This document shows positions 1 through 64,000 of a stretch of DNA of 64,000 nt, in pieces. The stretch lies in the IMG/VR virus record IMGVR_UViG_3300037249_001368, positions 32,001 through 96,000 of that record; one strand, written 5' to 3'. The DNA comes from a virus (Duplodnaviria > Caudoviricetes). Numbering within the stretch: the first letter of the stretch is position 1; each line of letters begins with the position of its first letter. Under the pieces are notes generated by a model. That model ran no database searches. It had not been told where the DNA came from and saw only the letters and a list, made by a program, of their open reading frames with translations. A program made the translations under genes and the position numbers.

Positions 1-1092
1 GGTACCAAGAAACTTTACATGCACAAGAACGCATTGGCTTCAGGTATTTGGGCTGAGTTCAACAGATACAAACTGATTCCTGATACCACTCAAGCCGGTG
101 CCTTCCACTGGAAGATAACCATCAGTGGTACAGTAAAAGAAGGTGATGTTTCTTGGGCTGCCGGTGATACTCTGGCAAGTATCGTTTCTCAAATGACTCC
201 TCAGGGTGTAGCCACTTACTTAACATTTACTGTTGCTGACGGTTACATCCAAGTGAGGACCGGTGGTTATTCCTCCAGCACATTTACCCTCACCAACGCC
301 AGTAATGTTGAGTTGAGAGACTTGTCCAAGTTCTGTAAAGTCAATGGTGAAGATGCCGCTCAGACCCACAGAACATGGCAAGCACAATCAGTTCACACCT
401 TGTTCCCTGATTCAGGATACTTGGCAGCCAACACTAAACAATACGCTGTGAGTGGTTTGAACTTATCATACCGTTGCGGTGGTAACTTGGCACGATTCAA
501 GTACTACTTCGAGGTCAGTGGTTCAGGTCATGGTGGTGTTGATTCATACTTAGCTGAATCAGACGTTTCGGCCCGTATGTCAAGAGTTGGTTTCGCCTCG
601 TGTGAAACTGGTTCATCTGCCGCTCAGGCACTGTTCAACAAATACAACGGAAGTTGGGATGAATACATGGAAGCATCCATGATTAAACTATACGACACCC
701 ACACCGATGGTATTGAGTATCAATCCAGAGATAACGGAGAATCTCAGAGTAAGTTCTTAGCCAGCGTTATGACGCTTGACTGGGACGAAACTACTTGGAT
801 TCCTGCATACCCGAAAGCATACCAAGCCGCTCAGATTGAGTTCGCTCAAGTCGGCACCGGCAATCTTCCGACTGACCATGAAATCGGTAAGTTTATGGAA
901 GATAGCAGAATGGCTCGTATGAATGTTGCTATAAACAACATTGGCGGTACCCGTATCACGAACTCATCTTACTATTGGTCGGTTGCGGAGTACATCGCCA
1001 TCAGCGCGTGGTGCTACTTCGGCAGCACCGGCTGTGTCGCCTACCTCAATAAGTACAGCAGCAACGGCGCGCGGGTGGTTCGGGCTTCATAG
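1..1092 (+). CDS. DGR target protein with C-terminal C-type-lectin-like variable region; probably 5'-truncated by the window edge
   Basis: Frame is open from base 1 (first ATG at 19). C-terminus YYWSVAEY..AW.Y...G.V...NK....ARVVR is typical of CLec-fold DGR targets, and the last ~37 codons match the TR. Confidence 0.88.
   Translation, partial: GTKKLYMHKNALASGIWAEFNRYKLIPDTTQAGAFHWKITISGTVKEGDVSWAAGDTLASIVSQMTPQGVATYLTFTVADGYIQVRTGGYSSSTFTLTNASNVELRDLSKFCKVNGEDAAQTHRTWQAQSVHTLFPDSGYLAANTKQYAVSGLNLSYRCGGNLARFKYYFEVSGSGHGGVDSYLAESDVSARMSRVGFASCETGSSAAQALFNKYNGSWDEYMEASMIKLYDTHTDGIEYQSRDNGESQSKFLASVMTLDWDETTWIPAYPKAYQAAQIEFAQVGTGNLPTDHEIGKFMEDSRMARMNVAINNIGGTRITNSSYYWSVAEYIAISAWCYFGSTGCVAYLNKYSSNGARVVRAS
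976..1087 (+). repeat. DGR variable repeat (VR) including IMH
   Basis: Aligns without gaps to 1965..2076. All 16 mismatches are at TR adenines (e.g. AAC->ATC/AGC/TTC/ACC/GCC/TAC/CTC). Ends in GC-rich GGCGCGCGGGTGGTTCGGG. Confidence 0.97.
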
Positions 1093-1127
1093 TGGAGTAA
1101 GTTTAACTTTTGTATTTTGTGAGGACC

Positions 1128-1151
1128 GCGGGCGTGCTTGCGCGCGCCCGC
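1128..1151 (+). promoter_or_regulatory. DGR target-recognition hairpin/cruciform downstream of VR
   Basis: GCGGGCGTGC-TTGC-GCGCGCCCGC inverted repeat ~40 nt after the IMH, the usual position for a DGR homing hairpin. Confidence 0.75.
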
Positions 1152-1373
1152 CTTATCTCGATTTCAAAAGCACAGATTTGTGATTTGAAATTCCAAAATT
1201 CGGAAATTCGGAAAGAAATACTCAAAAAGCTGCAAATTCACTTTTAATAAATAAAAAAGGAAATAGGTGCGTTTGCGCGCACCTTTCCGACTTTCACCGA
1301 TAAAATCAAACTTGCGATTTTCGTAAAAACAACAAACCATATAATAATCATAAACCCTTAAAATATTCATAAT

Positions 1374-1862
1374 ATGACCGACGGTTTTCAGCGAAAGCCA
1401 AACAGGCCCACAGACACGCAACTCGCTCATACCATAGAGCAGTTTGAAATGAAGCTTCTTAGTTATATCGATAAAGTGATGCCGAGAAAGTTTCGGTTTA
1501 CACTTATCGAGCAGTTGATTAACACCGTCGGTTGTGCAAGGGAACATGCTATTGATGGTTTGTCACTGAACATAGAATATTTCCCACGTGAGAAATACTT
1601 TCACATAAACATCTGTGAAAGTAAGTTCTACAACGTGGAAATTTTACTGAATCATCTCAATGACAATGGGATGCTTTCAGATAAAGCCAAAGCGGAATTT
1701 GACGTGGAAATTAACAATATCCACACCAACGCAGCTCGTCTTCTAAACTCCCTAAGTGTCAGAATCGAAAAATTAAATACATCAGACACATCATTGGTGT
1801 GTCCCCACTATGGGAGGCAGAGTTCTGTAGGTACGCCGAATGAAGAGACCTCTCCTAAATAA
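1374..1862 (+). CDS. avd: DGR accessory variability determinant (Avd-like four-helix bundle)
   Basis: 162 aa helical protein with MPRKFRFTLIEQL motif, between VR and TR/RT. Confidence 0.8.
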   Translation: MTDGFQRKPNRPTDTQLAHTIEQFEMKLLSYIDKVMPRKFRFTLIEQLINTVGCAREHAIDGLSLNIEYFPREKYFHINICESKFYNVEILLNHLNDNGMLSDKAKAEFDVEINNIHTNAARLLNSLSVRIEKLNTSDTSLVCPHYGRQSSVGTPNEETSPK

Positions 1863-1964
1863 GGATTCCCAACTGGTTGAGATATGAATCTAGCTAGTCA
1901 GTCCGATATGGGAAAGCACTGTCCGTCGCGGTTGGTCGTCCCTTGGGCGCTGTTGTCTGGCTCG

Positions 1965-2076
1965 AGGTCGGTTGCGGAGTACAACGCCAACAACGCGTGG
2001 TACTACAACGGCAACAACGGCTGTGTCAACAACAACAATAAGTACAACAGCAACGGCGCGCGGGTGGTTCGGGATT
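1965..2076 (+). ncRNA. DGR template repeat (TR)
   Basis: AAC-rich copy of the VR between avd and RT. Confidence 0.97.
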
Positions 2077-2111
2077 ATTTAGTAGTCAAGGTGGAAGACG
2101 TCGAAAATTGT

Positions 2112-2978
2112 ATGATTCCGCTAAGCAGATGGTATTCGGTTTATTGGCTTTGCAGACAACGTAAAGCCAGTAAACCTTCCCATCTTGCGTTTTATTACGG
2201 GATGCCGATGAATTTGATTGACCTGACCATTTCAATCAAAAACATGGAGTACATTCCTGAGCAAGGCATCTGTTTCATAATCACTTATCCAAGAATCAGA
2301 GAAGTCATCGCTGCAGATTTCATAGACAGACTTGTACAAACTTGGTTCTGTAAAAATCTTATGCCTTATTTGGAGAGATTTTTCTTACACAAGGATTCTT
2401 ACGCCTGTCGTGAAGGAAAGGGCACACTTGCCGCGGTTAGACAAGTCCAAGAATACATTTTTGACCTGAGTTGGGGATTTACCAGAGACGTTTGGCTGGC
2501 GAAATTAGATATCCAAAGTTTCTTTACAAGCATTGATCTGACACAACACCCTGATAAAATCTATTTACAGCACTACTCCAAAGGAGTTGAGTTCTTAGGA
2601 ATGAAAATAAGGTTTGACCGCGTTTTGCCAAGTGACAGAATCGTTCATAATTTCAGATGGAAAGTTGAGATGCACATCCGTAAAGGTACCAACAGTAACA
2701 AATATCTTTACAGAGAAGCAGAGCACTTCAGTCAGATAATAAACTCATACATGGGCTTATTCAAATGGTGTAACGCATATCGTTTGAGAAAAGAAATCCT
2801 GACACAAATCGCTGAAAGCTGTTGGGGTAAAATCTATGTTGTTTCTGAAAATTACACCAAAGTAAATGTGATTTACGGAGCAACCAGACGAGGTCTTTTC
2901 ATGCGTAAAAACAAAGTTCGTAAGAAAGCCAGAACCGCCATGCTAAACGAGTTCTATTCAAAATTAGAAGCAGCCTAA
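2112..2978 (+). pseudogene. DGR reverse transcriptase with an in-frame deletion of the catalytic core (the ORF can extend to ATG 1884, through the TR)
   Basis: Has PRIREVIAADFIDRLVQ, DSYACREGKGT, KLDIQSFFTSID and HPDK..GVEFLG, but SID is joined directly to LTQHPDK. No GLPIG/SQ motif and no YxDD. Confidence 0.8.
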
Positions 2979-3026
2979 AAATTCATAACTCGACGGTTTA
3001 TACATATCCATAAATATACCAGAATC

Positions 3027-5465
3027 ATGCTTAGAATTTTTGATAGCAATCATGACCAAATCAGTCGAAACACGATTATATCCAAAAATCGTTTCAACAT
3101 CTATGCTCATCAGAAATTCACGATTCAGATTCTGAAGTTCTCGAAGGATGCTGAAACCAACCCACCAAGGCTCTATGACTTGGAGCATAACTCGGTAGAC
3201 TACCTCGAAAACATCTATTTCTGTACTCTGTACATTCCTAAAAATGAGACAAAAGTTGTAATCAGGGTTTTCGAAGATTTTACCCATTCGGTGTTCGTTG
3301 ATTACATGGTGGAGTATAATGATGGGAATATCCTATCTGATGACCAGCAGCATTACAACGACATCATGACGAATAAGGGCATGCCTCCTTACGAGGACAT
3401 AGCCAAATCAGTCATTCCTGAATCAGATTATGACTCCCGAGAACTTATCAAAAAACTGCTTCTTGACCTGAACAAGATTTTCAAAAACAAAGGAACCAAA
3501 GAATCAGTAGAAAACTTTTTCAAGTTCCTCGGTTATGAAGATTATACAGATAACAGACTTATCATTTCTGACATTCTTGATGACAACCAAGAAAAAACAG
3601 GATATTATGAAGCACTGTATCATTATTATAAACAGATATACCGTCCTGAGTTTGATGAAAATAATCTACCTAATGTAGAAATCAACATACTGAATATAGA
3701 CGGTTTCAAGGAAGCACTTTTACACGCAATCAAGATTGCTAACAAATACTTCACAACCGAAGAACAACTGATTGATGTTGTAAACATTCAGTTTAGTGCA
3801 AACTCACCAAAGTTTGATTCTATTGTTTCGAGGAACCGTTTGCATTTCCAATACGATGCCCTGTATTTCCGTCATGACGTGAAAATTAATGTCCATACTT
3901 ATGATGAGTATGAGCGATTTAAGCAATGGCACGTCAAGGACACTGCTACGATAAACCTGAATCTCCCTAAGCATGAAATCAAGTATTTCATGACTGCCGA
4001 AGAAATCGCAGAAATCCAGAGCATAGAGTTCTTCAAAATCACTGATGAGATTTTCGAGGATACTGAGATTCTCCCAAGTCAAATGGCCGACATTAGAAGA
4101 GGTTTCGGTGCCATTCTTCATATTTCTGTCACAATTCCATCAACAACAATCACTACGAGAAGATGGGTTGAAACAGAGTTTTATAACATCGAGGACCCGT
4201 CTATCAAAATAACCACACCGAGGGTTGAGTTGGATACCGATGATGAAATCACCGAGCAGATAGCAGTTTTCAAGAATGGTGTATACAGATTTTTGGTTAA
4301 CATTTACGACACTTACGGAGCTAAGGAAACATACTTCTATGATTTTGTCCTTGCTCAGGAAAATGTCAGAATCGATACCGATGTTTTCACCTCCAAGAAC
4401 TTAACATCACTCAACAACCCTAATGAAATCTATCAAGACACCACTGTTCCGAATTTGTCATTGACGGAAGTCAGATTGGATATACCTGTCGGAAACAATG
4501 TATTTGTTCCGATAAACAGTTACCAACTTTCACAAGCAGATGTACCAACCAATCTAGCCACATATTATGATGTAGATTCACCAATGCACATAGACAGATG
4601 GCTGTCAAAGAAATATGTCAGACAGTTTGAGAAGTTCAACATGAACTATCGACTGAAAGATATCACAGAATCAATCCCGATTGCTTTGATAGATTCATTC
4701 TTAGACATAAATGTTCTGCCAAAATCAGAATCAGATGAAGACATTTATGTTGAAATCTACGACCCATTCAGCAAAACGCGGTTGGTGCCTTTATCAGAAC
4801 TCAATGAATCAATGAGTCCTCTCGATAACCTGTTTGTGTTCCATTCAGAAATTTTTGAGAGAAGATACCGTGTTTTGGATGATTACGTGGATGTGTCACT
4901 TGGTGACCATTGGGTGATAATCGGAATGTTGTCAGGATTCAATCTTGATAACTTCAATGAGAGAATATTCATCAAACGAGGTGCAGAATATATCAGAATA
5001 ACAGAAGTCGAGGGTTTCTATAAATCCAAACAACCTCTGTATTATGATATCCCGATGGCTATAACTCAAGACGAAGTCACTGAATACTATGCGTCAGATA
5101 CAGGGTTATATGCCTATGTAAAGCAGCAGGACGACACGGTTGAAACAATTCCGTGTATTAAGTCCCTGTTCCCACACCTGACCAAAATGAGAGATTATCA
5201 CGAGAGTTATGGTTTGAAACTGAACGATGTGGTTTACGCAGCCGTCTCACCAAAATATATAGATTATCCGTTTGAATGTGAATGGGACGTGCAAGACACA
5301 TTTACTCATGAATCTCTCAAATTCTCAAAATCGAAAACTTTATTATATAGATACAAACTGAAAAATATCATAGACATCTTGTTGAAGTTTTATCTTCAGG
5401 GTTTTGACCAAACCTACGAACACGTGAAACTTCTCCAATCTGTACAAAGTTATCAAGAATCATGA
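3027..5465 (+). CDS. Putative baseplate wedge/structural protein
   Basis: 812 aa. KNKGTKESVENFFKFLGY resembles the KGT..S..F motif of myovirus wedge (gp7-like) proteins; sits in the baseplate cluster. Confidence 0.5.
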   Translation: MLRIFDSNHDQISRNTIISKNRFNIYAHQKFTIQILKFSKDAETNPPRLYDLEHNSVDYLENIYFCTLYIPKNETKVVIRVFEDFTHSVFVDYMVEYNDGNILSDDQQHYNDIMTNKGMPPYEDIAKSVIPESDYDSRELIKKLLLDLNKIFKNKGTKESVENFFKFLGYEDYTDNRLIISDILDDNQEKTGYYEALYHYYKQIYRPEFDENNLPNVEINILNIDGFKEALLHAIKIANKYFTTEEQLIDVVNIQFSANSPKFDSIVSRNRLHFQYDALYFRHDVKINVHTYDEYERFKQWHVKDTATINLNLPKHEIKYFMTAEEIAEIQSIEFFKITDEIFEDTEILPSQMADIRRGFGAILHISVTIPSTTITTRRWVETEFYNIEDPSIKITTPRVELDTDDEITEQIAVFKNGVYRFLVNIYDTYGAKETYFYDFVLAQENVRIDTDVFTSKNLTSLNNPNEIYQDTTVPNLSLTEVRLDIPVGNNVFVPINSYQLSQADVPTNLATYYDVDSPMHIDRWLSKKYVRQFEKFNMNYRLKDITESIPIALIDSFLDINVLPKSESDEDIYVEIYDPFSKTRLVPLSELNESMSPLDNLFVFHSEIFERRYRVLDDYVDVSLGDHWVIIGMLSGFNLDNFNERIFIKRGAEYIRITEVEGFYKSKQPLYYDIPMAITQDEVTEYYASDTGLYAYVKQQDDTVETIPCIKSLFPHLTKMRDYHESYGLKLNDVVYAAVSPKYIDYPFECEWDVQDTFTHESLKFSKSKTLLYRYKLKNIIDILLKFYLQGFDQTYEHVKLLQSVQSYQES

Positions 5466-5986
5466 ATAAGATAGACAATCTGCTGTTTGCCAAATACAAA
5501 AAAGAATTTGTCAAGCACCCTGACAAGTATCTGAATGTCGAAAATCTTCTGAAAGAGATTAAGAAATACACCAATCACAATGATTTGGAAGAGTATGTCC
5601 TTGCGGAGATGTGCAGAGGTTTGTTCAAGCTTAAACTCGAAACAATCCTTAAAGAAGCAGGCTTTGCTTTTTATGACTTCATCGACGAGAGCAAATTCCG
5701 TAAATACTGTATCGAGTGGGATATGTCTCAGGAAGATAACGTTAAAGCAATGTTCATGGACGCTAAAGTTATGAAGACTGTTTTCAAACAGGTCAACGCT
5801 GCTTTATCGAGAACAAGAATTGTGTTGGTGCCGACATTCCCTGAGCACCAATTATGGACCGACAGAATTAATTTCGTCGATAGTCTTGATTACGACGGGT
5901 ACGAGTTCTTAGATTTCTGTGATGATGCAGATTCTGATACTCTCCACGACGTGTCAAAATATATCGACTTCATCATTGTAAAATAA
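5462..5986 (+). CDS. Hypothetical protein
   Basis: 174 aa ORF with ATGA overlap with the upstream gene. Confidence 0.75.
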   Translation: MNKIDNLLFAKYKKEFVKHPDKYLNVENLLKEIKKYTNHNDLEEYVLAEMCRGLFKLKLETILKEAGFAFYDFIDESKFRKYCIEWDMSQEDNVKAMFMDAKVMKTVFKQVNAALSRTRIVLVPTFPEHQLWTDRINFVDSLDYDGYEFLDFCDDADSDTLHDVSKYIDFIIVK

Positions 5987-5991
5987 TTGCC

Positions 5992-7056
5992 ATGAATCTC
6001 CCCTATTTTGACCCAATCCAAACCAATCCCGAAAGAAGCACTTATTATGCTTTCAGTAAGGCTATGAAGGATTTGGATAAGGCTATAACCGAGAACAAGT
6101 TGTGGTATTTCACCAAGATGATTGCTTTAGACCTGCCCCTGTGGAACATGGCTGATATGTTTTTCAGGTTCAGAAAGAGCACTTCGTCTCCCGCTGGTGA
6201 CATAACCAATTATTACGAAGACCTCGAAACTGGGCCTTTCCCTGAACTTGAAACAGACAGTTACATCAATCCAAATGTTGTCATTCCGAAGATGTTTCAG
6301 TACTATTTGGAAAACATCATTCGTCAGACGAATGTGACTAACAATGGTATTAATGACGGTTCAGAGGAACACATCGCCGAACTGGCATTTTGGAAAACCC
6401 TGAATAAGATGGGAATCAGTAATGACAAGATTTATGGACTCAATGGGGAGAAGTCTATTGTAACTTACGCAAATTCCATCTTTACTTCTTCGTTTACTGA
6501 TGTCAGCAACAATCATGGTTGGTGTGAGATTTTGGGTGGTATTCCTAACAAGTGTCCGTTGCTCAAAGTTGACGGAACATCTTGGAATGTTTTGACCAAT
6601 ATTGACAGTGTCATTAGTGCTGACGAAAACCGTGACCATGCGATTTACGACGATGGAGACGGAAGTTTCTCGTTTGACATGGCGAACAACAAACGCGTAT
6701 TCGATTTTGAGCACGCGGTTTACGACGAGGATGATGTTCAAGAATTTGACTTCAATACTCTGCTTCTATTTTACACTGATTGGACTGGTGTTCAGAAACT
6801 ACACGGCGTTGATTTCATCTTCCCATTCAAAGAAACTATGGATGGTTGGGGACAAGAAAAAATCAAGCACTGGAGCAACAATCTGCAATCATTCGGTTAC
6901 AGCTTTAAGTTTAACATGAAGAGTTGTAACAATCAGGTCAGCAAATCAGAAGTGTATGAAATCAACGAGGAGACATTCTATGATGTTTTCGAGGAATCCA
7001 TGAGCAACTTCAATTCGTTCTTAGAACTTCAAAAACAAAGAGGTGAGATAATCTGA
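5992..7056 (+). CDS. Hypothetical, probably structural (baseplate cluster)
   Basis: 354 aa ORF tightly packed in the operon. Confidence 0.7.
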   Translation: MNLPYFDPIQTNPERSTYYAFSKAMKDLDKAITENKLWYFTKMIALDLPLWNMADMFFRFRKSTSSPAGDITNYYEDLETGPFPELETDSYINPNVVIPKMFQYYLENIIRQTNVTNNGINDGSEEHIAELAFWKTLNKMGISNDKIYGLNGEKSIVTYANSIFTSSFTDVSNNHGWCEILGGIPNKCPLLKVDGTSWNVLTNIDSVISADENRDHAIYDDGDGSFSFDMANNKRVFDFEHAVYDEDDVQEFDFNTLLLFYTDWTGVQKLHGVDFIFPFKETMDGWGQEKIKHWSNNLQSFGYSFKFNMKSCNNQVSKSEVYEINEETFYDVFEESMSNFNSFLELQKQRGEII

Positions 7057-7067
7057 ATATCTGAGTT

Positions 7068-7433
7068 ATGATTGATTTGGCTTTGAATACTGACGGAAGT
7101 CTTGAGAAGAATTTCACGGACGACCCATTCCATCTTTTCATCCAAGAACTGGCTGTGATTTTTTCTTTGGATGAAACAGATTTTTATGGTTTTCCGAGAG
7201 TTCTAAATCTTAAGAAATACGTTTTTTCAAAGAACTTGTCAAACACTCAGATATCTAATGAAATCAGGAAATTTGTGATTGACAACTGCGAACATTCAAC
7301 ATACATGAAATGGGACGTTGTCACCAATTTTATCAAGACTCCTGAGAACCGTGATGTTGTTTACATAATTTTTAATATATACAAAAACAACGGGGAAGTT
7401 TATACTGACCAATTCGTAATCGGAAATGCCTAA
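7068..7433 (+). CDS. gp25-like baseplate protein (tentative)
   Basis: 121 aa, directly upstream of the gp6-like gene; size and order fit. Confidence 0.45.
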   Translation: MIDLALNTDGSLEKNFTDDPFHLFIQELAVIFSLDETDFYGFPRVLNLKKYVFSKNLSNTQISNEIRKFVIDNCEHSTYMKWDVVTNFIKTPENRDVVYIIFNIYKNNGEVYTDQFVIGNA

Positions 7434-8931
7434 CAAAACCAAAGATATAACACAATCCGTTAAAGGAGTTTTCAGCGATTTCATATCAACGAGAGTTCCT
7501 CAGAAGATTTCTAATGTGCTTTGGGGTCTTTTCAATGGTGTCACTGCTGCTATGGAACATCTTGAGTGGAAGATAGACACCATGATTCGGGAACGAAACA
7601 TCCTGACAGCAACACATAAATCTTCATTGAGGTCCTTGGCTGCTGAAAATGGTTTTGAACCGAAACTCAGAACTCCATCACAAGGTTTAATTAAACTTAC
7701 AATCAACCAAGCTCTGTACAACAGGGTCGGTTATCCTCTTTTCATACCGCCCTACGCCGAATTTAAGTGCAAGGAAAACGGTATGACTTATTACTATGAT
7801 TCCGATACAGCATTAAGGTTGGTTGGTTCCAGTTATAAGATTCCTGTTGTTGAGGGAGAAATCAAAAACATGTTTGTAACGGCTACCGGTGAATCAATAC
7901 AGAGAATTTATCTGTCTGATGATACTATTGCCAATAACAGTATTTCTGTTTACGTTGGTGATGACAGGTTTGTTGAGGTGAAATCATTCTTTGATAACAT
8001 GAATCTCAACGACAACAAGCAGTTCATTGTCAAGTTTTCACACAATCCTCAAACACCGATAATCATATACCTCAAAGGTGCTAACAATGGTGATTCATTA
8101 AAGATTGAGTATCGGACGACTTATGGGGAATATGGCAACATCACTGAGTACTCCACTTTTGAGACAAATGACATCATCAATAAGAACGGGGACGAGATTT
8201 CTGTTTCTGACGATGAGATGCTCATAGATTCGTCATTTGGTTTTAATTTGGGTTCCAATGGCACTGACATCAATGCAATGAAAGCAGCCATTGGTTATAA
8301 TCACGGCAGTTCACTGTTGTTTGATACCATAACTTACAAAAACTTCATAAACGGTTTCAGCACACTTCTCCTCCAAAACATATTTGTTGACCCCAACAAA
8401 CGAAGTGTGAACAGGATTTTTGTTTCTAAGAAGCAGTGCTTGAATTTGGTGAATGCTTCGATAGAATCTGAATACCGAAAAGTGGTAGAAAACAACTTAT
8501 ATGTCCTGTCAGAAGCCAACAAAAAAGAGTTATCAAACATTTTATCAGAACATGAGCACTGCTTAAGTTCTCATGAGATTTACGATGCACTGGTTTGTAA
8601 GTACGCGTTTCAGATAATGTTTGATACCGTTCAGGAAAAGGATTATCACCAAAGTAGGATTGCTTCTTTGATTTACAAAGAGTTCGCGCAATTCCTTTAT
8701 GACAAGAGTCATGTTTTTTACATTGACGACTTCATCCATGATTACGAAGTAAATAACAATATAAATCTGGATTACTATGTTTTCAAATCTGTTGATGATG
8801 GTGATTCAGAGAAGCGTCAGATAAAACACGCCGATTACCTACCCGTACTTCAGGGCAATTTCGACATTACGACTGACGACGGCAACATGGTTCAGCTGTT
8901 CGCAGATATAAACTTTGTTGTACGCAATTAG
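7426..8931 (+). CDS. Baseplate wedge subunit, T4 gp6-like
   Basis: NILTATHKSSLRSLAAENGFEP matches the gp6-family N-terminal pattern; later IEYRTTYGEYGN. Confidence 0.7.
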   Translation: MPNKTKDITQSVKGVFSDFISTRVPQKISNVLWGLFNGVTAAMEHLEWKIDTMIRERNILTATHKSSLRSLAAENGFEPKLRTPSQGLIKLTINQALYNRVGYPLFIPPYAEFKCKENGMTYYYDSDTALRLVGSSYKIPVVEGEIKNMFVTATGESIQRIYLSDDTIANNSISVYVGDDRFVEVKSFFDNMNLNDNKQFIVKFSHNPQTPIIIYLKGANNGDSLKIEYRTTYGEYGNITEYSTFETNDIINKNGDEISVSDDEMLIDSSFGFNLGSNGTDINAMKAAIGYNHGSSLLFDTITYKNFINGFSTLLLQNIFVDPNKRSVNRIFVSKKQCLNLVNASIESEYRKVVENNLYVLSEANKKELSNILSEHEHCLSSHEIYDALVCKYAFQIMFDTVQEKDYHQSRIASLIYKEFAQFLYDKSHVFYIDDFIHDYEVNNNINLDYYVFKSVDDGDSEKRQIKHADYLPVLQGNFDITTDDGNMVQLFADINFVVRN

Positions 8932-8965
8932 TGTGAGTGCTCGGTATAATCAAAATTTATCAATT

Positions 8966-10183
8966 ATGACAAAACTCGTAAGTTCTCTGGAAGATTTGTG
9001 TTTGGATGCACATCTGTCATTTACGGTGGAAAAGAGTGTTGGAACTAACACCTTCGTCATCACACCTGACTCTGCATCCCAAGCCATTTTCGACAGAATG
9101 AAAAACGGTTCTTATATCAAATTCTGGAACGCTGGTGAGTCCAAGAAAGGTATCGCCATTGTCGGAAAATTTGAAACAGGACCAAACGCAGGTTTGATAT
9201 ACATGAAAGTCATCGCTCAGATACAGAACGCTGTGGATGAGGGTGATTCTCTGTATACTTACTCCTACTTCAACAAGAATTACAAGTTCTTAAATGAATA
9301 CCAAACGCTGCAGGATATTTTGGAATATTTCCAAGCACCCGCAGACGTCAACAACGCAGTAGATTTCATACTTGACAACGGTGGGTTGAGTCAGGAAAAT
9401 GGAGTGCTGATGGTTGAGCCCTACAACTCCCGCCACATTCTAATGTCACCAACCCAAGAATCAAAACTTGGGAAATTACCGTATGTCATCAGTCTGTATC
9501 AACCAATTTACGTCAACACAAGAACTTCAATGTTCTATATCAAAAAAGTCACCTCGGAAAAATCGAGACTTTTTAGAGTTCATGGTTCTTGTACCAACGG
9601 CAGACAATTTGATTTTGACATAGACATCAGTTCACCGAGCGGAACAGATGTTGTGACCGTCTACAACAGGCCTCGAGGATTTTATATGAATCTCTTCATC
9701 TGCCTAAGAAAAGCCTCTAATGATGATTTATATTATCAAGTGTGCTTCGAGCGTGATGAGAAAAATCCTGAAATGTATAAGGATTTCACGGTAGACGTTA
9801 TGTCAATAGAAACACCGTTCCCTGACCACATCAAATACGACATCAATCCTTATCCAAATTATCAGACATTTTTGAATTGGGCACAGGATGACATTGAACT
9901 TACGCCTAGATTCATAATGGCTGACACAACAGGTGCTTATGTTGAGATTGGTGGTTCTGGCACTTCTTACTATAAGACGGTTGCCAACGAAGGAACATCA
10001 AAAGTGATTCCTGCTTCTACTCATAATCGGGGCTTAATGCCAAGCGTTGAGTGTTACGGTATTGAGCAAAATGTCAACAGAAGTTTGCAGACCGAGGTTC
10101 TGATAAACCAATATGGAGACGTCGAGGTGACATGGAATGGCGGCGTTTCCTTGGCAGACCCTGTCCTAATTGTAATCAAATAA
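8966..10183 (+). CDS. Virion structural protein
   Basis: ATG at 8966 within ORF 8915..10183. C-terminal IPASTHNRGLMPSVECY module resembles the C-terminus of 11434..12639. Confidence 0.6.
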   Translation: MTKLVSSLEDLCLDAHLSFTVEKSVGTNTFVITPDSASQAIFDRMKNGSYIKFWNAGESKKGIAIVGKFETGPNAGLIYMKVIAQIQNAVDEGDSLYTYSYFNKNYKFLNEYQTLQDILEYFQAPADVNNAVDFILDNGGLSQENGVLMVEPYNSRHILMSPTQESKLGKLPYVISLYQPIYVNTRTSMFYIKKVTSEKSRLFRVHGSCTNGRQFDFDIDISSPSGTDVVTVYNRPRGFYMNLFICLRKASNDDLYYQVCFERDEKNPEMYKDFTVDVMSIETPFPDHIKYDINPYPNYQTFLNWAQDDIELTPRFIMADTTGAYVEIGGSGTSYYKTVANEGTSKVIPASTHNRGLMPSVECYGIEQNVNRSLQTEVLINQYGDVEVTWNGGVSLADPVLIVIK

Positions 10184-10255
10184 TCAAAATAACCAAAAAC
10201 ATGAGGCCTTCAAAATCAGGTTACTTATGTCAAACCATTTAATAATTTACCAAAA

Positions 10256-11326
10256 ATGAGAAAAATTCTGTTTACCGCGATTTTCGCGATGATGGCGATT
10301 TTTGGTTTCAGCCAAAACGCAAAGTACAACAGTGACTACAAGTACTCGTTCTGGTCCAACCTGACTTTAGGTGGTTCGGTTCAGTACCAAAGAGCGGTCT
10401 TCACCAACAACACACAAAACTTCGGTGTCGACCTGCGAATGACTAAACAAATCGGAGACAACTGGCGTCTGCGTGCACTGCTCGACGTCAACGGCTTTTT
10501 AGCCAACGGCTTCGATAGATACGGAAAAGGAATGATTGGTGCTCAGTTAGAGTTCCGTCCCTTCTACATTTTTACCGATTACGGAGCGAATTTCAACCCT
10601 TCAGGAACTACGAAAGTTGGCTTGGCCGGCGATGGAGGCATAGGCTTCTTGTTTGATATTGGACGAGGAATGTATATGCACACTGAAGTAGGCGTTGACT
10701 TAGCGAATAATGGAAACTTGTGGAATCATAACGGCTTTATAAAACTCGGATATGACTTCAAATTGGGTGTTACAGAATTAGATAGACAAGGCGAACAGAT
10801 ACAAAGAAACCAACCTCAATTAGTAAGCGAATTACAGACTGAGAACCGATTGCTAAAGACAGAAGCGCAAAAACAAGCCAAAGCGACAGAGGAACTAACA
10901 CAGACTATCGAAGGGTTTACCAAGCAGTTCGCTGATATGCAAACAGCTCTGCAAGCATGCCAAGCGCAGATGGAAGCGTTGAAAACTAGTCCAATGAAAG
11001 CAGCCAACTACGGTGATGGAGTCATAGCAGTAATTTTGTTTGACTTTGCATCTTCGGATTTGGTGCCGACTGAGGAAGACCGAGTGGCAACGGCGGCTGA
11101 AATTATACTACAAGATGATTACGTGTATATGGTTGAGGGCTGGTGCAGTAACAACGGAAATCCTTACAACAACCAACTTTTATCTCATGCGAGAGCAAGT
11201 ACCGTCAGACGAGCATTGATTGATTATGGCGTCCCTGAGACGCGACTGGTTCCTGTTGGCAATGGTCAGTCAGATGTCGACGACAGCAGAGAACAGAAGG
11301 TAATCATCAAGCGAGAAATTCGATAA
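10256..11326 (+). CDS. OmpA-family outer-membrane protein (signal peptide, beta-barrel, coiled coil, OmpA C-terminal domain)
   Basis: MRKILFTAIFAMMAIFGFSQ signal peptide, alternating beta strands, and ILFDFASS...VEGWCS...NQLLSHARASTV...LIDYGV...RLVPVGNG. Confidence 0.85.
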   Translation: MRKILFTAIFAMMAIFGFSQNAKYNSDYKYSFWSNLTLGGSVQYQRAVFTNNTQNFGVDLRMTKQIGDNWRLRALLDVNGFLANGFDRYGKGMIGAQLEFRPFYIFTDYGANFNPSGTTKVGLAGDGGIGFLFDIGRGMYMHTEVGVDLANNGNLWNHNGFIKLGYDFKLGVTELDRQGEQIQRNQPQLVSELQTENRLLKTEAQKQAKATEELTQTIEGFTKQFADMQTALQACQAQMEALKTSPMKAANYGDGVIAVILFDFASSDLVPTEEDRVATAAEIILQDDYVYMVEGWCSNNGNPYNNQLLSHARASTVRRALIDYGVPETRLVPVGNGQSDVDDSREQKVIIKREIR

Positions 11327-11353
11327 CAACTTTCTGCACGATTTTCAATAGCG

Positions 11354-11382
11354 GCGGGCACGCGAGTGTCCGCTTTTATTTT
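11354..11382 (+). terminator. Intrinsic terminator
   Basis: GCGGGCAC-GCGA-GTGTCCGC followed by TTTTATTTT. Confidence 0.75.
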
Positions 11383-11433
11383 GCTTATTTTCGGAATTTA
11401 ATTCTGAAATACATAAGTACATAATATACAAGA

Positions 11434-12639
11434 ATGGCTCCAAGAAAATCATATCCGTTTTTGTCCGATGTAGACATGAGAAATAATGCTTTAGCTAATG
11501 TGCTGAAGATTATTTTCAACTCTCTACACGTTGCTCCTGAAGACCCAGTCGATGGCACAATGTATTTTGATGCCACAGGCAAACTGAAAGTTTGGGACTC
11601 GAAGGTACAATCATGGAATGACTTCTTGCAGTTATCACCTGCGAACAGCATACTTCATTATAACGAAGACCACTCAGGTCTTTTGGCTGAACTCGTACTT
11701 GAGAAAAACAGTTCAGGAACTCTATACGAGTTGAAAGACGGATTCGGAAATCTTGTATCATCAGCAGCCATCACTCAGTATACAATGACTTATGACTCAC
11801 CCAATCACCGCATAAACCTTTTGGCTGATGGGGTTGTGGTTTCGTATATTGATACAACAGACTTCATTATAGAAGGTATGTTGGATAATGTGTTGCTGGT
11901 GGTTATAGATGACAAACTCGAGAATGTGCCGTTGATTAGAGTTGCGAGTAATGGTCTGATTTCAAGAGCAGACCCGTTGTACTTCAGAAATTCTGAATAC
12001 GATGTAACACAGCAAGGAAGCGGAAGAACTGAGGAGGAACAGAGTGAAGAAGAGTCCTCGGATGACCCCTCTGAGGAAGAACCCGAAGAACCGATTATCA
12101 GCAGATACGCTTGGCAACAGATGAACAGCACTGGTCGTACAGTGGTCGTTTATACTGAAACCTTGACTCCTGAAATCGGTGAAGATGTGCTTGGTGACCC
12201 ATCATCACAGATAGTCGTTGGTACTGTCGGTGATTACCAATCAGGAAAAGAGAGAGGAATTTACCTCGTCATGATTTTCAACACAAACAGTGGCAAGGTA
12301 GATACGTGGGTAAAGATTCCTATTCCTGACCCGTACAGCGCTGGTGACGGTATTCAAGTAAGAAACAATGCCATCAATATATACCAAAACGCGTACTGGA
12401 AAGTTATTTCAGTACAGGCGGGTGTCACAAGAACCACATCAATACCAGCATCCGAACATCTTATGGGAACTGAACCGATAGTTGAGTGTTTCGACAATGC
12501 GATGAGGGTTTGTGAACCCGAAGTCATAATCAGCAGAACACCTCCAAACGCTGGAAATGTTACTGTTGTTTGTCGTTCTCACACAGCCGATACAGTTTAT
12601 GTTAGAATTAACGGTCTGTATTCAGACCAAGAAGTGTAG
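11434..12639 (+). CDS. Virion/fibre-associated protein with acidic linker
   Basis: N-terminus resembles 12645..13073 and C-terminus resembles 8966..10183; contains EEEQSEEESSDDPSEEEPEE. Confidence 0.6.
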   Translation: MAPRKSYPFLSDVDMRNNALANVLKIIFNSLHVAPEDPVDGTMYFDATGKLKVWDSKVQSWNDFLQLSPANSILHYNEDHSGLLAELVLEKNSSGTLYELKDGFGNLVSSAAITQYTMTYDSPNHRINLLADGVVVSYIDTTDFIIEGMLDNVLLVVIDDKLENVPLIRVASNGLISRADPLYFRNSEYDVTQQGSGRTEEEQSEEESSDDPSEEEPEEPIISRYAWQQMNSTGRTVVVYTETLTPEIGEDVLGDPSSQIVVGTVGDYQSGKERGIYLVMIFNTNSGKVDTWVKIPIPDPYSAGDGIQVRNNAINIYQNAYWKVISVQAGVTRTTSIPASEHLMGTEPIVECFDNAMRVCEPEVIISRTPPNAGNVTVVCRSHTADTVYVRINGLYSDQEV

Positions 12640-12644
12640 TAAAA

Positions 12645-13073
12645 ATGGCAAGGAAGCTTTTCACAGAACTTGATTTGCAAAGAAATCAGATTCTGAATAT
12701 TGTTATCGAAAACTTGGCGTCGGACCCAACTTCGGTCTACGACAAGGTGGAAGGTGCATTCTATTATAATACGACACGAAAAGTTTTGAGGATATTCAGG
12801 AACGGTGCGTGGGAAGATTTGCTGTCAATGTCAACTGGCATGAGAATCATGGCAGTCGACAGCTTACCTCAACAGGGAGAAGAACGAGTTTTGTATTTGG
12901 TGAGGAAAGCAGTAGGTACCAACCGTTATTCATCATATGTCTGGGTTACAGACCATTACGGTCAGGTTTCAGGTTACAATGTTGATTGGACGGAGATTGA
13001 GAACAAACCGAATATCCTTGATTGTGAGTATTTAAGCGAAAACGAGATACTTAATTTGAAATACATAGAATAG
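12645..13073 (+). CDS. Small virion/fibre-associated protein
   Basis: 142 aa with GAFYYNTT..LRIF and VDSLPQQGEERVLYLV motifs common in gut-phage fibre modules. Confidence 0.55.
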   Translation: MARKLFTELDLQRNQILNIVIENLASDPTSVYDKVEGAFYYNTTRKVLRIFRNGAWEDLLSMSTGMRIMAVDSLPQQGEERVLYLVRKAVGTNRYSSYVWVTDHYGQVSGYNVDWTEIENKPNILDCEYLSENEILNLKYIE

Positions 13074-13116
13074 AAAAGTTCAAATCGAATCTATAAAAAA
13101 CTAAAAATTTTTCAAA

Positions 13117-14589
13117 ATGGCCGATATTAGTAAAATAAAACTTCCGGATGGCATAACCTATAACATCAAGGACACGGTCGCTCGTGATATGTTGGCCCAC
13201 TCTCTGGAGTTAGTAATCTGCCAAGATGGTTTGCCTGGTCCAGCTGGTCCCACATACCAGGGCAAAATCTATCTGGTACCCCATCAGCACGAAACCCAAG
13301 ACATTTACGATGAATATGTTGTCGTGCAAGACGTGAACACTCAGGCGTGGTCATGGGAGAAAATCGGTAACACCGATATCGACATGTCTAACTACTCGCT
13401 GAAGACTCACAAACACACAGTCACCACGAATATTCAGGTATCACCTCACACATACACACCAGCAGGCACCGTTGGTCCTGCAACTTTTGTAGGTCAAGCC
13501 GCCACTATCAACTTAACTGGTGACATCGAAGGTGATATTAGAATCATCGTTGATGCATCCCCGGCAACCGGTGATGAGAACTATGTCCCGACAGGTAGAG
13601 TGAATCTGACTTTGGGGAACTCACCAAACCATACTCACACCGTCGGTGGCACAACGAAGTATTTACGTAAGATAAGTGTGCCAAAAACATTCAGTACCGA
13701 AACTGCTGTAACCGCAATCAGTACTTCAAGACTGGTCAAAACTCAGGTGAAGGCTGTGACTGGTACTTCAACCGTTTCAAGACTGACTGGTTCCACTACC
13801 AAGGATGTGGCAAAGGTTGGTACTGATGTAACCATTCCTAAATTCGCTCTTGATTCACAAAATACGACCGTTCACAACATAGGTGGTAGTGGGGCAATCG
13901 CGACTGGAAACAGAGCCACAGGTGCTTTGACAAGTCCCGATTCAGGAACCAATAACATGATGTGGAACGCCAAGATTGACCCGAACGACCAAGACGGAGA
14001 AACTCTGATGTTCGAGTTCAAGAAAATGGCTGTTGATACTACCGTGACAGGTGTTACACCTACGCCAGTCCAATTCAAGAACATCACAGCCGATGGTAGC
14101 GAGACTCTGACTCCCGCTGTTTCCAATGGCACAGTACACGAATACACAAAAATCGACATCACCGTCGCGACCACCGATAACACACCTATTGATGTTGCTA
14201 CTGGTGCTGTTGCTTCTAATGGTGGTGGTGCTACTGGTGCTACTATCGCAACTGGTGCGACTACCGGAACAGTCCTGAAAGACATTGCATCTTCGGTGAA
14301 TGTGTTCAACTCCATCAACACTACACAACAGAGTGGAGACGAAGCAGTTATCACGGCAATCGACTCCAACACCGGTTCTGCTGGAGCTCATACTCACCGT
14401 GTCAGTGTGGAATTCGTTGGAGACCCTGTCGAAATCCAAGGAAGTCTTTCGACAGACGACATCCAGGCACAAGCATCTTACACTCCTGCTGGTACCGTCA
14501 ACGCCCCAGTCTTCACAGGCACCGAAGCTACCCTCGAACACACGGTCACTGGCAATGGTCCTTACACGACCTCGGCCGACAACTCGTAA
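13117..14589 (+). CDS. Tail fibre/needle-like protein
   Basis: Thr/Gly-rich, with HxH motifs (HKHTV, HTHTV, HTHRV) and two YTPAGTV repeats. Confidence 0.65.
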   Translation: MADISKIKLPDGITYNIKDTVARDMLAHSLELVICQDGLPGPAGPTYQGKIYLVPHQHETQDIYDEYVVVQDVNTQAWSWEKIGNTDIDMSNYSLKTHKHTVTTNIQVSPHTYTPAGTVGPATFVGQAATINLTGDIEGDIRIIVDASPATGDENYVPTGRVNLTLGNSPNHTHTVGGTTKYLRKISVPKTFSTETAVTAISTSRLVKTQVKAVTGTSTVSRLTGSTTKDVAKVGTDVTIPKFALDSQNTTVHNIGGSGAIATGNRATGALTSPDSGTNNMMWNAKIDPNDQDGETLMFEFKKMAVDTTVTGVTPTPVQFKNITADGSETLTPAVSNGTVHEYTKIDITVATTDNTPIDVATGAVASNGGGATGATIATGATTGTVLKDIASSVNVFNSINTTQQSGDEAVITAIDSNTGSAGAHTHRVSVEFVGDPVEIQGSLSTDDIQAQASYTPAGTVNAPVFTGTEATLEHTVTGNGPYTTSADNS

Positions 14590-14615
14590 ATTTTCGGTTA
14601 TTTCCATACTTTCAG

Positions 14616-14647
14616 AAGAAACCCAGCCCTCGCGGTTGGGTTTCTTT
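14616..14647 (+). terminator. Intrinsic terminator
   Basis: AAGAAACCCAGCC-CTCGC-GGTTGGGTTTCTTT. Confidence 0.8.
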
Positions 14648-14743
14648 GTATGTCAGAAGGATGTGAGTGCCGATGTATATCTTGTTATTAATACATAACC
14701 AAGTAATACATAATCACCCAATCGGGTCTATAATTTTACCATA

Positions 14744-17700
14744 ATGCCAGACTACGTTAAAAAGATACGTACCACCGATGATTCCACCGAACATCGCTTA
14801 GTTGGTTCTGTGATTCCAGTTTCTCCGGAGAGTTTTGGGATGAAGGCCGGTGCTGCTCTGACCGAGGGCATGATAGTTTTCAAATCCACTGAAACCGGCT
14901 CTTCCTATGTAAACAAAATATATCCGATTACCAATACCAGTAAATACGTTGACTTGAACTGGGGCCTCGCCGTGGTCAAAAAGGCTTGTGCTTCAGGAAC
15001 TATCCTCAATGGTGATTACATCGCTCAGCAGGGCGTTTACACCTATTCTTCAGCAACCGCGGGCCGTGCCTACGGTATTATGTTGTCATACGACGGAACC
15101 GGTTACAAAATGGCTTCGTCGACGCTTTCCACCCTGATTGTAAACATGTCAACCGTCACCGACGGTTATTTTATTTACATAGGAATTGGACAGGTTTCGG
15201 GCACGAATAAAATCATTGCCTGCGACTTTTCCAATCACATGTTTTTCAGATTCAAAAATAACCGTGTAGTCGAAATCAACGGCAGGGACGTAGACACGCT
15301 TCATCCGTCGGTTCCCGTCTCGCCCGATTCCGTTGGCATCACCACTGGCGCTGCCATCACCGCCGGCGACATCATTTTCAGGTGTAAGACAGATAACAAG
15401 GTTTATCCAATCACCAACACCACCAACTACTTGGATTTGGATTGGGGGTTGGCGATAGCGAAGGAGGCATGTAACGCGAACTCGCTTCTGAGTGGTAATT
15501 CCATCCTACAACAAGGCCCAATCACATACGCTTCGGCTGTCCACGGTTCTGTGTATTACATCCGTCTGACAAAAGATTCTACCGGTTATAAGATATACTC
15601 CAACACTCCTGTCACTGTAACCGAAACATCAGGACATTACATTTACCTAGGTCATGGTATCGTTCATAACGGTGCGGGTAGCATCGCTTGTGATTTCTCA
15701 AATCACATGTTTCTGACATTGAATCACGGAAAGGTGACACACATCAATGGCAGAGAAATTGAAAGTAGTGGTGAAATAGTAATACCAGTAGCGGTAAATG
15801 CCACTCAACCATTTATAGGAGAAGATTTGAACGATAACCTTGTTTACAAATGTGTGACAGATGGTAAGTTGTATGAATTGAATGGTCAAAACATATCAAG
15901 CAAAGCGATTGATATGGATTGGGGTATAGCTTATTTCAAAGGAAGTATAGATTACGACCCAAATACAGACACTTCGCCTAATGCTAACACTCTTCTGCAT
16001 AAAGAAGAATTTTCAGGGTTAACTCCATATCTTCCAAGTGGTGCTAATTACGATGTTGGTGAAACATTATTCCTCATTTGCGCTTCACAAAACCCAACAC
16101 CTAGAGGTGTGACAGGAGTTTATCCTAAAGGAATAATATGTTCTTATGATGATGTAAAAAGTTATGCGACAAATTACTCGACTATAGTCCATTACATGTA
16201 TGTGGGGACATACACCGAAGACGGCTTTTTGGCACTTGATGTGACAAATCACGTTTTTTACGGAATGGAGTATCCTGACTTTAAGATAAAATCCATAAAC
16301 GGTATTGATATAACACAACCAACGATACCTCCAACAGATTATAGAAATCCTGTTGTTGGTGATTCTTTATTACCGTTAGCATACAACACAATCGCGGCAA
16401 ACTCACTTGTGTTTAAGGGAACTGATGGAAAACTAAGGGCTGTATCATTAACTAATCGGAGCGAAAAAGTTGACCCTGATTGGGGTTTAGCTATCTACAT
16501 AGGAAGTAGTGGGGTTGTTGCAGATACGCGTCCTGATAACAACAAGTTAATGCAACAATGCCAGTGGAATGGTGGTGGTGCTGATTTGACGTCATTTGCG
16601 GCAGGTGACCAAATTTATGCTGTTTTTGATGCATCAAACCATGACAGTGACGGCATAATGTATCCTTTGGTAAGTGAAACAGGTTTAATTCTAACAAACA
16701 GGGCTGGTTTAGTGACACTCGCTGATGGTGGCAGTTTGATTTATTGTTACATAGGCACTTTGATTGTAAACAATAACACCAAAACTATCGCTGTTGATTT
16801 ATCAGCGCACCAATTCATTACCGAAGATTTCTCTCAAAATAAGATTACGGACATAAACGGTGTAGCAGTTGGCAGTGATATAAAAGCATATAACTCTACA
16901 TCAGGTATCACTAATGGTAGATTCACTTACTACTTTCAGATAAAAAAGATAGCAGTACCAGGACCAGGAATTTACAGGTCATGGCTCAACATAAACCTGT
17001 ATAATTTCAAACCATATCCTATAGAGGTATATCTTTACAATTATGCTGTTTTTGTAGACCCAAATTCAAACACTGTAGGTAACAATCCTACTGAGAAAAA
17101 GATAATCAACATACCTCCATACACTTGTTACAACGCGTGTATGGAATCTATATTGAGAGTCAGTCCTGATATGATTGAGGATAATCCTACTTATGTTTTA
17201 GGATATGGATATAGGTATGAGGTAAGTGAGCAAAAACATGTTTATGTGATAGGTGAGTTACCTGAAAAACACATAACAGTTGATATTCCTTATTCGATAT
17301 CCATAGGAGCAAGCAACTATTACGTCAGGGATGAATTACAGGATATGGTTCTGAACTCCACTCAGTACTATGGTTGGACTAAATACAATAACAAAAACAA
17401 TCATGTATGGACTACCGTTTTACCTGCATTAACTGCTTCAGGAATAGGTACTGTCTATTATTACAGTAAGACTGGTAGTCAACTAGGTATGGTGGATATA
17501 GCCAGGTATGAAACGAAAAACATTTACGAGAGATATCAGGACGGAGACTATAAAATTGATAAGGAAGGTCAGGAAAAAATCTGGTATGCTTGGAAATGTT
17601 TATCAAGACCAACCTACTCCGATGATACTTACGGACTATACAACTTCCAGTACCTAATATATACCGAATCTGAGACACCATCATCGACAGAAAGTTCTTA

Positions 17701-17917
17701 CGTTTCAGGTCAACGTCGCTATACAGTATACCAAGGTGCTTACGATAATTACGGGAACTATCTATGTGGTAGGGTTTTGGATTATAAACAAGAACCAAAC
17801 GAAGCTCCGTTTAGTCAATATGGGATAATAAGAATCGGTGATTATGACGCCAATATTAATGCAGGTGGTGGAGGTGGTGGTTTTGATAGTGTCGTAGACG
17901 TTTGGGAAAACAACTAA
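14744..17917 (+). CDS. Large repeat-domain virion (receptor-binding-like) protein
   Basis: 1057 aa with four tandem domains marked by D(L/M/P)(N/D)WG(L/I)A and D.(S/T).H.F..ING. Confidence 0.65.
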   Translation: MPDYVKKIRTTDDSTEHRLVGSVIPVSPESFGMKAGAALTEGMIVFKSTETGSSYVNKIYPITNTSKYVDLNWGLAVVKKACASGTILNGDYIAQQGVYTYSSATAGRAYGIMLSYDGTGYKMASSTLSTLIVNMSTVTDGYFIYIGIGQVSGTNKIIACDFSNHMFFRFKNNRVVEINGRDVDTLHPSVPVSPDSVGITTGAAITAGDIIFRCKTDNKVYPITNTTNYLDLDWGLAIAKEACNANSLLSGNSILQQGPITYASAVHGSVYYIRLTKDSTGYKIYSNTPVTVTETSGHYIYLGHGIVHNGAGSIACDFSNHMFLTLNHGKVTHINGREIESSGEIVIPVAVNATQPFIGEDLNDNLVYKCVTDGKLYELNGQNISSKAIDMDWGIAYFKGSIDYDPNTDTSPNANTLLHKEEFSGLTPYLPSGANYDVGETLFLICASQNPTPRGVTGVYPKGIICSYDDVKSYATNYSTIVHYMYVGTYTEDGFLALDVTNHVFYGMEYPDFKIKSINGIDITQPTIPPTDYRNPVVGDSLLPLAYNTIAANSLVFKGTDGKLRAVSLTNRSEKVDPDWGLAIYIGSSGVVADTRPDNNKLMQQCQWNGGGADLTSFAAGDQIYAVFDASNHDSDGIMYPLVSETGLILTNRAGLVTLADGGSLIYCYIGTLIVNNNTKTIAVDLSAHQFITEDFSQNKITDINGVAVGSDIKAYNSTSGITNGRFTYYFQIKKIAVPGPGIYRSWLNINLYNFKPYPIEVYLYNYAVFVDPNSNTVGNNPTEKKIINIPPYTCYNACMESILRVSPDMIEDNPTYVLGYGYRYEVSEQKHVYVIGELPEKHITVDIPYSISIGASNYYVRDELQDMVLNSTQYYGWTKYNNKNNHVWTTVLPALTASGIGTVYYYSKTGSQLGMVDIARYETKNIYERYQDGDYKIDKEGQEKIWYAWKCLSRPTYSDDTYGLYNFQYLIYTESETPSSTESSYVSGQRRYTVYQGAYDNYGNYLCGRVLDYKQEPNEAPFSQYGIIRIGDYDANINAGGGGGGFDSVVDVWENN

Positions 17918-18047
17918 AGAAATATTACACGAACCAAGTGATTTAGTTGTAGGTATAGGTGATATAAGACCTGGGAACAGAAAATTAAAAGAAGACTTTG
18001 GTTACTCATCCATTGATTTCAAATCATACGAATCATTATGGAACAGT

Positions 18048-18266
18048 TTGGTCGATTGCGCTGCTTCGACAGTATCAGGTTTGTCAGATGAAAACTCAAT
18101 AAAACGTTCGATTGAGAAAGTTCGCACCAAAGCCGGAACAAAAAAGACAGAAAAAGTATACAAGAATGGCGAAGCTCCGAAAAGAAGAAAACATACCGAA
18201 AAGCCAATTGATTACTATTTCGAACCAGATACCCGTACCTTAGAGGAATACATCGCCTCGATTTAA
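18048..18266 (+). CDS. Small basic hypothetical protein or gene fragment
   Basis: Frame open from 17898 with no ATG; followed by a terminator. Confidence 0.35.
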   Translation: MVDCAASTVSGLSDENSIKRSIEKVRTKAGTKKTEKVYKNGEAPKRRKHTEKPIDYYFEPDTRTLEEYIASI

Positions 18267-18302
18267 TCACGAACAGCACAGCTTTTTTCATACTATTGGA
18301 TG

Positions 18303-18338
18303 AACCAAGCACCTCCCCAAGATGCTTGGTTTCTTTTT
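18303..18338 (+). terminator. Intrinsic terminator
   Basis: AACCAAGCA...TGCTTGGTT then TCTTTTT. Confidence 0.75.
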
Positions 18339-18377
18339 GTAATAAATAACCGAATCCCAAAATAATCTTTCATAATC

Positions 18378-18830
18378 ATGCAACTCACCAAAGAACAGAG
18401 TTTCGAGATAATCGCTCATAATGAACAGCGCGGCTACTTCGGTCGTAGATTCAGATTCACTTCCAAGACCCGAGAAATTTGTTTGGGCTGTGCCAAGCCC
18501 ATCTACATCTCTTTCGGGAATATTTCCGTGAATAATGTTTTTTGCAACGACTGCAAACATCGGTTCAAGACGGCGCGTACCATCGTCCAATATCGGTACA
18601 TGAACTACGTCAAGAACCACCAAACAAGAATAATTCAACAGCTGTTGAACGCCGACAACCCTAATTTCACCAAGGAAGTCATCCGCCCAATTCTGTTGAA
18701 AGAAGACAACATAAACAAGCATCACGTCGAGCCCGTTACCAATTTCAACCGCATCAAAAAAGCCGACCAAGACTCGGACATCACCATCACCCCGTATTTG
18801 GAAACAGTGCTTGAAGATTTTGCTTTATAA
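18378..18830 (+). CDS. Hypothetical protein with possible zinc ribbon
   Basis: CLGC...CNDC pair; TAATAAATA upstream. Confidence 0.6.
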   Translation: MQLTKEQSFEIIAHNEQRGYFGRRFRFTSKTREICLGCAKPIYISFGNISVNNVFCNDCKHRFKTARTIVQYRYMNYVKNHQTRIIQQLLNADNPNFTKEVIRPILLKEDNINKHHVEPVTNFNRIKKADQDSDITITPYLETVLEDFAL

Positions 18831-18858
18831 GCAACCATAATCACATATTCACCAGACA

Positions 18859-19263
18859 ATGACACAACCCATCAACGACATAATCACCGTCGATTACCGG
18901 TCAAAGACCAAAAACATGTGTACCGAGATGAACCTCCCTGCTGAGGACATCAATTCACTGGTCATGTTCCTGAACTACTGCTTTACGATGAAAAACAATT
19001 TCTTCATCGAGAACTTTAACAAAGGCATGATTAAGAATGTTTACCATGTTTACAACAAAATGAAGACTAACATTTTCAGCGAAAGCGAGAATCTTTACAC
19101 CAGTCTTCTTCCATCCGACACCAAATTATTGAAGTTCATTCTGTCGAATTTTCTTTCCAACTATAAGAAGATTTCCGACAAACAAATAAAATCATACATC
19201 AATGAGACCCAACTGAAAAACATCATAGGAACATTGCATGGGAATAATCAAAACAATAGCTGA
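18859..19263 (+). CDS. Hypothetical protein
   Basis: 134 aa ORF in the operon. Confidence 0.7.
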   Translation: MTQPINDIITVDYRSKTKNMCTEMNLPAEDINSLVMFLNYCFTMKNNFFIENFNKGMIKNVYHVYNKMKTNIFSESENLYTSLLPSDTKLLKFILSNFLSNYKKISDKQIKSYINETQLKNIIGTLHGNNQNNS

Positions 19264-20314
19264 TTTCTTCAAAAACATATCCAAGAAGTCAACAAATAAT
19301 CGATATAATTCAGATAATCGCGAACGTTTTAATGTGAGTGATTCAAATAATCTCAAAAATTCAGAAACAATGCCAGCACAATTCGTAAGACTCGGTCATT
19401 ACAAAGCCAAATCAGGAGGAATGTCCGAGGATTCCATCAGAATGATTCGGGTCCTCGCCAATGACCCAAAGAATCCCGATATGTGGATTTTAGCCGATGG
19501 CTCCAAAAAATCCTCATACGAAATCCTCCAAAACTATGAATACATGAATACCTCCCACGAGGAGAACCCACAGCAACCAATGAATCCATTGGTGATTGGT
19601 GATTTAGGAGGTATTCCCGAAAACTTCGGAACAAATACAGCAGACCCCAATCCCAATGTCGTCAGACAAACAACTACAGCTCCGTCTCCAGACATTATTC
19701 CACCAACTTACCCACAGCAACCCCAACAACCAGTAGTTCAAGTTGTGGAGAAACGCGTGGAACTCGAGCAACAAATCATCGACAAGTGCGAGACTCTCGA
19801 AATCCATGAATACACTCTCAAAATCACCGTTACAACCAACCTTGATTTTGAGAAGCTGAAAACCAGCATAGACATCTTGGGTTTGGACAAAGAACTCGTC
19901 GCTCAACACGTCCTCCAAAAACTCCAACAAAATCCCAACAATGATATCAACAAGATGGTTTCCCAAGCCATCGTCGAAAATATCCTGAATCCTCCAACAC
20001 AGAAGGAACTTCTAGAAATGGCCGAAACGTTGAGGCCTGAAAAACCTGCCCCAATCGCGAACAAAACAAGTGAAGCAATTCTTCAGGCTGCTGGTTTTGA
20101 TTTGAATGATGAACTCCAATACCCCGAATCCCAACCAGCCGTCATTGAACCAATCCCCGAAGAATCAGTACCAATCCTCTACGGTCTGACAGGTCAAGTC
20201 ACCAGCGACGGTGAAAATGTCTTTGACCCCGAAAATCACGAGGAAAGCAACATGGACAGCATCGACGATTTCCTGAAACACTTGGAACAAAGATACGATA
20301 CCCTTAAAAGCTAA
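19238..20314 (+). CDS. Hypothetical protein, Pro/Gln-rich linker
   Basis: 358 aa ORF; true start uncertain. Confidence 0.7.
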   Translation: MGIIKTIADFFKNISKKSTNNRYNSDNRERFNVSDSNNLKNSETMPAQFVRLGHYKAKSGGMSEDSIRMIRVLANDPKNPDMWILADGSKKSSYEILQNYEYMNTSHEENPQQPMNPLVIGDLGGIPENFGTNTADPNPNVVRQTTTAPSPDIIPPTYPQQPQQPVVQVVEKRVELEQQIIDKCETLEIHEYTLKITVTTNLDFEKLKTSIDILGLDKELVAQHVLQKLQQNPNNDINKMVSQAIVENILNPPTQKELLEMAETLRPEKPAPIANKTSEAILQAAGFDLNDELQYPESQPAVIEPIPEESVPILYGLTGQVTSDGENVFDPENHEESNMDSIDDFLKHLEQRYDTLKS

Positions 20315-20319
20315 TAATC

Positions 20320-20925
20320 ATGCCTAACACAAGTAGAGCTTCAAAACTCATCGGTTGGGATAAGGTTCCTGAAAGTTTTGGTATCGAAGGAAATGTCCTG
20401 ATGAATGAGTTCATAAATCTGTATTCGGAAGATAACCTAATTCTTGATGATGGAGATGAGTGCTTTTTTCTGTTAACAAACATGAATGATTATTTCATGC
20501 CTATCGTTTGTCAAGGAAAAATCATCCACTCGACATTCACCGAGGGTATGACCAAAACCCATTTGATTGAGTTTAGAAAGTTTCTTGATACAGAAGAACT
20601 TATCAAAGACACAATGTATGATAAGCCTTTCGAGATATACATCATGAAACACAATCAAATGTATAAGATGAAACGTGTCGTGGTTATTCCGAAAAAATTA
20701 TTCGCTGCTAACAGTGGTAACAATTACTTCAATAACAACGATAATTACTATCGGTTGTTTCCCGTAAATTCTTTCTTTGTTAGAGGTTTCAGGAGTGGTG
20801 ATGAAGCACATTATCAGAAACAACTCCAAAACATCAGAAGACTCAGGGCAGAATACGTCACATACCTCAAGGAAGATTTTACCAAGAACTACGAACGATT
20901 AATCACGTTTTCTGAATTAATGTAG
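20320..20925 (+). CDS. Hypothetical protein
   Basis: 201 aa ORF. Confidence 0.7.
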   Translation: MPNTSRASKLIGWDKVPESFGIEGNVLMNEFINLYSEDNLILDDGDECFFLLTNMNDYFMPIVCQGKIIHSTFTEGMTKTHLIEFRKFLDTEELIKDTMYDKPFEIYIMKHNQMYKMKRVVVIPKKLFAANSGNNYFNNNDNYYRLFPVNSFFVRGFRSGDEAHYQKQLQNIRRLRAEYVTYLKEDFTKNYERLITFSELM

Positions 20926-20929
20926 GGTT

Positions 20930-21631
20930 ATGAAACTTATCGTAGGTTTGGATTTGTCATTTAACTCAACGGGAATCTGCTTGAGCCATCTTTCAGAAGA
21001 TAACATCGCCGAAAAGATTTCATTCTATCGGATTGTTTTTGATGATGAATCCAGAAAAGGAGTTTATGTACCAAAATCAGTCAAAAACATCAACACAAGA
21101 ATTTACAGGTTACCTCACTACTTGACTCCTGAAGTTCTATGTATTGATGATTCTGATGAAAACAATAAAGACCAGATAGAAACAACCTTAAGAGCCATGT
21201 GTGCCTCGAAAGAGATTTTCGGTGCATTTCATGATTTCTATCAGAACCACCCATGTGATTTTATCATAGTAAGCATTGAAAACTACATCATGCCGTCCTT
21301 TGGTGGACAAAACAGTCTTAAGAATGTTTCAGGACTCATAGCGCTCCAAGCATTCATCAGGGAATTGTTCTTAAGGTTCTGTAACAAAAACCGCATCAGG
21401 ATTAAAATGCTGACTCCTTCCCCAACCACCCTTAAGAAGTTTTTCACCGACAACGGAAAAGCAGAAAAAGAGGACATGTTAAAATCGTTCCAAGAAAGAT
21501 TTGACGGTTACAAACTATTACCCAACAGTGGACCTGAAACATTAAAGATAATCAACGACGTAGTTGATGCTTTTGCATTGAACATTTACGCGTACGGAAA
21601 ATTGTTAAACTACACAACCGAAGAATTTTAA
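20930..21631 (+). CDS. RuvC-like Holliday junction resolvase
   Basis: IVGLDLSFNSTG, IENY, PTTLKKFFTDNGKAEKEDM and DVVDAFAL give the RuvC catalytic pattern. Confidence 0.82.
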   Translation: MKLIVGLDLSFNSTGICLSHLSEDNIAEKISFYRIVFDDESRKGVYVPKSVKNINTRIYRLPHYLTPEVLCIDDSDENNKDQIETTLRAMCASKEIFGAFHDFYQNHPCDFIIVSIENYIMPSFGGQNSLKNVSGLIALQAFIRELFLRFCNKNRIRIKMLTPSPTTLKKFFTDNGKAEKEDMLKSFQERFDGYKLLPNSGPETLKIINDVVDAFALNIYAYGKLLNYTTEEF

Positions 21632-21632
21632 C

Positions 21633-21663
21633 TGGCGCGAACGTCCGAAGGATGTGAGTGCCA
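21633..21663 (+). repeat. Stop-codon hairpin family copy A
   Basis: TGGCGC-GAA-CGTCC-GAA-GGATG-TGA-GTGCCA, starting 1 nt after TAA. Confidence 0.9.
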
Positions 21664-21680
21664 ATGTATATACAACAATC

Positions 21681-22175
21681 ATGAAAAGCATATATCTCGA
21701 AAGAACAAAATCTCTCAAAGAAATCATAAACAACATCGGGGTTGGTTTATATTCAACCAAAATTGATGACGTCAACGATGTCTATATCACATCAGAAAAA
21801 TACCCCGATATAATCATAAAACCTGTCGAAGTAGATATCCCGAAACCTGTTCTCATTCCTATATTGAAAGTTGCTATCCCGATATTTCAGAAACTCAAAA
21901 TCAACCTAAAAAATATCGAGACGACTGGTTTAGATTATATAGTGTATAGCGCAGTAGACGAGACTCTTATGGCGGAGTCACTGCTAACAATGCTATGCGC
22001 CCCAGTAGATTCAGAAAAAGACAGCACTTACAACATGGAAAACCCCGTTTGGGACATGTTCATTTATGTCTCCGACGAGTACAAACCATTGGTTGAGGAC
22101 GCGGTTGAAGATATGGATTTGCCAATAGAATTGGATTCGGTTACTGACACTTTACAAATACCCCAAACAGAATGA
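21681..22175 (+). CDS. Hypothetical protein
   Basis: ATG at 21681; the track's GTG start lies inside the hairpin. Confidence 0.65.
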   Translation: MKSIYLERTKSLKEIINNIGVGLYSTKIDDVNDVYITSEKYPDIIIKPVEVDIPKPVLIPILKVAIPIFQKLKINLKNIETTGLDYIVYSAVDETLMAESLLTMLCAPVDSEKDSTYNMENPVWDMFIYVSDEYKPLVEDAVEDMDLPIELDSVTDTLQIPQTE

Positions 22176-22384
22176 ACCCACTTAGAGACATATTCCACCA
22201 AACATTCCAATCACTGAACCTAAAGCCAGGCATGGAAGAAGCGTTATTTGTGCTGTTGGCTGCTTTCATAGCAGTAATCATATCTGCTGTTGGATTGGCT
22301 GTTCTCGATAGTTTGGTGACCAAAATAGAAGATTATTTCAGAAATAGGAAAAGTAATGGCAGCAAACATCAAAACATTGTCTGA
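22172..22384 (+). CDS. Small membrane protein
   Basis: One hydrophobic segment; ATGA overlap. Confidence 0.6.
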   Translation: MNPLRDIFHQTFQSLNLKPGMEEALFVLLAAFIAVIISAVGLAVLDSLVTKIEDYFRNRKSNGSKHQNIV

Positions 22385-22520
22385 TTATAAACTGGCAGAA
22401 GTTTTGTTAGGGCATTTAGAAATTGCTAACATATCAGGGAATTTTGCTGAAGCAGTTAGAGAAGCAGCCAATCGTCTACAAAAACCAAAAACAGGTTACG
22501 TCAATAATCCCGAATTTTGA
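22356..22520 (+). CDS. Small hypothetical protein (54 aa, not in the ORF track)
   Basis: MAANIKTLSDYKLAEVLLGHLE...PEF; fills the intergenic gap. Confidence 0.55.
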   Translation: MAANIKTLSDYKLAEVLLGHLEIANISGNFAEAVREAANRLQKPKTGYVNNPEF

Positions 22521-22538
22521 ACAACAAATCATAAAACA

Positions 22539-23147
22539 ATGAAACAGACCTTACCAATCAACAAAGAAAACAAAATCAAATGTTTTGAGGAAGAACTCGA
22601 ACAGTTCGAGAATCCTTACATTAGGACATTCACGAGAACCTGCATCGGCGAATTACCGGATTATTTCTTCCTGAAGCCATCGACTTCATCAGGAAAGTAT
22701 CATTCACCCGACGAGCGTGGTAATTACGGTTTGATTCTTCACACCAAGCGCGTGTTCCAAACCCTGCTGAAATTATTCCGCTTGGAGGAATTTGCTCAAA
22801 TCTCTGAAGTCAGAAAAGAATACCTGATGTCAGCAGCATTGCTTCACGATGGATTAAAATACGGCTCTGCTGAGAATCAATCAGAACACACAATGTTCGA
22901 ACACCCAATTTTCGCCGCACATTTTGTGAAAGCCATCGGTCAAAGAGAAGGCTATGGCCCTGGTTCAGAAATCATCGCCAATTTCATAATTTCGCACATG
23001 GGGCAATGGAATCAGAGCCCTTACAGTCAAGTCACACTTCCCAAGCCAACTTCCATTGAACAAAAAGCCCTTCACATGGCAGATTACATGGCTTCTAACA
23101 TTCCTACGGTAACGCTTGATGACATTTACCAGTTCATAGAAATCTGA
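22539..23147 (+). CDS. HD-domain phosphohydrolase
   Basis: SSGKYH, GLILHT, AALLHDGLKYG, SHMGQW and HMADY motifs. Confidence 0.85.
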   Translation: MKQTLPINKENKIKCFEEELEQFENPYIRTFTRTCIGELPDYFFLKPSTSSGKYHSPDERGNYGLILHTKRVFQTLLKLFRLEEFAQISEVRKEYLMSAALLHDGLKYGSAENQSEHTMFEHPIFAAHFVKAIGQREGYGPGSEIIANFIISHMGQWNQSPYSQVTLPKPTSIEQKALHMADYMASNIPTVTLDDIYQFIEI

Positions 23148-23150
23148 GCC

Positions 23151-23618
23151 ATGCCACCAGAAAGCAAATATTTTCTGACAGTGATTCGGTCAAGAGACCT
23201 CCTTCGTCAAGAAGCACTGCTTTTGGACCTGTTATCTTTGGTGGAACGGGTTTATGACTCAGAACACAAAGAAACATTCTTGGAAGAACTGAAAAACTCT
23301 CCTGACACACTGGTTGCTTTCATAACGAGTAATTTTTCAGTCATAGGTCTTGGTTGTATCTGTGAGTCGCATGCCTCATTTGGTCTTTATGAGCTGTTTT
23401 GGGGTATGGTTGATGAAGAACACCGAGGCAAAGGTTTGGGCAAAACCTTGGTTGAGAAGAGGATTCAGTTTGTCAGAGAAAGCTGCGTCGGTAAACACAA
23501 ACCAACCGATTTCATCGCCGTCACCGAAAAAACTTGGCACCTTTACAGATGTGGTTTCACGGTCATCAAGAAATTGAAGAGCGGCGAGGGAGGAGAATAC
23601 TTGATGTATAAGTTATGA
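23151..23618 (+). CDS. GNAT-family acetyltransferase
   Basis: VDEEHRGKGLGKTL acetyl-CoA-binding motif and LYRCGF. Confidence 0.8.
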   Translation: MPPESKYFLTVIRSRDLLRQEALLLDLLSLVERVYDSEHKETFLEELKNSPDTLVAFITSNFSVIGLGCICESHASFGLYELFWGMVDEEHRGKGLGKTLVEKRIQFVRESCVGKHKPTDFIAVTEKTWHLYRCGFTVIKKLKSGEGGEYLMYKL

Positions 23619-23746
23619 AAGAATTTCCCAAAGAAACCTACAGACATATCAGGAAAGACTCAAACGGTAAGCGTCACGAAGAAATCCACCATTCGTATGA
23701 TTTCCGTGTCAGAAATGAAAACATAACCGAAGAAACTCCTGTTTAA
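23615..23746 (+). CDS. Small hypothetical protein (43 aa)
   Basis: ATGA overlap with the GNAT gene; MKEFPKETYRHIRK... Confidence 0.4.
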   Translation: MKEFPKETYRHIRKDSNGKRHEEIHHSYDFRVRNENITEETPV

Positions 23747-23784
23747 TAAATAAGCCAATTCATTTACATTAAATTCAGAAAATT

Positions 23785-24189
23785 ATGAAACAGGAATTAA
23801 ATCAAGAAATGAGAGATAAAGTCATCGAGTTCGTGAACTTTATCATGGGTGCCGTGGTCAAGAATCAGGAAATTCATTGGGTCACAAACAACTCTCGCAC
23901 TCACAACGAAACCGACAATCTGAAGTGGAATCTGCTGGACTTCGTCGATACCATTACTGAGCAATACATCGGTGCCGTCGGTCGTGGCATCATCGGCAGT
24001 GGTGACATCAACGCCACCGTCATCGCAGCAAGCACTTGGGACGAACTCACCGACGAAATCAAAGAGCGCACCGTGGCTTTCAAGGATTACCTCAATCAAC
24101 AAAAATCTATCTACGGCGGCATGGTGTCAAGAATCGACGACTTCATCGGTCGCGTCCTTGTTAACATTTACAGAGAGGAGATGGATTAA
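23785..24189 (+). CDS. Ferritin/Dps-like four-helix-bundle protein
   Basis: IHWVT....HNETD......DFVDTITEQYIG pattern. Confidence 0.6.
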   Translation: MKQELNQEMRDKVIEFVNFIMGAVVKNQEIHWVTNNSRTHNETDNLKWNLLDFVDTITEQYIGAVGRGIIGSGDINATVIAASTWDELTDEIKERTVAFKDYLNQQKSIYGGMVSRIDDFIGRVLVNIYREEMD

Positions 24190-24219
24190 CACGAACGTTT
24201 TGTAAAAATGTGAGTGTTG
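24187..24219 (+). repeat. Stop-codon hairpin family copy B
   Basis: TAACAC-GAA-CGTTTT-GTA-AAAATG-TGA-GTGTTG; begins at the TAA stop. Confidence 0.88.
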
Positions 24220-24254
24220 GTTACCACACAACGTAAAATCAAATTTTTACCGAC

Positions 24255-24536
24255 ATGGAAACTTGGAAAGATTTAATCAAGAAATTTGAGGAGAACTTTA
24301 TGAAAGTAAGCAAACTCCTGTACATGGTTATTTGCAACCTTCTAACGGTTTTCTTCTTCAGTGCGACAAAGTCTATGTTTTGGGGTGTGATGATAACATT
24401 CGGGTTACTCCTCCTCAAAGAACTTGTATACGACTATCTGATACGGAAAGGTGAGATGAGCACTGTTGACATCACCGCTGGAACCATCGGTGTCTTCATT
24501 GGATGGCTTTCAACGGTACTGGTCTTAGCCTTTTGA
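24255..24536 (+). CDS. Small membrane protein
   Basis: Three hydrophobic segments; KELVYD...DITAG. Confidence 0.65.
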   Translation: METWKDLIKKFEENFMKVSKLLYMVICNLLTVFFFSATKSMFWGVMITFGLLLLKELVYDYLIRKGEMSTVDITAGTIGVFIGWLSTVLVLAF

Positions 24537-24542
24537 CCAATT

Positions 24543-24576
24543 CCAGCACGAACGTCCGAAAGGATGCGAGTGCTGG
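24543..24576 (+). repeat. Stop-codon hairpin family copy C
   Basis: CCAGCAC-GAA-CGTCC-GAAA-GGATG-CGA-GTGCTGG, 6 nt after TGA. Confidence 0.88.
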
Positions 24577-24863
24577 TCTCTTTTTCGCCATTCTTCGGCA
24601 CTAAGTGCCAGTTGTTAGTAGTTTTTCATTTGTACGTTTTTATTTGTTTATCGTAGTTTTTATTCTGCATCATTAGAGTAGTTTGTTTCAGTTTCATTTT
24701 GTTGTAATTGTTTACCATTCGTTTTTATTGTTCTTTTTCATATCGCTGCTTAGCAGCAATCCTTTCATTTGCATTTGACCAGCCAATTACAGATTGGCTG
24801 ACGTAAGTATTAATTGTTATTTTTTGAGTTAGTACATTGTCAGTCAACAGATGTCACCTTTCC

Positions 24864-24901
24864 AAGAAAAAGCCGTTCCCACAAGGAGCGGCTTTTCTTT
24901 T
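24864..24901. terminator. Intrinsic terminator, possibly bidirectional
   Basis: AAGAAAAAGCCGTTCC-CACAA-GGAGCGGCTTTTCTTTT. Confidence 0.75.
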
Positions 24902-24941
24902 GTCACACCATAATTAATAAATACACCAAAGATAATAAACC

Positions 24942-25766
24942 ATGATTTCCGTAGTTGATGATAATCTTGAATTAAGTCCTGAAGACAGTGAGTTCATTCA
25001 ATATGTTTTGGATGATGTTACGATTGACGGACAGTTACCGTACAAAGTTCCAAAGCGGTCCATTGTGCGTCAGATAGTTGATTCTGCCAAGTTCTTCTAT
25101 AAGAACTACTGGCGTGCCAACATTTCCGACATTTGGGGTCTTATCAAAAAAGAGGACATAAAGAAGTTTCTCACCAACAACGGTTCTACTCCATTCCGTG
25201 AGGTGATTTCATATCACGTCACGCTCCCACCTAAGGTCAGAGTCGTTAGCCGTGTTTTTGACCGTGGAGACCAAATCAACACCGCGAAATATAATGGTGG
25301 CGGCAGTCTCTCAGAATCATTGAGTTGGAATACATCATATTATTCAACCACGAACGGTGGTAATCTTTTGTTTGGCATCGACAGACAGTTATATGTTCAG
25401 CAATCTGTTTGTCAGATAACCAACAACAATGTGTATGAATCATGTTGCTCGACGATGGTGGATTTCCATTTCAACCCTGTGACGAAAGACATGTTCATCA
25501 ATAAAGAATTAAAAACAGACCTCATCATAAATTATAAAGCAGACATCGACCTCAAATATCTTTATCAGGACGACCTCTTCAGAAGATATGTTCTCGCCAA
25601 GACAAGAGCAGTTCTTCGTAGACTCATCGGTTCTCATACCATTGATTTACCTGGCGGAGGTACCCTGAATGTGGACGAGGTTTGCAACACCGACGACATC
25701 GAAAAAGTCGAGGAAATAATCAACGGAGGTAAAGGAATAGGTGACATCATAATTCAACGTCAGTAA
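24942..25766 (+). CDS. Neck protein, T4 gp13-like
   Basis: C-terminal LFRRYVLAK...DLPGGGTLN matches the gp13 LPGG.TLN motif. Confidence 0.7.
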   Translation: MISVVDDNLELSPEDSEFIQYVLDDVTIDGQLPYKVPKRSIVRQIVDSAKFFYKNYWRANISDIWGLIKKEDIKKFLTNNGSTPFREVISYHVTLPPKVRVVSRVFDRGDQINTAKYNGGGSLSESLSWNTSYYSTTNGGNLLFGIDRQLYVQQSVCQITNNNVYESCCSTMVDFHFNPVTKDMFINKELKTDLIINYKADIDLKYLYQDDLFRRYVLAKTRAVLRRLIGSHTIDLPGGGTLNVDEVCNTDDIEKVEEIINGGKGIGDIIIQRQ

Positions 25767-25779
25767 CAGAAACACGGAT

Positions 25780-26127
25780 ATGAACATCATAAAATACCAA
25801 TACGCGACCATCCAAGATGGCTTCATAAAAGTCATCAACAATCCTAAGAAGGAGATTGTTGAATACAACGAACATGATTTTTCTTTGATTGAAACACACC
25901 TCGCAATCATCGGTTGTGATTTCAAGCGTTCTGAGTACCCACACACAGGTTTGTACTTTTTCTCAGTCTGTTGCTGGTTGAACAAGAACAGTGATTACTT
26001 CACCAACATCAGGAAAGATTATTTAGGTATGTTTCACGTCACACTTACTTACAAGGGTGCCGAGATACTTAAAGTCGAGGGCACAGAACTCGAAAAATTG
26101 ATTGGATACGTCATCATAAACATTTGA
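25780..26127 (+). CDS. Hypothetical protein
   Basis: 115 aa ORF. Confidence 0.65.
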   Translation: MNIIKYQYATIQDGFIKVINNPKKEIVEYNEHDFSLIETHLAIIGCDFKRSEYPHTGLYFFSVCCWLNKNSDYFTNIRKDYLGMFHVTLTYKGAEILKVEGTELEKLIGYVIINI

Positions 26128-26131
26128 AGAT

Positions 26132-29100
26132 ATGACCGCGAAAACATCAGCCAACGTCTTAATCGAAAACATGGAGATATTGTATGAGAACATCTACAAT
26201 CTCCTAAAAGCGTTTCAGGAAGCAGCGTCAAACACGCTCGTAAATCCTGTTGTGGTTCTCAAAAACATAGACGGAACCACGAGGGAAGTCACAGTGACAT
26301 CATTCAGACAATTACAACAGGAAATGAACCGTTTGTCTAACAACTTTAATGCTCTGACAAACAGCAACAACCTGTCGTATATTCTCAACCCTGATGGCAC
26401 CGTCTCTCAATACCTCAAAACAACATTCATCAATGCCCAGTATCTTGATTTAGGTAACATTGAAATTGGTGATACATGCAAGGCTGATTTCGCGTCAAAC
26501 ATCCCCGATTTCATGTATCCACTTGTCAAGATACCTGTAACCATTTCATCGGAATTGGTTCATACGGATATCTACTGCCGGTCATTCCAAATCCGTGATG
26601 GATATGACATGATTCCTGAACAGTGTTCGTGGTTGGAACTCCAACAACTCATGAGCAATGGGACCGTGGTAGCTGATGATGAGATTGACCGTGTGCTTTC
26701 ACCTTACAGAGAACAGGTCAGGTATTTTGGGAAGTTCAACATCGAACAAGTTGAGACTACCCAAAATTCTAATATTTGGAATGTTACGCTCAATGATGTT
26801 CATTACACAGGTTTGAATGTCAACGGCAACAACATAGAATTAAAGGTTAATGATGAGTTGGTTACCACATCAGGAAATACCAGATTCTTGATTACTGATA
26901 TATCCATTTTCAACAACTATGTTGTTCTCCGTCGTATCGCTGGTGATGAAGCACCAACAGTTGGTATCAACAAATTGTTATTCAATCAGGTGATTGATGC
27001 CGAAAACTTTGTTGTTGGTATTCCTGTAAAACCGCAGCAAGACTTGGTTGTATTCTTATCCACGCAATCAAAATCAGCGATATCTTACCCGTCAGTTGGT
27101 ATCAAGATTTCGACTACGGATTACGAAGTTGATTACAACGGTCAAACATACACCATTGATGAGTTCTTCTCCAATTATGTCACCAATTTGGGTGAGTACC
27201 TGATGGGAATCGTGGATGAGAGTTCCGTTCCTTATTCACTGGGCATCAAACCAGCTAAACCAGAACTTCTCGGAAGCAACTTTAAGGTGGTGCAAATCAA
27301 CAAGCATCTTCTCAACGCTAAGTCGGTCGCCAACATCAATGAACTCAATGCCGAGAAAGCAAAGATTCAAAACAATATAGATTCCAAGAACAAGAAGATT
27401 GCTGAAATCAAAGCAAACATTCAAAGCAACCACTACAGCACGGTAGCCGAGAAACAAAACAAACAGGAATCTATCGAAAACATCCAAGCAGAGATTGAAA
27501 CCCTGAACGCTAACCTGCTTACAATCACCCGTCGTATTGAGAACGAGTCCATACAGAATAATACCACAGCTGTTAAAGCTAAATATAAGATTGTTGGTTT
27601 CTGGCATTTACAAGATGACTTATATTCTCCGTCAACTGGTATGCAGCATATCGTCAAATATGAAGTCCAGTACAGATATTTGAGTCAGAACTCAGATAAC
27701 ATCGAAAACACAACACTTGATATGGTTGACAATGGTACTCCTGTGAGTGTTACTTTCAGTGCATGGAATGTAGCAGACACAGCAGTACTGAATAAAACCA
27801 AGGCGGTTGACGGTTCAATCATTTGGGAGAATCCTCAAATCAACAGCACTGATGATTTGAATATCAATCAGTGCATGATTACAATCAACGAAAATGAGTC
27901 GGTTGAAATCAGAGTAAGAGCCATCTCAGAAGCAGGTTACCCAATCGCTCCTCTGAAATCAGAATGGAGCGATATCATTAGAGTTAACTTCCCTGATGAG
28001 TTCAAACAAAACAATATCAATACCATTGTTGAGAGTAACCAACTGGATTTGCGCAAGGCTGAAATGAACCAAATCTTGAAAGAGTACGGTGTCATCGAAC
28101 ACGTCCAAGACGAAATCCTCGAAAACGACGCCAAGTATTTCCACAAGGCAGCGAGCATTGCTTCAGGTTTCTACACTCAAGAAATGAAGAACATTCCTCT
28201 TGACACATTCCTGAAGAACTTACGTTCTGACATAGATGCGTTGCAAAACTCTCATGCAAATCCATTGACGGTTTCGGTGATTGACCCAGACAACAACGAG
28301 TTTGAAATGAGTAATGACCAAACTCTGAATGTCTTCGTTGGTAATTTCTCCGAGCAGTATGATGCCAAAGACTACAACAACTTTGGTAAAATCATCACCA
28401 AGAAACTTTACATCAAACTAAAAAACAATAACCAAGTCCCGATTGACATCAAATCGTTGCAGCCGAACGGAATAACCGAACTTGACGATTTATACAAGTA
28501 TGTACCAGTCGTGACCAACACAGGCTTCCATCAAGAAACTGGTCAAATCATTTATTTCAGGAAACTGAATCTGACCATGAACAGTTACTTTGAACTATAC
28601 AAGCCTTACGAAGTTCCCGAGTTGACTTTACCGCTTTATGGCAACATCAGTCAAAGATTGAATGTAGCTTTCCTCCTGAATGACGTCATAACTCAAGGTT
28701 ACGTAGATGTGAATGTTGTGAGCTTCGCAACCGCAACAGCCATGAACTTGGCGGCTCCCGAAGGAAATATCACCTACGATAATCTGTACAGAATAATGCA
28801 GTATTCTGATTTCATCACAGGTGAAAAACAATTACTCCTGAATGATGATTTATCATACAGATTCAGCAGACTTGGTTTCAGTAAGAGCGACGAATATGGT
28901 GCAGGTATCTACACTTGTGGTTCAATGCTTTACCCAATCTTCGGTGACCTGACCCGCTTCAAAGTTCGTGGCGAATCATCCACATCAGTTATGGTTCTCG
29001 AAGCAGGAAAAGAAATCCTGTTACCAATCATATTTGAATACAGGATGCTTGACACCTTCGGTCGTCCGTCAGGAACCGTCAACCCAACCGACATTGAATA

Positions 29101-29179
29101 CCGCAAGACACTTGGTGTAGCCCTGAACATCGGAAACAAACCGTTTAACTTCGACCTAAGCGTCTATGTGAAGTATTAG
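26132..29179 (+). CDS. Large structural protein with coiled coil and FN3-like segment
   Basis: 1015 aa; heptad region followed by YEVQYRY...EIRVRAISEAG...SEWS. Confidence 0.65.
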   Translation: MTAKTSANVLIENMEILYENIYNLLKAFQEAASNTLVNPVVVLKNIDGTTREVTVTSFRQLQQEMNRLSNNFNALTNSNNLSYILNPDGTVSQYLKTTFINAQYLDLGNIEIGDTCKADFASNIPDFMYPLVKIPVTISSELVHTDIYCRSFQIRDGYDMIPEQCSWLELQQLMSNGTVVADDEIDRVLSPYREQVRYFGKFNIEQVETTQNSNIWNVTLNDVHYTGLNVNGNNIELKVNDELVTTSGNTRFLITDISIFNNYVVLRRIAGDEAPTVGINKLLFNQVIDAENFVVGIPVKPQQDLVVFLSTQSKSAISYPSVGIKISTTDYEVDYNGQTYTIDEFFSNYVTNLGEYLMGIVDESSVPYSLGIKPAKPELLGSNFKVVQINKHLLNAKSVANINELNAEKAKIQNNIDSKNKKIAEIKANIQSNHYSTVAEKQNKQESIENIQAEIETLNANLLTITRRIENESIQNNTTAVKAKYKIVGFWHLQDDLYSPSTGMQHIVKYEVQYRYLSQNSDNIENTTLDMVDNGTPVSVTFSAWNVADTAVLNKTKAVDGSIIWENPQINSTDDLNINQCMITINENESVEIRVRAISEAGYPIAPLKSEWSDIIRVNFPDEFKQNNINTIVESNQLDLRKAEMNQILKEYGVIEHVQDEILENDAKYFHKAASIASGFYTQEMKNIPLDTFLKNLRSDIDALQNSHANPLTVSVIDPDNNEFEMSNDQTLNVFVGNFSEQYDAKDYNNFGKIITKKLYIKLKNNNQVPIDIKSLQPNGITELDDLYKYVPVVTNTGFHQETGQIIYFRKLNLTMNSYFELYKPYEVPELTLPLYGNISQRLNVAFLLNDVITQGYVDVNVVSFATATAMNLAAPEGNITYDNLYRIMQYSDFITGEKQLLLNDDLSYRFSRLGFSKSDEYGAGIYTCGSMLYPIFGDLTRFKVRGESSTSVMVLEAGKEILLPIIFEYRMLDTFGRPSGTVNPTDIEYRKTLGVALNIGNKPFNFDLSVYVKY

Positions 29180-29207
29180 CGCGAACGTCCGAAGGATGTG
29201 AGCGCTA
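29177..29207 (+). repeat. Stop-codon hairpin family copy D
   Basis: TAGCGC-GAA-CGTCC-GAA-GGATG-TGA-GCGCTA; begins at the TAG stop. Confidence 0.92.
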
Positions 29208-29221
29208 TGCGTTAGCAGACT

Positions 29222-29230
29222 TAATACATA
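29222..29230 (+). promoter_or_regulatory. Putative late promoter TAATA(A/C)ATA (representative copy)
   Basis: Same 9-mer at 1245, 14689, 14704, 18340, 23744, 24915, 44979, 47349, 51925, 54666, 55229, 57411 and 58502, each upstream of a gene start. Resembles T4 TATAAATA. Confidence 0.7.
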
Positions 29231-29249
29231 GGTTACAAATACGTAATCT

Positions 29250-32200
29250 ATGGAAGGAATACAAAAATTTTCCCAAGGCAATCAGATATTTTCTGAAATA
29301 TACGACTCGAAGACTGGTGTATTAAACAAGGCTATACACCAGCTTTCGGGGCGTTATAAGGTTATTGTGTCATCCCGTAGCAACGGTTATCAGTTATACT
29401 TGGCTGATTACACTGGTTATAAGGTTGAACTGGACGTTACCAAGGATTTCATGTCACAGGTTTCGGAATTTCTGAAAACACCTACAACCATCGACGAAAA
29501 GAAAACACTGTACGGAGGCTACTCCGACAACAAGGCGTATTCATGGCATATCCCCATGTATATTTCGTCAGCTGACACTAATCTCCCCGAATTTTTCCTG
29601 ATTTTCAAAACTGACAACAAACGCAGTTCTGACATATACCCCGAAAGCCTTCCAAAGATTTTCAATTATTCAACGCCAATCGACGTTATTGATTTGAATA
29701 AGGTTTTCGTCACCAACATTTTCAAGACGATTCAGGAACTCAAATCTTCCGAAATGTATCTCGATTGTCCATTACAACTGTATTGGAGTGGTGACGACAA
29801 ACTGACATCAATCATTTTACATGGTTTTGATTATGACAAAGGGTGTGTTACCAAGAAGGAAATCAACATCAAGGAATACGTCCAAAACCGTATCAATAAA
29901 ACAAGGGAACAGGCGGTTGATAGTGATGGTTTGCCTGATGACACGTTCAAAAGCATTGAGAAAATCATCCGCAAGTTCCAAAACACTGTAAACAACACTG
30001 ATAAAACCGACGGAAGGGTGAATCAAAACGGCGTGGTGACTGCTAACAGAAACGCTCAACCGAATTACTCACTCACACTTGCAAGTCACCAATCAGGCGG
30101 CATCGCTCCTTCATCAGAAACAACCGACGCCTTTGACATAGACGAGAGAGTTGAATCAGTGCCAGAAGAGAACATTTCAGAGTATGACGACTTTGCTTTT
30201 TTCAATAATCTAATCCTTGAATTATTCGAGGAGAACCACCTGATTTTCCCAAGATTTATCAACATCGAGTTTGAATTTGATTATGAACGTCCTGCTGATT
30301 ATGTTTGTGATTTTCAAAACTTTTTCGGTTACTTCGCCAACATCACCGAAGATAAATTAGAACTCAGCAAACAGCTTAAGATTTACCGTCACAAACCGAA
30401 TACCGTTCCGATTGAGTTCAATGAGATAGACCCATTGAACCCTGCATCATACACCATTTCTCAGCGAAAAGAATTGGTAAATGTTTTGCATGTTCAAGAC
30501 ATTAAGGAACAAGATTATTTGGCTATTGTGAAGCCAAGTAGAATCACCACCAACGACAAGATTCTGATAATTTCTGATGACGAGGAAATCATTGAGTTTT
30601 ATATCGAGACTCAGAACATCAAACCAACTCGTTACGAAACCATGATTAACATCGGAAACAGGATTCAGTACCTGACGAATGATTACATCACGGTGGAAAC
30701 GACTCAGGACCTCCAATGGAGATTTAAGTGCTGCTCAGAATTTCATTTGAAGTTCATGACTGGAACACACCCCAGCCGTAATTATACCATCATTCAGGAA
30801 GCAGAAAACATAAATCTTAATGACGTTCAGTTGATTGATACGGGTGACTTGGAAAACCTGCCAAGAGACCTAACAATCAATGATGAAGAATACACCATTG
30901 TTAAAAGATTCGTGTATGACGGTCATCAGATATTAAGACTAGACCTTAATCCCCAATTACGATATCTGACAGAAGCCAAGGTTTATGATTGGTTCAGTGA
31001 GGAGATGTATTTCTTCTATCCAATCCCGTTCCTGAATAAGTTCAATGACATTCAAACACGAGAGCTTTTTAACGCAGCACTTTACGCTGAAGAAATCAAA
31101 GACGTTGTGCCAGTTTATGTTTCCACGGTACCATCACCATATCAGTACCGCAAACCCGAACAGATTGTCATTGATAATAATTCAGAATGTGTGTTTGTTT
31201 CTGGAAGCACCAATTTTGTGAACATTCACACACTGAATTATGATGACATTTTTGGTCGCAAGAATGGTTGTTTGGAGAAGTACCCATCTTATTTCCTAAT
31301 TAAAGGTCAGTGCCCTGAATATTTGATGTATGACTTCCGCTCATACAGATATTTTGAGAAAGAACCACAACTTCGTTCCACCCTAAAACGCATCAACGCC
31401 AACACTTGTGAATGTGTTTTCTTGGGAACAAAGTTCTCAACAGACATCAAATACGAAGGTTATAAACTTTGTGCCTACGTGGACCTCAAAGCCGAAGCAG
31501 AGCACGAGGGAGAGTATTACTGCATCATTGACAATGCCAAAAAACACATAGACATAGTCATAAACAAGCCGTTGGAGTTTACTGGAATCAACGCTATAGA
31601 TTTGTCGATATTCAAGAACATCAACAGCAGTTTTGTTTTCAGTGAAGAGCATCACGAAGTTTTCTCACAAACAGGGTTTAAGTTCTGTGACGAAATCACG
31701 AACCAAGAACTTATGTTGTCAGGATACCAATCGCGAATCGTCAACAACAAATTCCTCGTCCTGAGAAATAGAATGTATCAGGATACTTTCATGACCATGT
31801 ATGAGGAAGGAGGTGACATTCTTGGTCATTACTACGCCATACTACCAAAATCAGAAGCAGATGATACCGTTGGTTTGGTGTTTACAATCAAGTTCATAAA
31901 CCCATCCCAAATCCAAGACAATTCGTTTTTGTGTGATGATATCGAACTAAGAATCATGTACACGGTTTTGGAAGATTGGGAACCGACGGAAATCTTCCAC
32001 CAATATGATGATTCAGGTTATTACGAAACCTATGAGCAGTTCCGTATCAACATTGATAATTCGAGGAAGTTACACAGAAAGTACATTCACGAACTACCTG
32101 ACTTCCCCGAGCCAATCATGCTCCGTCGTTATCTGAAAGAAATAAGCAATCCCGTGGACAGAGCAATGGCCACCCAAGTCATATCTCTGAAATCGCAATA

Positions 32201-33146
32201 TTTCAGCTTTACATACAAACCGACTGGCGAAAAAGAGTTGATGACATTCCCTCAATTCTATGACCAGACCCTCGTAAGCGACAGAAATCAGTTCGAGCAA
32301 CTCATAAATCCTCATTACAACGGCACATCATACGACACTGAGTTCAGTTCCATTCTTTCAAACAGCAACAACAATTATGACATAACGCTGTTTGACACAA
32401 ACAAAATCTGGCAGATTGTGGCTGTCATGTGTAATGATATGACGTCACCTCACATGACACTCCATCAGTTACAGACATACCTCAGCGGTTTCAACTTTGA
32501 GTTTTTCGCAAATTGGTTAAACAGCAACCTGTTACACATTTACGGGACAGAGGACAGCATTAAAATCAGGGTTATTGATATGGATGTTAACCTTGACCGT
32601 GATAACAGAAGAATGTGGAGGTATTCAACATTCTACAAAAACTATCTGACCGAGTACCAAAACATGTTACAATTCCAAAACATCAGGTATTCAGACAGAT
32701 TGGTCCTCTTCACAATCTTCAGCAAAAATTATGGCTATTACCTCGACGAGACGTACCAAGAATCATTGAAATATGACGTCGGTGCAACAGGCATTTGGGG
32801 CGAGGTTCATAACTTGGTTTCGTCATTATTCACTGGCGAAGATTTGTCAGTGAAAGTTGAGTTTAATCAACAGTTGAATGTTGCCAAAGAACTCGTTGGT
32901 CGTTTGTATTACGACAAAATGATAATAAATAACGAGAATAATAGATACTTAAAGAATCAGTCCATAAATGTACGACAATACATCAAGGAAATTTACCCAA
33001 AATACATCTTGGATAATTTCTACGACGTGGAGTCAGTTTTGGTCGACGGTTCAAGAGTGGACTTTGAATACAACAAATATGATTACAGCCTTAAACTCTA
33101 CACAGAGGAAGGAACTGAAGTCATGATAAATCTTGTCAGAATCTGA
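29250..33146 (+). CDS. Large hypothetical (probably structural) protein
   Basis: 1298 aa ORF behind a TAATACATA motif. Confidence 0.7.
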   Translation: MEGIQKFSQGNQIFSEIYDSKTGVLNKAIHQLSGRYKVIVSSRSNGYQLYLADYTGYKVELDVTKDFMSQVSEFLKTPTTIDEKKTLYGGYSDNKAYSWHIPMYISSADTNLPEFFLIFKTDNKRSSDIYPESLPKIFNYSTPIDVIDLNKVFVTNIFKTIQELKSSEMYLDCPLQLYWSGDDKLTSIILHGFDYDKGCVTKKEINIKEYVQNRINKTREQAVDSDGLPDDTFKSIEKIIRKFQNTVNNTDKTDGRVNQNGVVTANRNAQPNYSLTLASHQSGGIAPSSETTDAFDIDERVESVPEENISEYDDFAFFNNLILELFEENHLIFPRFINIEFEFDYERPADYVCDFQNFFGYFANITEDKLELSKQLKIYRHKPNTVPIEFNEIDPLNPASYTISQRKELVNVLHVQDIKEQDYLAIVKPSRITTNDKILIISDDEEIIEFYIETQNIKPTRYETMINIGNRIQYLTNDYITVETTQDLQWRFKCCSEFHLKFMTGTHPSRNYTIIQEAENINLNDVQLIDTGDLENLPRDLTINDEEYTIVKRFVYDGHQILRLDLNPQLRYLTEAKVYDWFSEEMYFFYPIPFLNKFNDIQTRELFNAALYAEEIKDVVPVYVSTVPSPYQYRKPEQIVIDNNSECVFVSGSTNFVNIHTLNYDDIFGRKNGCLEKYPSYFLIKGQCPEYLMYDFRSYRYFEKEPQLRSTLKRINANTCECVFLGTKFSTDIKYEGYKLCAYVDLKAEAEHEGEYYCIIDNAKKHIDIVINKPLEFTGINAIDLSIFKNINSSFVFSEEHHEVFSQTGFKFCDEITNQELMLSGYQSRIVNNKFLVLRNRMYQDTFMTMYEEGGDILGHYYAILPKSEADDTVGLVFTIKFINPSQIQDNSFLCDDIELRIMYTVLEDWEPTEIFHQYDDSGYYETYEQFRINIDNSRKLHRKYIHELPDFPEPIMLRRYLKEISNPVDRAMATQVISLKSQYFSFTYKPTGEKELMTFPQFYDQTLVSDRNQFEQLINPHYNGTSYDTEFSSILSNSNNNYDITLFDTNKIWQIVAVMCNDMTSPHMTLHQLQTYLSGFNFEFFANWLNSNLLHIYGTEDSIKIRVIDMDVNLDRDNRRMWRYSTFYKNYLTEYQNMLQFQNIRYSDRLVLFTIFSKNYGYYLDETYQESLKYDVGATGIWGEVHNLVSSLFTGEDLSVKVEFNQQLNVAKELVGRLYYDKMIINNENNRYLKNQSINVRQYIKEIYPKYILDNFYDVESVLVDGSRVDFEYNKYDYSLKLYTEEGTEVMINLVRI

Positions 33147-33175
33147 GCACGAACGTCCGAAGGATGTGAGTGGTC
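33144..33175 (+). repeat. Stop-codon hairpin family copy E
   Basis: TGAGCAC-GAA-CGTCC-GAA-GGATG-TGA-GTGGTC; overlaps the TGA stop. Confidence 0.9.
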
Positions 33176-33189
33176 GTAAAATCAGGAGC

Positions 33190-33531
33190 ATGAAAAGAAT
33201 ACCCGTAAATGCAGGAGAGTTAAACAACCTCCAAGGAAAGATAAACATGTATCTAAACTCAATCACCGAACGAGGCGCGGCTTTATCAGGTCAGGCTCAT
33301 TCGGATGGTTGTGTTTCAATCATAATTTCGGTATCAGGTATCCGTGGCGTCATCCAACGCACATTGGTTTTAATCAAAACCGAACAAACCGTCACCAAAG
33401 ACGGAATCACCGGTGCTGTTTGGCATGGTTACATGAACGGTGTCGGTTACGAACTCGCCACCCTGACCGAACTCAAAAACCTCATCGGTATCCAAACGAG
33501 AATGATGCGTAGCCTTGCTTTACAGCGTTGA
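33190..33531 (+). CDS. Hypothetical protein
   Basis: ATG at 33190 within ORF 33133..33531. Confidence 0.65.
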   Translation: MKRIPVNAGELNNLQGKINMYLNSITERGAALSGQAHSDGCVSIIISVSGIRGVIQRTLVLIKTEQTVTKDGITGAVWHGYMNGVGYELATLTELKNLIGIQTRMMRSLALQR

Positions 33532-33556
33532 CACATTCTACTAAAATCATTAAGAG

Positions 33557-36500
33557 ATGCAAACACTACAAAAAGTCGAATTTGACAATCTAGCCACATT
33601 TCTGGCCACGATAAACAACAACTTTGCGATAATTCAGAACTCACCCCTGTTTAAGGGTGTTCCTGGTGAACAAGGTGAACAAGGTGAAACAGGTTCTCAA
33701 GGTGACCGTGGAACAAAGATTCTCCCTGTCATGTTTGATAAGTTCGTGGAAGTGTTTCCCGAATTACAAGGACAGTATGTTTCGGCGTTATCACCTGATT
33801 TCATCAACAGCAAGCTTCTGAATGACGACGAGAGCAATACGAACTTTAACCTCATTTGTGACGCTCTTGGTTTGGATGGAGATTCACTCATGGACGGTGA
33901 TATGCTTCTGTTTGCAACCGACTTAATGATTTATGCTTACGAAGCAAGCACCAATCAGTTGGTTGAAACAGGCATCAAGTTTGCGACAGATATCAACATT
34001 CAAGAAACTATCAACACCCTGATTGAGAACTCCATGCAGGAGTATTTGGAGCAACTGAACTCAATCAAGGTTTATCTGAAACAGTATACGACAATAGCAA
34101 GTAATGATGGCGCCACCGCAGCACCGACTGTCAGTAACGCCACGACATATTTTCCGTACATCCCGATTGGTAACATGCCCAGACAACTGGACGTGACCAA
34201 TCAGGATGTCCTTGCTATTAAGCATAAGTATTTCGGAATCGACGACGGTGAAACCAATCAGGAAAACGACTACTACACAGACAGCAGTTTTGGTGTAACA
34301 ACGGTTCTTGGTTCCATCCGCCAATACGTCAAGATTTTAAGAAATGGTACCAACCAAAACCTGTCAGGAAACATTGTGAATCCTACCAACAATCGTATGC
34401 CGTCGTTGGTTGTTATGCAAAACAGTTACGAGTCAGGCTTACTGATTGGCCACAAGAACGCTGAAAACATGTCACAATATACGGTAATGTATCGTGACAG
34501 CAACGGCAGTTTCCATATCAAGCGTGAGCACAAATGGAATCTTACTCAACAGGTGACTGAATTGGTGTTAGGTGCTGGTTTCGTGAATTGTAATAGTAAC
34601 TTCAGACTCACTGACCATGCCAACATGATTTCGGATTTCTTGACAAGTAACTATCTGCAATCAACTGTTGATTTTGGTTATGATACCAGCACATCAAAAA
34701 TCACATTCAAATCTCGTGTTCTTAATTACGCTCAGTTTACCGCTGGTAGAATCATGGAAACTGATAACCATAAGAACTTAACCACAAACAAGAGATTTGA
34801 CGTTGCTTTTGAAAGCACGCTGAACTCTTCAAATTATCAGACTAAACTGAATCAATATTTTGGTTACAACACTACAGGAACTCTGACTGATTCAGAAGCA
34901 ATAAACCTCATACCTTCCCAAAAGACAATTAAATACGTATACAAAGCCTTTGCTCATATTCTTGAAGATGTTTGGTACAAACCCGAGTACTACATTTTGA
35001 CACCAGGCTTCCAAACATTTGATAGACCGATAACCATCGACAGAATACCTTCAATGAAACTCTATAAGGATTTCATTGTTGGTTCTGACTATTTGGATGG
35101 TTATATGTACCAGTTAGAAGACCAACAAGAAGAACCTGAACAGCAAGAACGCGGTGGTGACGAAACTGGTGACGAGGGTAGGGGTATCGCCAAAACAAAG
35201 AAAACCTTCTCTCACCCGTTGGAGATTCATCTCATTAACATCGGGGCATACAACATCGGTTATGACGTAATGTTCATAGGCAGATATAATCAGGAAGGAA
35301 AACGACTCTATTCCCGATTAGACCTGCACATGGATTGGCATCAACTGATTTTGGACAAGATGGCTAAGCGTTCAGTGCTTACGGTTGGTGACAATCACAT
35401 TCTTGACGAAGATTTCCAATACGCAGATTGGACGGATTCCAAAAACGATTTCGAGTATCTTGTTCAGCAAGATGTCCACAACTGGTGGTTGAAGGACGAA
35501 AACTTTGATTTCAGGAAATACTCCAACCGCTATTGGAACGACCACACTAATTACCAAAGGGAAGGTTTCTCAGGAATCAATAACATGGGAACCGACGACC
35601 TGACACGCAGGAAGAGATTCTTGACAGGTCGTCATTTCAGGGTTATCATGGTGATTTTCAACGAGATATCCTATTGGTTCAGATATCTGCTAAATGTTCA
35701 ACAGGAAATGAACCAAACAATGCAAGAAGATTTGGTTCCTGAAGGAGCAGTGATTGCTTACAATCCTCCAATCAATATCAAGGACGGACGTGATTACAAA
35801 TACTTTACCTTGCCCGATGGATGGGTGCCGTGTTTGGGTGGTGAACTTCTCGAAAGCACGACAGCCAACCCGAGTTCTGAATCAGCCGTTGTTTGTAAGT
35901 ACGCGGTCCCCGATATGAGATGTCGCTCAATCATTGGTTATGATTGGGACCTTAATCAGTTATACAATCCTGCTGGTGACTTCTACACCAAGGCACATAT
36001 GCAACAGGGTGAAGTAGCAACATGGCACAGAACACAAGCATCAGATGGTTCTACTTTACCGTCTCTGTTATCAGCAACTAATTATTTGTCAAGAGAAGAC
36101 CCGTGGACACAACAGCACAACGCTCATAACATAGCCCTCGGTGGAACTGAGGTTGATGCCAAACTCGGTGATTATTCGAGAGAGGACGCTGAATTTAGAT
36201 TGGGTGAGAGAGATTATTTGCTTGCATATTACTCAGGCAAGGAACAAGAGATTTACGCAACATTCAATAAGTTCGCTCACATGCACCCCTTCGTGCGACT
36301 GGTCTACATTCAGAAAGCCGTCAAACCGAAGGCATCACCCAATAACTACATTTGGTATCATCTGACCGTAGGTAAGAAAGATGTGTATATCCCGATTTAC
36401 TGGCCCGATTCTAAACCATCAGTGCTCGAAGTCTATGACGCCCAGATTTATTATGGAACGGGCGGTGGAAGTGGTAGCGGAACCCACAGTATTATCGACA

Positions 36501-36736
36501 GTTACACTTCATCACAAACCCAAGATGATTCCAACAGCTCAGGAAGCAACTCCAATAACTCCTCAGCAAACAAACCTGACGAGAAACCCGATGAAAAACC
36601 TGACAGTGGTTCAAGCACCAGCATTGGAACGAGCTCAGGCAACTCGGGAAACAGTGAAAATAGTTCAGGGAGCTCAGGAAGTAGCTCAAGTTCAGCATCC
36701 GAAGACTCAGGTAACGGGGATTCAGGTAGGGTTTAA
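33557..36736 (+). CDS. Baseplate/tail-fibre protein with short collagen-like segment, tail-collar-like domain and Ser-rich tail
   Basis: GVPGEQGEQGETGSQGDRG; VPEGAVIAY...LPDGWVPCLG...VPDMRCRSIIG; Ser/Gly/Asn-rich C-terminus. Confidence 0.7.
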   Translation: MQTLQKVEFDNLATFLATINNNFAIIQNSPLFKGVPGEQGEQGETGSQGDRGTKILPVMFDKFVEVFPELQGQYVSALSPDFINSKLLNDDESNTNFNLICDALGLDGDSLMDGDMLLFATDLMIYAYEASTNQLVETGIKFATDINIQETINTLIENSMQEYLEQLNSIKVYLKQYTTIASNDGATAAPTVSNATTYFPYIPIGNMPRQLDVTNQDVLAIKHKYFGIDDGETNQENDYYTDSSFGVTTVLGSIRQYVKILRNGTNQNLSGNIVNPTNNRMPSLVVMQNSYESGLLIGHKNAENMSQYTVMYRDSNGSFHIKREHKWNLTQQVTELVLGAGFVNCNSNFRLTDHANMISDFLTSNYLQSTVDFGYDTSTSKITFKSRVLNYAQFTAGRIMETDNHKNLTTNKRFDVAFESTLNSSNYQTKLNQYFGYNTTGTLTDSEAINLIPSQKTIKYVYKAFAHILEDVWYKPEYYILTPGFQTFDRPITIDRIPSMKLYKDFIVGSDYLDGYMYQLEDQQEEPEQQERGGDETGDEGRGIAKTKKTFSHPLEIHLINIGAYNIGYDVMFIGRYNQEGKRLYSRLDLHMDWHQLILDKMAKRSVLTVGDNHILDEDFQYADWTDSKNDFEYLVQQDVHNWWLKDENFDFRKYSNRYWNDHTNYQREGFSGINNMGTDDLTRRKRFLTGRHFRVIMVIFNEISYWFRYLLNVQQEMNQTMQEDLVPEGAVIAYNPPINIKDGRDYKYFTLPDGWVPCLGGELLESTTANPSSESAVVCKYAVPDMRCRSIIGYDWDLNQLYNPAGDFYTKAHMQQGEVATWHRTQASDGSTLPSLLSATNYLSREDPWTQQHNAHNIALGGTEVDAKLGDYSREDAEFRLGERDYLLAYYSGKEQEIYATFNKFAHMHPFVRLVYIQKAVKPKASPNNYIWYHLTVGKKDVYIPIYWPDSKPSVLEVYDAQIYYGTGGGSGSGTHSIIDSYTSSQTQDDSNSSGSNSNNSSANKPDEKPDEKPDSGSSTSIGTSSGNSGNSENSSGSSGSSSSSASEDSGNGDSGRV

Positions 36737-37043
36737 CCAACCTGAACCCCAAATTTCCTGTTCTTTGCCTTATAATTTCAAATATATAAAAAAGAGCCAA
36801 GTCGCCCTTATATAACTTATTGATTATCAAGTAGTTATGAATTTAACACTATTTTCAAGGAGTTAAATGGATTTAGCGTTTGTAACTAATTGATTATCAA
36901 GCGTCTACGAAACGCTGATTTGACATGGGCTGATGCTTTTTAATGAAAATCCTATATAAGTAGTATACCGTTCGTATCGCCCTTTCATCAATCCGCGTTG
37001 AAAATAGCTCAAAATTCGGACTAATTCTTAAGTTCACCGATAA

Positions 37044-38813
37044 ATGGTTGTCACAGGCAATATAACAATTTATATCAAGGACAAGTTTGAAGATTTGTCC
37101 TTGCTTGAAGTGGAACTCACCCAACCAGAAAAAATCGAGGGGAGGGACGCTTTCACCGTTTTGTATGCTTATTCAGTTGACGGAACCAACTTTTCGGAAT
37201 ATTTACCGAAAGATGATATCCAAGCAGAGATTGATGAATTATCGTTGACGGAATTTTACATTTCTCTGAAAGTAAACAAGAACATCTTGCAAACCCACGA
37301 CGTCACCACAATTTATAAGCACGAAGACACCCTCGGAGAACGCAAACCAGACGTCAATACTGAAATCACGATAAAATACAACGGCGAGGAAGTCACAGAC
37401 CTTAAAGTCTCCTCTCTTGACGAACTAATTTCCCAGTACCCACTTTGGAATCTGAATAATAACCAAGATATAACCGTTCAGAGATGGATTGCCCAATGCA
37501 ACGCTTTTGCTGAAATGTATGGTCACTATGTGATTTATTTCAAGACACAACCAACAGAAGTGATTCATACACTGAAACATTACCACAAACGGGAAGTCGT
37601 CGACATCAAAAAGATACCACTCGTCCTCCACGGAAACGAGATTGGGAATGTTGATAAACTTGTTTATTCTGATTGGGACCTGCCACTTCAAGATGATTTC
37701 ATGGTTGATATTGTTTGGGATAAGTTCCAAACCGCATTTGGAGCAGGAACTATCCCCGCAGAAAAAGACTACATTTATTTCCCAATGCTGAACCGAATGT
37801 TTCGTATTGGTGTAGTTCAACCAGTGAATAAGTTCATGGGCAAAGTTGCTTGGTTCGAGGCTCAGTTGCTGAAATACGAGGAAGACGAAGACGTCTCAAT
37901 CAATCAGTCATTGGTTGATGATATGTCAGAAATACCCGATTTTCATGAAGCATTAAACATGGCCACAGCCGGTGATTTGCTTGATATAACTGGAACAGAT
38001 TACATTGAACAGAATCAAGGCACACCTATTGAGCAAGTCACCGAACATATTCAAACAGACTTAAACACATCAGAACGCATAGAGCAAAAGACAGTTATCG
38101 AGAAGCGTCACGCAACCGAAAACTATTCAAACAAATTGGTCGATTCCACCTCTTATATTTCATTGAAAGAGTCAGAAAAGTATCGTGAGTTTTTCGAGAA
38201 ACGTCTCGCAATCGTGAATGTGAAACCTGACGAGGAAACTTTCCTCGTCTCGATGTATGACAACAGCAAGGTGGAAAATAATGTTGTTGCCCTGCAATAC
38301 AGGATAGCCGACTTTACCAGTGTTTCTAAATTCAGTAACAACGTCAAAGAAAGTTATGAACTGAGTTTCGATTTTGTGCTGATGAAAAAGTTTGGTTCCA
38401 GTCTTATTTCTTTGATAGACGCATCGTCAGAAACTCCTGTAATCATTAACACTGTTTACACCGAGCGTGGAACTTATCCTAAACTGACATTCAGAAATGA
38501 CATCGGTCCTGAACAAGAGTCATTGACAATCAGTCACGAAATCAAAGAAAAAGAGTTATACAACCTGAGCATCAAATATGATTTACCAAACCAGCAATAC
38601 ATTTTTAAGTTGTATACCCTCCATAACAAAAAGAAGACTCCTGTCTATGAAAATATTCTGATTATTGAAAACCAACCACAAATAAATATAACAAATATAC
38701 ACCTTTTCGGAGGCAAGTTCCTGTCCTCAACGATAAAACTAATGATTGATGACAAGGAAATATTCAATGACATCTGCAGCCCTGTGCTGGTGATGAACAA
38801 CGATATCCGATAG
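37044..38813 (+). CDS. Neck protein, T4 gp14-like, with extensions
   Basis: YGHYVIYFK and FGAGTIPAEKDYIYFPMLNRMFRI resemble the gp14 P..GD.IYFP motif. Confidence 0.55.
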   Translation: MVVTGNITIYIKDKFEDLSLLEVELTQPEKIEGRDAFTVLYAYSVDGTNFSEYLPKDDIQAEIDELSLTEFYISLKVNKNILQTHDVTTIYKHEDTLGERKPDVNTEITIKYNGEEVTDLKVSSLDELISQYPLWNLNNNQDITVQRWIAQCNAFAEMYGHYVIYFKTQPTEVIHTLKHYHKREVVDIKKIPLVLHGNEIGNVDKLVYSDWDLPLQDDFMVDIVWDKFQTAFGAGTIPAEKDYIYFPMLNRMFRIGVVQPVNKFMGKVAWFEAQLLKYEEDEDVSINQSLVDDMSEIPDFHEALNMATAGDLLDITGTDYIEQNQGTPIEQVTEHIQTDLNTSERIEQKTVIEKRHATENYSNKLVDSTSYISLKESEKYREFFEKRLAIVNVKPDEETFLVSMYDNSKVENNVVALQYRIADFTSVSKFSNNVKESYELSFDFVLMKKFGSSLISLIDASSETPVIINTVYTERGTYPKLTFRNDIGPEQESLTISHEIKEKELYNLSIKYDLPNQQYIFKLYTLHNKKKTPVYENILIIENQPQINITNIHLFGGKFLSSTIKLMIDDKEIFNDICSPVLVMNNDIR

Positions 38814-38840
38814 CACGAACATCTGAAAAATGTGTTGCTA
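38811..38840 (+). repeat. Stop-codon hairpin family copy F (degenerate)
   Basis: TAGCAC-GAA-CATCT-GAA-AAATG-TG-TTGCTA; begins at the TAG stop. Confidence 0.75.
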
Positions 38841-38888
38841 GTAACAAGGTGATTACAATTCCAAATAATTCTGAAAAGCTGATTTAAC

Positions 38889-39539
38889 ATGGACGAAAAC
38901 AAAGATTTCATTCCTGAAAACAATTCTGATTATGATGAGGTGATACAACTCACCGAATACACTGGTGCTGGTGCAATGCCAACATTCGGTGGTGGAGCTG
39001 ATTTTGGTGCAATTGCTCAGTACGACCAAATCGACGTCGGTAATCTAGAAACCAAGTACAAAGGTCTGGCTAAGAACTTCACTGATAAAGTGAAGACTTT
39101 TGTCATGACCATGAACGACGAGGAACTGACACAGGAACATAAAGACTATATGGAAGCTGTGGCAGAAATCCAAATGTCGTCGTTAGCCGACTTGTTATAT
39201 CTCTGTGCTATTAACAAACAGATGATTAACAATGTCGTCAACAGAATTAATGCGACGATGGTTGAAGATTACGCAATCATTCAATCATACACCAGTCTTG
39301 TGAAACAACACATGATGCTGATTAAGGATTTGATGACACACTTTAAGTCAATCCCTGGTATCATGAAACGCTTAAAGACTGAAGTAATCACCGACCAGTT
39401 GCTTCCTGAAGGTCACGACGGAGAGAATTTACCAGCAGCAGAATCATTCATGAAGACTGAGGAAAACGAGTTCAACAACAGAAAGGATATGTTGCGAAAA
39501 CTCGCTGCTGAAATCAAAGAAGAGCAGACAAATTCTTGA
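38889..39539 (+). CDS. Hypothetical protein; possible terminase small subunit
   Basis: Helical 216 aa protein between neck and sheath genes; only a loose resemblance to the gp16 pattern. Confidence 0.35.
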   Translation: MDENKDFIPENNSDYDEVIQLTEYTGAGAMPTFGGGADFGAIAQYDQIDVGNLETKYKGLAKNFTDKVKTFVMTMNDEELTQEHKDYMEAVAEIQMSSLADLLYLCAINKQMINNVVNRINATMVEDYAIIQSYTSLVKQHMMLIKDLMTHFKSIPGIMKRLKTEVITDQLLPEGHDGENLPAAESFMKTEENEFNNRKDMLRKLAAEIKEEQTNS

Positions 39540-39608
39540 ATTTCATAATCGGAATATATAAATACGAAGAAACATAATTTTCAACCTTAGTATAAACATC
39601 AACAACTT

Positions 39609-42600
39609 TTGAAAATGGATATTCGTTTAAGACAAATAGTCTCAAAAGCTGCAGGTATCTATTTCATAGTCACCGACAATTCGCAGGTCAACGCGATTGA
39701 GGAAGAGAGCCGCCTCCGTGTGGTCTTCATCAACGCTCCTAAGGGACCGGTGAACTGCTTGGTGAAATTTGCGAAGGGCGATACCTCGTCGTTTACTACC
39801 ATTTTCGGCAAAGCCAATCGTAGTAAAGAAAAGAAGGGTGACTTCGGTCACAAAGTTTGCTTAGATGCTCTGTCCTCAGGCCCGCTCGGCGTTATCAATT
39901 TGAGAGTTTTTGATGATGAACAGGATACGACTCAGGTCGCTACCATCAATCCTAACACCTGCTTCGACAGTGGCGTGAGGGTTGACAAAGTCCCGTATTC
40001 ATCGCTCTTCAACAAAAACGGCTATTGGACTCCTGACAGAGACATCTTAACAGAGAAGTATTACGAAAACGATGGTTACCTGAACTTCGGTAATGTCGGC
40101 AACAGTGACGTCTCTGTATTCGTCGTCAAAGCCAAGGAAAGCGAGGTTTCTCAGCTCACCGAAGAGTACAACAAGACTCTTGAAGAGTGCGCCCTCGAAA
40201 TCGACGACTATCCGAATCTTGACTTCAACACACGCCTGTCTGACACTTTCGTCAAGGTGTATGTGTTCAACAACACTTTTGAAGGAGCACATCTGAACGC
40301 CACCTACGGTCAGTACTTCGAGTCCGATGACAGCATCACACAAGAAAACCTCGAGGCTCTGACGAAAGTCGCCGGCGTTGGTTTCATTGACTCTTACGTT
40401 GGTTCGGTGATTCCTGGTTTGGTTTCTGAAACCAGCGAAAACTTGAGCATCGACGATATCATGTATGCTAACTACATTTACACTGGTATCATCTGCGACA
40501 TCAACAACGAGTTGCTCGAAGCCACCAACACCAAGGACTTCTCGATGATTGACCTTTACGGTTTCAATTCCATGTTCGAGGAAGGTGAGTTCAAAACCAT
40601 CAGCAATTTGATGTCTTACAAAGACAACAAGTTGACCTTCGACAAAGACAGTGTGGTTCCGAAACAACCCACCAACTTGGATGAGAACAAAGCCATCACT
40701 TGCAAAAATGCTCTGAAGTACGGTGTGTTTGAGGACACCAGTCTCACAAACAACACCTTCAAGACCAACACGGGCACGGGTATCCGCTTCGATGACCTCA
40801 TCATCGGTGAGGACAGACTCCTTCACATCACCGACATCGAACTCGACGAGCCCATCAGTGAGGCAAAGACTTACGACATTTTCGCCTCGACTGGTGAAGG
40901 CCGTGACGTGACGAAAGCCATTGTGGTTGACACACAGGGTGGTGTCTTCTACAACATCAACGGTTATAAGTGGGAAACCTCAACCGACGGCGTCAACTGG
41001 AAGATTATCGACCTCGACTTCTTCCATACTCCGACTGGTAAGGTTCTGACCTACGAAAACAACTTCGGAAACGCTGTCACCTACGGCACTGCAGTTTACG
41101 CTGTTGCTTACTGCTCTGATGAATCAGTCAATTATCTCGTGAAGTATCAATCAGGTGAAATCACCATGAAGAAACTCGGTACGACTGGTACATCTGACGT
41201 CAACATCGTGGTCAATGGTAACATCTTCGTTGTTTACGGTGGTCTTGGTGTCATGTATTCTACTGATGGTGAGAACTGGTTCGCCGCTGCTGACCAACAC
41301 CTGAACTACATCACCAGTGGCTTCGGTACTCAGTACAGATTCTTCGCCTACTGCAATCCTGGTTCCTTCACCGACGGCTTCGCCGAAGGTTTTGAAGAGG
41401 GTGACTTCTTACTGAAGTATTCCAGCGATGGTCAGAACTGGCAAGAGCTCGGATGCAACTATACGTCTTTGACTGGTTTGGACATCACCAAAAACAAGAA
41501 CCTCATCCTTTGGGACGACGTGAATGTTTATATGTTCACCACCGGTAAAGCTTACTACATCGCAAAGACCGACCTCGGTAATGCCGAAAAGAGCTTCACC
41601 GAAAAGACCGTCGAAGTTGCAAGCACCGCTTTCTATCCGACAATCGTGAAAGAAACCCAAGCCAATACAGTCTTCGCTATCGCCGGCGGTGCTACCAAGC
41701 AAATCACCTTCAGCAAGGGTGAGACTCCCGCTTTCACCGCTGAAGCAATTTCAGGTATGAACAACGCCACGAGATTGTACTTTGCAAAGAACAACAAGTT
41801 GGCTTTCTTCGTTGGCGGAGATTCCGATACCAACATCTACCAAACTTGGGATGCTACTAACGTGGGTGAAGGCAACTTCACTATGCCTTACATCCTTGAG
41901 TATCAAACGGCTACTTATACCGTCGACGGTAAACTCTATGTTGGTGGTGAAACCAATGCCAAGTATATCATCAAGGTTAATCCTTACGTGAATCAACCGA
42001 GCGCAATCCTGAACAACAACGTCATTCAGTCGTACAAACTGAGCGAGCGTCAGTTCATCAACGGTACCTCCTCACGTCAGAGCGAAATCCTTGACATGAT
42101 TATGGACCCGTCCATCCGTAAGGGTTTGAAGAACACCCGTGGCTTGCGTTACCTGATTGACGCCTTCAAGTCGTACGTGGAACCTGATTACAAGAAGCAG
42201 TTCAGTGACCTCGTTCTTGACTTGCATGAGAACAACAGATTCGTGACTTGTATCATGACTGAGCCTTTCATGAAGGACATCAAGAAATCGACCAACCCGC
42301 TGTTCAAGGACACTCCGTCATCCGACGTTGTCAACTACGAGTATTTCGCCACCGGCGGTAACAAACAATACTCAACCAAGCTATTGAGCAAAGTTGACAA
42401 TCAGTTCCTGTTCTTCTTCGGTCCTGGTGACGTTGAGAACGGTGTCGTGAAACCTTTGACTGGTTTGATTTCAAACAACTTCTACACCAAGCAGAATCAG
42501 TTTGACATCATCGCCAATACCACTGGTTACGTCCAAGGCATCAACGAACTTGAGGAGCAAATCGACGACAACGACCGTAAGTACCTCGAAAAGTTCCGTT

Positions 42601-42974
42601 ACAATCCTATCATCGATTTCAACGGCTACACGATTTTCGGCAACCTCTCTGCCCAGAAGGCTATCTCGAAGCAACAGCAAATCCATAACGTGGAGTTGCT
42701 CTGCTACATCAAGGAGCAGCTTTACAATATGGCAAAGGGTGGCGTCTTCAAGAAAGGTACCTACGATGAGTATCTGGCAACTCAAATCGAGACCCAGAAC
42801 TTCATGGATTCTCTGGCACTCGCCAACGCAATCGAGCCTAACCCGATTGTGAAGTGCGACCTTGAGAACAACACTCAAGAAATCAGGAATTACAAGATTA
42901 AACTCGTCCACGTCGAGTACACTCCTTACGACTGCCTCGAAAAGGTTGTGTTTGACCTGAACATCAACAAGTAA
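39609..42974 (+). CDS. Contractile tail sheath protein (gp18-like) with inserted Asp-box domain
   Basis: N-terminal AAGIYF..D.S and KGPVN; C-terminal DRKYLEKFRYNPI, IHNVELLCYI and KCDLENNT. ATG also at 39615; TATAAATA at 39557. Confidence 0.85.
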   Translation: MKMDIRLRQIVSKAAGIYFIVTDNSQVNAIEEESRLRVVFINAPKGPVNCLVKFAKGDTSSFTTIFGKANRSKEKKGDFGHKVCLDALSSGPLGVINLRVFDDEQDTTQVATINPNTCFDSGVRVDKVPYSSLFNKNGYWTPDRDILTEKYYENDGYLNFGNVGNSDVSVFVVKAKESEVSQLTEEYNKTLEECALEIDDYPNLDFNTRLSDTFVKVYVFNNTFEGAHLNATYGQYFESDDSITQENLEALTKVAGVGFIDSYVGSVIPGLVSETSENLSIDDIMYANYIYTGIICDINNELLEATNTKDFSMIDLYGFNSMFEEGEFKTISNLMSYKDNKLTFDKDSVVPKQPTNLDENKAITCKNALKYGVFEDTSLTNNTFKTNTGTGIRFDDLIIGEDRLLHITDIELDEPISEAKTYDIFASTGEGRDVTKAIVVDTQGGVFYNINGYKWETSTDGVNWKIIDLDFFHTPTGKVLTYENNFGNAVTYGTAVYAVAYCSDESVNYLVKYQSGEITMKKLGTTGTSDVNIVVNGNIFVVYGGLGVMYSTDGENWFAAADQHLNYITSGFGTQYRFFAYCNPGSFTDGFAEGFEEGDFLLKYSSDGQNWQELGCNYTSLTGLDITKNKNLILWDDVNVYMFTTGKAYYIAKTDLGNAEKSFTEKTVEVASTAFYPTIVKETQANTVFAIAGGATKQITFSKGETPAFTAEAISGMNNATRLYFAKNNKLAFFVGGDSDTNIYQTWDATNVGEGNFTMPYILEYQTATYTVDGKLYVGGETNAKYIIKVNPYVNQPSAILNNNVIQSYKLSERQFINGTSSRQSEILDMIMDPSIRKGLKNTRGLRYLIDAFKSYVEPDYKKQFSDLVLDLHENNRFVTCIMTEPFMKDIKKSTNPLFKDTPSSDVVNYEYFATGGNKQYSTKLLSKVDNQFLFFFGPGDVENGVVKPLTGLISNNFYTKQNQFDIIANTTGYVQGINELEEQIDDNDRKYLEKFRYNPIIDFNGYTIFGNLSAQKAISKQQQIHNVELLCYIKEQLYNMAKGGVFKKGTYDEYLATQIETQNFMDSLALANAIEPNPIVKCDLENNTQEIRNYKIKLVHVEYTPYDCLEKVVFDLNINK

Positions 42975-43007
42975 TAAACGGCTCTAAGCCTAATAATACA
43001 TCAGAAA

Positions 43008-44189
43008 ATGAAAAACTTTTCGGATATAACGATTGACAATACCTCGAAGAGGGAGCGCATTATCCAAAATGCGCTCACCCTCTCGGGGCTGCCGAGACCC
43101 TGTATCGAGAACCTGTACGAGTCTGCTTTCGCCAATCGCGACACAAACGAGATTGACGAGGAAGAAGCAAATCAGATGTTCAAAGAATACTTCGGAATTT
43201 CGGCTCCATTGGATGTGAACATCTTCTCCAATGATGTGATTGCTCACATGAAGAAAGTCGGTGACCTGACCAACACCCCAGAGAAACGTAAGAAATACAC
43301 GAAAGAACTGATGTCGGTCATTAAGAAGTATTTGAAGAACAACGACACTCCGACGATGCTTCAGATGTTATCGGCTATACTCTGTATGAAAGATGAAAAG
43401 GGCGGTTCAGTGCTCATGCAGTCTCTCAACATAGATAATCTTATGGAATCGGACAAGTTTAATCTTGTTGCTTACAATGATTTAGTCAATGCCACGAACG
43501 CAGCCGCCAAGCGCGAAACAGTTGAGCAGAAGATTACTTCAAAGCAAATCGACGCCATGTTCTATGACGAGTTGAAAAACATCTTGGCAGAACGCTTCCA
43601 AGACTACAGCAGTCAACCCGTTATTTACAGGGACTCGTACGATACCATAATGAAATACGTCGAAAGAAAATCCTCTGACATACAAACTTCACTGAACATC
43701 ATGGAAACGGATGACAGGCGTTATAAGGTCTTCATTGACGACCTGATTAAGGCCCCACAGATGAACGCATTGTATCAGTCAGTCGATTATCTGAAAACCA
43801 TAACCTCTGATATGCAGACGATGCTGTATGATTTGGTGGTTATCACCAATACCTGCATTGACCACAGTAATCAGTACAAAGACTACATCGACCCTGACAA
43901 GTTCTATGCTTACAACAATTCGTTGAAAGCCCTGTTGGAGTCCATCAGTTCTTCCGCAAATTCCAGTTACGTCCTTCAGTACAATGCTAATGGGCATATC
44001 GATGAAGGAAGATACAGAAGCCTAGTCTTAGCATCTGATTGTCTGTTGTTAATCAAACAGATTCAGAACGAGTTTGCAATCGGAATAAGGAAATATATAA
44101 ATGTGTTCTTCACAGCCGCTATGGATGTTATCAACGCATACAGACACATAGAAGGCAAGTTGGGGAACACAGTCATCACCAACAGATGA
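43008..44189 (+). CDS. Hypothetical protein (possible head-internal protein)
   Basis: 393 aa with LYES, LMES and LLES motifs. Confidence 0.65.
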   Translation: MKNFSDITIDNTSKRERIIQNALTLSGLPRPCIENLYESAFANRDTNEIDEEEANQMFKEYFGISAPLDVNIFSNDVIAHMKKVGDLTNTPEKRKKYTKELMSVIKKYLKNNDTPTMLQMLSAILCMKDEKGGSVLMQSLNIDNLMESDKFNLVAYNDLVNATNAAAKRETVEQKITSKQIDAMFYDELKNILAERFQDYSSQPVIYRDSYDTIMKYVERKSSDIQTSLNIMETDDRRYKVFIDDLIKAPQMNALYQSVDYLKTITSDMQTMLYDLVVITNTCIDHSNQYKDYIDPDKFYAYNNSLKALLESISSSANSSYVLQYNANGHIDEGRYRSLVLASDCLLLIKQIQNEFAIGIRKYINVFFTAAMDVINAYRHIEGKLGNTVITNR

Positions 44190-44224
44190 TTTAACTTAGT
44201 TACGAACATTAAAAACTTTGAGAT

Positions 44225-44836
44225 ATGGCTACTGCTGAATCAATATTCCCGCACGTCGTACAGAGCACTGCAGCGGTGAACAGGTATGAACCTGTTGTAC
44301 CGTCCAACTTCAACGCTCAGTTCATTCTCGAGGGTTATTTGAAGGAGAAGTTAGGCGACTACTCGTTCCTGAAGGAATACGTGAAAGCCGTCAACGGTCT
44401 GTTCGTGGAGTACGCCGGCAACACCATCGAAGCCGGTTACAAGACCACGAGATTCAGATACGACTCCAACGATAAGCAGACCTACTACGAAATCGAGGTC
44501 CAGTTCTGGAACTTCTTGGACAACGAAAGTAAACAGTATGTCTACAACGCCCTCGTTGCTTGGTCCCGCATTAAGTATAATCCGCTGACTGGCGAAAAGA
44601 CCATGAAACGCGATTACGCTGATGCCTCGATTGTCGCCGAGAAATTCAACCGTGACGGTACCATCTTCTGGAGACGTATCGCTCATAATGTCTTCCCGTC
44701 CAGTGACATCGGTGACCAAGGCGCTGATTACGCTTCGCACGACCCCGTTGAGTTGACCATCACTTTCAACGCCGACTATGTTTCAGACGTCACCAACGAC
44801 CCACGTCTTGTTGACAGTCAGACTGGAACATTCTAA
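44225..44836 (+). CDS. Tail tube protein (gp19-like)
   Basis: YEPV...F, W....YNPLTG....KRDYA, FNRDG.I.R, VFP...D and LTITFNADY; strong codon bias. Confidence 0.8.
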   Translation: MATAESIFPHVVQSTAAVNRYEPVVPSNFNAQFILEGYLKEKLGDYSFLKEYVKAVNGLFVEYAGNTIEAGYKTTRFRYDSNDKQTYYEIEVQFWNFLDNESKQYVYNALVAWSRIKYNPLTGEKTMKRDYADASIVAEKFNRDGTIFWRRIAHNVFPSSDIGDQGADYASHDPVELTITFNADYVSDVTNDPRLVDSQTGTF

Positions 44837-44865
44837 CACGAACATTTGAAAAATGTGAGTGTTAG
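44833..44865 (+). repeat. Stop-codon hairpin family copy G
   Basis: CTAACAC-GAA-CATTT-GAA-AAATG-TGA-GTGTTAG; contains the TAA stop. Confidence 0.92.
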
Positions 44866-44932
44866 GTCATAACACAGATAACGCGTACATTTTCAAGGGC
44901 TTTCGCTGGCCTCAACATTTCAATTCTTTGGC

Positions 44933-44966
44933 GAAAACACCCGTCGTGAGATGGGTGTTTTCTTTT
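44933..44966 (+). terminator. Intrinsic terminator
   Basis: GAAAACACCCGTC-GTGA-GATGGGTGTTTTC-TTTT. Confidence 0.85.
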
Positions 44967-45006
44967 GATTAACACCGTTAATAAATAGTCATTAAAACAT
45001 TTCACA

Positions 45007-46893
45007 ATGTCACAACAGATAAATTTAGATGATTTCACGGTTAATTCCATCAGCCAAGTCGCCAAGCAAAATCTTGGTGTCACTGATGTTGAAGAAACCA
45101 ATCAGATAGTGGACGTACCGACTTTGGAGGAAACTATCACCGATGAGGTGATTCAGAAAATCGATAAGAAAAATAAAAAAGCCAAGTCGAAGTCCCAATC
45201 AAAGAAAGATGCTGAAACCCGCAGAAAGAATAAGAAAATAGACGAAGTCATTCAGGAACTTCCGACGGAGCAGTTTGAGGAACAGAACCAACAAATCGCT
45301 GAAGAGTATGAGGTTGGTTATGGAATCGAGGTTCCTGAGAAAGTTGACATGGTGGATACTGAACAGGTTATCGCTGCAGCAGAAGAGTCAATCGACGTCA
45401 ATCCTGAAGAACTCGTCTTGGAACCTGTCAAGAAGAAATCTAAATCAGGTTACTTCAAATCAAAGGTCAACGTCGGTGCCAATCACCTTCCTGCGAGGGT
45501 TCATAAACTTTCTTCTTATCTGAAATCATCCACCAAAGGTGGTATTGTTCCAAGAATTACTGACTTGAGAATCATCGTTCATACCAACGAAACTCAACTC
45601 AGAAATTCTAAGATTAAACTCACCGCTAAATCTATAACCTACAAACCCAAACAATCATTCATCGCCACCAAGAAAGGCACGCGTGTGATTATCTCAATTC
45701 CTGAACAGGATAACGGTGAGTATATCATGTATCTTTCCGACGGTCGTCGCCACGTTGCTTGGCAAATTCCAAAGATGAATGGTATCAGTGATGAATCTTA
45801 TAACCAATGGATTGCTGCCAGAATCGCTGATTTCTTCGTCAAGGGCATCGAGGTCGTTGCTCTGAAAGTTCAGTTAAGAAAAGACCCTGACCCGATGATG
45901 CCGTTGATTGACTCTATTCTTGTCAGCGGTGAGTACAAAGCTGTTCCGAGAATTGCTAAGTACGGTGACCAAATCAAAATCGACGAAGTCAGTTTCTTCA
46001 AACCTGGTTCTCGTAACAGTGGATTGCAAATCGACGTAACTCGCAGAGGCATTGATAAATACTCGGTGACTGCTTACGGTCCTGGTTTGAATGACGACGG
46101 TGACCCAATGAATCTGAATCTTGGTATTGATGGTGTTGATGTAGACAAACTCGCAGCAGGTAGTTCTTTCTCCTTCACCGTATACACCCTCGGCCAACTC
46201 GAAGACCGTCTGAAGAAAGTAATGGATGTTTTCTTTGACACCGACATTTCCAAGATGGCTGGTTTCGACGATGCTTCTTTGAAGGAAAATCCAGAAAGAA
46301 TCCTTCGCAAGTATGCTAACATGGGTAGTAAGTTGGCTTTCAAGCCTTTGAAACTTGCTTACAAAGAAATCCTGAAAACTGTCGAGGATGAATTAGAAAA
46401 TGGTGCTGATGTAGAACTCGTGATTGACGATGTTCTTGACAAGAAGCAGGTGGCTGAGGTTGCACGCAAGGCCGTCAAGACAGGTTCCAACATTAAATCA
46501 AAAATGAACGGTGACTTGATTGGTGAGGCTATCAAAGGCCACACCGATTATCTGACCTTCACCTTGATTTACTGCTTGACATTCATGTCAGAAGCCGACA
46601 AACGCCGTTCGTCAACATTCATCACTTCAGAAAAGTATTATTACAACAAAGATATACAAAATAAATCCAAGGCAAGAGCCGAGCATTACACCGATGTTAA
46701 GGACCATCGTCCAGCCCCCGAACGCGAAAAATCATTGGCGGGTCGTGGCGCTGACCGAAACTACCACACTGGTGAATATCTCTTCCATTTGACTTATACC
46801 TTGAAGGGCAAGCAATGTAAGATTGCCGCCAAGACGTTCAAGGAAATCATGGATAAGACTCAGTTCTTGACTTCAAAACCGCAGTTCGTATGA
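45007..46893 (+). CDS. Hypothetical protein with acidic/basic N-terminus
   Basis: 628 aa ORF behind TAATAAATA. Confidence 0.75.
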   Translation: MSQQINLDDFTVNSISQVAKQNLGVTDVEETNQIVDVPTLEETITDEVIQKIDKKNKKAKSKSQSKKDAETRRKNKKIDEVIQELPTEQFEEQNQQIAEEYEVGYGIEVPEKVDMVDTEQVIAAAEESIDVNPEELVLEPVKKKSKSGYFKSKVNVGANHLPARVHKLSSYLKSSTKGGIVPRITDLRIIVHTNETQLRNSKIKLTAKSITYKPKQSFIATKKGTRVIISIPEQDNGEYIMYLSDGRRHVAWQIPKMNGISDESYNQWIAARIADFFVKGIEVVALKVQLRKDPDPMMPLIDSILVSGEYKAVPRIAKYGDQIKIDEVSFFKPGSRNSGLQIDVTRRGIDKYSVTAYGPGLNDDGDPMNLNLGIDGVDVDKLAAGSSFSFTVYTLGQLEDRLKKVMDVFFDTDISKMAGFDDASLKENPERILRKYANMGSKLAFKPLKLAYKEILKTVEDELENGADVELVIDDVLDKKQVAEVARKAVKTGSNIKSKMNGDLIGEAIKGHTDYLTFTLIYCLTFMSEADKRRSSTFITSEKYYYNKDIQNKSKARAEHYTDVKDHRPAPEREKSLAGRGADRNYHTGEYLFHLTYTLKGKQCKIAAKTFKEIMDKTQFLTSKPQFV

Positions 46894-47261
46894 GTAAGCC
46901 TGTTTATTTCACAGAAGATTATTTCAGGGCTATGGCTTTAGACATTCCTGAAACTGTCTTAAACGAAGCGAATAAATACTTTTTTGGTACTGAACAGCCC
47001 AAAGATGTAAAGAAGCTTTTTGAATCAGAATCACCGAGACCAATCAGTGAAATTGCCGCCGAAATCGACGAGAAATGGCCGAAGGTTTCACCAGCCGCCA
47101 GACCTTACCTGGACGCAATGTATGAGTTGGAAACCATTGACGATAAGTATCTGTATGATGATGCTGAGTCAATTATCCTTTACTTCTTATCAAATGCAGC
47201 AGGTTGGCGTGGTGATGACGCCAAACGTATCAAGAAGGAATTGAAAGAATTGTGTAAATAA
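46890..47261 (+). CDS. Conserved-type phage hypothetical protein
   Basis: RPISEIAAEI...PYLDAM...YFLSNAAGWRGDDAKRIKKELK, a pattern I recall from diverse phages. Confidence 0.7.
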   Translation: MSKPVYFTEDYFRAMALDIPETVLNEANKYFFGTEQPKDVKKLFESESPRPISEIAAEIDEKWPKVSPAARPYLDAMYELETIDDKYLYDDAESIILYFLSNAAGWRGDDAKRIKKELKELCK

Positions 47262-47300
47262 ACTACAGTATAAATCAGCTTTTCAACAACTTTCTTTGAC

Positions 47301-47333
47301 GGAACCGGCTCGCTCCACCTGTGAGCCGGTTTC
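47301..47333 (+). terminator. Probable terminator hairpin
   Basis: GGAACCGGCTCGC...GTGAGCCGGTTTC. Confidence 0.6.
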
Positions 47334-47360
47334 AAATCTTTCCTCATCTAATACATATTC

Positions 47361-50300
47361 ATGCGAAAGAAGCCCGAAACAGTAGACAATACTATAAATC
47401 AAGGGGTCATATCAATCGTGACATTTCTGAAAAAGATGTCCGATGATACTGACTTCTTGAAACTTTCTGTGGAAGAAATTCGGGATTCTGAACGTCAGTA
47501 CCTGTCTATCATTGAGGCGCTGAAAACAAACTTAGAGTTGTATTTCAAGCGCACTGACGTCGGCCTTAAGAAAAAGACCAAAAACGATATAGCAAGTTCG
47601 GATTACACCGAAAAACTGACAAGTATAAAGGAAACCCTCGACTCGCTGGCCAACGGTGAACTCATGACCAAAATCAGTTCAATCGAAGCGACCCTACGTG
47701 AAATCAAAAACGACATGGCTCGTCAGAAAACCGTAGGTGCTCCGACGAAAATCACTGGTGGTAAAGATTTGGTTGAAAAGCTGAGTTCTATCGAAAACAT
47801 CATCAATAACATTTACGTAGAGTTACAGAAGAAAGCCAAGAGTGCTGCTTCGTCAAAAGTCGAAGCGACCAAGGTGGACACCTCAAACATCGAGGCTTTG
47901 TCTAAATCCTTATCACAACTGGCTTCAACGGTTTCACGTAAAACCAATGTGGCTCTACGTAGATTTATAAGGCTGCTGAACACTCTGACTTCAAAAGACA
48001 TGGCAGGACAGGTGAAAGTTTCGGCAGCCGCTTTCACCGATTTATCCAAGCAACTTTCTACCATCGGGACAGGTTTGGAAAAGGCGGATACCCACATGAA
48101 GAAATTCATGAAGGGACTTACCGTCTTTACGCTGTTCATGCTTTCCCCTACATTCAGTAAAGCAGTGACGGTATTCACCAAACTGATGGATGCCATCAAT
48201 AAACCAAAAACTACCAATGTCAACAAACAAGCAACACAGTGGAAGTGGATATTCTTCTCATTGGCGCTTGGCATTGGTACTTTGGTCTTGGCATTGATGA
48301 ATCTCGAAAACATCAACTGGGGCAAGGTTTTATATCTCGTAGGTTTCTTGGCAGCTGTTTCAGCGGCTATGTACTTTGGTACTAGAAATATGAGAAACCT
48401 GACTTCAGTCACTGGTATCAACAAGGTCAAAAACAAACAATCACTGAAACTAAACAACAATAACAGTTTGGCTATGCAAATGCTGTTCTTGTCTGTTGGT
48501 TTAGCTGTGTTGTTATTAGCCATTGATGCCATCCGAGAAATAGATTGGGCTGAAGCAGGTAAACTGATTCTGTTCCTGTTAGCAGTCCAAACTATAATGA
48601 TGGTTTCAGATATCATCATTGGTCGTAAGGGAGCAGGTTTGAAAGGTGGCATGGGTATTTTAGGTTTCGCTATAGGAGTTTCTATACTGCTTCTTGCAAT
48701 CGACGCAGGAAAAGAAGTATTCTTTGGCAGCAAACCATTTTCAGAGGACCCGAAATCATGGATAGGTCCTTGGGCAGTTGTCGGATTCATCTTTATCATG
48801 GCTTTGATACTTGGGAAATCGGGTATCGGCCGTGGTAATGGTGGAGCCGCTGCCCAAATGTTAAAGTTTGCCTTAGGTTTTGCTATACTACTTCTCGCAA
48901 TCGACGCTGGCAAGGAAGTCTTCGTCAAGGCTTTCAAGGCTGGTGAATGGTACGGTGTTTGGGGAGCTATCGGGTTTGTGTTGTTGATGACATTTGCCCT
49001 TGGTAAATCAGGCATCGGACAAGGTAACGGTGGTGTTGCAGGTCAAATGATTAAGTTTGCTGCAGGACTTGTTATCCTCGTCGGAGCATTATGGTTGATG
49101 ACCGAATTGGTTGAAGCCAGTGGTTTTTGGAAGACTGCCGGAGCAGTAGTTCTGTTGGCTGGAACAGTCTTCGGTTTGGCTTTCATAGTTAAGCAAATGT
49201 CCGTCCAACTCAAAGGCGTTAAGAGAAAACAGGTGTTTGAAGACTTACTTCTGTTGGCTGCTGTTGCTGGGTTGGGTACTACGATATTTGCTGCTATTGC
49301 TGCCATTCAAAAATTACTTGGTGCTGATAACGGTAAAATCCTCGGGGTAGTACTCATAATCATGGGAACTGTTTTGGCTCTTGGTTATGGAATTTACTTC
49401 GTCAACAAAATTATCGAGGAAAAGAAACTTACACCTGCCAAAATCAAGAAAGCAGAAAAGTTCATAATCGAGTCTTTAGGTATATTTGCTCTTGGTGTAA
49501 TCGTTTACGCCATGATAGCAGCAACACAAAAATATCTTGGAGCGGACAATGCCAAGGTGTTAGGAGCCACCCAAATAATAATGTTGACCTTGGTTGAGAT
49601 GCTTGTGCTCGTTTGGGGTGTCGTGCAAATCACCAAAAAGATGAAGGACAGCGATATAGCCAAGGGAATGTTGGTTGTAGCCGCTGCAGCAGGTTTGATG
49701 ATTTTGGCTTCGATGATTTACGTCATCATCGCCGAAAGTCAAAAGGGTGGAGTAGATAACAAGAAAATCCTCGGCGCAACCCAAATCATGGTTTTGACCA
49801 TTGTTGAAGTTTTAGCATTGGTTTTAATCATTGGTGCAATTACATCTAATCCATTTGGGGCTGCAGTAGTCGGAGCAGGTATGGCTTTCATGGCTGCATT
49901 GGTTGGTATTGTGTTGATGGCAGCAGCTGCTCTATACATCATTGGTAAGTCAGAAGCAGATGAAGAAAAAGTTCAGTTCTTCATTAATTCAACAACCAAG
50001 ATTCTGTTACTGTTCACCAACTTTACCCTGCCGCAGATGTTAGCAATGTTGGGTATGTCTCTCGTGGCAGTTCCGTTGGTCGCTTCTGCGCTGATTATGG
50101 CTCTGACATTAGCACTTATCAGTGCTGTAAATCTTGATGATGCCAAGATAGAAACCTTCATAGAATCATCACGGAAAATATTCCTGATGTACACTCAATT
50201 CTCATTGGGTGAAATGTTAGCGATGGTTGGTTTGGCAGTGGCTTCATTACCACTTGTTATAAACTCATTGCTGATGGCAGGTTTGATTGCTTTAATCAGT

Positions 50301-51896
50301 GCCATAAACATTAAAACCGAGAATGTAGATTTATTCATACAGTCAACAGGAAAGATTTTTAGGTCATACACTGATTTCAGTTTAGTTGAGATGTTGGCAA
50401 TGGTTGGTACTTCAATAGCATCCTTGCCACTCATCATAAATTCGTTATTAGTTGCAGGTCTGCTTGCTTTAATCAGTGCTATAAACATTGATGCGGAACA
50501 GATAGACAAATTCAATGATGCTACCGGTAAAATCTTCAGAACTTACGCAAGTTTCAGTCTGAAGGAAATGTTGAAGATGGCTGGCACTGCAGTTGCTTCT
50601 CTACCACTTGTGGTTTCAGCATTAGCCGTTGCTGGTACTCTTCATCTGTTGGGTAAGACCGAACTTTCTGAGCAAAAAACAAAACTATTCATAACAGCCA
50701 TTAAATCCATCTTTAAGGCTTATTCAAGTTTCAGTCTTAGAGAAATGTTGAAGATGGCTGGCACCGCCGAAGCAGCAATGCCAATCGCGACAACAGCTTT
50801 GGCAATGTCTCACGTACTGAAAAACCTGACCGAGGTGGATGTGTCACAACAACAAATTGACAAGTTCACCACGATGGTTGTTGACTTTGTCAAGAATTTT
50901 GCAGAAACTATGGAAGCGACTTCTTCGGATGCTCTGAAAAAGATGAAGAACTCCGGAGAGTCACTAACCAACATAGTTGATATGGCTAAGGGATTTGTTG
51001 ACGTTCTCATTGCTATTGGAAACGGTAAGATTGGCAAATATGAAGTTGACCCAGTAACAGGTCAAGCAAAACTTGTTGATTTTGAGAAATTCGATTTAGA
51101 TACTGTATCTGTTGATGCTGGTCACAAACTTGGTAAGTTAATGGCTGACTTCGCTTCTGCTTATGCTGGTGCTCTTGAAATGAGTAGAAAAGAAGCCAAG
51201 CGTGCAAACAGAGCCAGTGAGGTACTTGCAGGTCTTTCGCCTGTTTTTGAAACAGTTGCTAATCTTGTTTCTGATGTAGAGAAAACAAAATTCTTGAGTG
51301 ATGAAACCCTGATGACTTCTATTTCAAAGAACATGCAAAACTTTGTTTTAGAATCAAAGGTCACATTACAACACATAAACGGTTTGGATGTCAAACAAGA
51401 AAAGTTCAAACTGTTCAAAGACCTCGTTCAGACATTCACACAAGACATTAAGTGGGAACTCGCGATAAAGAATACAGACAGATTCGGTGAAAGCGTTGGA
51501 ACCGTAGTTAAGAACATAAACGGTCTTGACCTTAAGAAAGCGATTCAAATGCAGAACATAGTTGACTCATTTACAAAGATGAGTAACTTGAAAGGTCTGC
51601 GAGACCAAATTAAGGAAATGACCGAGATGCTTAAAGAACTGAATCGTTACAACGAAAATATCAGTGAATCAGCATTGAATGTTTCTAAACAAACCGAACA
51701 AGTTGCCAAGAACCAACAAGCCACTCAACAATTAGTTAAGAATTTGGGTGAGGGTTCGGTGACAACTCAAGACTTGTTTAATGTCGTCAATCAAATCGTA
51801 ACCAACATGGTAACCGAAATCTTGAGAGGCATTGGTGCTAATACCTATGATGTGAATGTCAAGAATCGTGTTAAAATTGATGACAAAAATTATTAA
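47361..51896 (+). CDS. Tape-measure-like protein with many hydrophobic segments
   Basis: 1511 aa, helical, Ala/Leu/Gly-rich, ~59-aa tandem repeats, downstream of the tube gene. Confidence 0.65.
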   Translation: MRKKPETVDNTINQGVISIVTFLKKMSDDTDFLKLSVEEIRDSERQYLSIIEALKTNLELYFKRTDVGLKKKTKNDIASSDYTEKLTSIKETLDSLANGELMTKISSIEATLREIKNDMARQKTVGAPTKITGGKDLVEKLSSIENIINNIYVELQKKAKSAASSKVEATKVDTSNIEALSKSLSQLASTVSRKTNVALRRFIRLLNTLTSKDMAGQVKVSAAAFTDLSKQLSTIGTGLEKADTHMKKFMKGLTVFTLFMLSPTFSKAVTVFTKLMDAINKPKTTNVNKQATQWKWIFFSLALGIGTLVLALMNLENINWGKVLYLVGFLAAVSAAMYFGTRNMRNLTSVTGINKVKNKQSLKLNNNNSLAMQMLFLSVGLAVLLLAIDAIREIDWAEAGKLILFLLAVQTIMMVSDIIIGRKGAGLKGGMGILGFAIGVSILLLAIDAGKEVFFGSKPFSEDPKSWIGPWAVVGFIFIMALILGKSGIGRGNGGAAAQMLKFALGFAILLLAIDAGKEVFVKAFKAGEWYGVWGAIGFVLLMTFALGKSGIGQGNGGVAGQMIKFAAGLVILVGALWLMTELVEASGFWKTAGAVVLLAGTVFGLAFIVKQMSVQLKGVKRKQVFEDLLLLAAVAGLGTTIFAAIAAIQKLLGADNGKILGVVLIIMGTVLALGYGIYFVNKIIEEKKLTPAKIKKAEKFIIESLGIFALGVIVYAMIAATQKYLGADNAKVLGATQIIMLTLVEMLVLVWGVVQITKKMKDSDIAKGMLVVAAAAGLMILASMIYVIIAESQKGGVDNKKILGATQIMVLTIVEVLALVLIIGAITSNPFGAAVVGAGMAFMAALVGIVLMAAAALYIIGKSEADEEKVQFFINSTTKILLLFTNFTLPQMLAMLGMSLVAVPLVASALIMALTLALISAVNLDDAKIETFIESSRKIFLMYTQFSLGEMLAMVGLAVASLPLVINSLLMAGLIALISAINIKTENVDLFIQSTGKIFRSYTDFSLVEMLAMVGTSIASLPLIINSLLVAGLLALISAINIDAEQIDKFNDATGKIFRTYASFSLKEMLKMAGTAVASLPLVVSALAVAGTLHLLGKTELSEQKTKLFITAIKSIFKAYSSFSLREMLKMAGTAEAAMPIATTALAMSHVLKNLTEVDVSQQQIDKFTTMVVDFVKNFAETMEATSSDALKKMKNSGESLTNIVDMAKGFVDVLIAIGNGKIGKYEVDPVTGQAKLVDFEKFDLDTVSVDAGHKLGKLMADFASAYAGALEMSRKEAKRANRASEVLAGLSPVFETVANLVSDVEKTKFLSDETLMTSISKNMQNFVLESKVTLQHINGLDVKQEKFKLFKDLVQTFTQDIKWELAIKNTDRFGESVGTVVKNINGLDLKKAIQMQNIVDSFTKMSNLKGLRDQIKEMTEMLKELNRYNENISESALNVSKQTEQVAKNQQATQQLVKNLGEGSVTTQDLFNVVNQIVTNMVTEILRGIGANTYDVNVKNRVKIDDKNY

Positions 51897-51957
51897 ACCT
51901 GTCAGAAAAAATAAATTATCAGGCTAATAAATATTTCAATCATAGTTACAATTAGAG

Positions 51958-52323
51958 ATGGTACCGTTATTCGAGGAAGATAATTTTAGTGTTAAGATTA
52001 AGAAAATCAGAGACGTCTATGCAAAAAAGCGCGACGCCCTGAAAGAATCAAAGGAAAAGAAACTTGAGAATCTTCGCAATCAACGTGACCAGAAACTTGA
52101 GAACACTCACGGTCACCTCGAAAAAGCAAAAATCCGTTCAGACTTTGCTAAGAAGAGTGACCAGTTGAATTACAAAACAGAGGTCGAGATTGACAAGTTC
52201 AGAAAACAGCGGGACGAGGCGATTAAGAAAATCAAAGAACAACGTGAGAAACTGAAAGTTGTCAACAAAACCACAAAAACCGTCAAAGAAAAATCTACAA
52301 CCAAATCTAACACAACCAGATAG
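51958..52323 (+). CDS. Basic coiled-coil protein
   Basis: Lys/Arg-rich 121 aa with N-terminal LFEED. Confidence 0.7.
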   Translation: MVPLFEEDNFSVKIKKIRDVYAKKRDALKESKEKKLENLRNQRDQKLENTHGHLEKAKIRSDFAKKSDQLNYKTEVEIDKFRKQRDEAIKKIKEQREKLKVVNKTTKTVKEKSTTKSNTTR

Positions 52324-52351
52324 CACGAACATCCGAAGGATGTGAGTGGTA
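52321..52351 (+). repeat. Stop-codon hairpin family copy H
   Basis: TAGCAC-GAA-CATCC-GAA-GGATG-TGA-GTGGTA; begins at the TAG stop. Confidence 0.9.
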
Positions 52352-52366
52352 AAAATTTTATTTTCC

Positions 52367-52849
52367 ATGACTGAACTCACAGCAACACAGTGGTACATAC
52401 TTTACGGAGCAGGAATCCTGACTTTCATCGTTTCAATCCTTGACGACTTTCGCGTCAGGAGATTTACATGGTTTGAATGGATTCAGTATACTCTATTCAC
52501 GCTTATAGCAATCACCGCGGGTATCTTTTCATGCAGGGCACTTGAAACCAGTTTTGCATGGATGGTGATTGTATGTCTTGCTTGTGGTTTCTTGGGTGGT
52601 TCGGTTCTTATCAAAATCGACTTACGTAAAAACGAACTGTCAGACCAAGTCGTTGATTCTCTGAAAGATAAAATGAAATCTTGGTCAAGTTCATATATAG
52701 CAGGTCAAATCAACGGTGGTAACATTATACCCGAGACCTCGTTAGAATACGACGAACACATCAAGAGTCATATCGTGATTGATAACTCAAATACAATCGT
52801 TGACCCGAACCAATCTGATTATAATCCGTTTGACGAAATGTGTAAATAG
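52367..52849 (+). CDS. Membrane protein, holin-like
   Basis: Three N-terminal TM segments and a hydrophilic tail; ATG at 52367. Confidence 0.5.
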   Translation: MTELTATQWYILYGAGILTFIVSILDDFRVRRFTWFEWIQYTLFTLIAITAGIFSCRALETSFAWMVIVCLACGFLGGSVLIKIDLRKNELSDQVVDSLKDKMKSWSSSYIAGQINGGNIIPETSLEYDEHIKSHIVIDNSNTIVDPNQSDYNPFDEMCK

Positions 52850-52870
52850 CACGAATAAGTACGCTGAATC

Positions 52871-54634
52871 ATGAAGCTAAACACAGGACTAAACATATTG
52901 TATGGCAAGAACCTCGACGCCAAGATTTCTAAGAAAATCTTGTACGCGAACACCAATGGTAAGTTACAGAACCAAAAAGTTCTGAATAAAGCCGTTGGTA
53001 TTCCGAGCGACCCGTTGTATTTGAACAACAACGATATGTTCTATGCCAGCTACAATCCTGACATCAGATACAGAAACTATTTCCAGTTCTCGTCATTAGC
53101 AAACATTGAGTATCGTAATGCGTTACTCCTGTTTGCTGAAAACAAGAAAATCAAAAAGGCCGTGAAAATCATGGCTGATGAAATGGTTGTTGTTGATAGT
53201 GATGCTCAGCGTTATCCTGTTCAGCCAGATATCAACATCACCAAACTGGAAACAGATAAGCAGAAAGTTGGTACCGCAATCGTTGATTATCTTGACAATG
53301 TCTTTTATCCGAAACTTTGGAGAATGTACGACTTCGACAGTTTCGGTGATGGTGGCATAATTGATATGTTGAAAGAGTTCCTTATCACAGGAAAACTGGC
53401 ATGGGAAATAATTTATGACAGTATCAAGAACCCCAAAGACATTATTGGTTTGCAACCGTTAGACCCAACCACGTTACAGAAATACAAGGTTGGTGATGAC
53501 ATATATTACGTTCAGAGAACAGTGTTTGATGGACGTGAAAGAATCCTCCACGAAAACCAAGTAATCTTGGTTGAGTGGAATAAGTATGACTTCGGGTATG
53601 TTTCTTATGTTGACGGTCTACGACTGTCATACAACATAATGAACTCCATGAACACCTCCAAAGCGTTATGGTTTGCAGCAAAATCCCAAGTGAGGATGCA
53701 CATCAGATTAGCGCTTGGTGACGTGTCAAGGGACGAAGCCGAACAAAGACTTTCTGAAGCCGCTCAGCGCTATACGAACAACTTTAAGTTCAGCGAGGAT
53801 GGTGTGGTTCTGTTTAACAACCAACCAAACAATTCAGGCTACAGAGAGTTCTTTACTGGTGAAACATCTGTATCAGGTCATCCTGAAATCGAGGAAGTAA
53901 ACGCCAACGGTCCCGACTTAACCGAAACAGATTCATTATCCTATTGGGAGAAACTCTATTGGGAAGATACGGGAATACCGTTTGACAGAATCGACCCTAA
54001 CAACAGTGATAACTGGGGGTTCCTCGACGTAGAATCACTCAAGAAAACCGAAATCATTTTCGCCAAGGACGTAGAAGCCATTCGACGTATGTTGAATGAC
54101 ATTTGGATGAAACCAATCATCATTCAACTAACACTGAAAGAGGTAGAAATTGGAATTGACCTCAGCCTGTTGGATTCAATCGAACTGAAATGGGCATCGT
54201 ACAACCAGTACGAAAAGATGGCAGACTTAGGAATCCTTGAAAAGAAAGTAGGTATCGCACAGAACATCAAGGACTTTGGTACCACCATGAACGCCGCCGA
54301 TAAGGAAGTCCCGTTCTTCTCGGTCAACTGGCTCACCCGAAACATTTTGGGTTACGACGAAGCCACAATCAAACTCATCAAAGAAGCCAGACGTCTCGAA
54401 TACGAAGAACTTGGTTTCGACGAGAACGGTTGTCCTAAGAAGGAATTTGTTGACGCGAGCATGGGTTCGTTAGGCGACATGGGATTGGGTGACATGGGTG
54501 GCGGTAGTGGTGATTTGGATGACCTGTACGGTGGTTCCCCAGAAGACGAAGAACCAGAAAATTCATCCGATGACGAGGAACATTTCGTCGAAGATGAAGA
54601 AGCAATTTCTGATTCGGATGATTCACAGCTTTGA
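52871..54634 (+). CDS. Portal protein, T4 gp20-like
   Basis: FLITGKLAWEI, LQPLDPT, LSYWEKLYWEDTGIPFDRI and acidic C-terminus; upstream of protease and capsid genes. Confidence 0.82.
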   Translation: MKLNTGLNILYGKNLDAKISKKILYANTNGKLQNQKVLNKAVGIPSDPLYLNNNDMFYASYNPDIRYRNYFQFSSLANIEYRNALLLFAENKKIKKAVKIMADEMVVVDSDAQRYPVQPDINITKLETDKQKVGTAIVDYLDNVFYPKLWRMYDFDSFGDGGIIDMLKEFLITGKLAWEIIYDSIKNPKDIIGLQPLDPTTLQKYKVGDDIYYVQRTVFDGRERILHENQVILVEWNKYDFGYVSYVDGLRLSYNIMNSMNTSKALWFAAKSQVRMHIRLALGDVSRDEAEQRLSEAAQRYTNNFKFSEDGVVLFNNQPNNSGYREFFTGETSVSGHPEIEEVNANGPDLTETDSLSYWEKLYWEDTGIPFDRIDPNNSDNWGFLDVESLKKTEIIFAKDVEAIRRMLNDIWMKPIIIQLTLKEVEIGIDLSLLDSIELKWASYNQYEKMADLGILEKKVGIAQNIKDFGTTMNAADKEVPFFSVNWLTRNILGYDEATIKLIKEARRLEYEELGFDENGCPKKEFVDASMGSLGDMGLGDMGGGSGDLDDLYGGSPEDEEPENSSDDEEHFVEDEEAISDSDDSQL

Positions 54635-54660
54635 CACAAACATCTAAAATGTGAGTGTCA
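54632..54660 (+). repeat. Stop-codon hairpin family copy I (degenerate)
   Basis: TGACAC-AAA-CATCTAAAATG-TGA-GTGTCA; begins at the TGA stop. Confidence 0.8.
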
Positions 54661-54688
54661 GTAATTAATACATAGAAAATACAAAACC

Positions 54689-55231
54689 ATGAACATATCA
54701 GAAAACGAAGTAAACAAAGCTCTTGAAACCAGCAAATACGTAGAATGGATGATGATGTCAATCAGAGATTATGTCTTTGGTGACAATCCTCGTTTGCTTT
54801 ACATTGCTTCATCGTTGCAAAAGAATCGTTTTTTCGGTTGGAATGATTTCATCGAACAGTTGGTACAAAATCCTGACAGATTGTCAGAGAAATGGATTCT
54901 TGCTCTTGCACAGAAACACCTAAAGCATAAATTCAACAACACCGAAGACATTTACCGAACAGTGATGGGTGTTGCCGAAAATGATGTATTTGAAGTGATT
55001 TGCGAGACTTTGAGCGACATGCCTACCGTAAAAGGTTTCCACATTTACGGTGATGCTATGGACCTCAGGGCTGGTAAAGACGAAACAGACCTTTATTTCT
55101 ATTTCAACAACCCGTTGTCTTTATCAGAACAAAAAGAACTGATTAGACAATTATCAATCACTGGTTATTACAGAATGTACAGAATGGCTGTTACGTCTGA
55201 TTTAGTGATGATTAAACTGGCAAACAAATAA
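54689..55231 (+). CDS. Hypothetical protein
   Basis: 180 aa ORF. Confidence 0.7.
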   Translation: MNISENEVNKALETSKYVEWMMMSIRDYVFGDNPRLLYIASSLQKNRFFGWNDFIEQLVQNPDRLSEKWILALAQKHLKHKFNNTEDIYRTVMGVAENDVFEVICETLSDMPTVKGFHIYGDAMDLRAGKDETDLYFYFNNPLSLSEQKELIRQLSITGYYRMYRMAVTSDLVMIKLANK

Positions 55232-55373
55232 TACATAAGCGTATCTCGGACAACCAAGTCCGTCTACATAGTCAACCCAATTATTAATCGGGGCATATAG
55301 ACCCCAGTAGAGTCTGCAGGTCTGTTGAGGTCTCAACTTTTCGGAGGATAAAGCCCCACAAAACATTTACAAA

Positions 55374-56720
55374 ATGGCAACTAAAAAAGAATTTGTTGTT
55401 CAGCTTGTCGAGGACATGAAGACTAACGCCCGTGCCGTTCTGAAAGGCCACGGTTTGCGTCCTGACATTTTGAACGTGATTTGCGAACGCGCTGACATCA
55501 TGTCGAAACTCGGCTCCATCGCTTGGAACCTGAAGTGGGCCAGCTCTGGCAAAAACGCTCTGATTCACCGCCCGAACTTCAAGATTTTCGGTTACGACAG
55601 CTTCGGTCGTTTCAACATGGAAGCTCGTACCGACGTCGAAGAGTTCATCAACGGTTTGTCTGAGGAAGACCAGAAGACTTTCACCAACAGCGACAACATC
55701 GTGGTGATTATCGCTCAACCCGACTCAGAAATCATCGAGGACGACGAGACCCAAATCGTTACTGGTCCTTCGTTGGTTGTTCCTTTCGACAAAGCCGTCC
55801 GCGCCGAACAGAAGACTATCGGTGGCAAGTACATCGCAGTCATGTTTGGTGAAAGCGCCATCCGCAACACTGGTGCCCCGAAGACTGAAGTGTCTACCGG
55901 TGTCTCCGCTCAGAAGCGCAAACTCCTCGCCAAGAGACGTGCCAAGAAAGCCGAACTGAACAAGAAAGTGTATGCTCTGCGTGGCAAAGCTTCCGACCTC
56001 CAGCGTCAAATCGCAGCCGGCACCGCTCAGCAAGCCATCAAGGCTGGCATCCAAGACGAAGCCGCTGCTTACGGTCCGAAACTCGCCGCTGCCATGAAGA
56101 CCCTGAACAACCGCGACAAGCAGTTGGTGAAGACCTTCATGTTGCTCAAGAAAGAAGGCGACCTCGCTACCGCAAAGAACGTCCTGAAGACCCTGAAGAA
56201 CGAAGAAGTGCTGCGTCTGTTGCTCGACGGCGAACCCGATGCCAAGACCAACCTCAGCGCCCGCCGTACTCAACTCCGCAAAGACCTCGCCAAGTGGCGC
56301 GCCAAAGCTGAGAAGTACATCGAGGACGTGAAGACTCAGAAGGCTCTCGGTAACAAGAAGGGCGTCATCGGTGCTCAAGCCAATCTCCGTCGTGCTACGA
56401 ACAAGATTGCTGAACTCCGCGCCGCTCTCGACACCTACAGCCGTATGTCCAGCAAAGCCCTGAGCAAGAAGGCTGCCGCTCTGAAGAAGACCAACGACGC
56501 CATCGAGAAACTCATCGCCAAGGGTGCTACTCTCGACCAAGCCATCGAGAAGGCAGTCAATGCCCTGAACGCCACCCCCGGTGAGAAAGACCTCATCAAG
56601 GAACAGGTCATGGCCGAAGTTGCTGACGGCACCATCGCCCAATTCGCAGTGCAACAAGCCATCCAAGACAACATGGTCGAGGACGAGACCGACATCAATG
56701 CTCTCATTGACGCCATCTAA
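55374..56720 (+). CDS. Probably highly expressed Lys/Ala-rich helical protein (possible head-core/DNA-binding protein)
   Basis: Codon bias like the capsid gene; own promoter motif and terminator. Confidence 0.75.
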   Translation: MATKKEFVVQLVEDMKTNARAVLKGHGLRPDILNVICERADIMSKLGSIAWNLKWASSGKNALIHRPNFKIFGYDSFGRFNMEARTDVEEFINGLSEEDQKTFTNSDNIVVIIAQPDSEIIEDDETQIVTGPSLVVPFDKAVRAEQKTIGGKYIAVMFGESAIRNTGAPKTEVSTGVSAQKRKLLAKRRAKKAELNKKVYALRGKASDLQRQIAAGTAQQAIKAGIQDEAAAYGPKLAAAMKTLNNRDKQLVKTFMLLKKEGDLATAKNVLKTLKNEEVLRLLLDGEPDAKTNLSARRTQLRKDLAKWRAKAEKYIEDVKTQKALGNKKGVIGAQANLRRATNKIAELRAALDTYSRMSSKALSKKAAALKKTNDAIEKLIAKGATLDQAIEKAVNALNATPGEKDLIKEQVMAEVADGTIAQFAVQQAIQDNMVEDETDINALIDAI

Positions 56721-56747
56721 TCTCTGACCAAAGATTTGTCAAAGAAC

Positions 56748-56785
56748 CGAAACACCGAGCTCATTGAGTTCGGTGTTTCGCCTTT
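56748..56785 (+). terminator. Probable terminator
   Basis: CGAAACACCGAGCTC-ATT-GAGTTCGGTGTTTCG. Confidence 0.7.
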
Positions 56786-56821
56786 CTAAAATCAAAAACA
56801 ATATATAGAAAAATTCATAAA

Positions 56822-57397
56822 ATGCCTTTTCCAATCCAAAATCAGACATCCCAATTAAAACTGAAGTTTGCTGGTCCGCTTGTCAAAGATTGGCAAGTTG
56901 CTCTCAAGCAAGATTTGGTGACATTGGATAATAACTATGATTATAAGCTAGTTTGGGTGAATGAGATTAAATCTTTGTTCTATCTGAACGCTGGTTGTAG
57001 TGGTGCTGATTTATCACATTGGATTCAATATGGTTCTTCTGCTACAATCACGCGGCACAATCAGAACCAATCATACACAGCAGGTGAGTGTGTTTATACT
57101 TTGGATGGTGGACTCTATGTCGCCATTGCTGCTGTTCCTGAAAACACCCCAATAACCAACACCGATTATTGGTTACAGTTATCAGGCAGTTCAGTGACAA
57201 TGTATGTAGAGTTCACGAACCAATCAGAAGTCCTTATTACATCATTAGTCACTCACCCAATCTTCCAAGTTTTTATCGACAATATGTTAGCCGACGCCGA
57301 AGTCGTAAACACGAGCGTTGAAAACAACATTTGGAAGATTTCCTTCTACGAAGACAACGAGTTATCACCAAAGACAGGTTACGTGGTTATTAAGTGA
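56822..57397 (+). CDS. Virion protein with small carbohydrate-binding-like module
   Basis: YTAGECVY...GLYVAI......P.TNTDYW pattern. Confidence 0.5.
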   Translation: MPFPIQNQTSQLKLKFAGPLVKDWQVALKQDLVTLDNNYDYKLVWVNEIKSLFYLNAGCSGADLSHWIQYGSSATITRHNQNQSYTAGECVYTLDGGLYVAIAAVPENTPITNTDYWLQLSGSSVTMYVEFTNQSEVLITSLVTHPIFQVFIDNMLADAEVVNTSVENNIWKISFYEDNELSPKTGYVVIK

Positions 57398-57439
57398 CCA
57401 AAATCTGGATTAATAAATACCCTGAAACAAAACATCAAA

Positions 57440-58474
57440 ATGGGAAAAATATCCAACAAATTCTTATACGTCGAGTCACCGCAAATCCCCCTGATTTCGG
57501 TAGACTATGCGGATATCAAAAAGGAAACTATCGACCCGACCACGGGTAAGCCATACAAGGGGATAATTCTTTTTGGTGAGTTCGCCGACCTGAGCAACGA
57601 GACTCTGAACAACAACAAGCGCATTTATGATGTTCCGTTGTATCTTCAGTTGCTTGGTGACTTACGAAAGAAAATCCACGAGAAGAAGGGAGTCTACGGT
57701 GAACTTGAACACCCCAATAGTTACGCAGTAAACTACAAGATGGTGTCCCATAAAATCTTGGATGTGTACTACGACGAGAAAACCAAAAAGGTTATGGGTT
57801 ATGTTCTGTTGCTGAATACTCCTGAAGGAAAGAAAGCTCAGGAAGTGGTTAAGAGTGGTGGCTGCTTGGCTATTTCAGGAAGAGCCGCTGGTGAAGAGAT
57901 TGCTCAATCCGACGGTTCATTCTTGGCAAAAGTCAAATTGCTCACCACCTATGATTTAGTATATCATCCTGGTTTTTCATCCGCTGTCTTAGACTTCAAA
58001 GAACTTAACGAGTCCTACAACTTTGGTCGTCAATCAGACTACCAACACAATCCTTACTCATGCATCATCACCGAAAATCAACTAAGAGCTATACATGAAT
58101 CATACAATCAGTTCAGGGCTCAGATTTCAGGAATGGATACATTGAACGAGTGTTTCTTGGGTTGGTATAGTAATCTTAACGAAGACCAAAAACCTTCCCA
58201 ACAGCAGAAACAGCAACAGGAAAAGTTGCAAGACTCCGAACAACCAAAAGAGGAAAAATACCAACAGAAGTTGGAGAGGGCCGCTGACCAAGACCTCTCA
58301 GAGAAACATAAGAAACGTTATATGCAAATCCTGAGACGCAATCAGAGAACGACAACTCGTAATCTGAAAAACCTGTCTAAGATTGGAAATGCTGTTTACG
58401 ACAATTCGGCTGGATTTCTGAGTGATGGTTTGGCTGGCCTGCCTAACACTACCAGTGTAGCCACGGGCGTCTGA
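57440..58474 (+). CDS. Prohead core protease, T4 gp21-like
   Basis: NNNKRIY, GELEHP, VSHKI, LLNTPEGK, ISGRAAG and TYDLVYHPGFSSA. Confidence 0.88.
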   Translation: MGKISNKFLYVESPQIPLISVDYADIKKETIDPTTGKPYKGIILFGEFADLSNETLNNNKRIYDVPLYLQLLGDLRKKIHEKKGVYGELEHPNSYAVNYKMVSHKILDVYYDEKTKKVMGYVLLLNTPEGKKAQEVVKSGGCLAISGRAAGEEIAQSDGSFLAKVKLLTTYDLVYHPGFSSAVLDFKELNESYNFGRQSDYQHNPYSCIITENQLRAIHESYNQFRAQISGMDTLNECFLGWYSNLNEDQKPSQQQKQQQEKLQDSEQPKEEKYQQKLERAADQDLSEKHKKRYMQILRRNQRTTTRNLKNLSKIGNAVYDNSAGFLSDGLAGLPNTTSVATGV

Positions 58475-58565
58475 CTTTTTGTTCCACAATTAAGTGGTAT
58501 TTAATACATACTCACGAAAATAACCAACAACTTTTTCAAATTTTTAATTAAAAATTTCAAAAACT

Positions 58566-59243
58566 ATGGCTAGTAACACAGTTATGAAAATCATCTCCGA
58601 CAATGAGGAGATTGAAAACCAAATTGCGAGAGAGACTTCGCTGAACGAATCTGAGGATATCACCCTCGACGGCACCGATGTTTTCCAAGACGACGAAGAC
58701 CTTGACATCTTCGAGGACGAAGACACCGACACCCTGTACGAAGAGGATGACGAAGACCTTGACGAGATTCTTGAGGACGAAGACGAACTCGAGAACGACG
58801 AACTGACCGAAGATGAGGACGACTTCCTGTTCGAGGATGACGACGAGTGCGACGAGAACCTCGACGAAGACGAAGACGACTTCCTCTTTGAGGACGACGA
58901 GTGCGATGACAATCTCGACGAAGACGACGAAGACCTGTTCGAGTCCGAGGAAACCGACGAGGACAAGAAACAGCAGAAAAAGATGCAACAGCTGAAGCAA
59001 CAGCAAGCCAAGCAAATGCAACAGCTGAAGCAGCAACAAGCCAAACAGCTCAAGAAAGAGCAGCAAAAGACCCAAACTCCTCAACAGAAGAAAAAGGTCC
59101 AGCAGCTCAAGCAGCAACAGGCCAAGCAGGTCCAGCAGCTGAAGCAACAGCAAGCTAAGGAAACTCAGCAAGCCAAGAAGCAACAGCAGAAGAAGCAACA
59201 GTCGCTCAACGAGAGCATCCGCAAATTCTACGGTTTGAACTAA
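58566..59243 (+). CDS. Prohead scaffold/core-like protein (acidic repeats plus Gln/Lys repeats)
   Basis: Between protease and capsid genes; repeated DFLFEDDE and QQLKQQQAK units. Confidence 0.7.
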   Translation: MASNTVMKIISDNEEIENQIARETSLNESEDITLDGTDVFQDDEDLDIFEDEDTDTLYEEDDEDLDEILEDEDELENDELTEDEDDFLFEDDDECDENLDEDEDDFLFEDDECDDNLDEDDEDLFESEETDEDKKQQKKMQQLKQQQAKQMQQLKQQQAKQLKKEQQKTQTPQQKKKVQQLKQQQAKQVQQLKQQQAKETQQAKKQQQKKQQSLNESIRKFYGLN

Positions 59244-59307
59244 TCCCAGACCGCGAATACATAGAGAGAAAATAACTAATTTTTCTAACACTTAAAACAG
59301 AGATATC

Positions 59308-61161
59308 ATGTTTGAAATTAAAAGAGACAGGATTTACAAACACACGCATCTGAAGCAAGAGGATGCAGACCGTTTGCGTCCCCTGATGGAAAACGCCTTC
59401 CGTGATGAACTTTCTCGCTATGACGGCCGTCCCGCACTGAGGGAAGAGAAACTCCGTTTCATCACCGAACAATACGCCAACCGTTGCCGTGTGTCTTCGG
59501 CTGTGGGTCAATCGCCCCTGCACGAGGATGCCAAAATCTTCGGTGGTCTCGATGGTAGTCTTACCAACCTCTTTGAGTCTGTCAGCGCTCCTGGTAACAT
59601 CATTAATATGGGTAACGTTCGCAACCCCATGAACGGAACCGACGTCGATGGTGGTATTTGGAACCCTGGTTACAAGAGAGGCACTGGTGACATTCCTTCG
59701 TATGTCTTCGGCCTTCAAAGCCACATCGCCCTCCACTGCATCGGCTTCGACCTGATTCCTACGATTTCGGTCGATACTCCGAAGCCCGTCGTGAGTTACG
59801 TGGACATCGTCTACGGTGGTGGTACCCTCGCCGACAGTGAGAATCTTCCTTCGTACCTCGAGTTTGCCAGCAGCTTGTTCACCAAATCTTGGGTGACCAC
59901 TCACAACCTCGTTCGCGCTACGACTGAAGTCTACATCGTCGCCGACACCGCCTCCGCAAAGAAAGCTCTGAAGCTCCGCTTCCACAGCGGTTCTACGGTT
60001 CGCGCCGCCATCAACGCCGAAGTGCTCGCCACTGGTGTTATGACGACCCTGCCCGTTGACGCTACCAGCAAGGGTGCTTATACTTGGGACAACAGCTGCA
60101 GCGTTAAGGACGTCCTTGACCTCGTTGCTGACACCACCAAGTCGCACATCGTGTCTATCGAAGGTGCCGCTGCTACTGACACCTACGTCGAAGCCATCAC
60201 CGAGCTCTACGCCAACTATCTGTCCGCTACCCGTACCAACATCGCCGAGGCCACCTCGAACAACAACAGCTTCGGTGGTATGACCCGTGAGCAAATGGAG
60301 AAGGGTCCCGTCCACAAGCTGAACGTCGTGACTATGGACGAGCAACTCGACATCGTCGGTATTGAAATCGAGGCCGACACCACGAATATCCAAATCAAGG
60401 ATATGGCTGCTATGGGTGTCCAAGTCATTTCTTACCTGTACACCGGTGTCCAAAACGCTCTGGTCCAATCCCTCGACGAGTTCATCCTCGACCACCTGTA
60501 CGCAATGGGTGTCACTGCCGCCGTCAATGCTTATCAGTCTCAAGGTATCAACCACAGCCTGTACATTGACAACCCGAGCAACACCACATATGCCATGAGC
60601 GGTTATCCTTATCCGTTCAAGGACGTCCTCGGTCGTGACCGTCGTGCTGAGATGGGTACTATCACCAACGCTATGGTGACTACTGGTTACGAGAACCAGA
60701 TGACTCACAACGAGCGTCTGTATCGTCGTATCCTCCTCATCGCTGAGTACATCGAGCAACAGACCCGTATCGCTCCCGCTGACATGCTTGTCGCTGGTGG
60801 AGAACTTTGCGCCGCCATCAAGGCTCACAGCTCCTTCACTACCAGCCCCACCCCGAACACCATGACTCAAAGCCCTGGTATCCAATACTACGGCACCATC
60901 TACCAGACCATCAACGTCTTCAAGAATCCGAAGTGCGACTTCAACGATTCTCGTATCTTGGTCTTCCGTCGTGGTGATGACAAGGACACTGGTTCTAAGC
61001 TGTTGGCCTACGACCTGGCTGCAAGCCGTCAAATCGTCGCCGAGCAAACGATGGCTGAGAAAATCCGTGTGTGGTCTCGCTTCAAGATTGCCGACATCGG
61101 CTTCTATCCTGAGCTCAACTACTACACGATGGTTGCCATCAACACCTACAAGTTCATCTAA
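59308..61161 (+). CDS. Major capsid protein, T4 gp23-like
   Basis: 617 aa after protease/scaffold; strongest codon bias; IGFDLIPTISVD and QIVAEQTMAEKIRVWSRFKIADIGFYPE. Confidence 0.85.
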   Translation: MFEIKRDRIYKHTHLKQEDADRLRPLMENAFRDELSRYDGRPALREEKLRFITEQYANRCRVSSAVGQSPLHEDAKIFGGLDGSLTNLFESVSAPGNIINMGNVRNPMNGTDVDGGIWNPGYKRGTGDIPSYVFGLQSHIALHCIGFDLIPTISVDTPKPVVSYVDIVYGGGTLADSENLPSYLEFASSLFTKSWVTTHNLVRATTEVYIVADTASAKKALKLRFHSGSTVRAAINAEVLATGVMTTLPVDATSKGAYTWDNSCSVKDVLDLVADTTKSHIVSIEGAAATDTYVEAITELYANYLSATRTNIAEATSNNNSFGGMTREQMEKGPVHKLNVVTMDEQLDIVGIEIEADTTNIQIKDMAAMGVQVISYLYTGVQNALVQSLDEFILDHLYAMGVTAAVNAYQSQGINHSLYIDNPSNTTYAMSGYPYPFKDVLGRDRRAEMGTITNAMVTTGYENQMTHNERLYRRILLIAEYIEQQTRIAPADMLVAGGELCAAIKAHSSFTTSPTPNTMTQSPGIQYYGTIYQTINVFKNPKCDFNDSRILVFRRGDDKDTGSKLLAYDLAASRQIVAEQTMAEKIRVWSRFKIADIGFYPELNYYTMVAINTYKFI

Positions 61162-61192
61162 TCCTTCGGGATTACCTGAAGTAGGAAACCCT

Positions 61193-61233
61193 GAAAGGCC
61201 GCCCCGCAGGTTTGCGGCGCGGCCTTTCTTTTT
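61193..61233 (+). terminator. Intrinsic terminator after the capsid gene
   Basis: GAAAGGCCGCCCCGCAG-GT-TTGCGGCGCGGCCTTTC-TTTTT. Confidence 0.85.
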
Positions 61234-61269
61234 AACATACTCCACAAATCGACCATAAACACAGAAAAC

Positions 61270-62673
61270 ATGTCCTCGTCATATTCCAACAAATACGCCG
61301 ACCCGATTAAGATTAACGATTTTACGTTGATTAAATTGAGTTATACACCAAGTAAAAACTGCGACTTTCTGAAAGTGGATTATAGCCAGTTTGGTGCTTT
61401 CGGCAATCATTACATTGAAGTCAATGACTTGGTTTTTGATGGCCAAGGAAATCCAACAGACTACATCGCTGACATTAATACAGTGGTTTGGGACAGAGGT
61501 TCCAACGAGTACGCTCACAGACAAAACCACGATTATATCGAGGGCACTGTTTACACTCCAGCACTTTCAACCCTCATCAGGGATAAAGAATTTCTGAATG
61601 TGGAATTTTTCATTCCTCAACTGTTCAACTGGAAAAACATTTACGGTATTCATTTGATTATCAAAGGTGCCAATACGGAAGACATATACGTTTCCAAAAT
61701 AATTCCTATTTCAGGATTCAACATTTCTGAAAGCAGAGAATTATATTATGGACAGTTTTGGATGGAATCCAACAACACAAGAATACCCTCCGTCTCAGAA
61801 GATTTATACATCCAAACCACAATAATCACAACCGACCAGATTTCACTGGAAGGTTATGATTATAATTACCCCAATACATTTGAGCCTTTAATCGAAGACA
61901 AGATTTTTCCCTCATTCATAACTACAGACCTGTCATTCGACAAAGCCAAATTCTTACACATTTTCCCAATGACACTTGAAAGCAAGACATTGGAAAATTC
62001 TTTGAAAGATTACTTCGGATATTCACGGGATAAAATCGTCCCAATCACCATACAGCATGTAGTTTCATTCCAAGGCCTTAACCAAAACACACAACAATAC
62101 GAAACACACCAAATCAGAGTTTCAAACGAGGAAAACAACTTCAGTGAGTGTGTTGTAGGCTTGAACTTGATGCCATTTATCGACTTAGAAAATCCTGAGG
62201 AACTTATCACAATCACGGTGAACACCGAAATCAATGTTGATGGAAAATTCATGTACCGTGAAAATTCTATATCAACAGACTTCAGCACCGAAATCGCCAA
62301 TTTCCTTGACCAGTTTGTGAATCCCACCTCGGTGATTTTCCAAGACGTCACCGAAACCACCCAAGTGAATCAGACTGTTATCAACAAACCGACTACAACG
62401 AAAATAGTCAAAGTATATCAGCCGATTTTTGTGAAGTACATCGAGCAAGATATCACTTACGCCAGAACAAACATTTCATTTGAAAACATCACCGAGAAAT
62501 CATTCATGGTTGTTGGTGATGAAACCATTCAATCAGATGTAACCAGTGATGGTAAGTACTACTTCAATCTTACAAAACTCACACCTCCAAAATCAGACAC
62601 ACCTTATAAATTGTATCTGTCTAATAACGAAACTGAAGTTGGTTCAGGTATGATGTTTGCCAAAGAGAAATAA
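61270..62673 (+). CDS. Hypothetical (probably structural) protein
   Basis: 467 aa ORF. Confidence 0.7.
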   Translation: MSSSYSNKYADPIKINDFTLIKLSYTPSKNCDFLKVDYSQFGAFGNHYIEVNDLVFDGQGNPTDYIADINTVVWDRGSNEYAHRQNHDYIEGTVYTPALSTLIRDKEFLNVEFFIPQLFNWKNIYGIHLIIKGANTEDIYVSKIIPISGFNISESRELYYGQFWMESNNTRIPSVSEDLYIQTTIITTDQISLEGYDYNYPNTFEPLIEDKIFPSFITTDLSFDKAKFLHIFPMTLESKTLENSLKDYFGYSRDKIVPITIQHVVSFQGLNQNTQQYETHQIRVSNEENNFSECVVGLNLMPFIDLENPEELITITVNTEINVDGKFMYRENSISTDFSTEIANFLDQFVNPTSVIFQDVTETTQVNQTVINKPTTTKIVKVYQPIFVKYIEQDITYARTNISFENITEKSFMVVGDETIQSDVTSDGKYYFNLTKLTPPKSDTPYKLYLSNNETEVGSGMMFAKEK

Positions 62674-62695
62674 TCCATCATAAACCACTATAATC

Positions 62696-63007
62696 ATGAA
62701 AACACCAGGAAAAGTAATAAACAATTCTGCGGAGAACATGGCTGATATTATATCCATGACTCCTAAACAGTTGGAACTGTTTACAATCATGAGAAATTCC
62801 ATGATTGAGATTTTTCCTTACGAGGATAAGAGAAGGAAAAAATTCTACGATGATACGATTGTTTTATCTGAGTGTTTCGGTATAATAGCCGCCAAAGGAC
62901 TTCAACAATATATAGAGAGGGAAATTAATACAGTAAAAACCCAGCACGATGTCGAAATTAATAAGATAAAAACGGCACTCGCTGCATTAGGTGTCATCAT
63001 ACCATGA
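62696..63007 (+). CDS. Hypothetical protein
   Basis: 103 aa ORF. Confidence 0.65.
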   Translation: MKTPGKVINNSAENMADIISMTPKQLELFTIMRNSMIEIFPYEDKRRKKFYDDTIVLSECFGIIAAKGLQQYIEREINTVKTQHDVEINKIKTALAALGVIIP

Positions 63008-63150
63008 ATCATTGGACTAAAATATACGACAAATTCTTTCCTAAAATTTCTAGGAAAAATGGACTCTTTGCCTCGTTGGTAATGATGTTCAAATACATGT
63101 TTATACAGTTCGATGACTACGTGAATAAGAACATAAACAAGGACATTTGA
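63004..63150 (+). CDS. Small hypothetical protein (48 aa)
   Basis: ATGA overlap; ends 1 nt before the next ATG. Confidence 0.45.
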   Translation: MNHWTKIYDKFFPKISRKNGLFASLVMMFKYMFIQFDDYVNKNINKDI

Positions 63151-63151
63151 C

Positions 63152-64000
63152 ATGTTAGAAGCCGACCAGAACACAATCGACCAGCTGTACCATTGGGGTC
63201 TGTATGCTGAAGATACCTCGACTCAGTTATCCGTCAGGGGTTTGAATCCTGACTTTACGGATGATGGGGCGAGTTCATCCGTGCCTAATAGTGAAGGCAC
63301 CGCCTTGTTCAAAAGATACATGGCACAGAAGCTCCCAACATCAATCATGGGTAAGATTCAAGCAATATCCTTGAAAGACATACCCTATGATGACAGGAAT
63401 CTTCGCGACGAACTCGACTATAAAAAACATTTCAGAACATATACAGACCTGTGTTCTATATTCACGAAAATCGACAACAGAAATTATGCTCCTCAGTACC
63501 ACGCACCAGGATATGAATACTATCCTGATGATTTTGTGTATGTTACAAAATGTGGTTATCCGCTGAACCGACTCATAACTCTCAGACGTTTTCCATATCC
63601 TTGCATGGATAATATCTTTGATGAATATCAGAAAGATTCTGATGTTACAAGGATGATTACCTATTTTGACAATAACATGAACAAGTTGGAAGACATACTT
63701 GGTTTCAGTTATGGTTTGAATTGGAAAGAACTCCAAGCAGGTTATGAAGCAATGCAAATGCAAGGTTCTGACAATGAGGGTCTGACAGGTTACATGAAAA
63801 AGACCGCTGTAATATTCGGTGACGAAGAACTGATTAAGAACCGTTTGAGAGGTCCGAATGGAAACATGGTGTCACCCGACCACGACGCTAATAAAGCACA
63901 TGGTCCTGTTGATTCAATCACCACAACACACATCAGGGACGTTGGTCTGAATTTCGACAAGGAGTTTTCCTTGAAATTTGAATATTCCTCACGCAGTCTT
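63152..64000 (+). CDS. Partial CDS running off the window; probably structural
   Basis: MLEADQNTIDQLYHWG...YPLNRLITLRRFPYPCMDNI..., apparently open to the window end and absent from the ORF track. Confidence 0.75.
   Translation, partial: MLEADQNTIDQLYHWGLYAEDTSTQLSVRGLNPDFTDDGASSSVPNSEGTALFKRYMAQKLPTSIMGKIQAISLKDIPYDDRNLRDELDYKKHFRTYTDLCSIFTKIDNRNYAPQYHAPGYEYYPDDFVYVTKCGYPLNRLITLRRFPYPCMDNIFDEYQKDSDVTRMITYFDNNMNKLEDILGFSYGLNWKELQAGYEAMQMQGSDNEGLTGYMKKTAVIFGDEELIKNRLRGPNGNMVSPDHDANKAHGPVDSITTTHIRDVGLNFDKEFSLKFEYSSRSL

Follow-up and report, generated by a model that had tools for sequence, protein, structure and literature searches.

The DGR reverse transcriptase (RT) encoded by this phage lacks its catalytic core owing to a clean in-frame deletion, which is probably a very recent loss-of-function allele that is real in nature. 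The cassette otherwise follows the conventional Bordetella phage BPP-1 type of DGR, and it resides within the tail and baseplate gene block of an uncultured phage of ~178 kb. What we describe here is a case of ordinary decay, or else an artefact, within a conventional DGR, and inactivated DGR RTs have already been documented.

The DGR cassette resides in a tail and baseplate gene block

The stretch of DNA that we analyzed (the window, 64,000 nucleotides) corresponds to positions 32001-96000 of a 178,153-bp IMG/VR virus record. The DGR is located in the first 3 kb of the window, where the following features were assigned.

1..1092, + strand: DGR target gene, 3' end (the whole ORF, G000:C1:29580-33092, starts ~2.4 kb upstream of the window)
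977..1087, + strand: variable repeat (VR), coding for the C terminus of the target; a 111-nt direct repeat of the TR with 86% identity
1128..1151, + strand: GC-rich hairpin of 10 bp with a 4-nt loop, ~40 nt downstream of the VR
1374..1862, + strand: Avd-like accessory protein, 162 aa, between the VR and the TR; assigned by fold only
1884..2978, + strand: RT gene, deleted allele, 364 aa (phrog_1423 reverse transcriptase, E = 9e-37)
1966..2076, + strand: template repeat (TR), in frame within the long RT ORF, with 33 adenines, mostly in AAC codons
2535..2540, + strand: deletion junction, GAT joined to CTG between nt 2537 and 2538, with 390 nt (130 codons) missing

The original prediction held that the remainder of the cassette looks intact and that the VR is already diversified, and both statements agree with our findings. 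There are 15 mismatches between the TR and the VR over 111 nt, all of which occur at TR adenines (15 of 33) and none elsewhere. Because every difference is found at an adenine, the element clearly worked until recently, which is in line with the earlier view that it was once functional. No further copy of the TR is present in the 178-kb record.

The target is 1170 aa in length when counted from its first ATG (the open frame spans 1174-1175 codons) and is probably a tail fiber or receptor-binding protein. It adjoins a baseplate wedge gene (phrog_219), and the phage structural genes around the cassette also include those for head closure and portal proteins. In related loci L008, L011, L013, L006, and L009, a homolog of the target is likewise encoded in this place ahead of the RT gene. 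An AF2 model of the last 363 aa of this VR-bearing protein was poor (pLDDT 50, with the VR part below 50), and its match to Lcl_C (PF07603) was sub-threshold at 14.6 bits (cut-off 34.9 bits).

The hairpin downstream of the VR has a DNA folding energy of -14 kcal/mol (z = -2.9 versus shuffles), and comparison with BPP-1 (PMC3240598) makes it a candidate target-recognition hairpin of the DGR. A second GC-rich hairpin at positions 1265-1284 (AGGTGCGCGCAAACGCACCT, minus-strand reading) has a terminator-like appearance; it is located in the AT-rich spacer that separates the VR hairpin from the Avd-like gene.

No family match was observed for the Avd-like protein in Pfam, NCBIfam, or PHROG. Its AF2 model is a four-helix bundle (pLDDT 82) whose best PDB matches are the PF05635-type proteins 2rld and 2gsc (TM 0.83-0.87), and comparisons with the BPP-1 Avd structures 4dwl and 8ub7_C yielded TM values of 0.70-0.78. 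Homologs of this protein are likewise encoded between the target and the RT in L013, L006, and L008.

The TR is embedded in the RT reading frame, which begins some 27 codons before it and may thus include the TR-encoded peptide as an N-terminal extension of the translated protein. This arrangement is seen in loci L005, L006, L008, L009, L011-L014, and L016. In most related loci, a single tblastn match extends from the TR-encoded peptide into the RT, even when identity is as low as 33% (L016). The TR also differs a little among close strains: the AAC run of P0134 is longer by one Asn codon, and P0002 carries NGNG where the window has NSNG.

The deletion removes RT motifs 4 and 5

At the junction, the RT frame reads through KLDIQSFFTSID directly into LTQHPDKIYLQHYSKGVEFLG, such that FFTSID is fused to LTQHPDK. 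Alignment places the gap at residues 219-348 of the 494-aa full-length form, or exactly 130 codons. The claim that the RT has lost its catalytic core by a clean in-frame deletion is therefore borne out, although the missing piece is smaller than the ~150 aa or more that had been estimated. There is no DD dipeptide in the 364-aa RT and no ambiguous base (N) in the DNA.

The deleted segment comprises the long linker between motifs 3 and 4, motif 4 itself, and motif 5. As a consequence of its position, the window allele lacks both the DGR ...SQ signature of motif 4, which is GNQTSQ in the full-length alleles of this lineage, and the catalytic YxDD of motif 5, which is represented by HYTDD in those alleles. 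What remains in the 364-aa protein is the N-terminal fingers (motifs 1-3), motifs 6-7, and the thumb. Among solved structures, the full-length allele is closest to the BPP-1 DGR RT (8ub7_A), and in an alignment with this protein its IGSLTSQ and YMDD are inside the gap, with FFPSID and GINFLGY just outside it.

Alignment to an RT profile, which the original prediction had named as a check, was carried out with Pfam RVT_1 (PF00078). The window RT scored 20.0-20.7 bits and matched model positions 14-86 only, whereas the full-length allele P0124 scored 50.2 bits over positions 14-205. The gathering cut-off for this family is 29.6 bits, which places the window RT below and P0124 above the threshold.

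The gene given earlier as 2112-2978 has an open frame that extends farther upstream. Position 2112 is an internal Met codon of the frame that opens at 1884, and it is a candidate for the true start. Residue 43 of the BPP-1 RT (bRT) aligns to residue 108, so the RT domain proper would begin near residues 66-77.

Close relatives of the RT are full length

A protein search recovered 312 RT homologs, most of which are 460-494 aa in length. Among the full-length relatives, P0124 (494 aa) has the same amino acid as the window RT at each of the 364 retained residues (218 to the left of the gap and 146 to the right), and several other full-length members of its cluster differ from the window RT at 1-3 positions. 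The 90%-identity cluster of the full-length RT holds 18 near-identical members from ENA and Logan assemblies. The deleted RT forms a cluster of one, found in JGI/IMG only.

Among the 120 best homologs, 115 carry both the core and the YxDD motif; another two are fragments cut off at contig ends, and in two others (P0003 and P0078) YxDD has been lost through substitution. No internal gap was found in this set other than that of the window protein. P0003 (468 aa, a cluster of 51 sequences, 52% identical) reads HYTDYT where all others have HYTDDT, so that a point change appears to have inactivated the second catalytic aspartate in a cluster with many members; P0078 similarly gives no match to YxDD. 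The RT frame is uninterrupted over the matched stretch in all 13 related IMG/VR loci, of which 12 have the motif 4 signature and 11 have HYTDD. The exceptions for motif 5 are L016, which yielded no match, and L017, which reads RFVDD.

Near-identical DNA for the full-length allele was absent from the viral and metagenome contig collections (query P0002), as was any match to a degenerate pattern taken from inside the deleted segment. The 812-aa neighbor protein has no relatives in viral contigs, and GenBank phages contain no near match to the RT.

We considered two additional features of the RT gene and rejected both. Extra divergence of the C-terminal part of the RT after the deletion was suggested by P0002 (7 of 146 positions versus 4 of 218), but P0124 has no differences in either part. 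An insertion or intron in relatives at the site of the deletion was suggested by a long match in L007, which instead consists of the VR plus the RT.

Given that P0124 is identical at all retained residues, that the deleted allele is a singleton, and that the VR differs from the TR only at adenines, the deletion is either extremely recent or absent from nature altogether.

The DGR lineage appears to be active

The target protein was compared with eight close relatives drawn from its own 90% cluster and the next two clusters. Every VR peptide in this group is different, and the differences fall at positions encoded by AAC codons in the TR, with flanking residues conserved. Given this variety of VRs among close relatives, the DGR of this lineage appears from these sequences to have kept diversifying actively, with the window VR being one variant among many. 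Outside the VR, the target differs at 10-71 positions in five full-length members of its 90% cluster.

The record contains no substitute RT

The original prediction had raised the possibility of a second RT in this genome. Six-frame searches of the 178-kb record, conducted with RVT_1 and separately with the full-length protein, revealed none; the only matches were to the two halves of the window RT gene and to the VR. The missing 130-aa segment also has no relocated copy in the record, where its best match has E = 2. CheckV rates the 178,153-bp record as 77% complete, and related contigs from other assemblies are 178,418, 178,747, and 179,142 bp in length. Since these relatives assemble independently to 178.4-179.1 kb, the record is probably close to the whole genome, with little missing. 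With no second RT in the record, an RT could reach this genome only from a co-infecting sibling phage or the host.

A probable recent loss-of-function allele

The explanation that we favor, and consider probable, is that the 390-bp in-frame deletion is a fresh event in a lineage that otherwise retains an intact RT. The YxDD of motif 5 carries two of the three catalytic aspartates of an RT, and motif 4 shapes the nucleotide-binding pocket. The 364-aa protein would be unable to polymerize and hence to make cDNA. If no cDNA is made, then mutagenic homing would cease, and the genome would keep whichever VR was present when the deletion arose. The functions of the BPP-1 DGR work in trans. A phage with the deleted allele presumably could not rewrite its VR alone; a co-infecting sibling with the full-length allele could complement it in trans, because the deleted-allele genome has undamaged Avd, TR, and VR recognition elements that do not differ from those of full-length siblings. 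This mechanism draws on what is established for RTs and for the BPP-1 DGR (PMC3240598, PMC5703328). We infer that the deleted molecule exists in nature, beyond the assembly.

An assembly or library artefact is an unlikely, though not a far-fetched, alternative. The phage in the sample would then have the 494-aa RT, and the gap would be due to a mis-join, a chimeric fragment, or a path through a rare variant. Consistent with this possibility, the deleted allele has been seen once compared to 18 full-length sequences, and both of its flanks are identical in P0124. Furthermore, the exact target (with the same VR), the Avd-like protein, and the four next downstream proteins are present in both JGI/IMG and Logan assemblies, whereas the 364-aa RT and its shorter alternative-start forms (356 and 288 aa) occur in JGI/IMG only or nowhere, and none comes from Logan. 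However, a contig that broke at a variant site could account equally well for the lack of this RT in Logan, and the Logan copies may come from another sample.

The structure of the junction also argues against an artefact. Breakpoints were compared at the protein level, where their contexts are unrelated (FFTSID followed by TELSAER versus LEQDSH followed by LTQHPDK) and share no peptide repeat. Collapse mediated by a repeat during assembly, which needs ~20 nt or more of identity, thus seems unlikely as judged from these peptides. Because the breakpoints seem to offer no repeat for a de Bruijn jump, reads that span the junction probably exist. In addition, the contig continues for 178 kb straight across the junction.

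We regard as improbable a third explanation, wherein the deletion is a maintained state that locks in a successful receptor specificity or that depends on a stable supply of RT in trans from the host, a helper phage, or a full-length sibling. A variant of this proposal is that the stub might serve as a regulator that binds Avd or RNA. An in-frame deletion that spares the fingers and the thumb makes a folded stub conceivable, and the trans action of DGR functions in BPP-1 is compatible with an external RT. Yet an in-frame outcome is expected by chance alone in one of three cases, and the record carries no second RT. There is also no sign of persistence, since the retained residues have accumulated zero substitutions relative to the full-length allele. 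The deleted allele represents one of 19 close sequences, and the same gap is found in none of the others among the 120 best homologs and in none of the 13 related loci. The earlier suggestion of a DGR frozen on one receptor variant, if taken as an established state, is at odds with a singleton allele that matches P0124 exactly and has 18 full-length relatives. It is highly improbable that the stub is a maintained allele in a lytic jumbo-phage population, where it would act either as a free-rider that keeps a successful receptor variant by using the RT of full-length siblings or as a diversification damper that still binds Avd and TR RNA in mixed infections.

Comparison with known DGRs

The cassette resembles the BPP-1 DGR (mtd-avd-TR-brt). 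Both have the order of a target with a C-terminal VR, an Avd protein with a four-helix bundle, a TR, and an RT. Both also have TR and VR sequences that differ only at adenines, repeats with a GC-rich 3' end, and a hairpin that follows. The full-length RT is nearest to bRT (8ub7_A), and the helper protein matches the Avd fold (4dwl and 8ub7_C). Unlike BPP-1, the window RT lacks motifs 4 and 5, the TR is within a long RT reading frame, the helper does not match Avd by sequence, and the hairpin is ~40 nt from the VR. Moreover, BPP-1 is a small temperate phage, whereas the DGR examined here is carried by a large phage of ~178 kb with a baseplate wedge homolog.

Disabled DGR RTs were reported previously in the DiGReF survey (Schillinger et al. 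2012, PMC3521204), in which the genes were disrupted by transposon insertions, nonsense mutations, or frameshifts. The VRs of these elements still show adenine-specific changes, and the authors interpreted the disabled RTs as very recent inactivations or sequencing errors (PMC3521204). The window element shares with these cases adenine-specific VR differences next to a disabled RT gene, but its lesion, a clean internal deletion, preserves the reading frame.

Among GenBank phages, the closest named relatives of the RT belong to Bacteroides phage DGRs (B. uniformis phages F1/F2/F4, PMC8143477, and human-gut phage records), which are 31-35% identical to the window RT over ~76% of the protein. These phages likely have hosts from the same phylum. 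In contrast to the window element, they have intact RTs and small siphovirus-like genomes, and the relationship is distant.

The significance of these findings beyond annotation is small. A DGR can appear complete, with a target, Avd, TR, hairpin, and diversified VR, and nevertheless have a dead enzyme; therefore, surveys that score activity from cassette anatomy should check the RT motifs. The lineage is a modest addition to the known hosts of DGRs, with an actively diversifying DGR in a ~178-kb phage that has a baseplate wedge homolog, and a TR inside the RT frame. The natural pair of alleles, one full length and the other with its core deleted between identical flanks, could provide a control for studies of this lineage. 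Similarly, the target relatives P0136, P0137, and P0156-P0161 constitute a natural series for following DGR turnover in a large phage.

Follow-up and report, generated by a model that had tools for sequence, protein, structure and literature searches.

The hairpin family in the phage genome

The window analysed here is a stretch of 64,000 nucleotides from the 178-kb genome of a T4-like phage from the cattle rumen. It harbors dispersed copies of a small imperfect palindrome of 31-39 nt that is built, in this order, of an outer stem, a tandem G.A loop, an inner stem and a loop that is mostly GAA. A scan of the whole genome with a covariance model gave 13 strong copies and 2 weaker ones, and all 15 are on the + strand. 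The nine full copies of the original prediction were recovered without exception, with the layout and the strand described there, and the window holds a tenth copy at 19316-19343. Three strong copies are located outside the window (genome 29010, 126072 and 161204); the two weaker ones are at genome 25806 and 154496. The features of the window are as follows (bits are covariance model scores).

19316-19343, + strand: copy within the ORF 19238-20314, 37.0 bits, folds; in frame, coding for N-R-E-R-F-N-V-S-D; outer stem AATCGC/GTGATT, with a sense codon replacing the stop of the other copies
21633-21663, + strand: copy A, 48.1 bits, fold of -18.5 kcal/mol (z -5.2); begins 1 nt past the TAA of a RuvC-like resolvase gene (20930-21631, PHROG annotation); the ATG of the next gene (21681) lies 17 nt after the stem
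24184-24222, + strand: copy B, 44.6 bits, folds; outer stem contains the TAA (24187-24189) of gene 23785-24189; the loop is GTA
24543-24576, + strand: copy C, 44.9 bits, fold of -20.1 kcal/mol; begins 6 nt past the TGA of gene 24255-24536; GAAA loop, one A.C mismatch
29177-29207, + strand: copy D, 49.7 bits, folds; stem base is the TAG of a 1015-aa gene (26132-29179), paired with CTA; a promoter-like TAATACATAG motif lies 3' of it at 29222
33144-33176, + strand: copy E, 51.5 bits, folds; outer stem holds the TGA of a 1298-aa gene (29250-33146), 1 nt further out than in the others
38811-38840, + strand: copy F, degenerate, 37.2 bits, weak fold (z -1.0); stem base is the TAG of the neck-protein gene (37044-38813)
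44832-44866, + strand: copy G, 51.7 bits, folds; stem includes the TAA of gene 44225-44836, paired with TTA
52321-52351, + strand: copy H, 52.8 bits, the top score; stem base is the TAG of gene 51958-52323; the next ATG lies 15 nt past the stem
54631-54661, + strand: copy I, 41.1 bits; stem includes the TGA of the portal gene (52871-54634; PF07230), paired with TCA
14656-14671, + strand: 3' half copy (loop, 3' inner arm, GA, 3' outer arm)
8932-8949, + strand: 3' half copy, 18 nt (3' arm and CTCGGTATAA) shared with the full copy at genome 29010
52847-52856, + strand: weak 5' half copy (9-10 nt), TAG-CAC-GAA-T at the stop of gene 52346-52849

The TGTATAT that follows the half copy at 14656 is common to copy A and the copy at genome 161204, and in a contig of run X3 an A-like hairpin is joined to the stretch that lies 3' of this half copy (loose end 21670). 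At the site of the half copy at 52847, relatives read TGA-CGA-T.

Folding of the nine full copies gave a two-stem hairpin with a 2x2 GA/GA internal loop in each. The z-scores of the RNA folds ranged from -3.2 to -5.3 in most copies and were weaker in copy F and the 19316 copy (-2.0). In the alignment of 13 copies, 93.4% of the pair cells are paired and two-sided changes are found at 6 of the 12 pairs; none of 500 shuffles equalled these values, and slid controls were 26-49% paired. With the copies of relatives included (20 rows), 96.5% are paired and double changes occur at 7 of the 12 pairs. The original observation is confirmed. The distal stems vary from copy to copy with pairing retained; conserved are the tandem G.A in its Py-GA-Pu context, the GAA/GNA loop and the flanking CAC/GTG, and the other pairs covary. 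The GAA/TGA between the stems had been described as nearly invariant; copy F lacks the 3' GA and the 5' GA of copy I reads AA. Fully paired variants replace GA/GA at L107:5081-5120 (L107 being one of the relatives compared below) and at genome 159045. G.U pairs are present in the stems and the + strand folds better than the - strand; as DNA, too, the + strand gives a good fold that is better than that of the - strand. The + strand-specific hairpin is a real structure. The GA/GA loop, kept in most copies, and the G.U pairs point to selection on a specific structure, perhaps with a specific binding partner; neither would seem to be needed by a purely selfish repeat, which speaks against the REP-like reading discussed below.

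No Rfam family matched, in line with the original statement that the hairpin was not recognised as a described family. Searches of IMG/VR, JGI metagenomes and 185,579 species genomes gave only chance-level matches to the core. The match in a rumen Prevotellaceae MAG is of this core-only kind and lies inside a gene; no true copy was found in the species genomes.

Stop codons and transcription signals

In copies B, D, F, G, H and I the stop codon begins 6 nt before GAAC and forms the base of the stem, just as had been claimed for six full copies; in E it begins 7 nt before. Under a model of uniform intergenic placement, 6 of 15 copies in one exact stop register have a P of ~6e-9. Copies that use TAG, TAA or TGA each pair the stop with its complement, and the base preceding the TAG copies is A or T in 6/6. 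The copies at genome 126072 and 161204 have a different register, in which the stop is the TGA of ca-TGA-ac, and there is no stop within copies A and C and those at genome 25806 and 154496.

All copies are co-oriented with the genes. Two of them sit in frame within coding sequence, the others flush with the end of a gene. A structural block of 35 kb holds 10 of the 13 strong copies (P ~1.5e-5). The median intergenic gap of the phage genome is 22 nt. As 171 of 195 ORFs are on the + strand, 88% of the genes are transcribed in this sense, and the strand bias is therefore uninformative on the question of DNA versus RNA.

The hairpins are not plain terminators, as originally argued. None has a U-tract or was flagged as a terminator, and canonical terminators are found elsewhere; the ordinary terminator noted after copy G is present at 44933-44962. 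Moreover, the next ATG is only 13-17 nt past copies A, E, H and the copy at genome 29010, which argues against termination at these sites. A TAATA[AC]ATA motif occurs 21 times on the + and twice on the - strand, 12-65 nt upstream of ATGs. It follows copies D, G and I, and TATAA(T)-like hexamers follow three 3' arms; most copies have no promoter-like motif and most motifs no hairpin.

Presence and absence in relatives and strains

In relatives whose neighbouring genes are 75-98% identical, most of the copies are not found at the corresponding junctions, and for every junction the population holds alleles that have the repeat and alleles that do not. Copies A, C, E and F are missing in L107 (87% aa identity). 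Compared to this relative, A is a 48-nt insertion (stop and start are 1 nt apart in L107), C a 38-nt insertion, with the T-rich tract 3' of C already present in the hairpin-less L107, and F a 27-nt insertion right after the TAG. Copy E is also missing in L108 and L109, and in L107 and L108 the stop and the next start overlap as ATGA. The ORF that harbors the 19316 copy aligns from residue 1 with L107:870-1769, which is without these codons. At the junction of copy B, L107 has another allele, in which the stop is TGA, the arm reads TCA to match it, and Watson-Crick GA/TC takes the place of GA/GA. Copy D is missing in L108 and L109 (98% aa identity) and is a tandem duplicate in L107; the D junction allele of the window agrees with L107 and not with the closest relative, L108. 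L107 also carries a copy where the window has none. Copy G is missing in L025 and L018, and copy H in L024, L025 and L018, where both genes overlap as ATGA; G and H were found only in the window. For copy I, an orthologous and better-paired copy is present at L024:11765-11802, and none in L025, L018 and L026. Three copies separate genes that in relatives overlap or lie directly next to each other. Strains from other cattle samples skip four copies: 19300-19349 (the 19316 copy), 24194-24230 (copy B) and copy D in run X2, and copy A in run X3. Because strains recombine, it is blurred when and in which direction gains and losses took place, which counts against a REP-like reading. Whole records of relatives at 38-42% identity contained no copies.

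The inference of the original prediction, a selected device coupled to translation termination, is not supported by these comparisons. Close relatives and co-occurring strains lack copies at the corresponding junctions, relatives of ~40% identity have none at all, two copies are translated in frame inside genes, and several (A, C, genome 25806 and 154496) have no stop codon. Furthermore, a stop supplied by the end of a repeat has already been described for bacterial REPs (PMC3733652).

A dispersed repeat and its alternatives

Close strains differ in the copies they carry, and two copies lie in frame in genes; the repeat thus resembles REP/RPE elements rather than a conserved termination signal. 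The hairpins are probably one REP/RPE-type repeat that was multiplied within one lineage of cattle-rumen T4-like phages. A REP-like element had been named as an alternative in the original prediction; it is now the reading favoured by presence and absence, by the in-frame copies and by the REP precedent. The hairpin sequence family itself is new, this kind of behaviour is already known.

REPs, with GTAG- and CGTC-tagged super-families (Di Nocera, De Gregorio & Rocco 2013; PMC3733652), are imperfect palindromes of 20-40 nt with many dispersed copies, mostly within 20 bp downstream of ORFs and co-oriented with transcription. Their termini often provide the TAG stop of the flanking ORF, their stems have G-T pairs, subfamilies differ by complementary stem changes, GA mismatches are found in one family, some copies are intragenic, and CGTC REPs are without a dedicated transposase (PMC3733652). 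The phage family is alike in palindrome size, gene-end placement, stop supply, G-T pairs, stem subfamilies, GA mismatches and intragenic copies. In contrast to REPs it is phage-borne, has neither an unpaired GTAG or CGTC tag nor head-to-head or tail-to-tail dimers, and uses all three stops, which pair in each case with their complement; a RAYT is missing from the phage. The absence of the defining tags counts against a REP-like reading, and so does the copy number, since ~15 is low for a REP family. RPE-4 and RPE-6 have been equated with CGTC REPs (PMC3733652). As with RPE (Rickettsia palindromic elements), insertion in genes is in frame and read as extra residues, but the phage element is much shorter (24-36 nt added), has only two intragenic cases and an unrelated sequence, and its host is a phage.

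The phage possesses a T4-like set of recombination and replication genes. Among its ~181 ORFs there is no transposase or integrase domain, and neither HUH/Y1 transposase nor TnpB was found in the phage. As a dedicated transposase is lacking, the likely route is the T4-type recombination and replication of the phage itself. Gain and loss of the repeat would happen at the DNA level, with short-homology recombination, template switching and slippage as candidate processes, and whole junction alleles may also be exchanged between strains. Neither target duplications nor fixed ends are apparent as signs of insertion, and the microhomology between empty sites and element is weak; like the missing mobilising enzyme, this counts against a REP-like element. 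Given the median gap, only insertions that spare both adjacent genes would survive, and this need would place copies exactly at the stop codon. The first triplet of the element (TAG, TAA or TGA) would then act as stop, as in bacterial REPs. As the stop is not free to change, fixation would be open only to changes in the 3' arm, through either selection for stem stability or correction templated by the palindrome, and the arm would come to fit the stop. The repeat would be transcribed in polycistronic late mRNAs and fold there. Its most likely role in the RNA would be that of a REP-like barrier to 3'-exonucleases and of an insulator between cistrons; such a protective or insulating effect is plausible but dispensable. 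Polycistronic mRNAs of T4 contain very stable small intercistronic hairpins that are thought to set mRNA ends and half-lives. These are unrelated sequences defined by their loop (e.g. UUCG), and REP-type stabilisers of mRNA 3' ends are comparable. The rumen hairpins differ in that they are one repeat family with insertion polymorphism.

Could the hairpin instead be a selected RNA site that is read by a specific phage or host protein? It might be an endonuclease processing site, a 3' or 5' stabiliser with a dedicated binder or a modulator of termination or re-initiation at the stop codon, and its spread would reflect selection at ever more late-gene junctions. The constancy of the G.A loop, the GAA/GNA loop and CAC/GTG while other pairs covary, the + strand-specific fold with G.U pairs, the one exact stop register of six copies, their clustering in the late structural block and their position within polycistronic units, 13-17 nt before the next ATG, would fit. 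We nevertheless consider it rather unlikely: each copy is dispensable at its junction in close relatives or co-occurring strains, relatives with the same gene order have no copies, two copies are translated within genes, variants swap GA/GA for Watson-Crick pairs, and no protein restricted to the hairpin-bearing genomes emerged as a candidate for binding or cutting the RNA. It is improbable that the element acts as a + strand ssDNA hairpin, extruded during replication, recombination or packaging, that is a site of priming, nicking, recombination or REP/RAYT-type transposition, for which the RAYT could be that of the host. DNA, too, forms very stable GNA triloops with a C-G closing pair and very stable tandem sheared G.A pairs in Py-GA-Pu context. 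The good DNA fold of the + strand, the location of all copies on one strand, the indel behaviour typical of DNA repeats, and the half copies and tandem pair, which suggest palindrome breakage and slippage, all agree with this. However, the strand bias does not discriminate, the phage has no HUH/Y1 transposase, TnpB or integrase, the GTAG/CGTC tag (PMC3733652) is absent, and no copies were found in the 185,579 species genomes.

PeSLs (promoter-early stem-loops) of T4-type phages combine a sigma70-like early promoter with a terminator stem-loop in hyperplastic regions flanking ORFans, and their spread is ascribed to short-homology recombination by the phage itself, with no dedicated recombinase known (PMC2839356, PMC4122927). 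Like the hairpins of this T4-like phage they are repeated intergenic stem-loops that begin near upstream stops, have G-T pairs and form indels between close phages (PMC2839356). That the hairpins are part of such cassettes, ending upstream transcripts or being linked to promoters, could explain TAATA[AC]ATA after D, G and I and the TATAA(T)-like hexamers. It is very improbable, since the rumen unit has neither promoter nor terminator tail, most copies have no promoter-like motif 3' of them, A, E and H leave no room for a promoter, true terminators lie nearby, and the copies sit in a conserved late structural module and not in hyperplastic regions. Solitary repeat units in phages are similar in size, hairpin shape and multi-copy state. 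That the hairpins mimic a host CRISPR repeat in this way, as an RNA anti-CRISPR soaking up Cas proteins, is hardly credible: a search with the exact core pattern gave neither an array nor a matching repeat in the 185,579 species genomes, and the placement in and flush with genes would be left unexplained.

Two other viral elements bear comparison with the favoured REP/RPE-type repeat. The 17-bp dyad-symmetric repeat of Cluster O mycobacteriophages (~30 copies, function unknown; PMC4351075, PMC6439249) is likewise short and multi-copy in a phage genome, but it has a fixed 17-bp sequence and is cluster-conserved, whereas the rumen element is a covarying, strain-polymorphic two-stem hairpin. The s2m element, a conserved RNA hairpin that several families of RNA viruses carry in their 3' UTRs (function unknown; PMC3653767), is also small, structured and apparently mobile; it differs in being found in animal RNA viruses, as a single copy per genome and with an unrelated structure.

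The hairpin family and its place at gene ends

Judged by its genes, the virus record of 178,153 bp that contains the window as bases 32001-96000 is a large T4-like myovirus. It encodes a tail sheath, a T4-type portal (PF07230) and a T4-like replication and recombination set (PolB, topoisomerase II, Rad50/Mre11-like proteins, clamp loader and 5'-3' exonuclease), and its syntenic relatives carry an S77 prohead protease, a Gp23-like capsid protein, gp13 and neck proteins. The public runs with DNA of the phage are cattle gut and rumen metagenomes and come from roughly 15 cattle studies. A 7-kb piece had no match among deposited phages (megablast), and searches of metagenome contigs with the sheath protein and of IMG/VR with the portal protein returned no close relatives. 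The median intergenic gap is only 22 nt and 171 of 195 ORFs lie on the + strand. The motif TAATA[AC]ATA, found 21 times on the + strand and twice on the - strand of the whole genome, mostly 12-65 nt before start codons, recurs at the same junctions in relatives and probably serves these phages as their late promoter; the T4 late promoter, for comparison, is TATAAATA. Besides a permuted tmRNA, ARAGORN calls genes for tRNA-Phe, tRNA-Ala, tRNA-Lys and tRNA-Met.

Features of the phage genome (window coordinates unless marked genome)
21633, 24184, 24543, 29177, 33144, 38811, 44832, 52321, 54631, + strand: hairpin copies A to I
19316-19343; genome 29010, 126072, 161204, + strand: further strong copies
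Genome 25806, 154496, + strand: weak copies
14656, 8932, 52847: half copies
29222, 44979, 54666, 14689, 14704, 24915: examples of the TAATA[AC]ATA motif
24868-24896 and 44933-44962: canonical intrinsic terminators, 12-13 bp G+C-rich stems with T-runs
G000:C1:9908-10239 (= L110:9908-10239, a piece of the same genome outside the window): permuted tmRNA, tag peptide GNNYEMRAAA

The nine hairpins A to I of the original prediction were all found in place and with the proposed layout. A covariance model searched against the full genome gave 13 copies at E <= 1.5e-7 and two more at ~5e-4, that is, 13 strong and two weak copies of 31-39 nt, and every one lies on the + strand, as the proposed strand bias requires. 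The same bias is seen with simple words: C[AG]CGAAC[AG]T from the 5' side occurs 11 times on the + and never on the - strand, ATGTGAG[TC]G from the 3' side 12 times and once, respectively. The structure, defined on an alignment of 13 copies from which the model was also built, has an outer and an inner stem of 6 bp each, separated by a 2x2 loop, and a terminal loop. In this alignment 93.4% of the pair cells are paired (26-49% in a control with slid partners) and 6 of the 12 pairs change on both sides; none of 500 shuffles reached the observed pairing values. When the relatives' copies are included, 96.5% of the cells pair and 7 of 12 pairs are doubly changed. The covariation originally claimed is thus borne out. 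Each copy alone is also predicted to fold into the two-stem shape. As DNA, the + strand is predicted to fold better than the - strand (copy A, -6.8 vs -2.5 kcal/mol), as the G.T pairs and the G.A loop would lead one to expect. In all aligned copies this loop is 2x2 and symmetric, with GA over GA. However, it is not obligatory, since L107:5081-5120, in a related phage, and genome 159045 carry fully paired variants with GA opposite TC.

In six copies, B, D, F, G, H and I, the stem base is the stop codon of the upstream gene, as proposed. In E the stop is displaced by one base from this register, and the copies at genome 126072 and 161204 use the TGA within ca-TGA-ac. For elements dropped uniformly into intergenic DNA, a single stop register in 6 of 15 copies has P ~6e-9; together with the checked layout, this means that the observation stands. 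Altogether, 12 of the 15 copies, all on the + strand, hold the upstream stop or sit <=16 nt from it, and the next start codon follows four copies after 13-17 nt. The conserved structural module (portal, neck and sheath-side genes) holds 10 of 13 copies.

The hairpins are not ordinary terminators, as had been argued: no family copy was flagged as one or has a terminator tail, and the true terminators at 24868-24896 and 44933-44962 are conserved in relatives and distinct from the family. The U-tract noted near copy C is indeed present in the DNA as a T-tract, but comparison with a relative shows that it is older than the hairpin. No Rfam family, which had been named as a counter-argument, matched over the window at gathering scores.

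Filled and empty junctions between strains

Syntenic DNA of related phages was fetched via the portal protein and a 1298-aa protein and searched with the covariance model with filters off. Many junctions that hold a hairpin in the window turned out to be empty in close relatives.

Family copies in stretches of related phages and in contigs from other cattle samples
L018, 83% portal aa identity: no family copy in 22 kb
L025, same 90% portal cluster as the window: no family copy in the stretch searched
L026, neighbouring 90% portal cluster: no family copy in the stretch searched
L024, same 90% portal cluster: only the portal-stop copy (I) in the stretch searched
L108 and L109, 98% aa and 94-97% nt identity: both without D and E
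L107, 87% aa: another allele of B, two copies in tandem at D and one at a position where the window has none; A, C, E and F absent
L107:9871-9947: tandem family copies after the 1015-aa gene; the repeated unit includes the last sense codon and stop (TAT-TAA, then TAT-TAG)
19300-19349, 21632-21681, 24193-24231, 29179-29222: contig joints, in other cattle samples, that skip copies

Junction alignments show clean differences of 27-57 nt that start at or just after the stop. At junctions E and H the relatives' genes overlap as ATGA, and at A the stop-start distance in a relative is 1 nt; the hairpin alleles separate these gene pairs. Other cattle samples yield contigs that lack the 19316 copy, A, B and D, and relatives at 38-42% identity have no copy in whole 160-kb records. 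The tandem pair in L107 suggests, from its repeat unit, slippage or unequal recombination at the hairpin.

Junction alleles also appear to move between strains. The last codons at D agree between the window and L107 and differ from the nearest relative, L108. Because of this movement, absence at 98% identity cannot date an insertion. At E (window 33120-33195 vs L108:5670-5700 and L107:13880-13905) 5 of 15 nt in the last four codons are changed against a relative with 94-97% identity elsewhere, and the empty E allele has GCACGAA(C), the 5' arm of the repeat, inside the gene end. Such microhomology to the element at empty sites (p 0.02-0.04 for GCACGAA(C) at E, p 0.05 for AACATCC at H and p 0.11 at G, without significance in the other comparisons) is to be taken as a lead rather than a result. 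Directly beside hairpin I gene content varies as well: an extra gene of 191-199 aa lies between the portal gene and the next gene in L024 (11826-12425), L018 (11771-12346) and L026 (11783-12382), and is missing from the window and L025.

In two cases the element is inserted in frame within a protein-coding gene and missing from homologues, a feature of RPE repeats.

In-frame copies
19316-19343, + strand, in ORF 19238-20314: the ORF aligns from its first residue with the L107 homologue, where these codons are missing
L107:828-863: 12 extra codons in the homologue of window gene 18859-19263

The two genes concerned are neighbours: the gene at 19238-20314 begins 26 nt inside the end of the gene at 18859-19263 (window 19238-19263), and each has a family copy near the shared junction in some strain.

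Affinity to REP elements

The original prediction favoured a regulator coupled to translation termination and left a REP-like element as the alternative. While the observation was confirmed and extended, the regulator is not supported in view of the indel polymorphism between strains, the two copies inside genes and the G.A loop, which is not obligatory, and it is the alternative that has the support, as the family has the habits of REP/RPE-type repeats. At 31-39 nt it is, like REPs (20-40 nt), a small imperfect palindrome in multiple dispersed copies, mostly extragenic, near the 3' end of the upstream ORF and co-oriented with it. Bacterial REPs likewise sit within 20 bp of the upstream ORF end, their terminus often provides a TAG stop, their stems hold G-T pairs with complementary stem changes between subfamilies, one family has unpaired GA residues in the stem, and some copies are intragenic (PMC3733652). 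The link to stop codons is therefore not new.

No unpaired GTAG or CGTC tag was found at an end of the family copies: any TAG they have is paired and follows A or T, never G, and CGTC occurs only within the inner stem of some copies, never terminally. Neither the REP-associated Y1/HUH transposase RAYT (PF01797) nor another transposase or integrase is among the Pfam matches listed for ~181 ORFs at E<=1e-4 (25 of 26 and 25 of 28 matched families in two of three scans, phage ORFs covered). This places the family outside the tagged REP super-families, and it is a new, untagged, phage-borne family of the REP/RPE kind. REPs without a dedicated transposase have a precedent in the CGTC REPs (Di Nocera et al., PMC3733652). 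In IMG/VR, JGI metagenomes and 185,579 species genomes, scans with exact-core and gapped patterns yielded no more than one match per contig. Outside the phage these matches reach <=32 bits and cover the core without the outer stem, whereas true copies score 37-53 bits, so they are due to chance; one, in a rumen Prevotellaceae MAG, sits within a 941-aa ORF.

Other known elements fit less well. N4-type promoters are template-strand hairpins with a 3-nt loop used by a giant virion RNA polymerase; here the stable fold is on the coding strand, and the longest window ORF has 1511 aa, with none in the genome ORF list near ~3500 aa. Integron attC sites have paired R/L boxes, extrahelical bases and a cognate integrase and are larger than the 31-39 nt of the present element, and no integrase or recombinase domain is among the matches listed. 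A kink-turn has a three-nt bulge beside tandem G.A pairs instead of a symmetric 2x2 GA/GA loop. Duplication of a TA target, as by a mariner/IS630-like MITE, suits the TAG and TAA copies since TA is self-complementary, but fails for stem bases TGA, TGG, CAG, GAG and AAT. A link to the DGR of the window, with the hairpin following its variable region, finds no family copy near the RT gene region.

Proposed spread and action of the repeat

With so short a median gap, an insertion would survive only if both neighbouring genes stay intact. Tolerated sites would then lie directly at a stop or in frame in a tolerant gene end, and the first triplet of the element would act as the stop. As the stop triplet cannot change, pairing could be restored only through changes in the 3' arm, either selected because they stabilise the stem or introduced by palindrome-templated correction, a process shown to create and maintain hairpins (PMC8794818). 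The family would probably spread without an enzyme of its own, using short homology and T4-type recombination, a route that has been suggested for PeSLs (PMC2839356). The 3' extensions that some copies have in common (A, 14656 and genome 161204; genome 29010 and 8932), the half copies, the tandem pair and the weak empty-site microhomology hint at such enzyme-free spread.

Inside late operons the hairpin would be transcribed, and by analogy it probably shapes mRNA ends or insulates cistrons; a REP-like block to 3' exonucleases combined with cistron insulation would be the most economical guess. RNA contigs of the metatranscriptome X22 over 19100-39000 were short, and none spanned a hairpin. A specific binder of the hairpin would account for the retention of GA/GA and GAA, but we consider it unlikely. 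Lesser rivals are a single-stranded-DNA role, a CRISPR-repeat mimic and a PeSL-like promoter/terminator cassette. PeSLs fuse a sigma70-like early promoter to a stem-loop and flank ORFans in hyperplastic regions, with whole-gene indels between cassettes (PMC2839356). In the present phage a sigma70-type scan stayed at shuffle level with no promoter consistently adjoining the copies, most of which lie in the conserved structural module, and the indels seen are of the hairpin itself.

[quoted passage not shown] In six copies a C directly follows a stop locked in a stable stem; C after the stop is a weak termination context in E. coli, and REPs near stop codons reportedly cause ribosome stalling and tmRNA tagging. 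If so, a virus would be employing tmRNA in a new way, but we regard this reading as very improbable. The milder reading is that a transposase-free palindromic repeat may have been caught spreading by template switching in a T4-like phage.

The practical weight for phage biology is modest. The origin and spread of transposase-free palindromic repeats are an open question, as has been noted for CGTC REPs (PMC3733652). The phage has a young repeat family in a compact genome of 178 kb, at many junctions filled alleles occur alongside empty ones in public cattle-gut data, and two insertions are in frame; this is a natural small system for counting gains, losses and target choice of such repeats. 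For annotation it calls for caution: covariation and a stop register resemble a dedicated regulator, yet can stem from a repeat filtered by selection in a packed genome.

A side observation concerns the 3' arm GTGAGTGCT, which is followed three times within 0-4 nt by TATAA(T/A), a -10-like hexamer.

Sites with GTGAGTGCT and TATAA(T/A)
Window 8932-8955
Genome 29020-29045 (L111, a piece of the same genome outside the window)
Genome about 25765-25785 (L111)

The hexamer may be part of a promoter using the arm, or a shared flank copied with the repeat.
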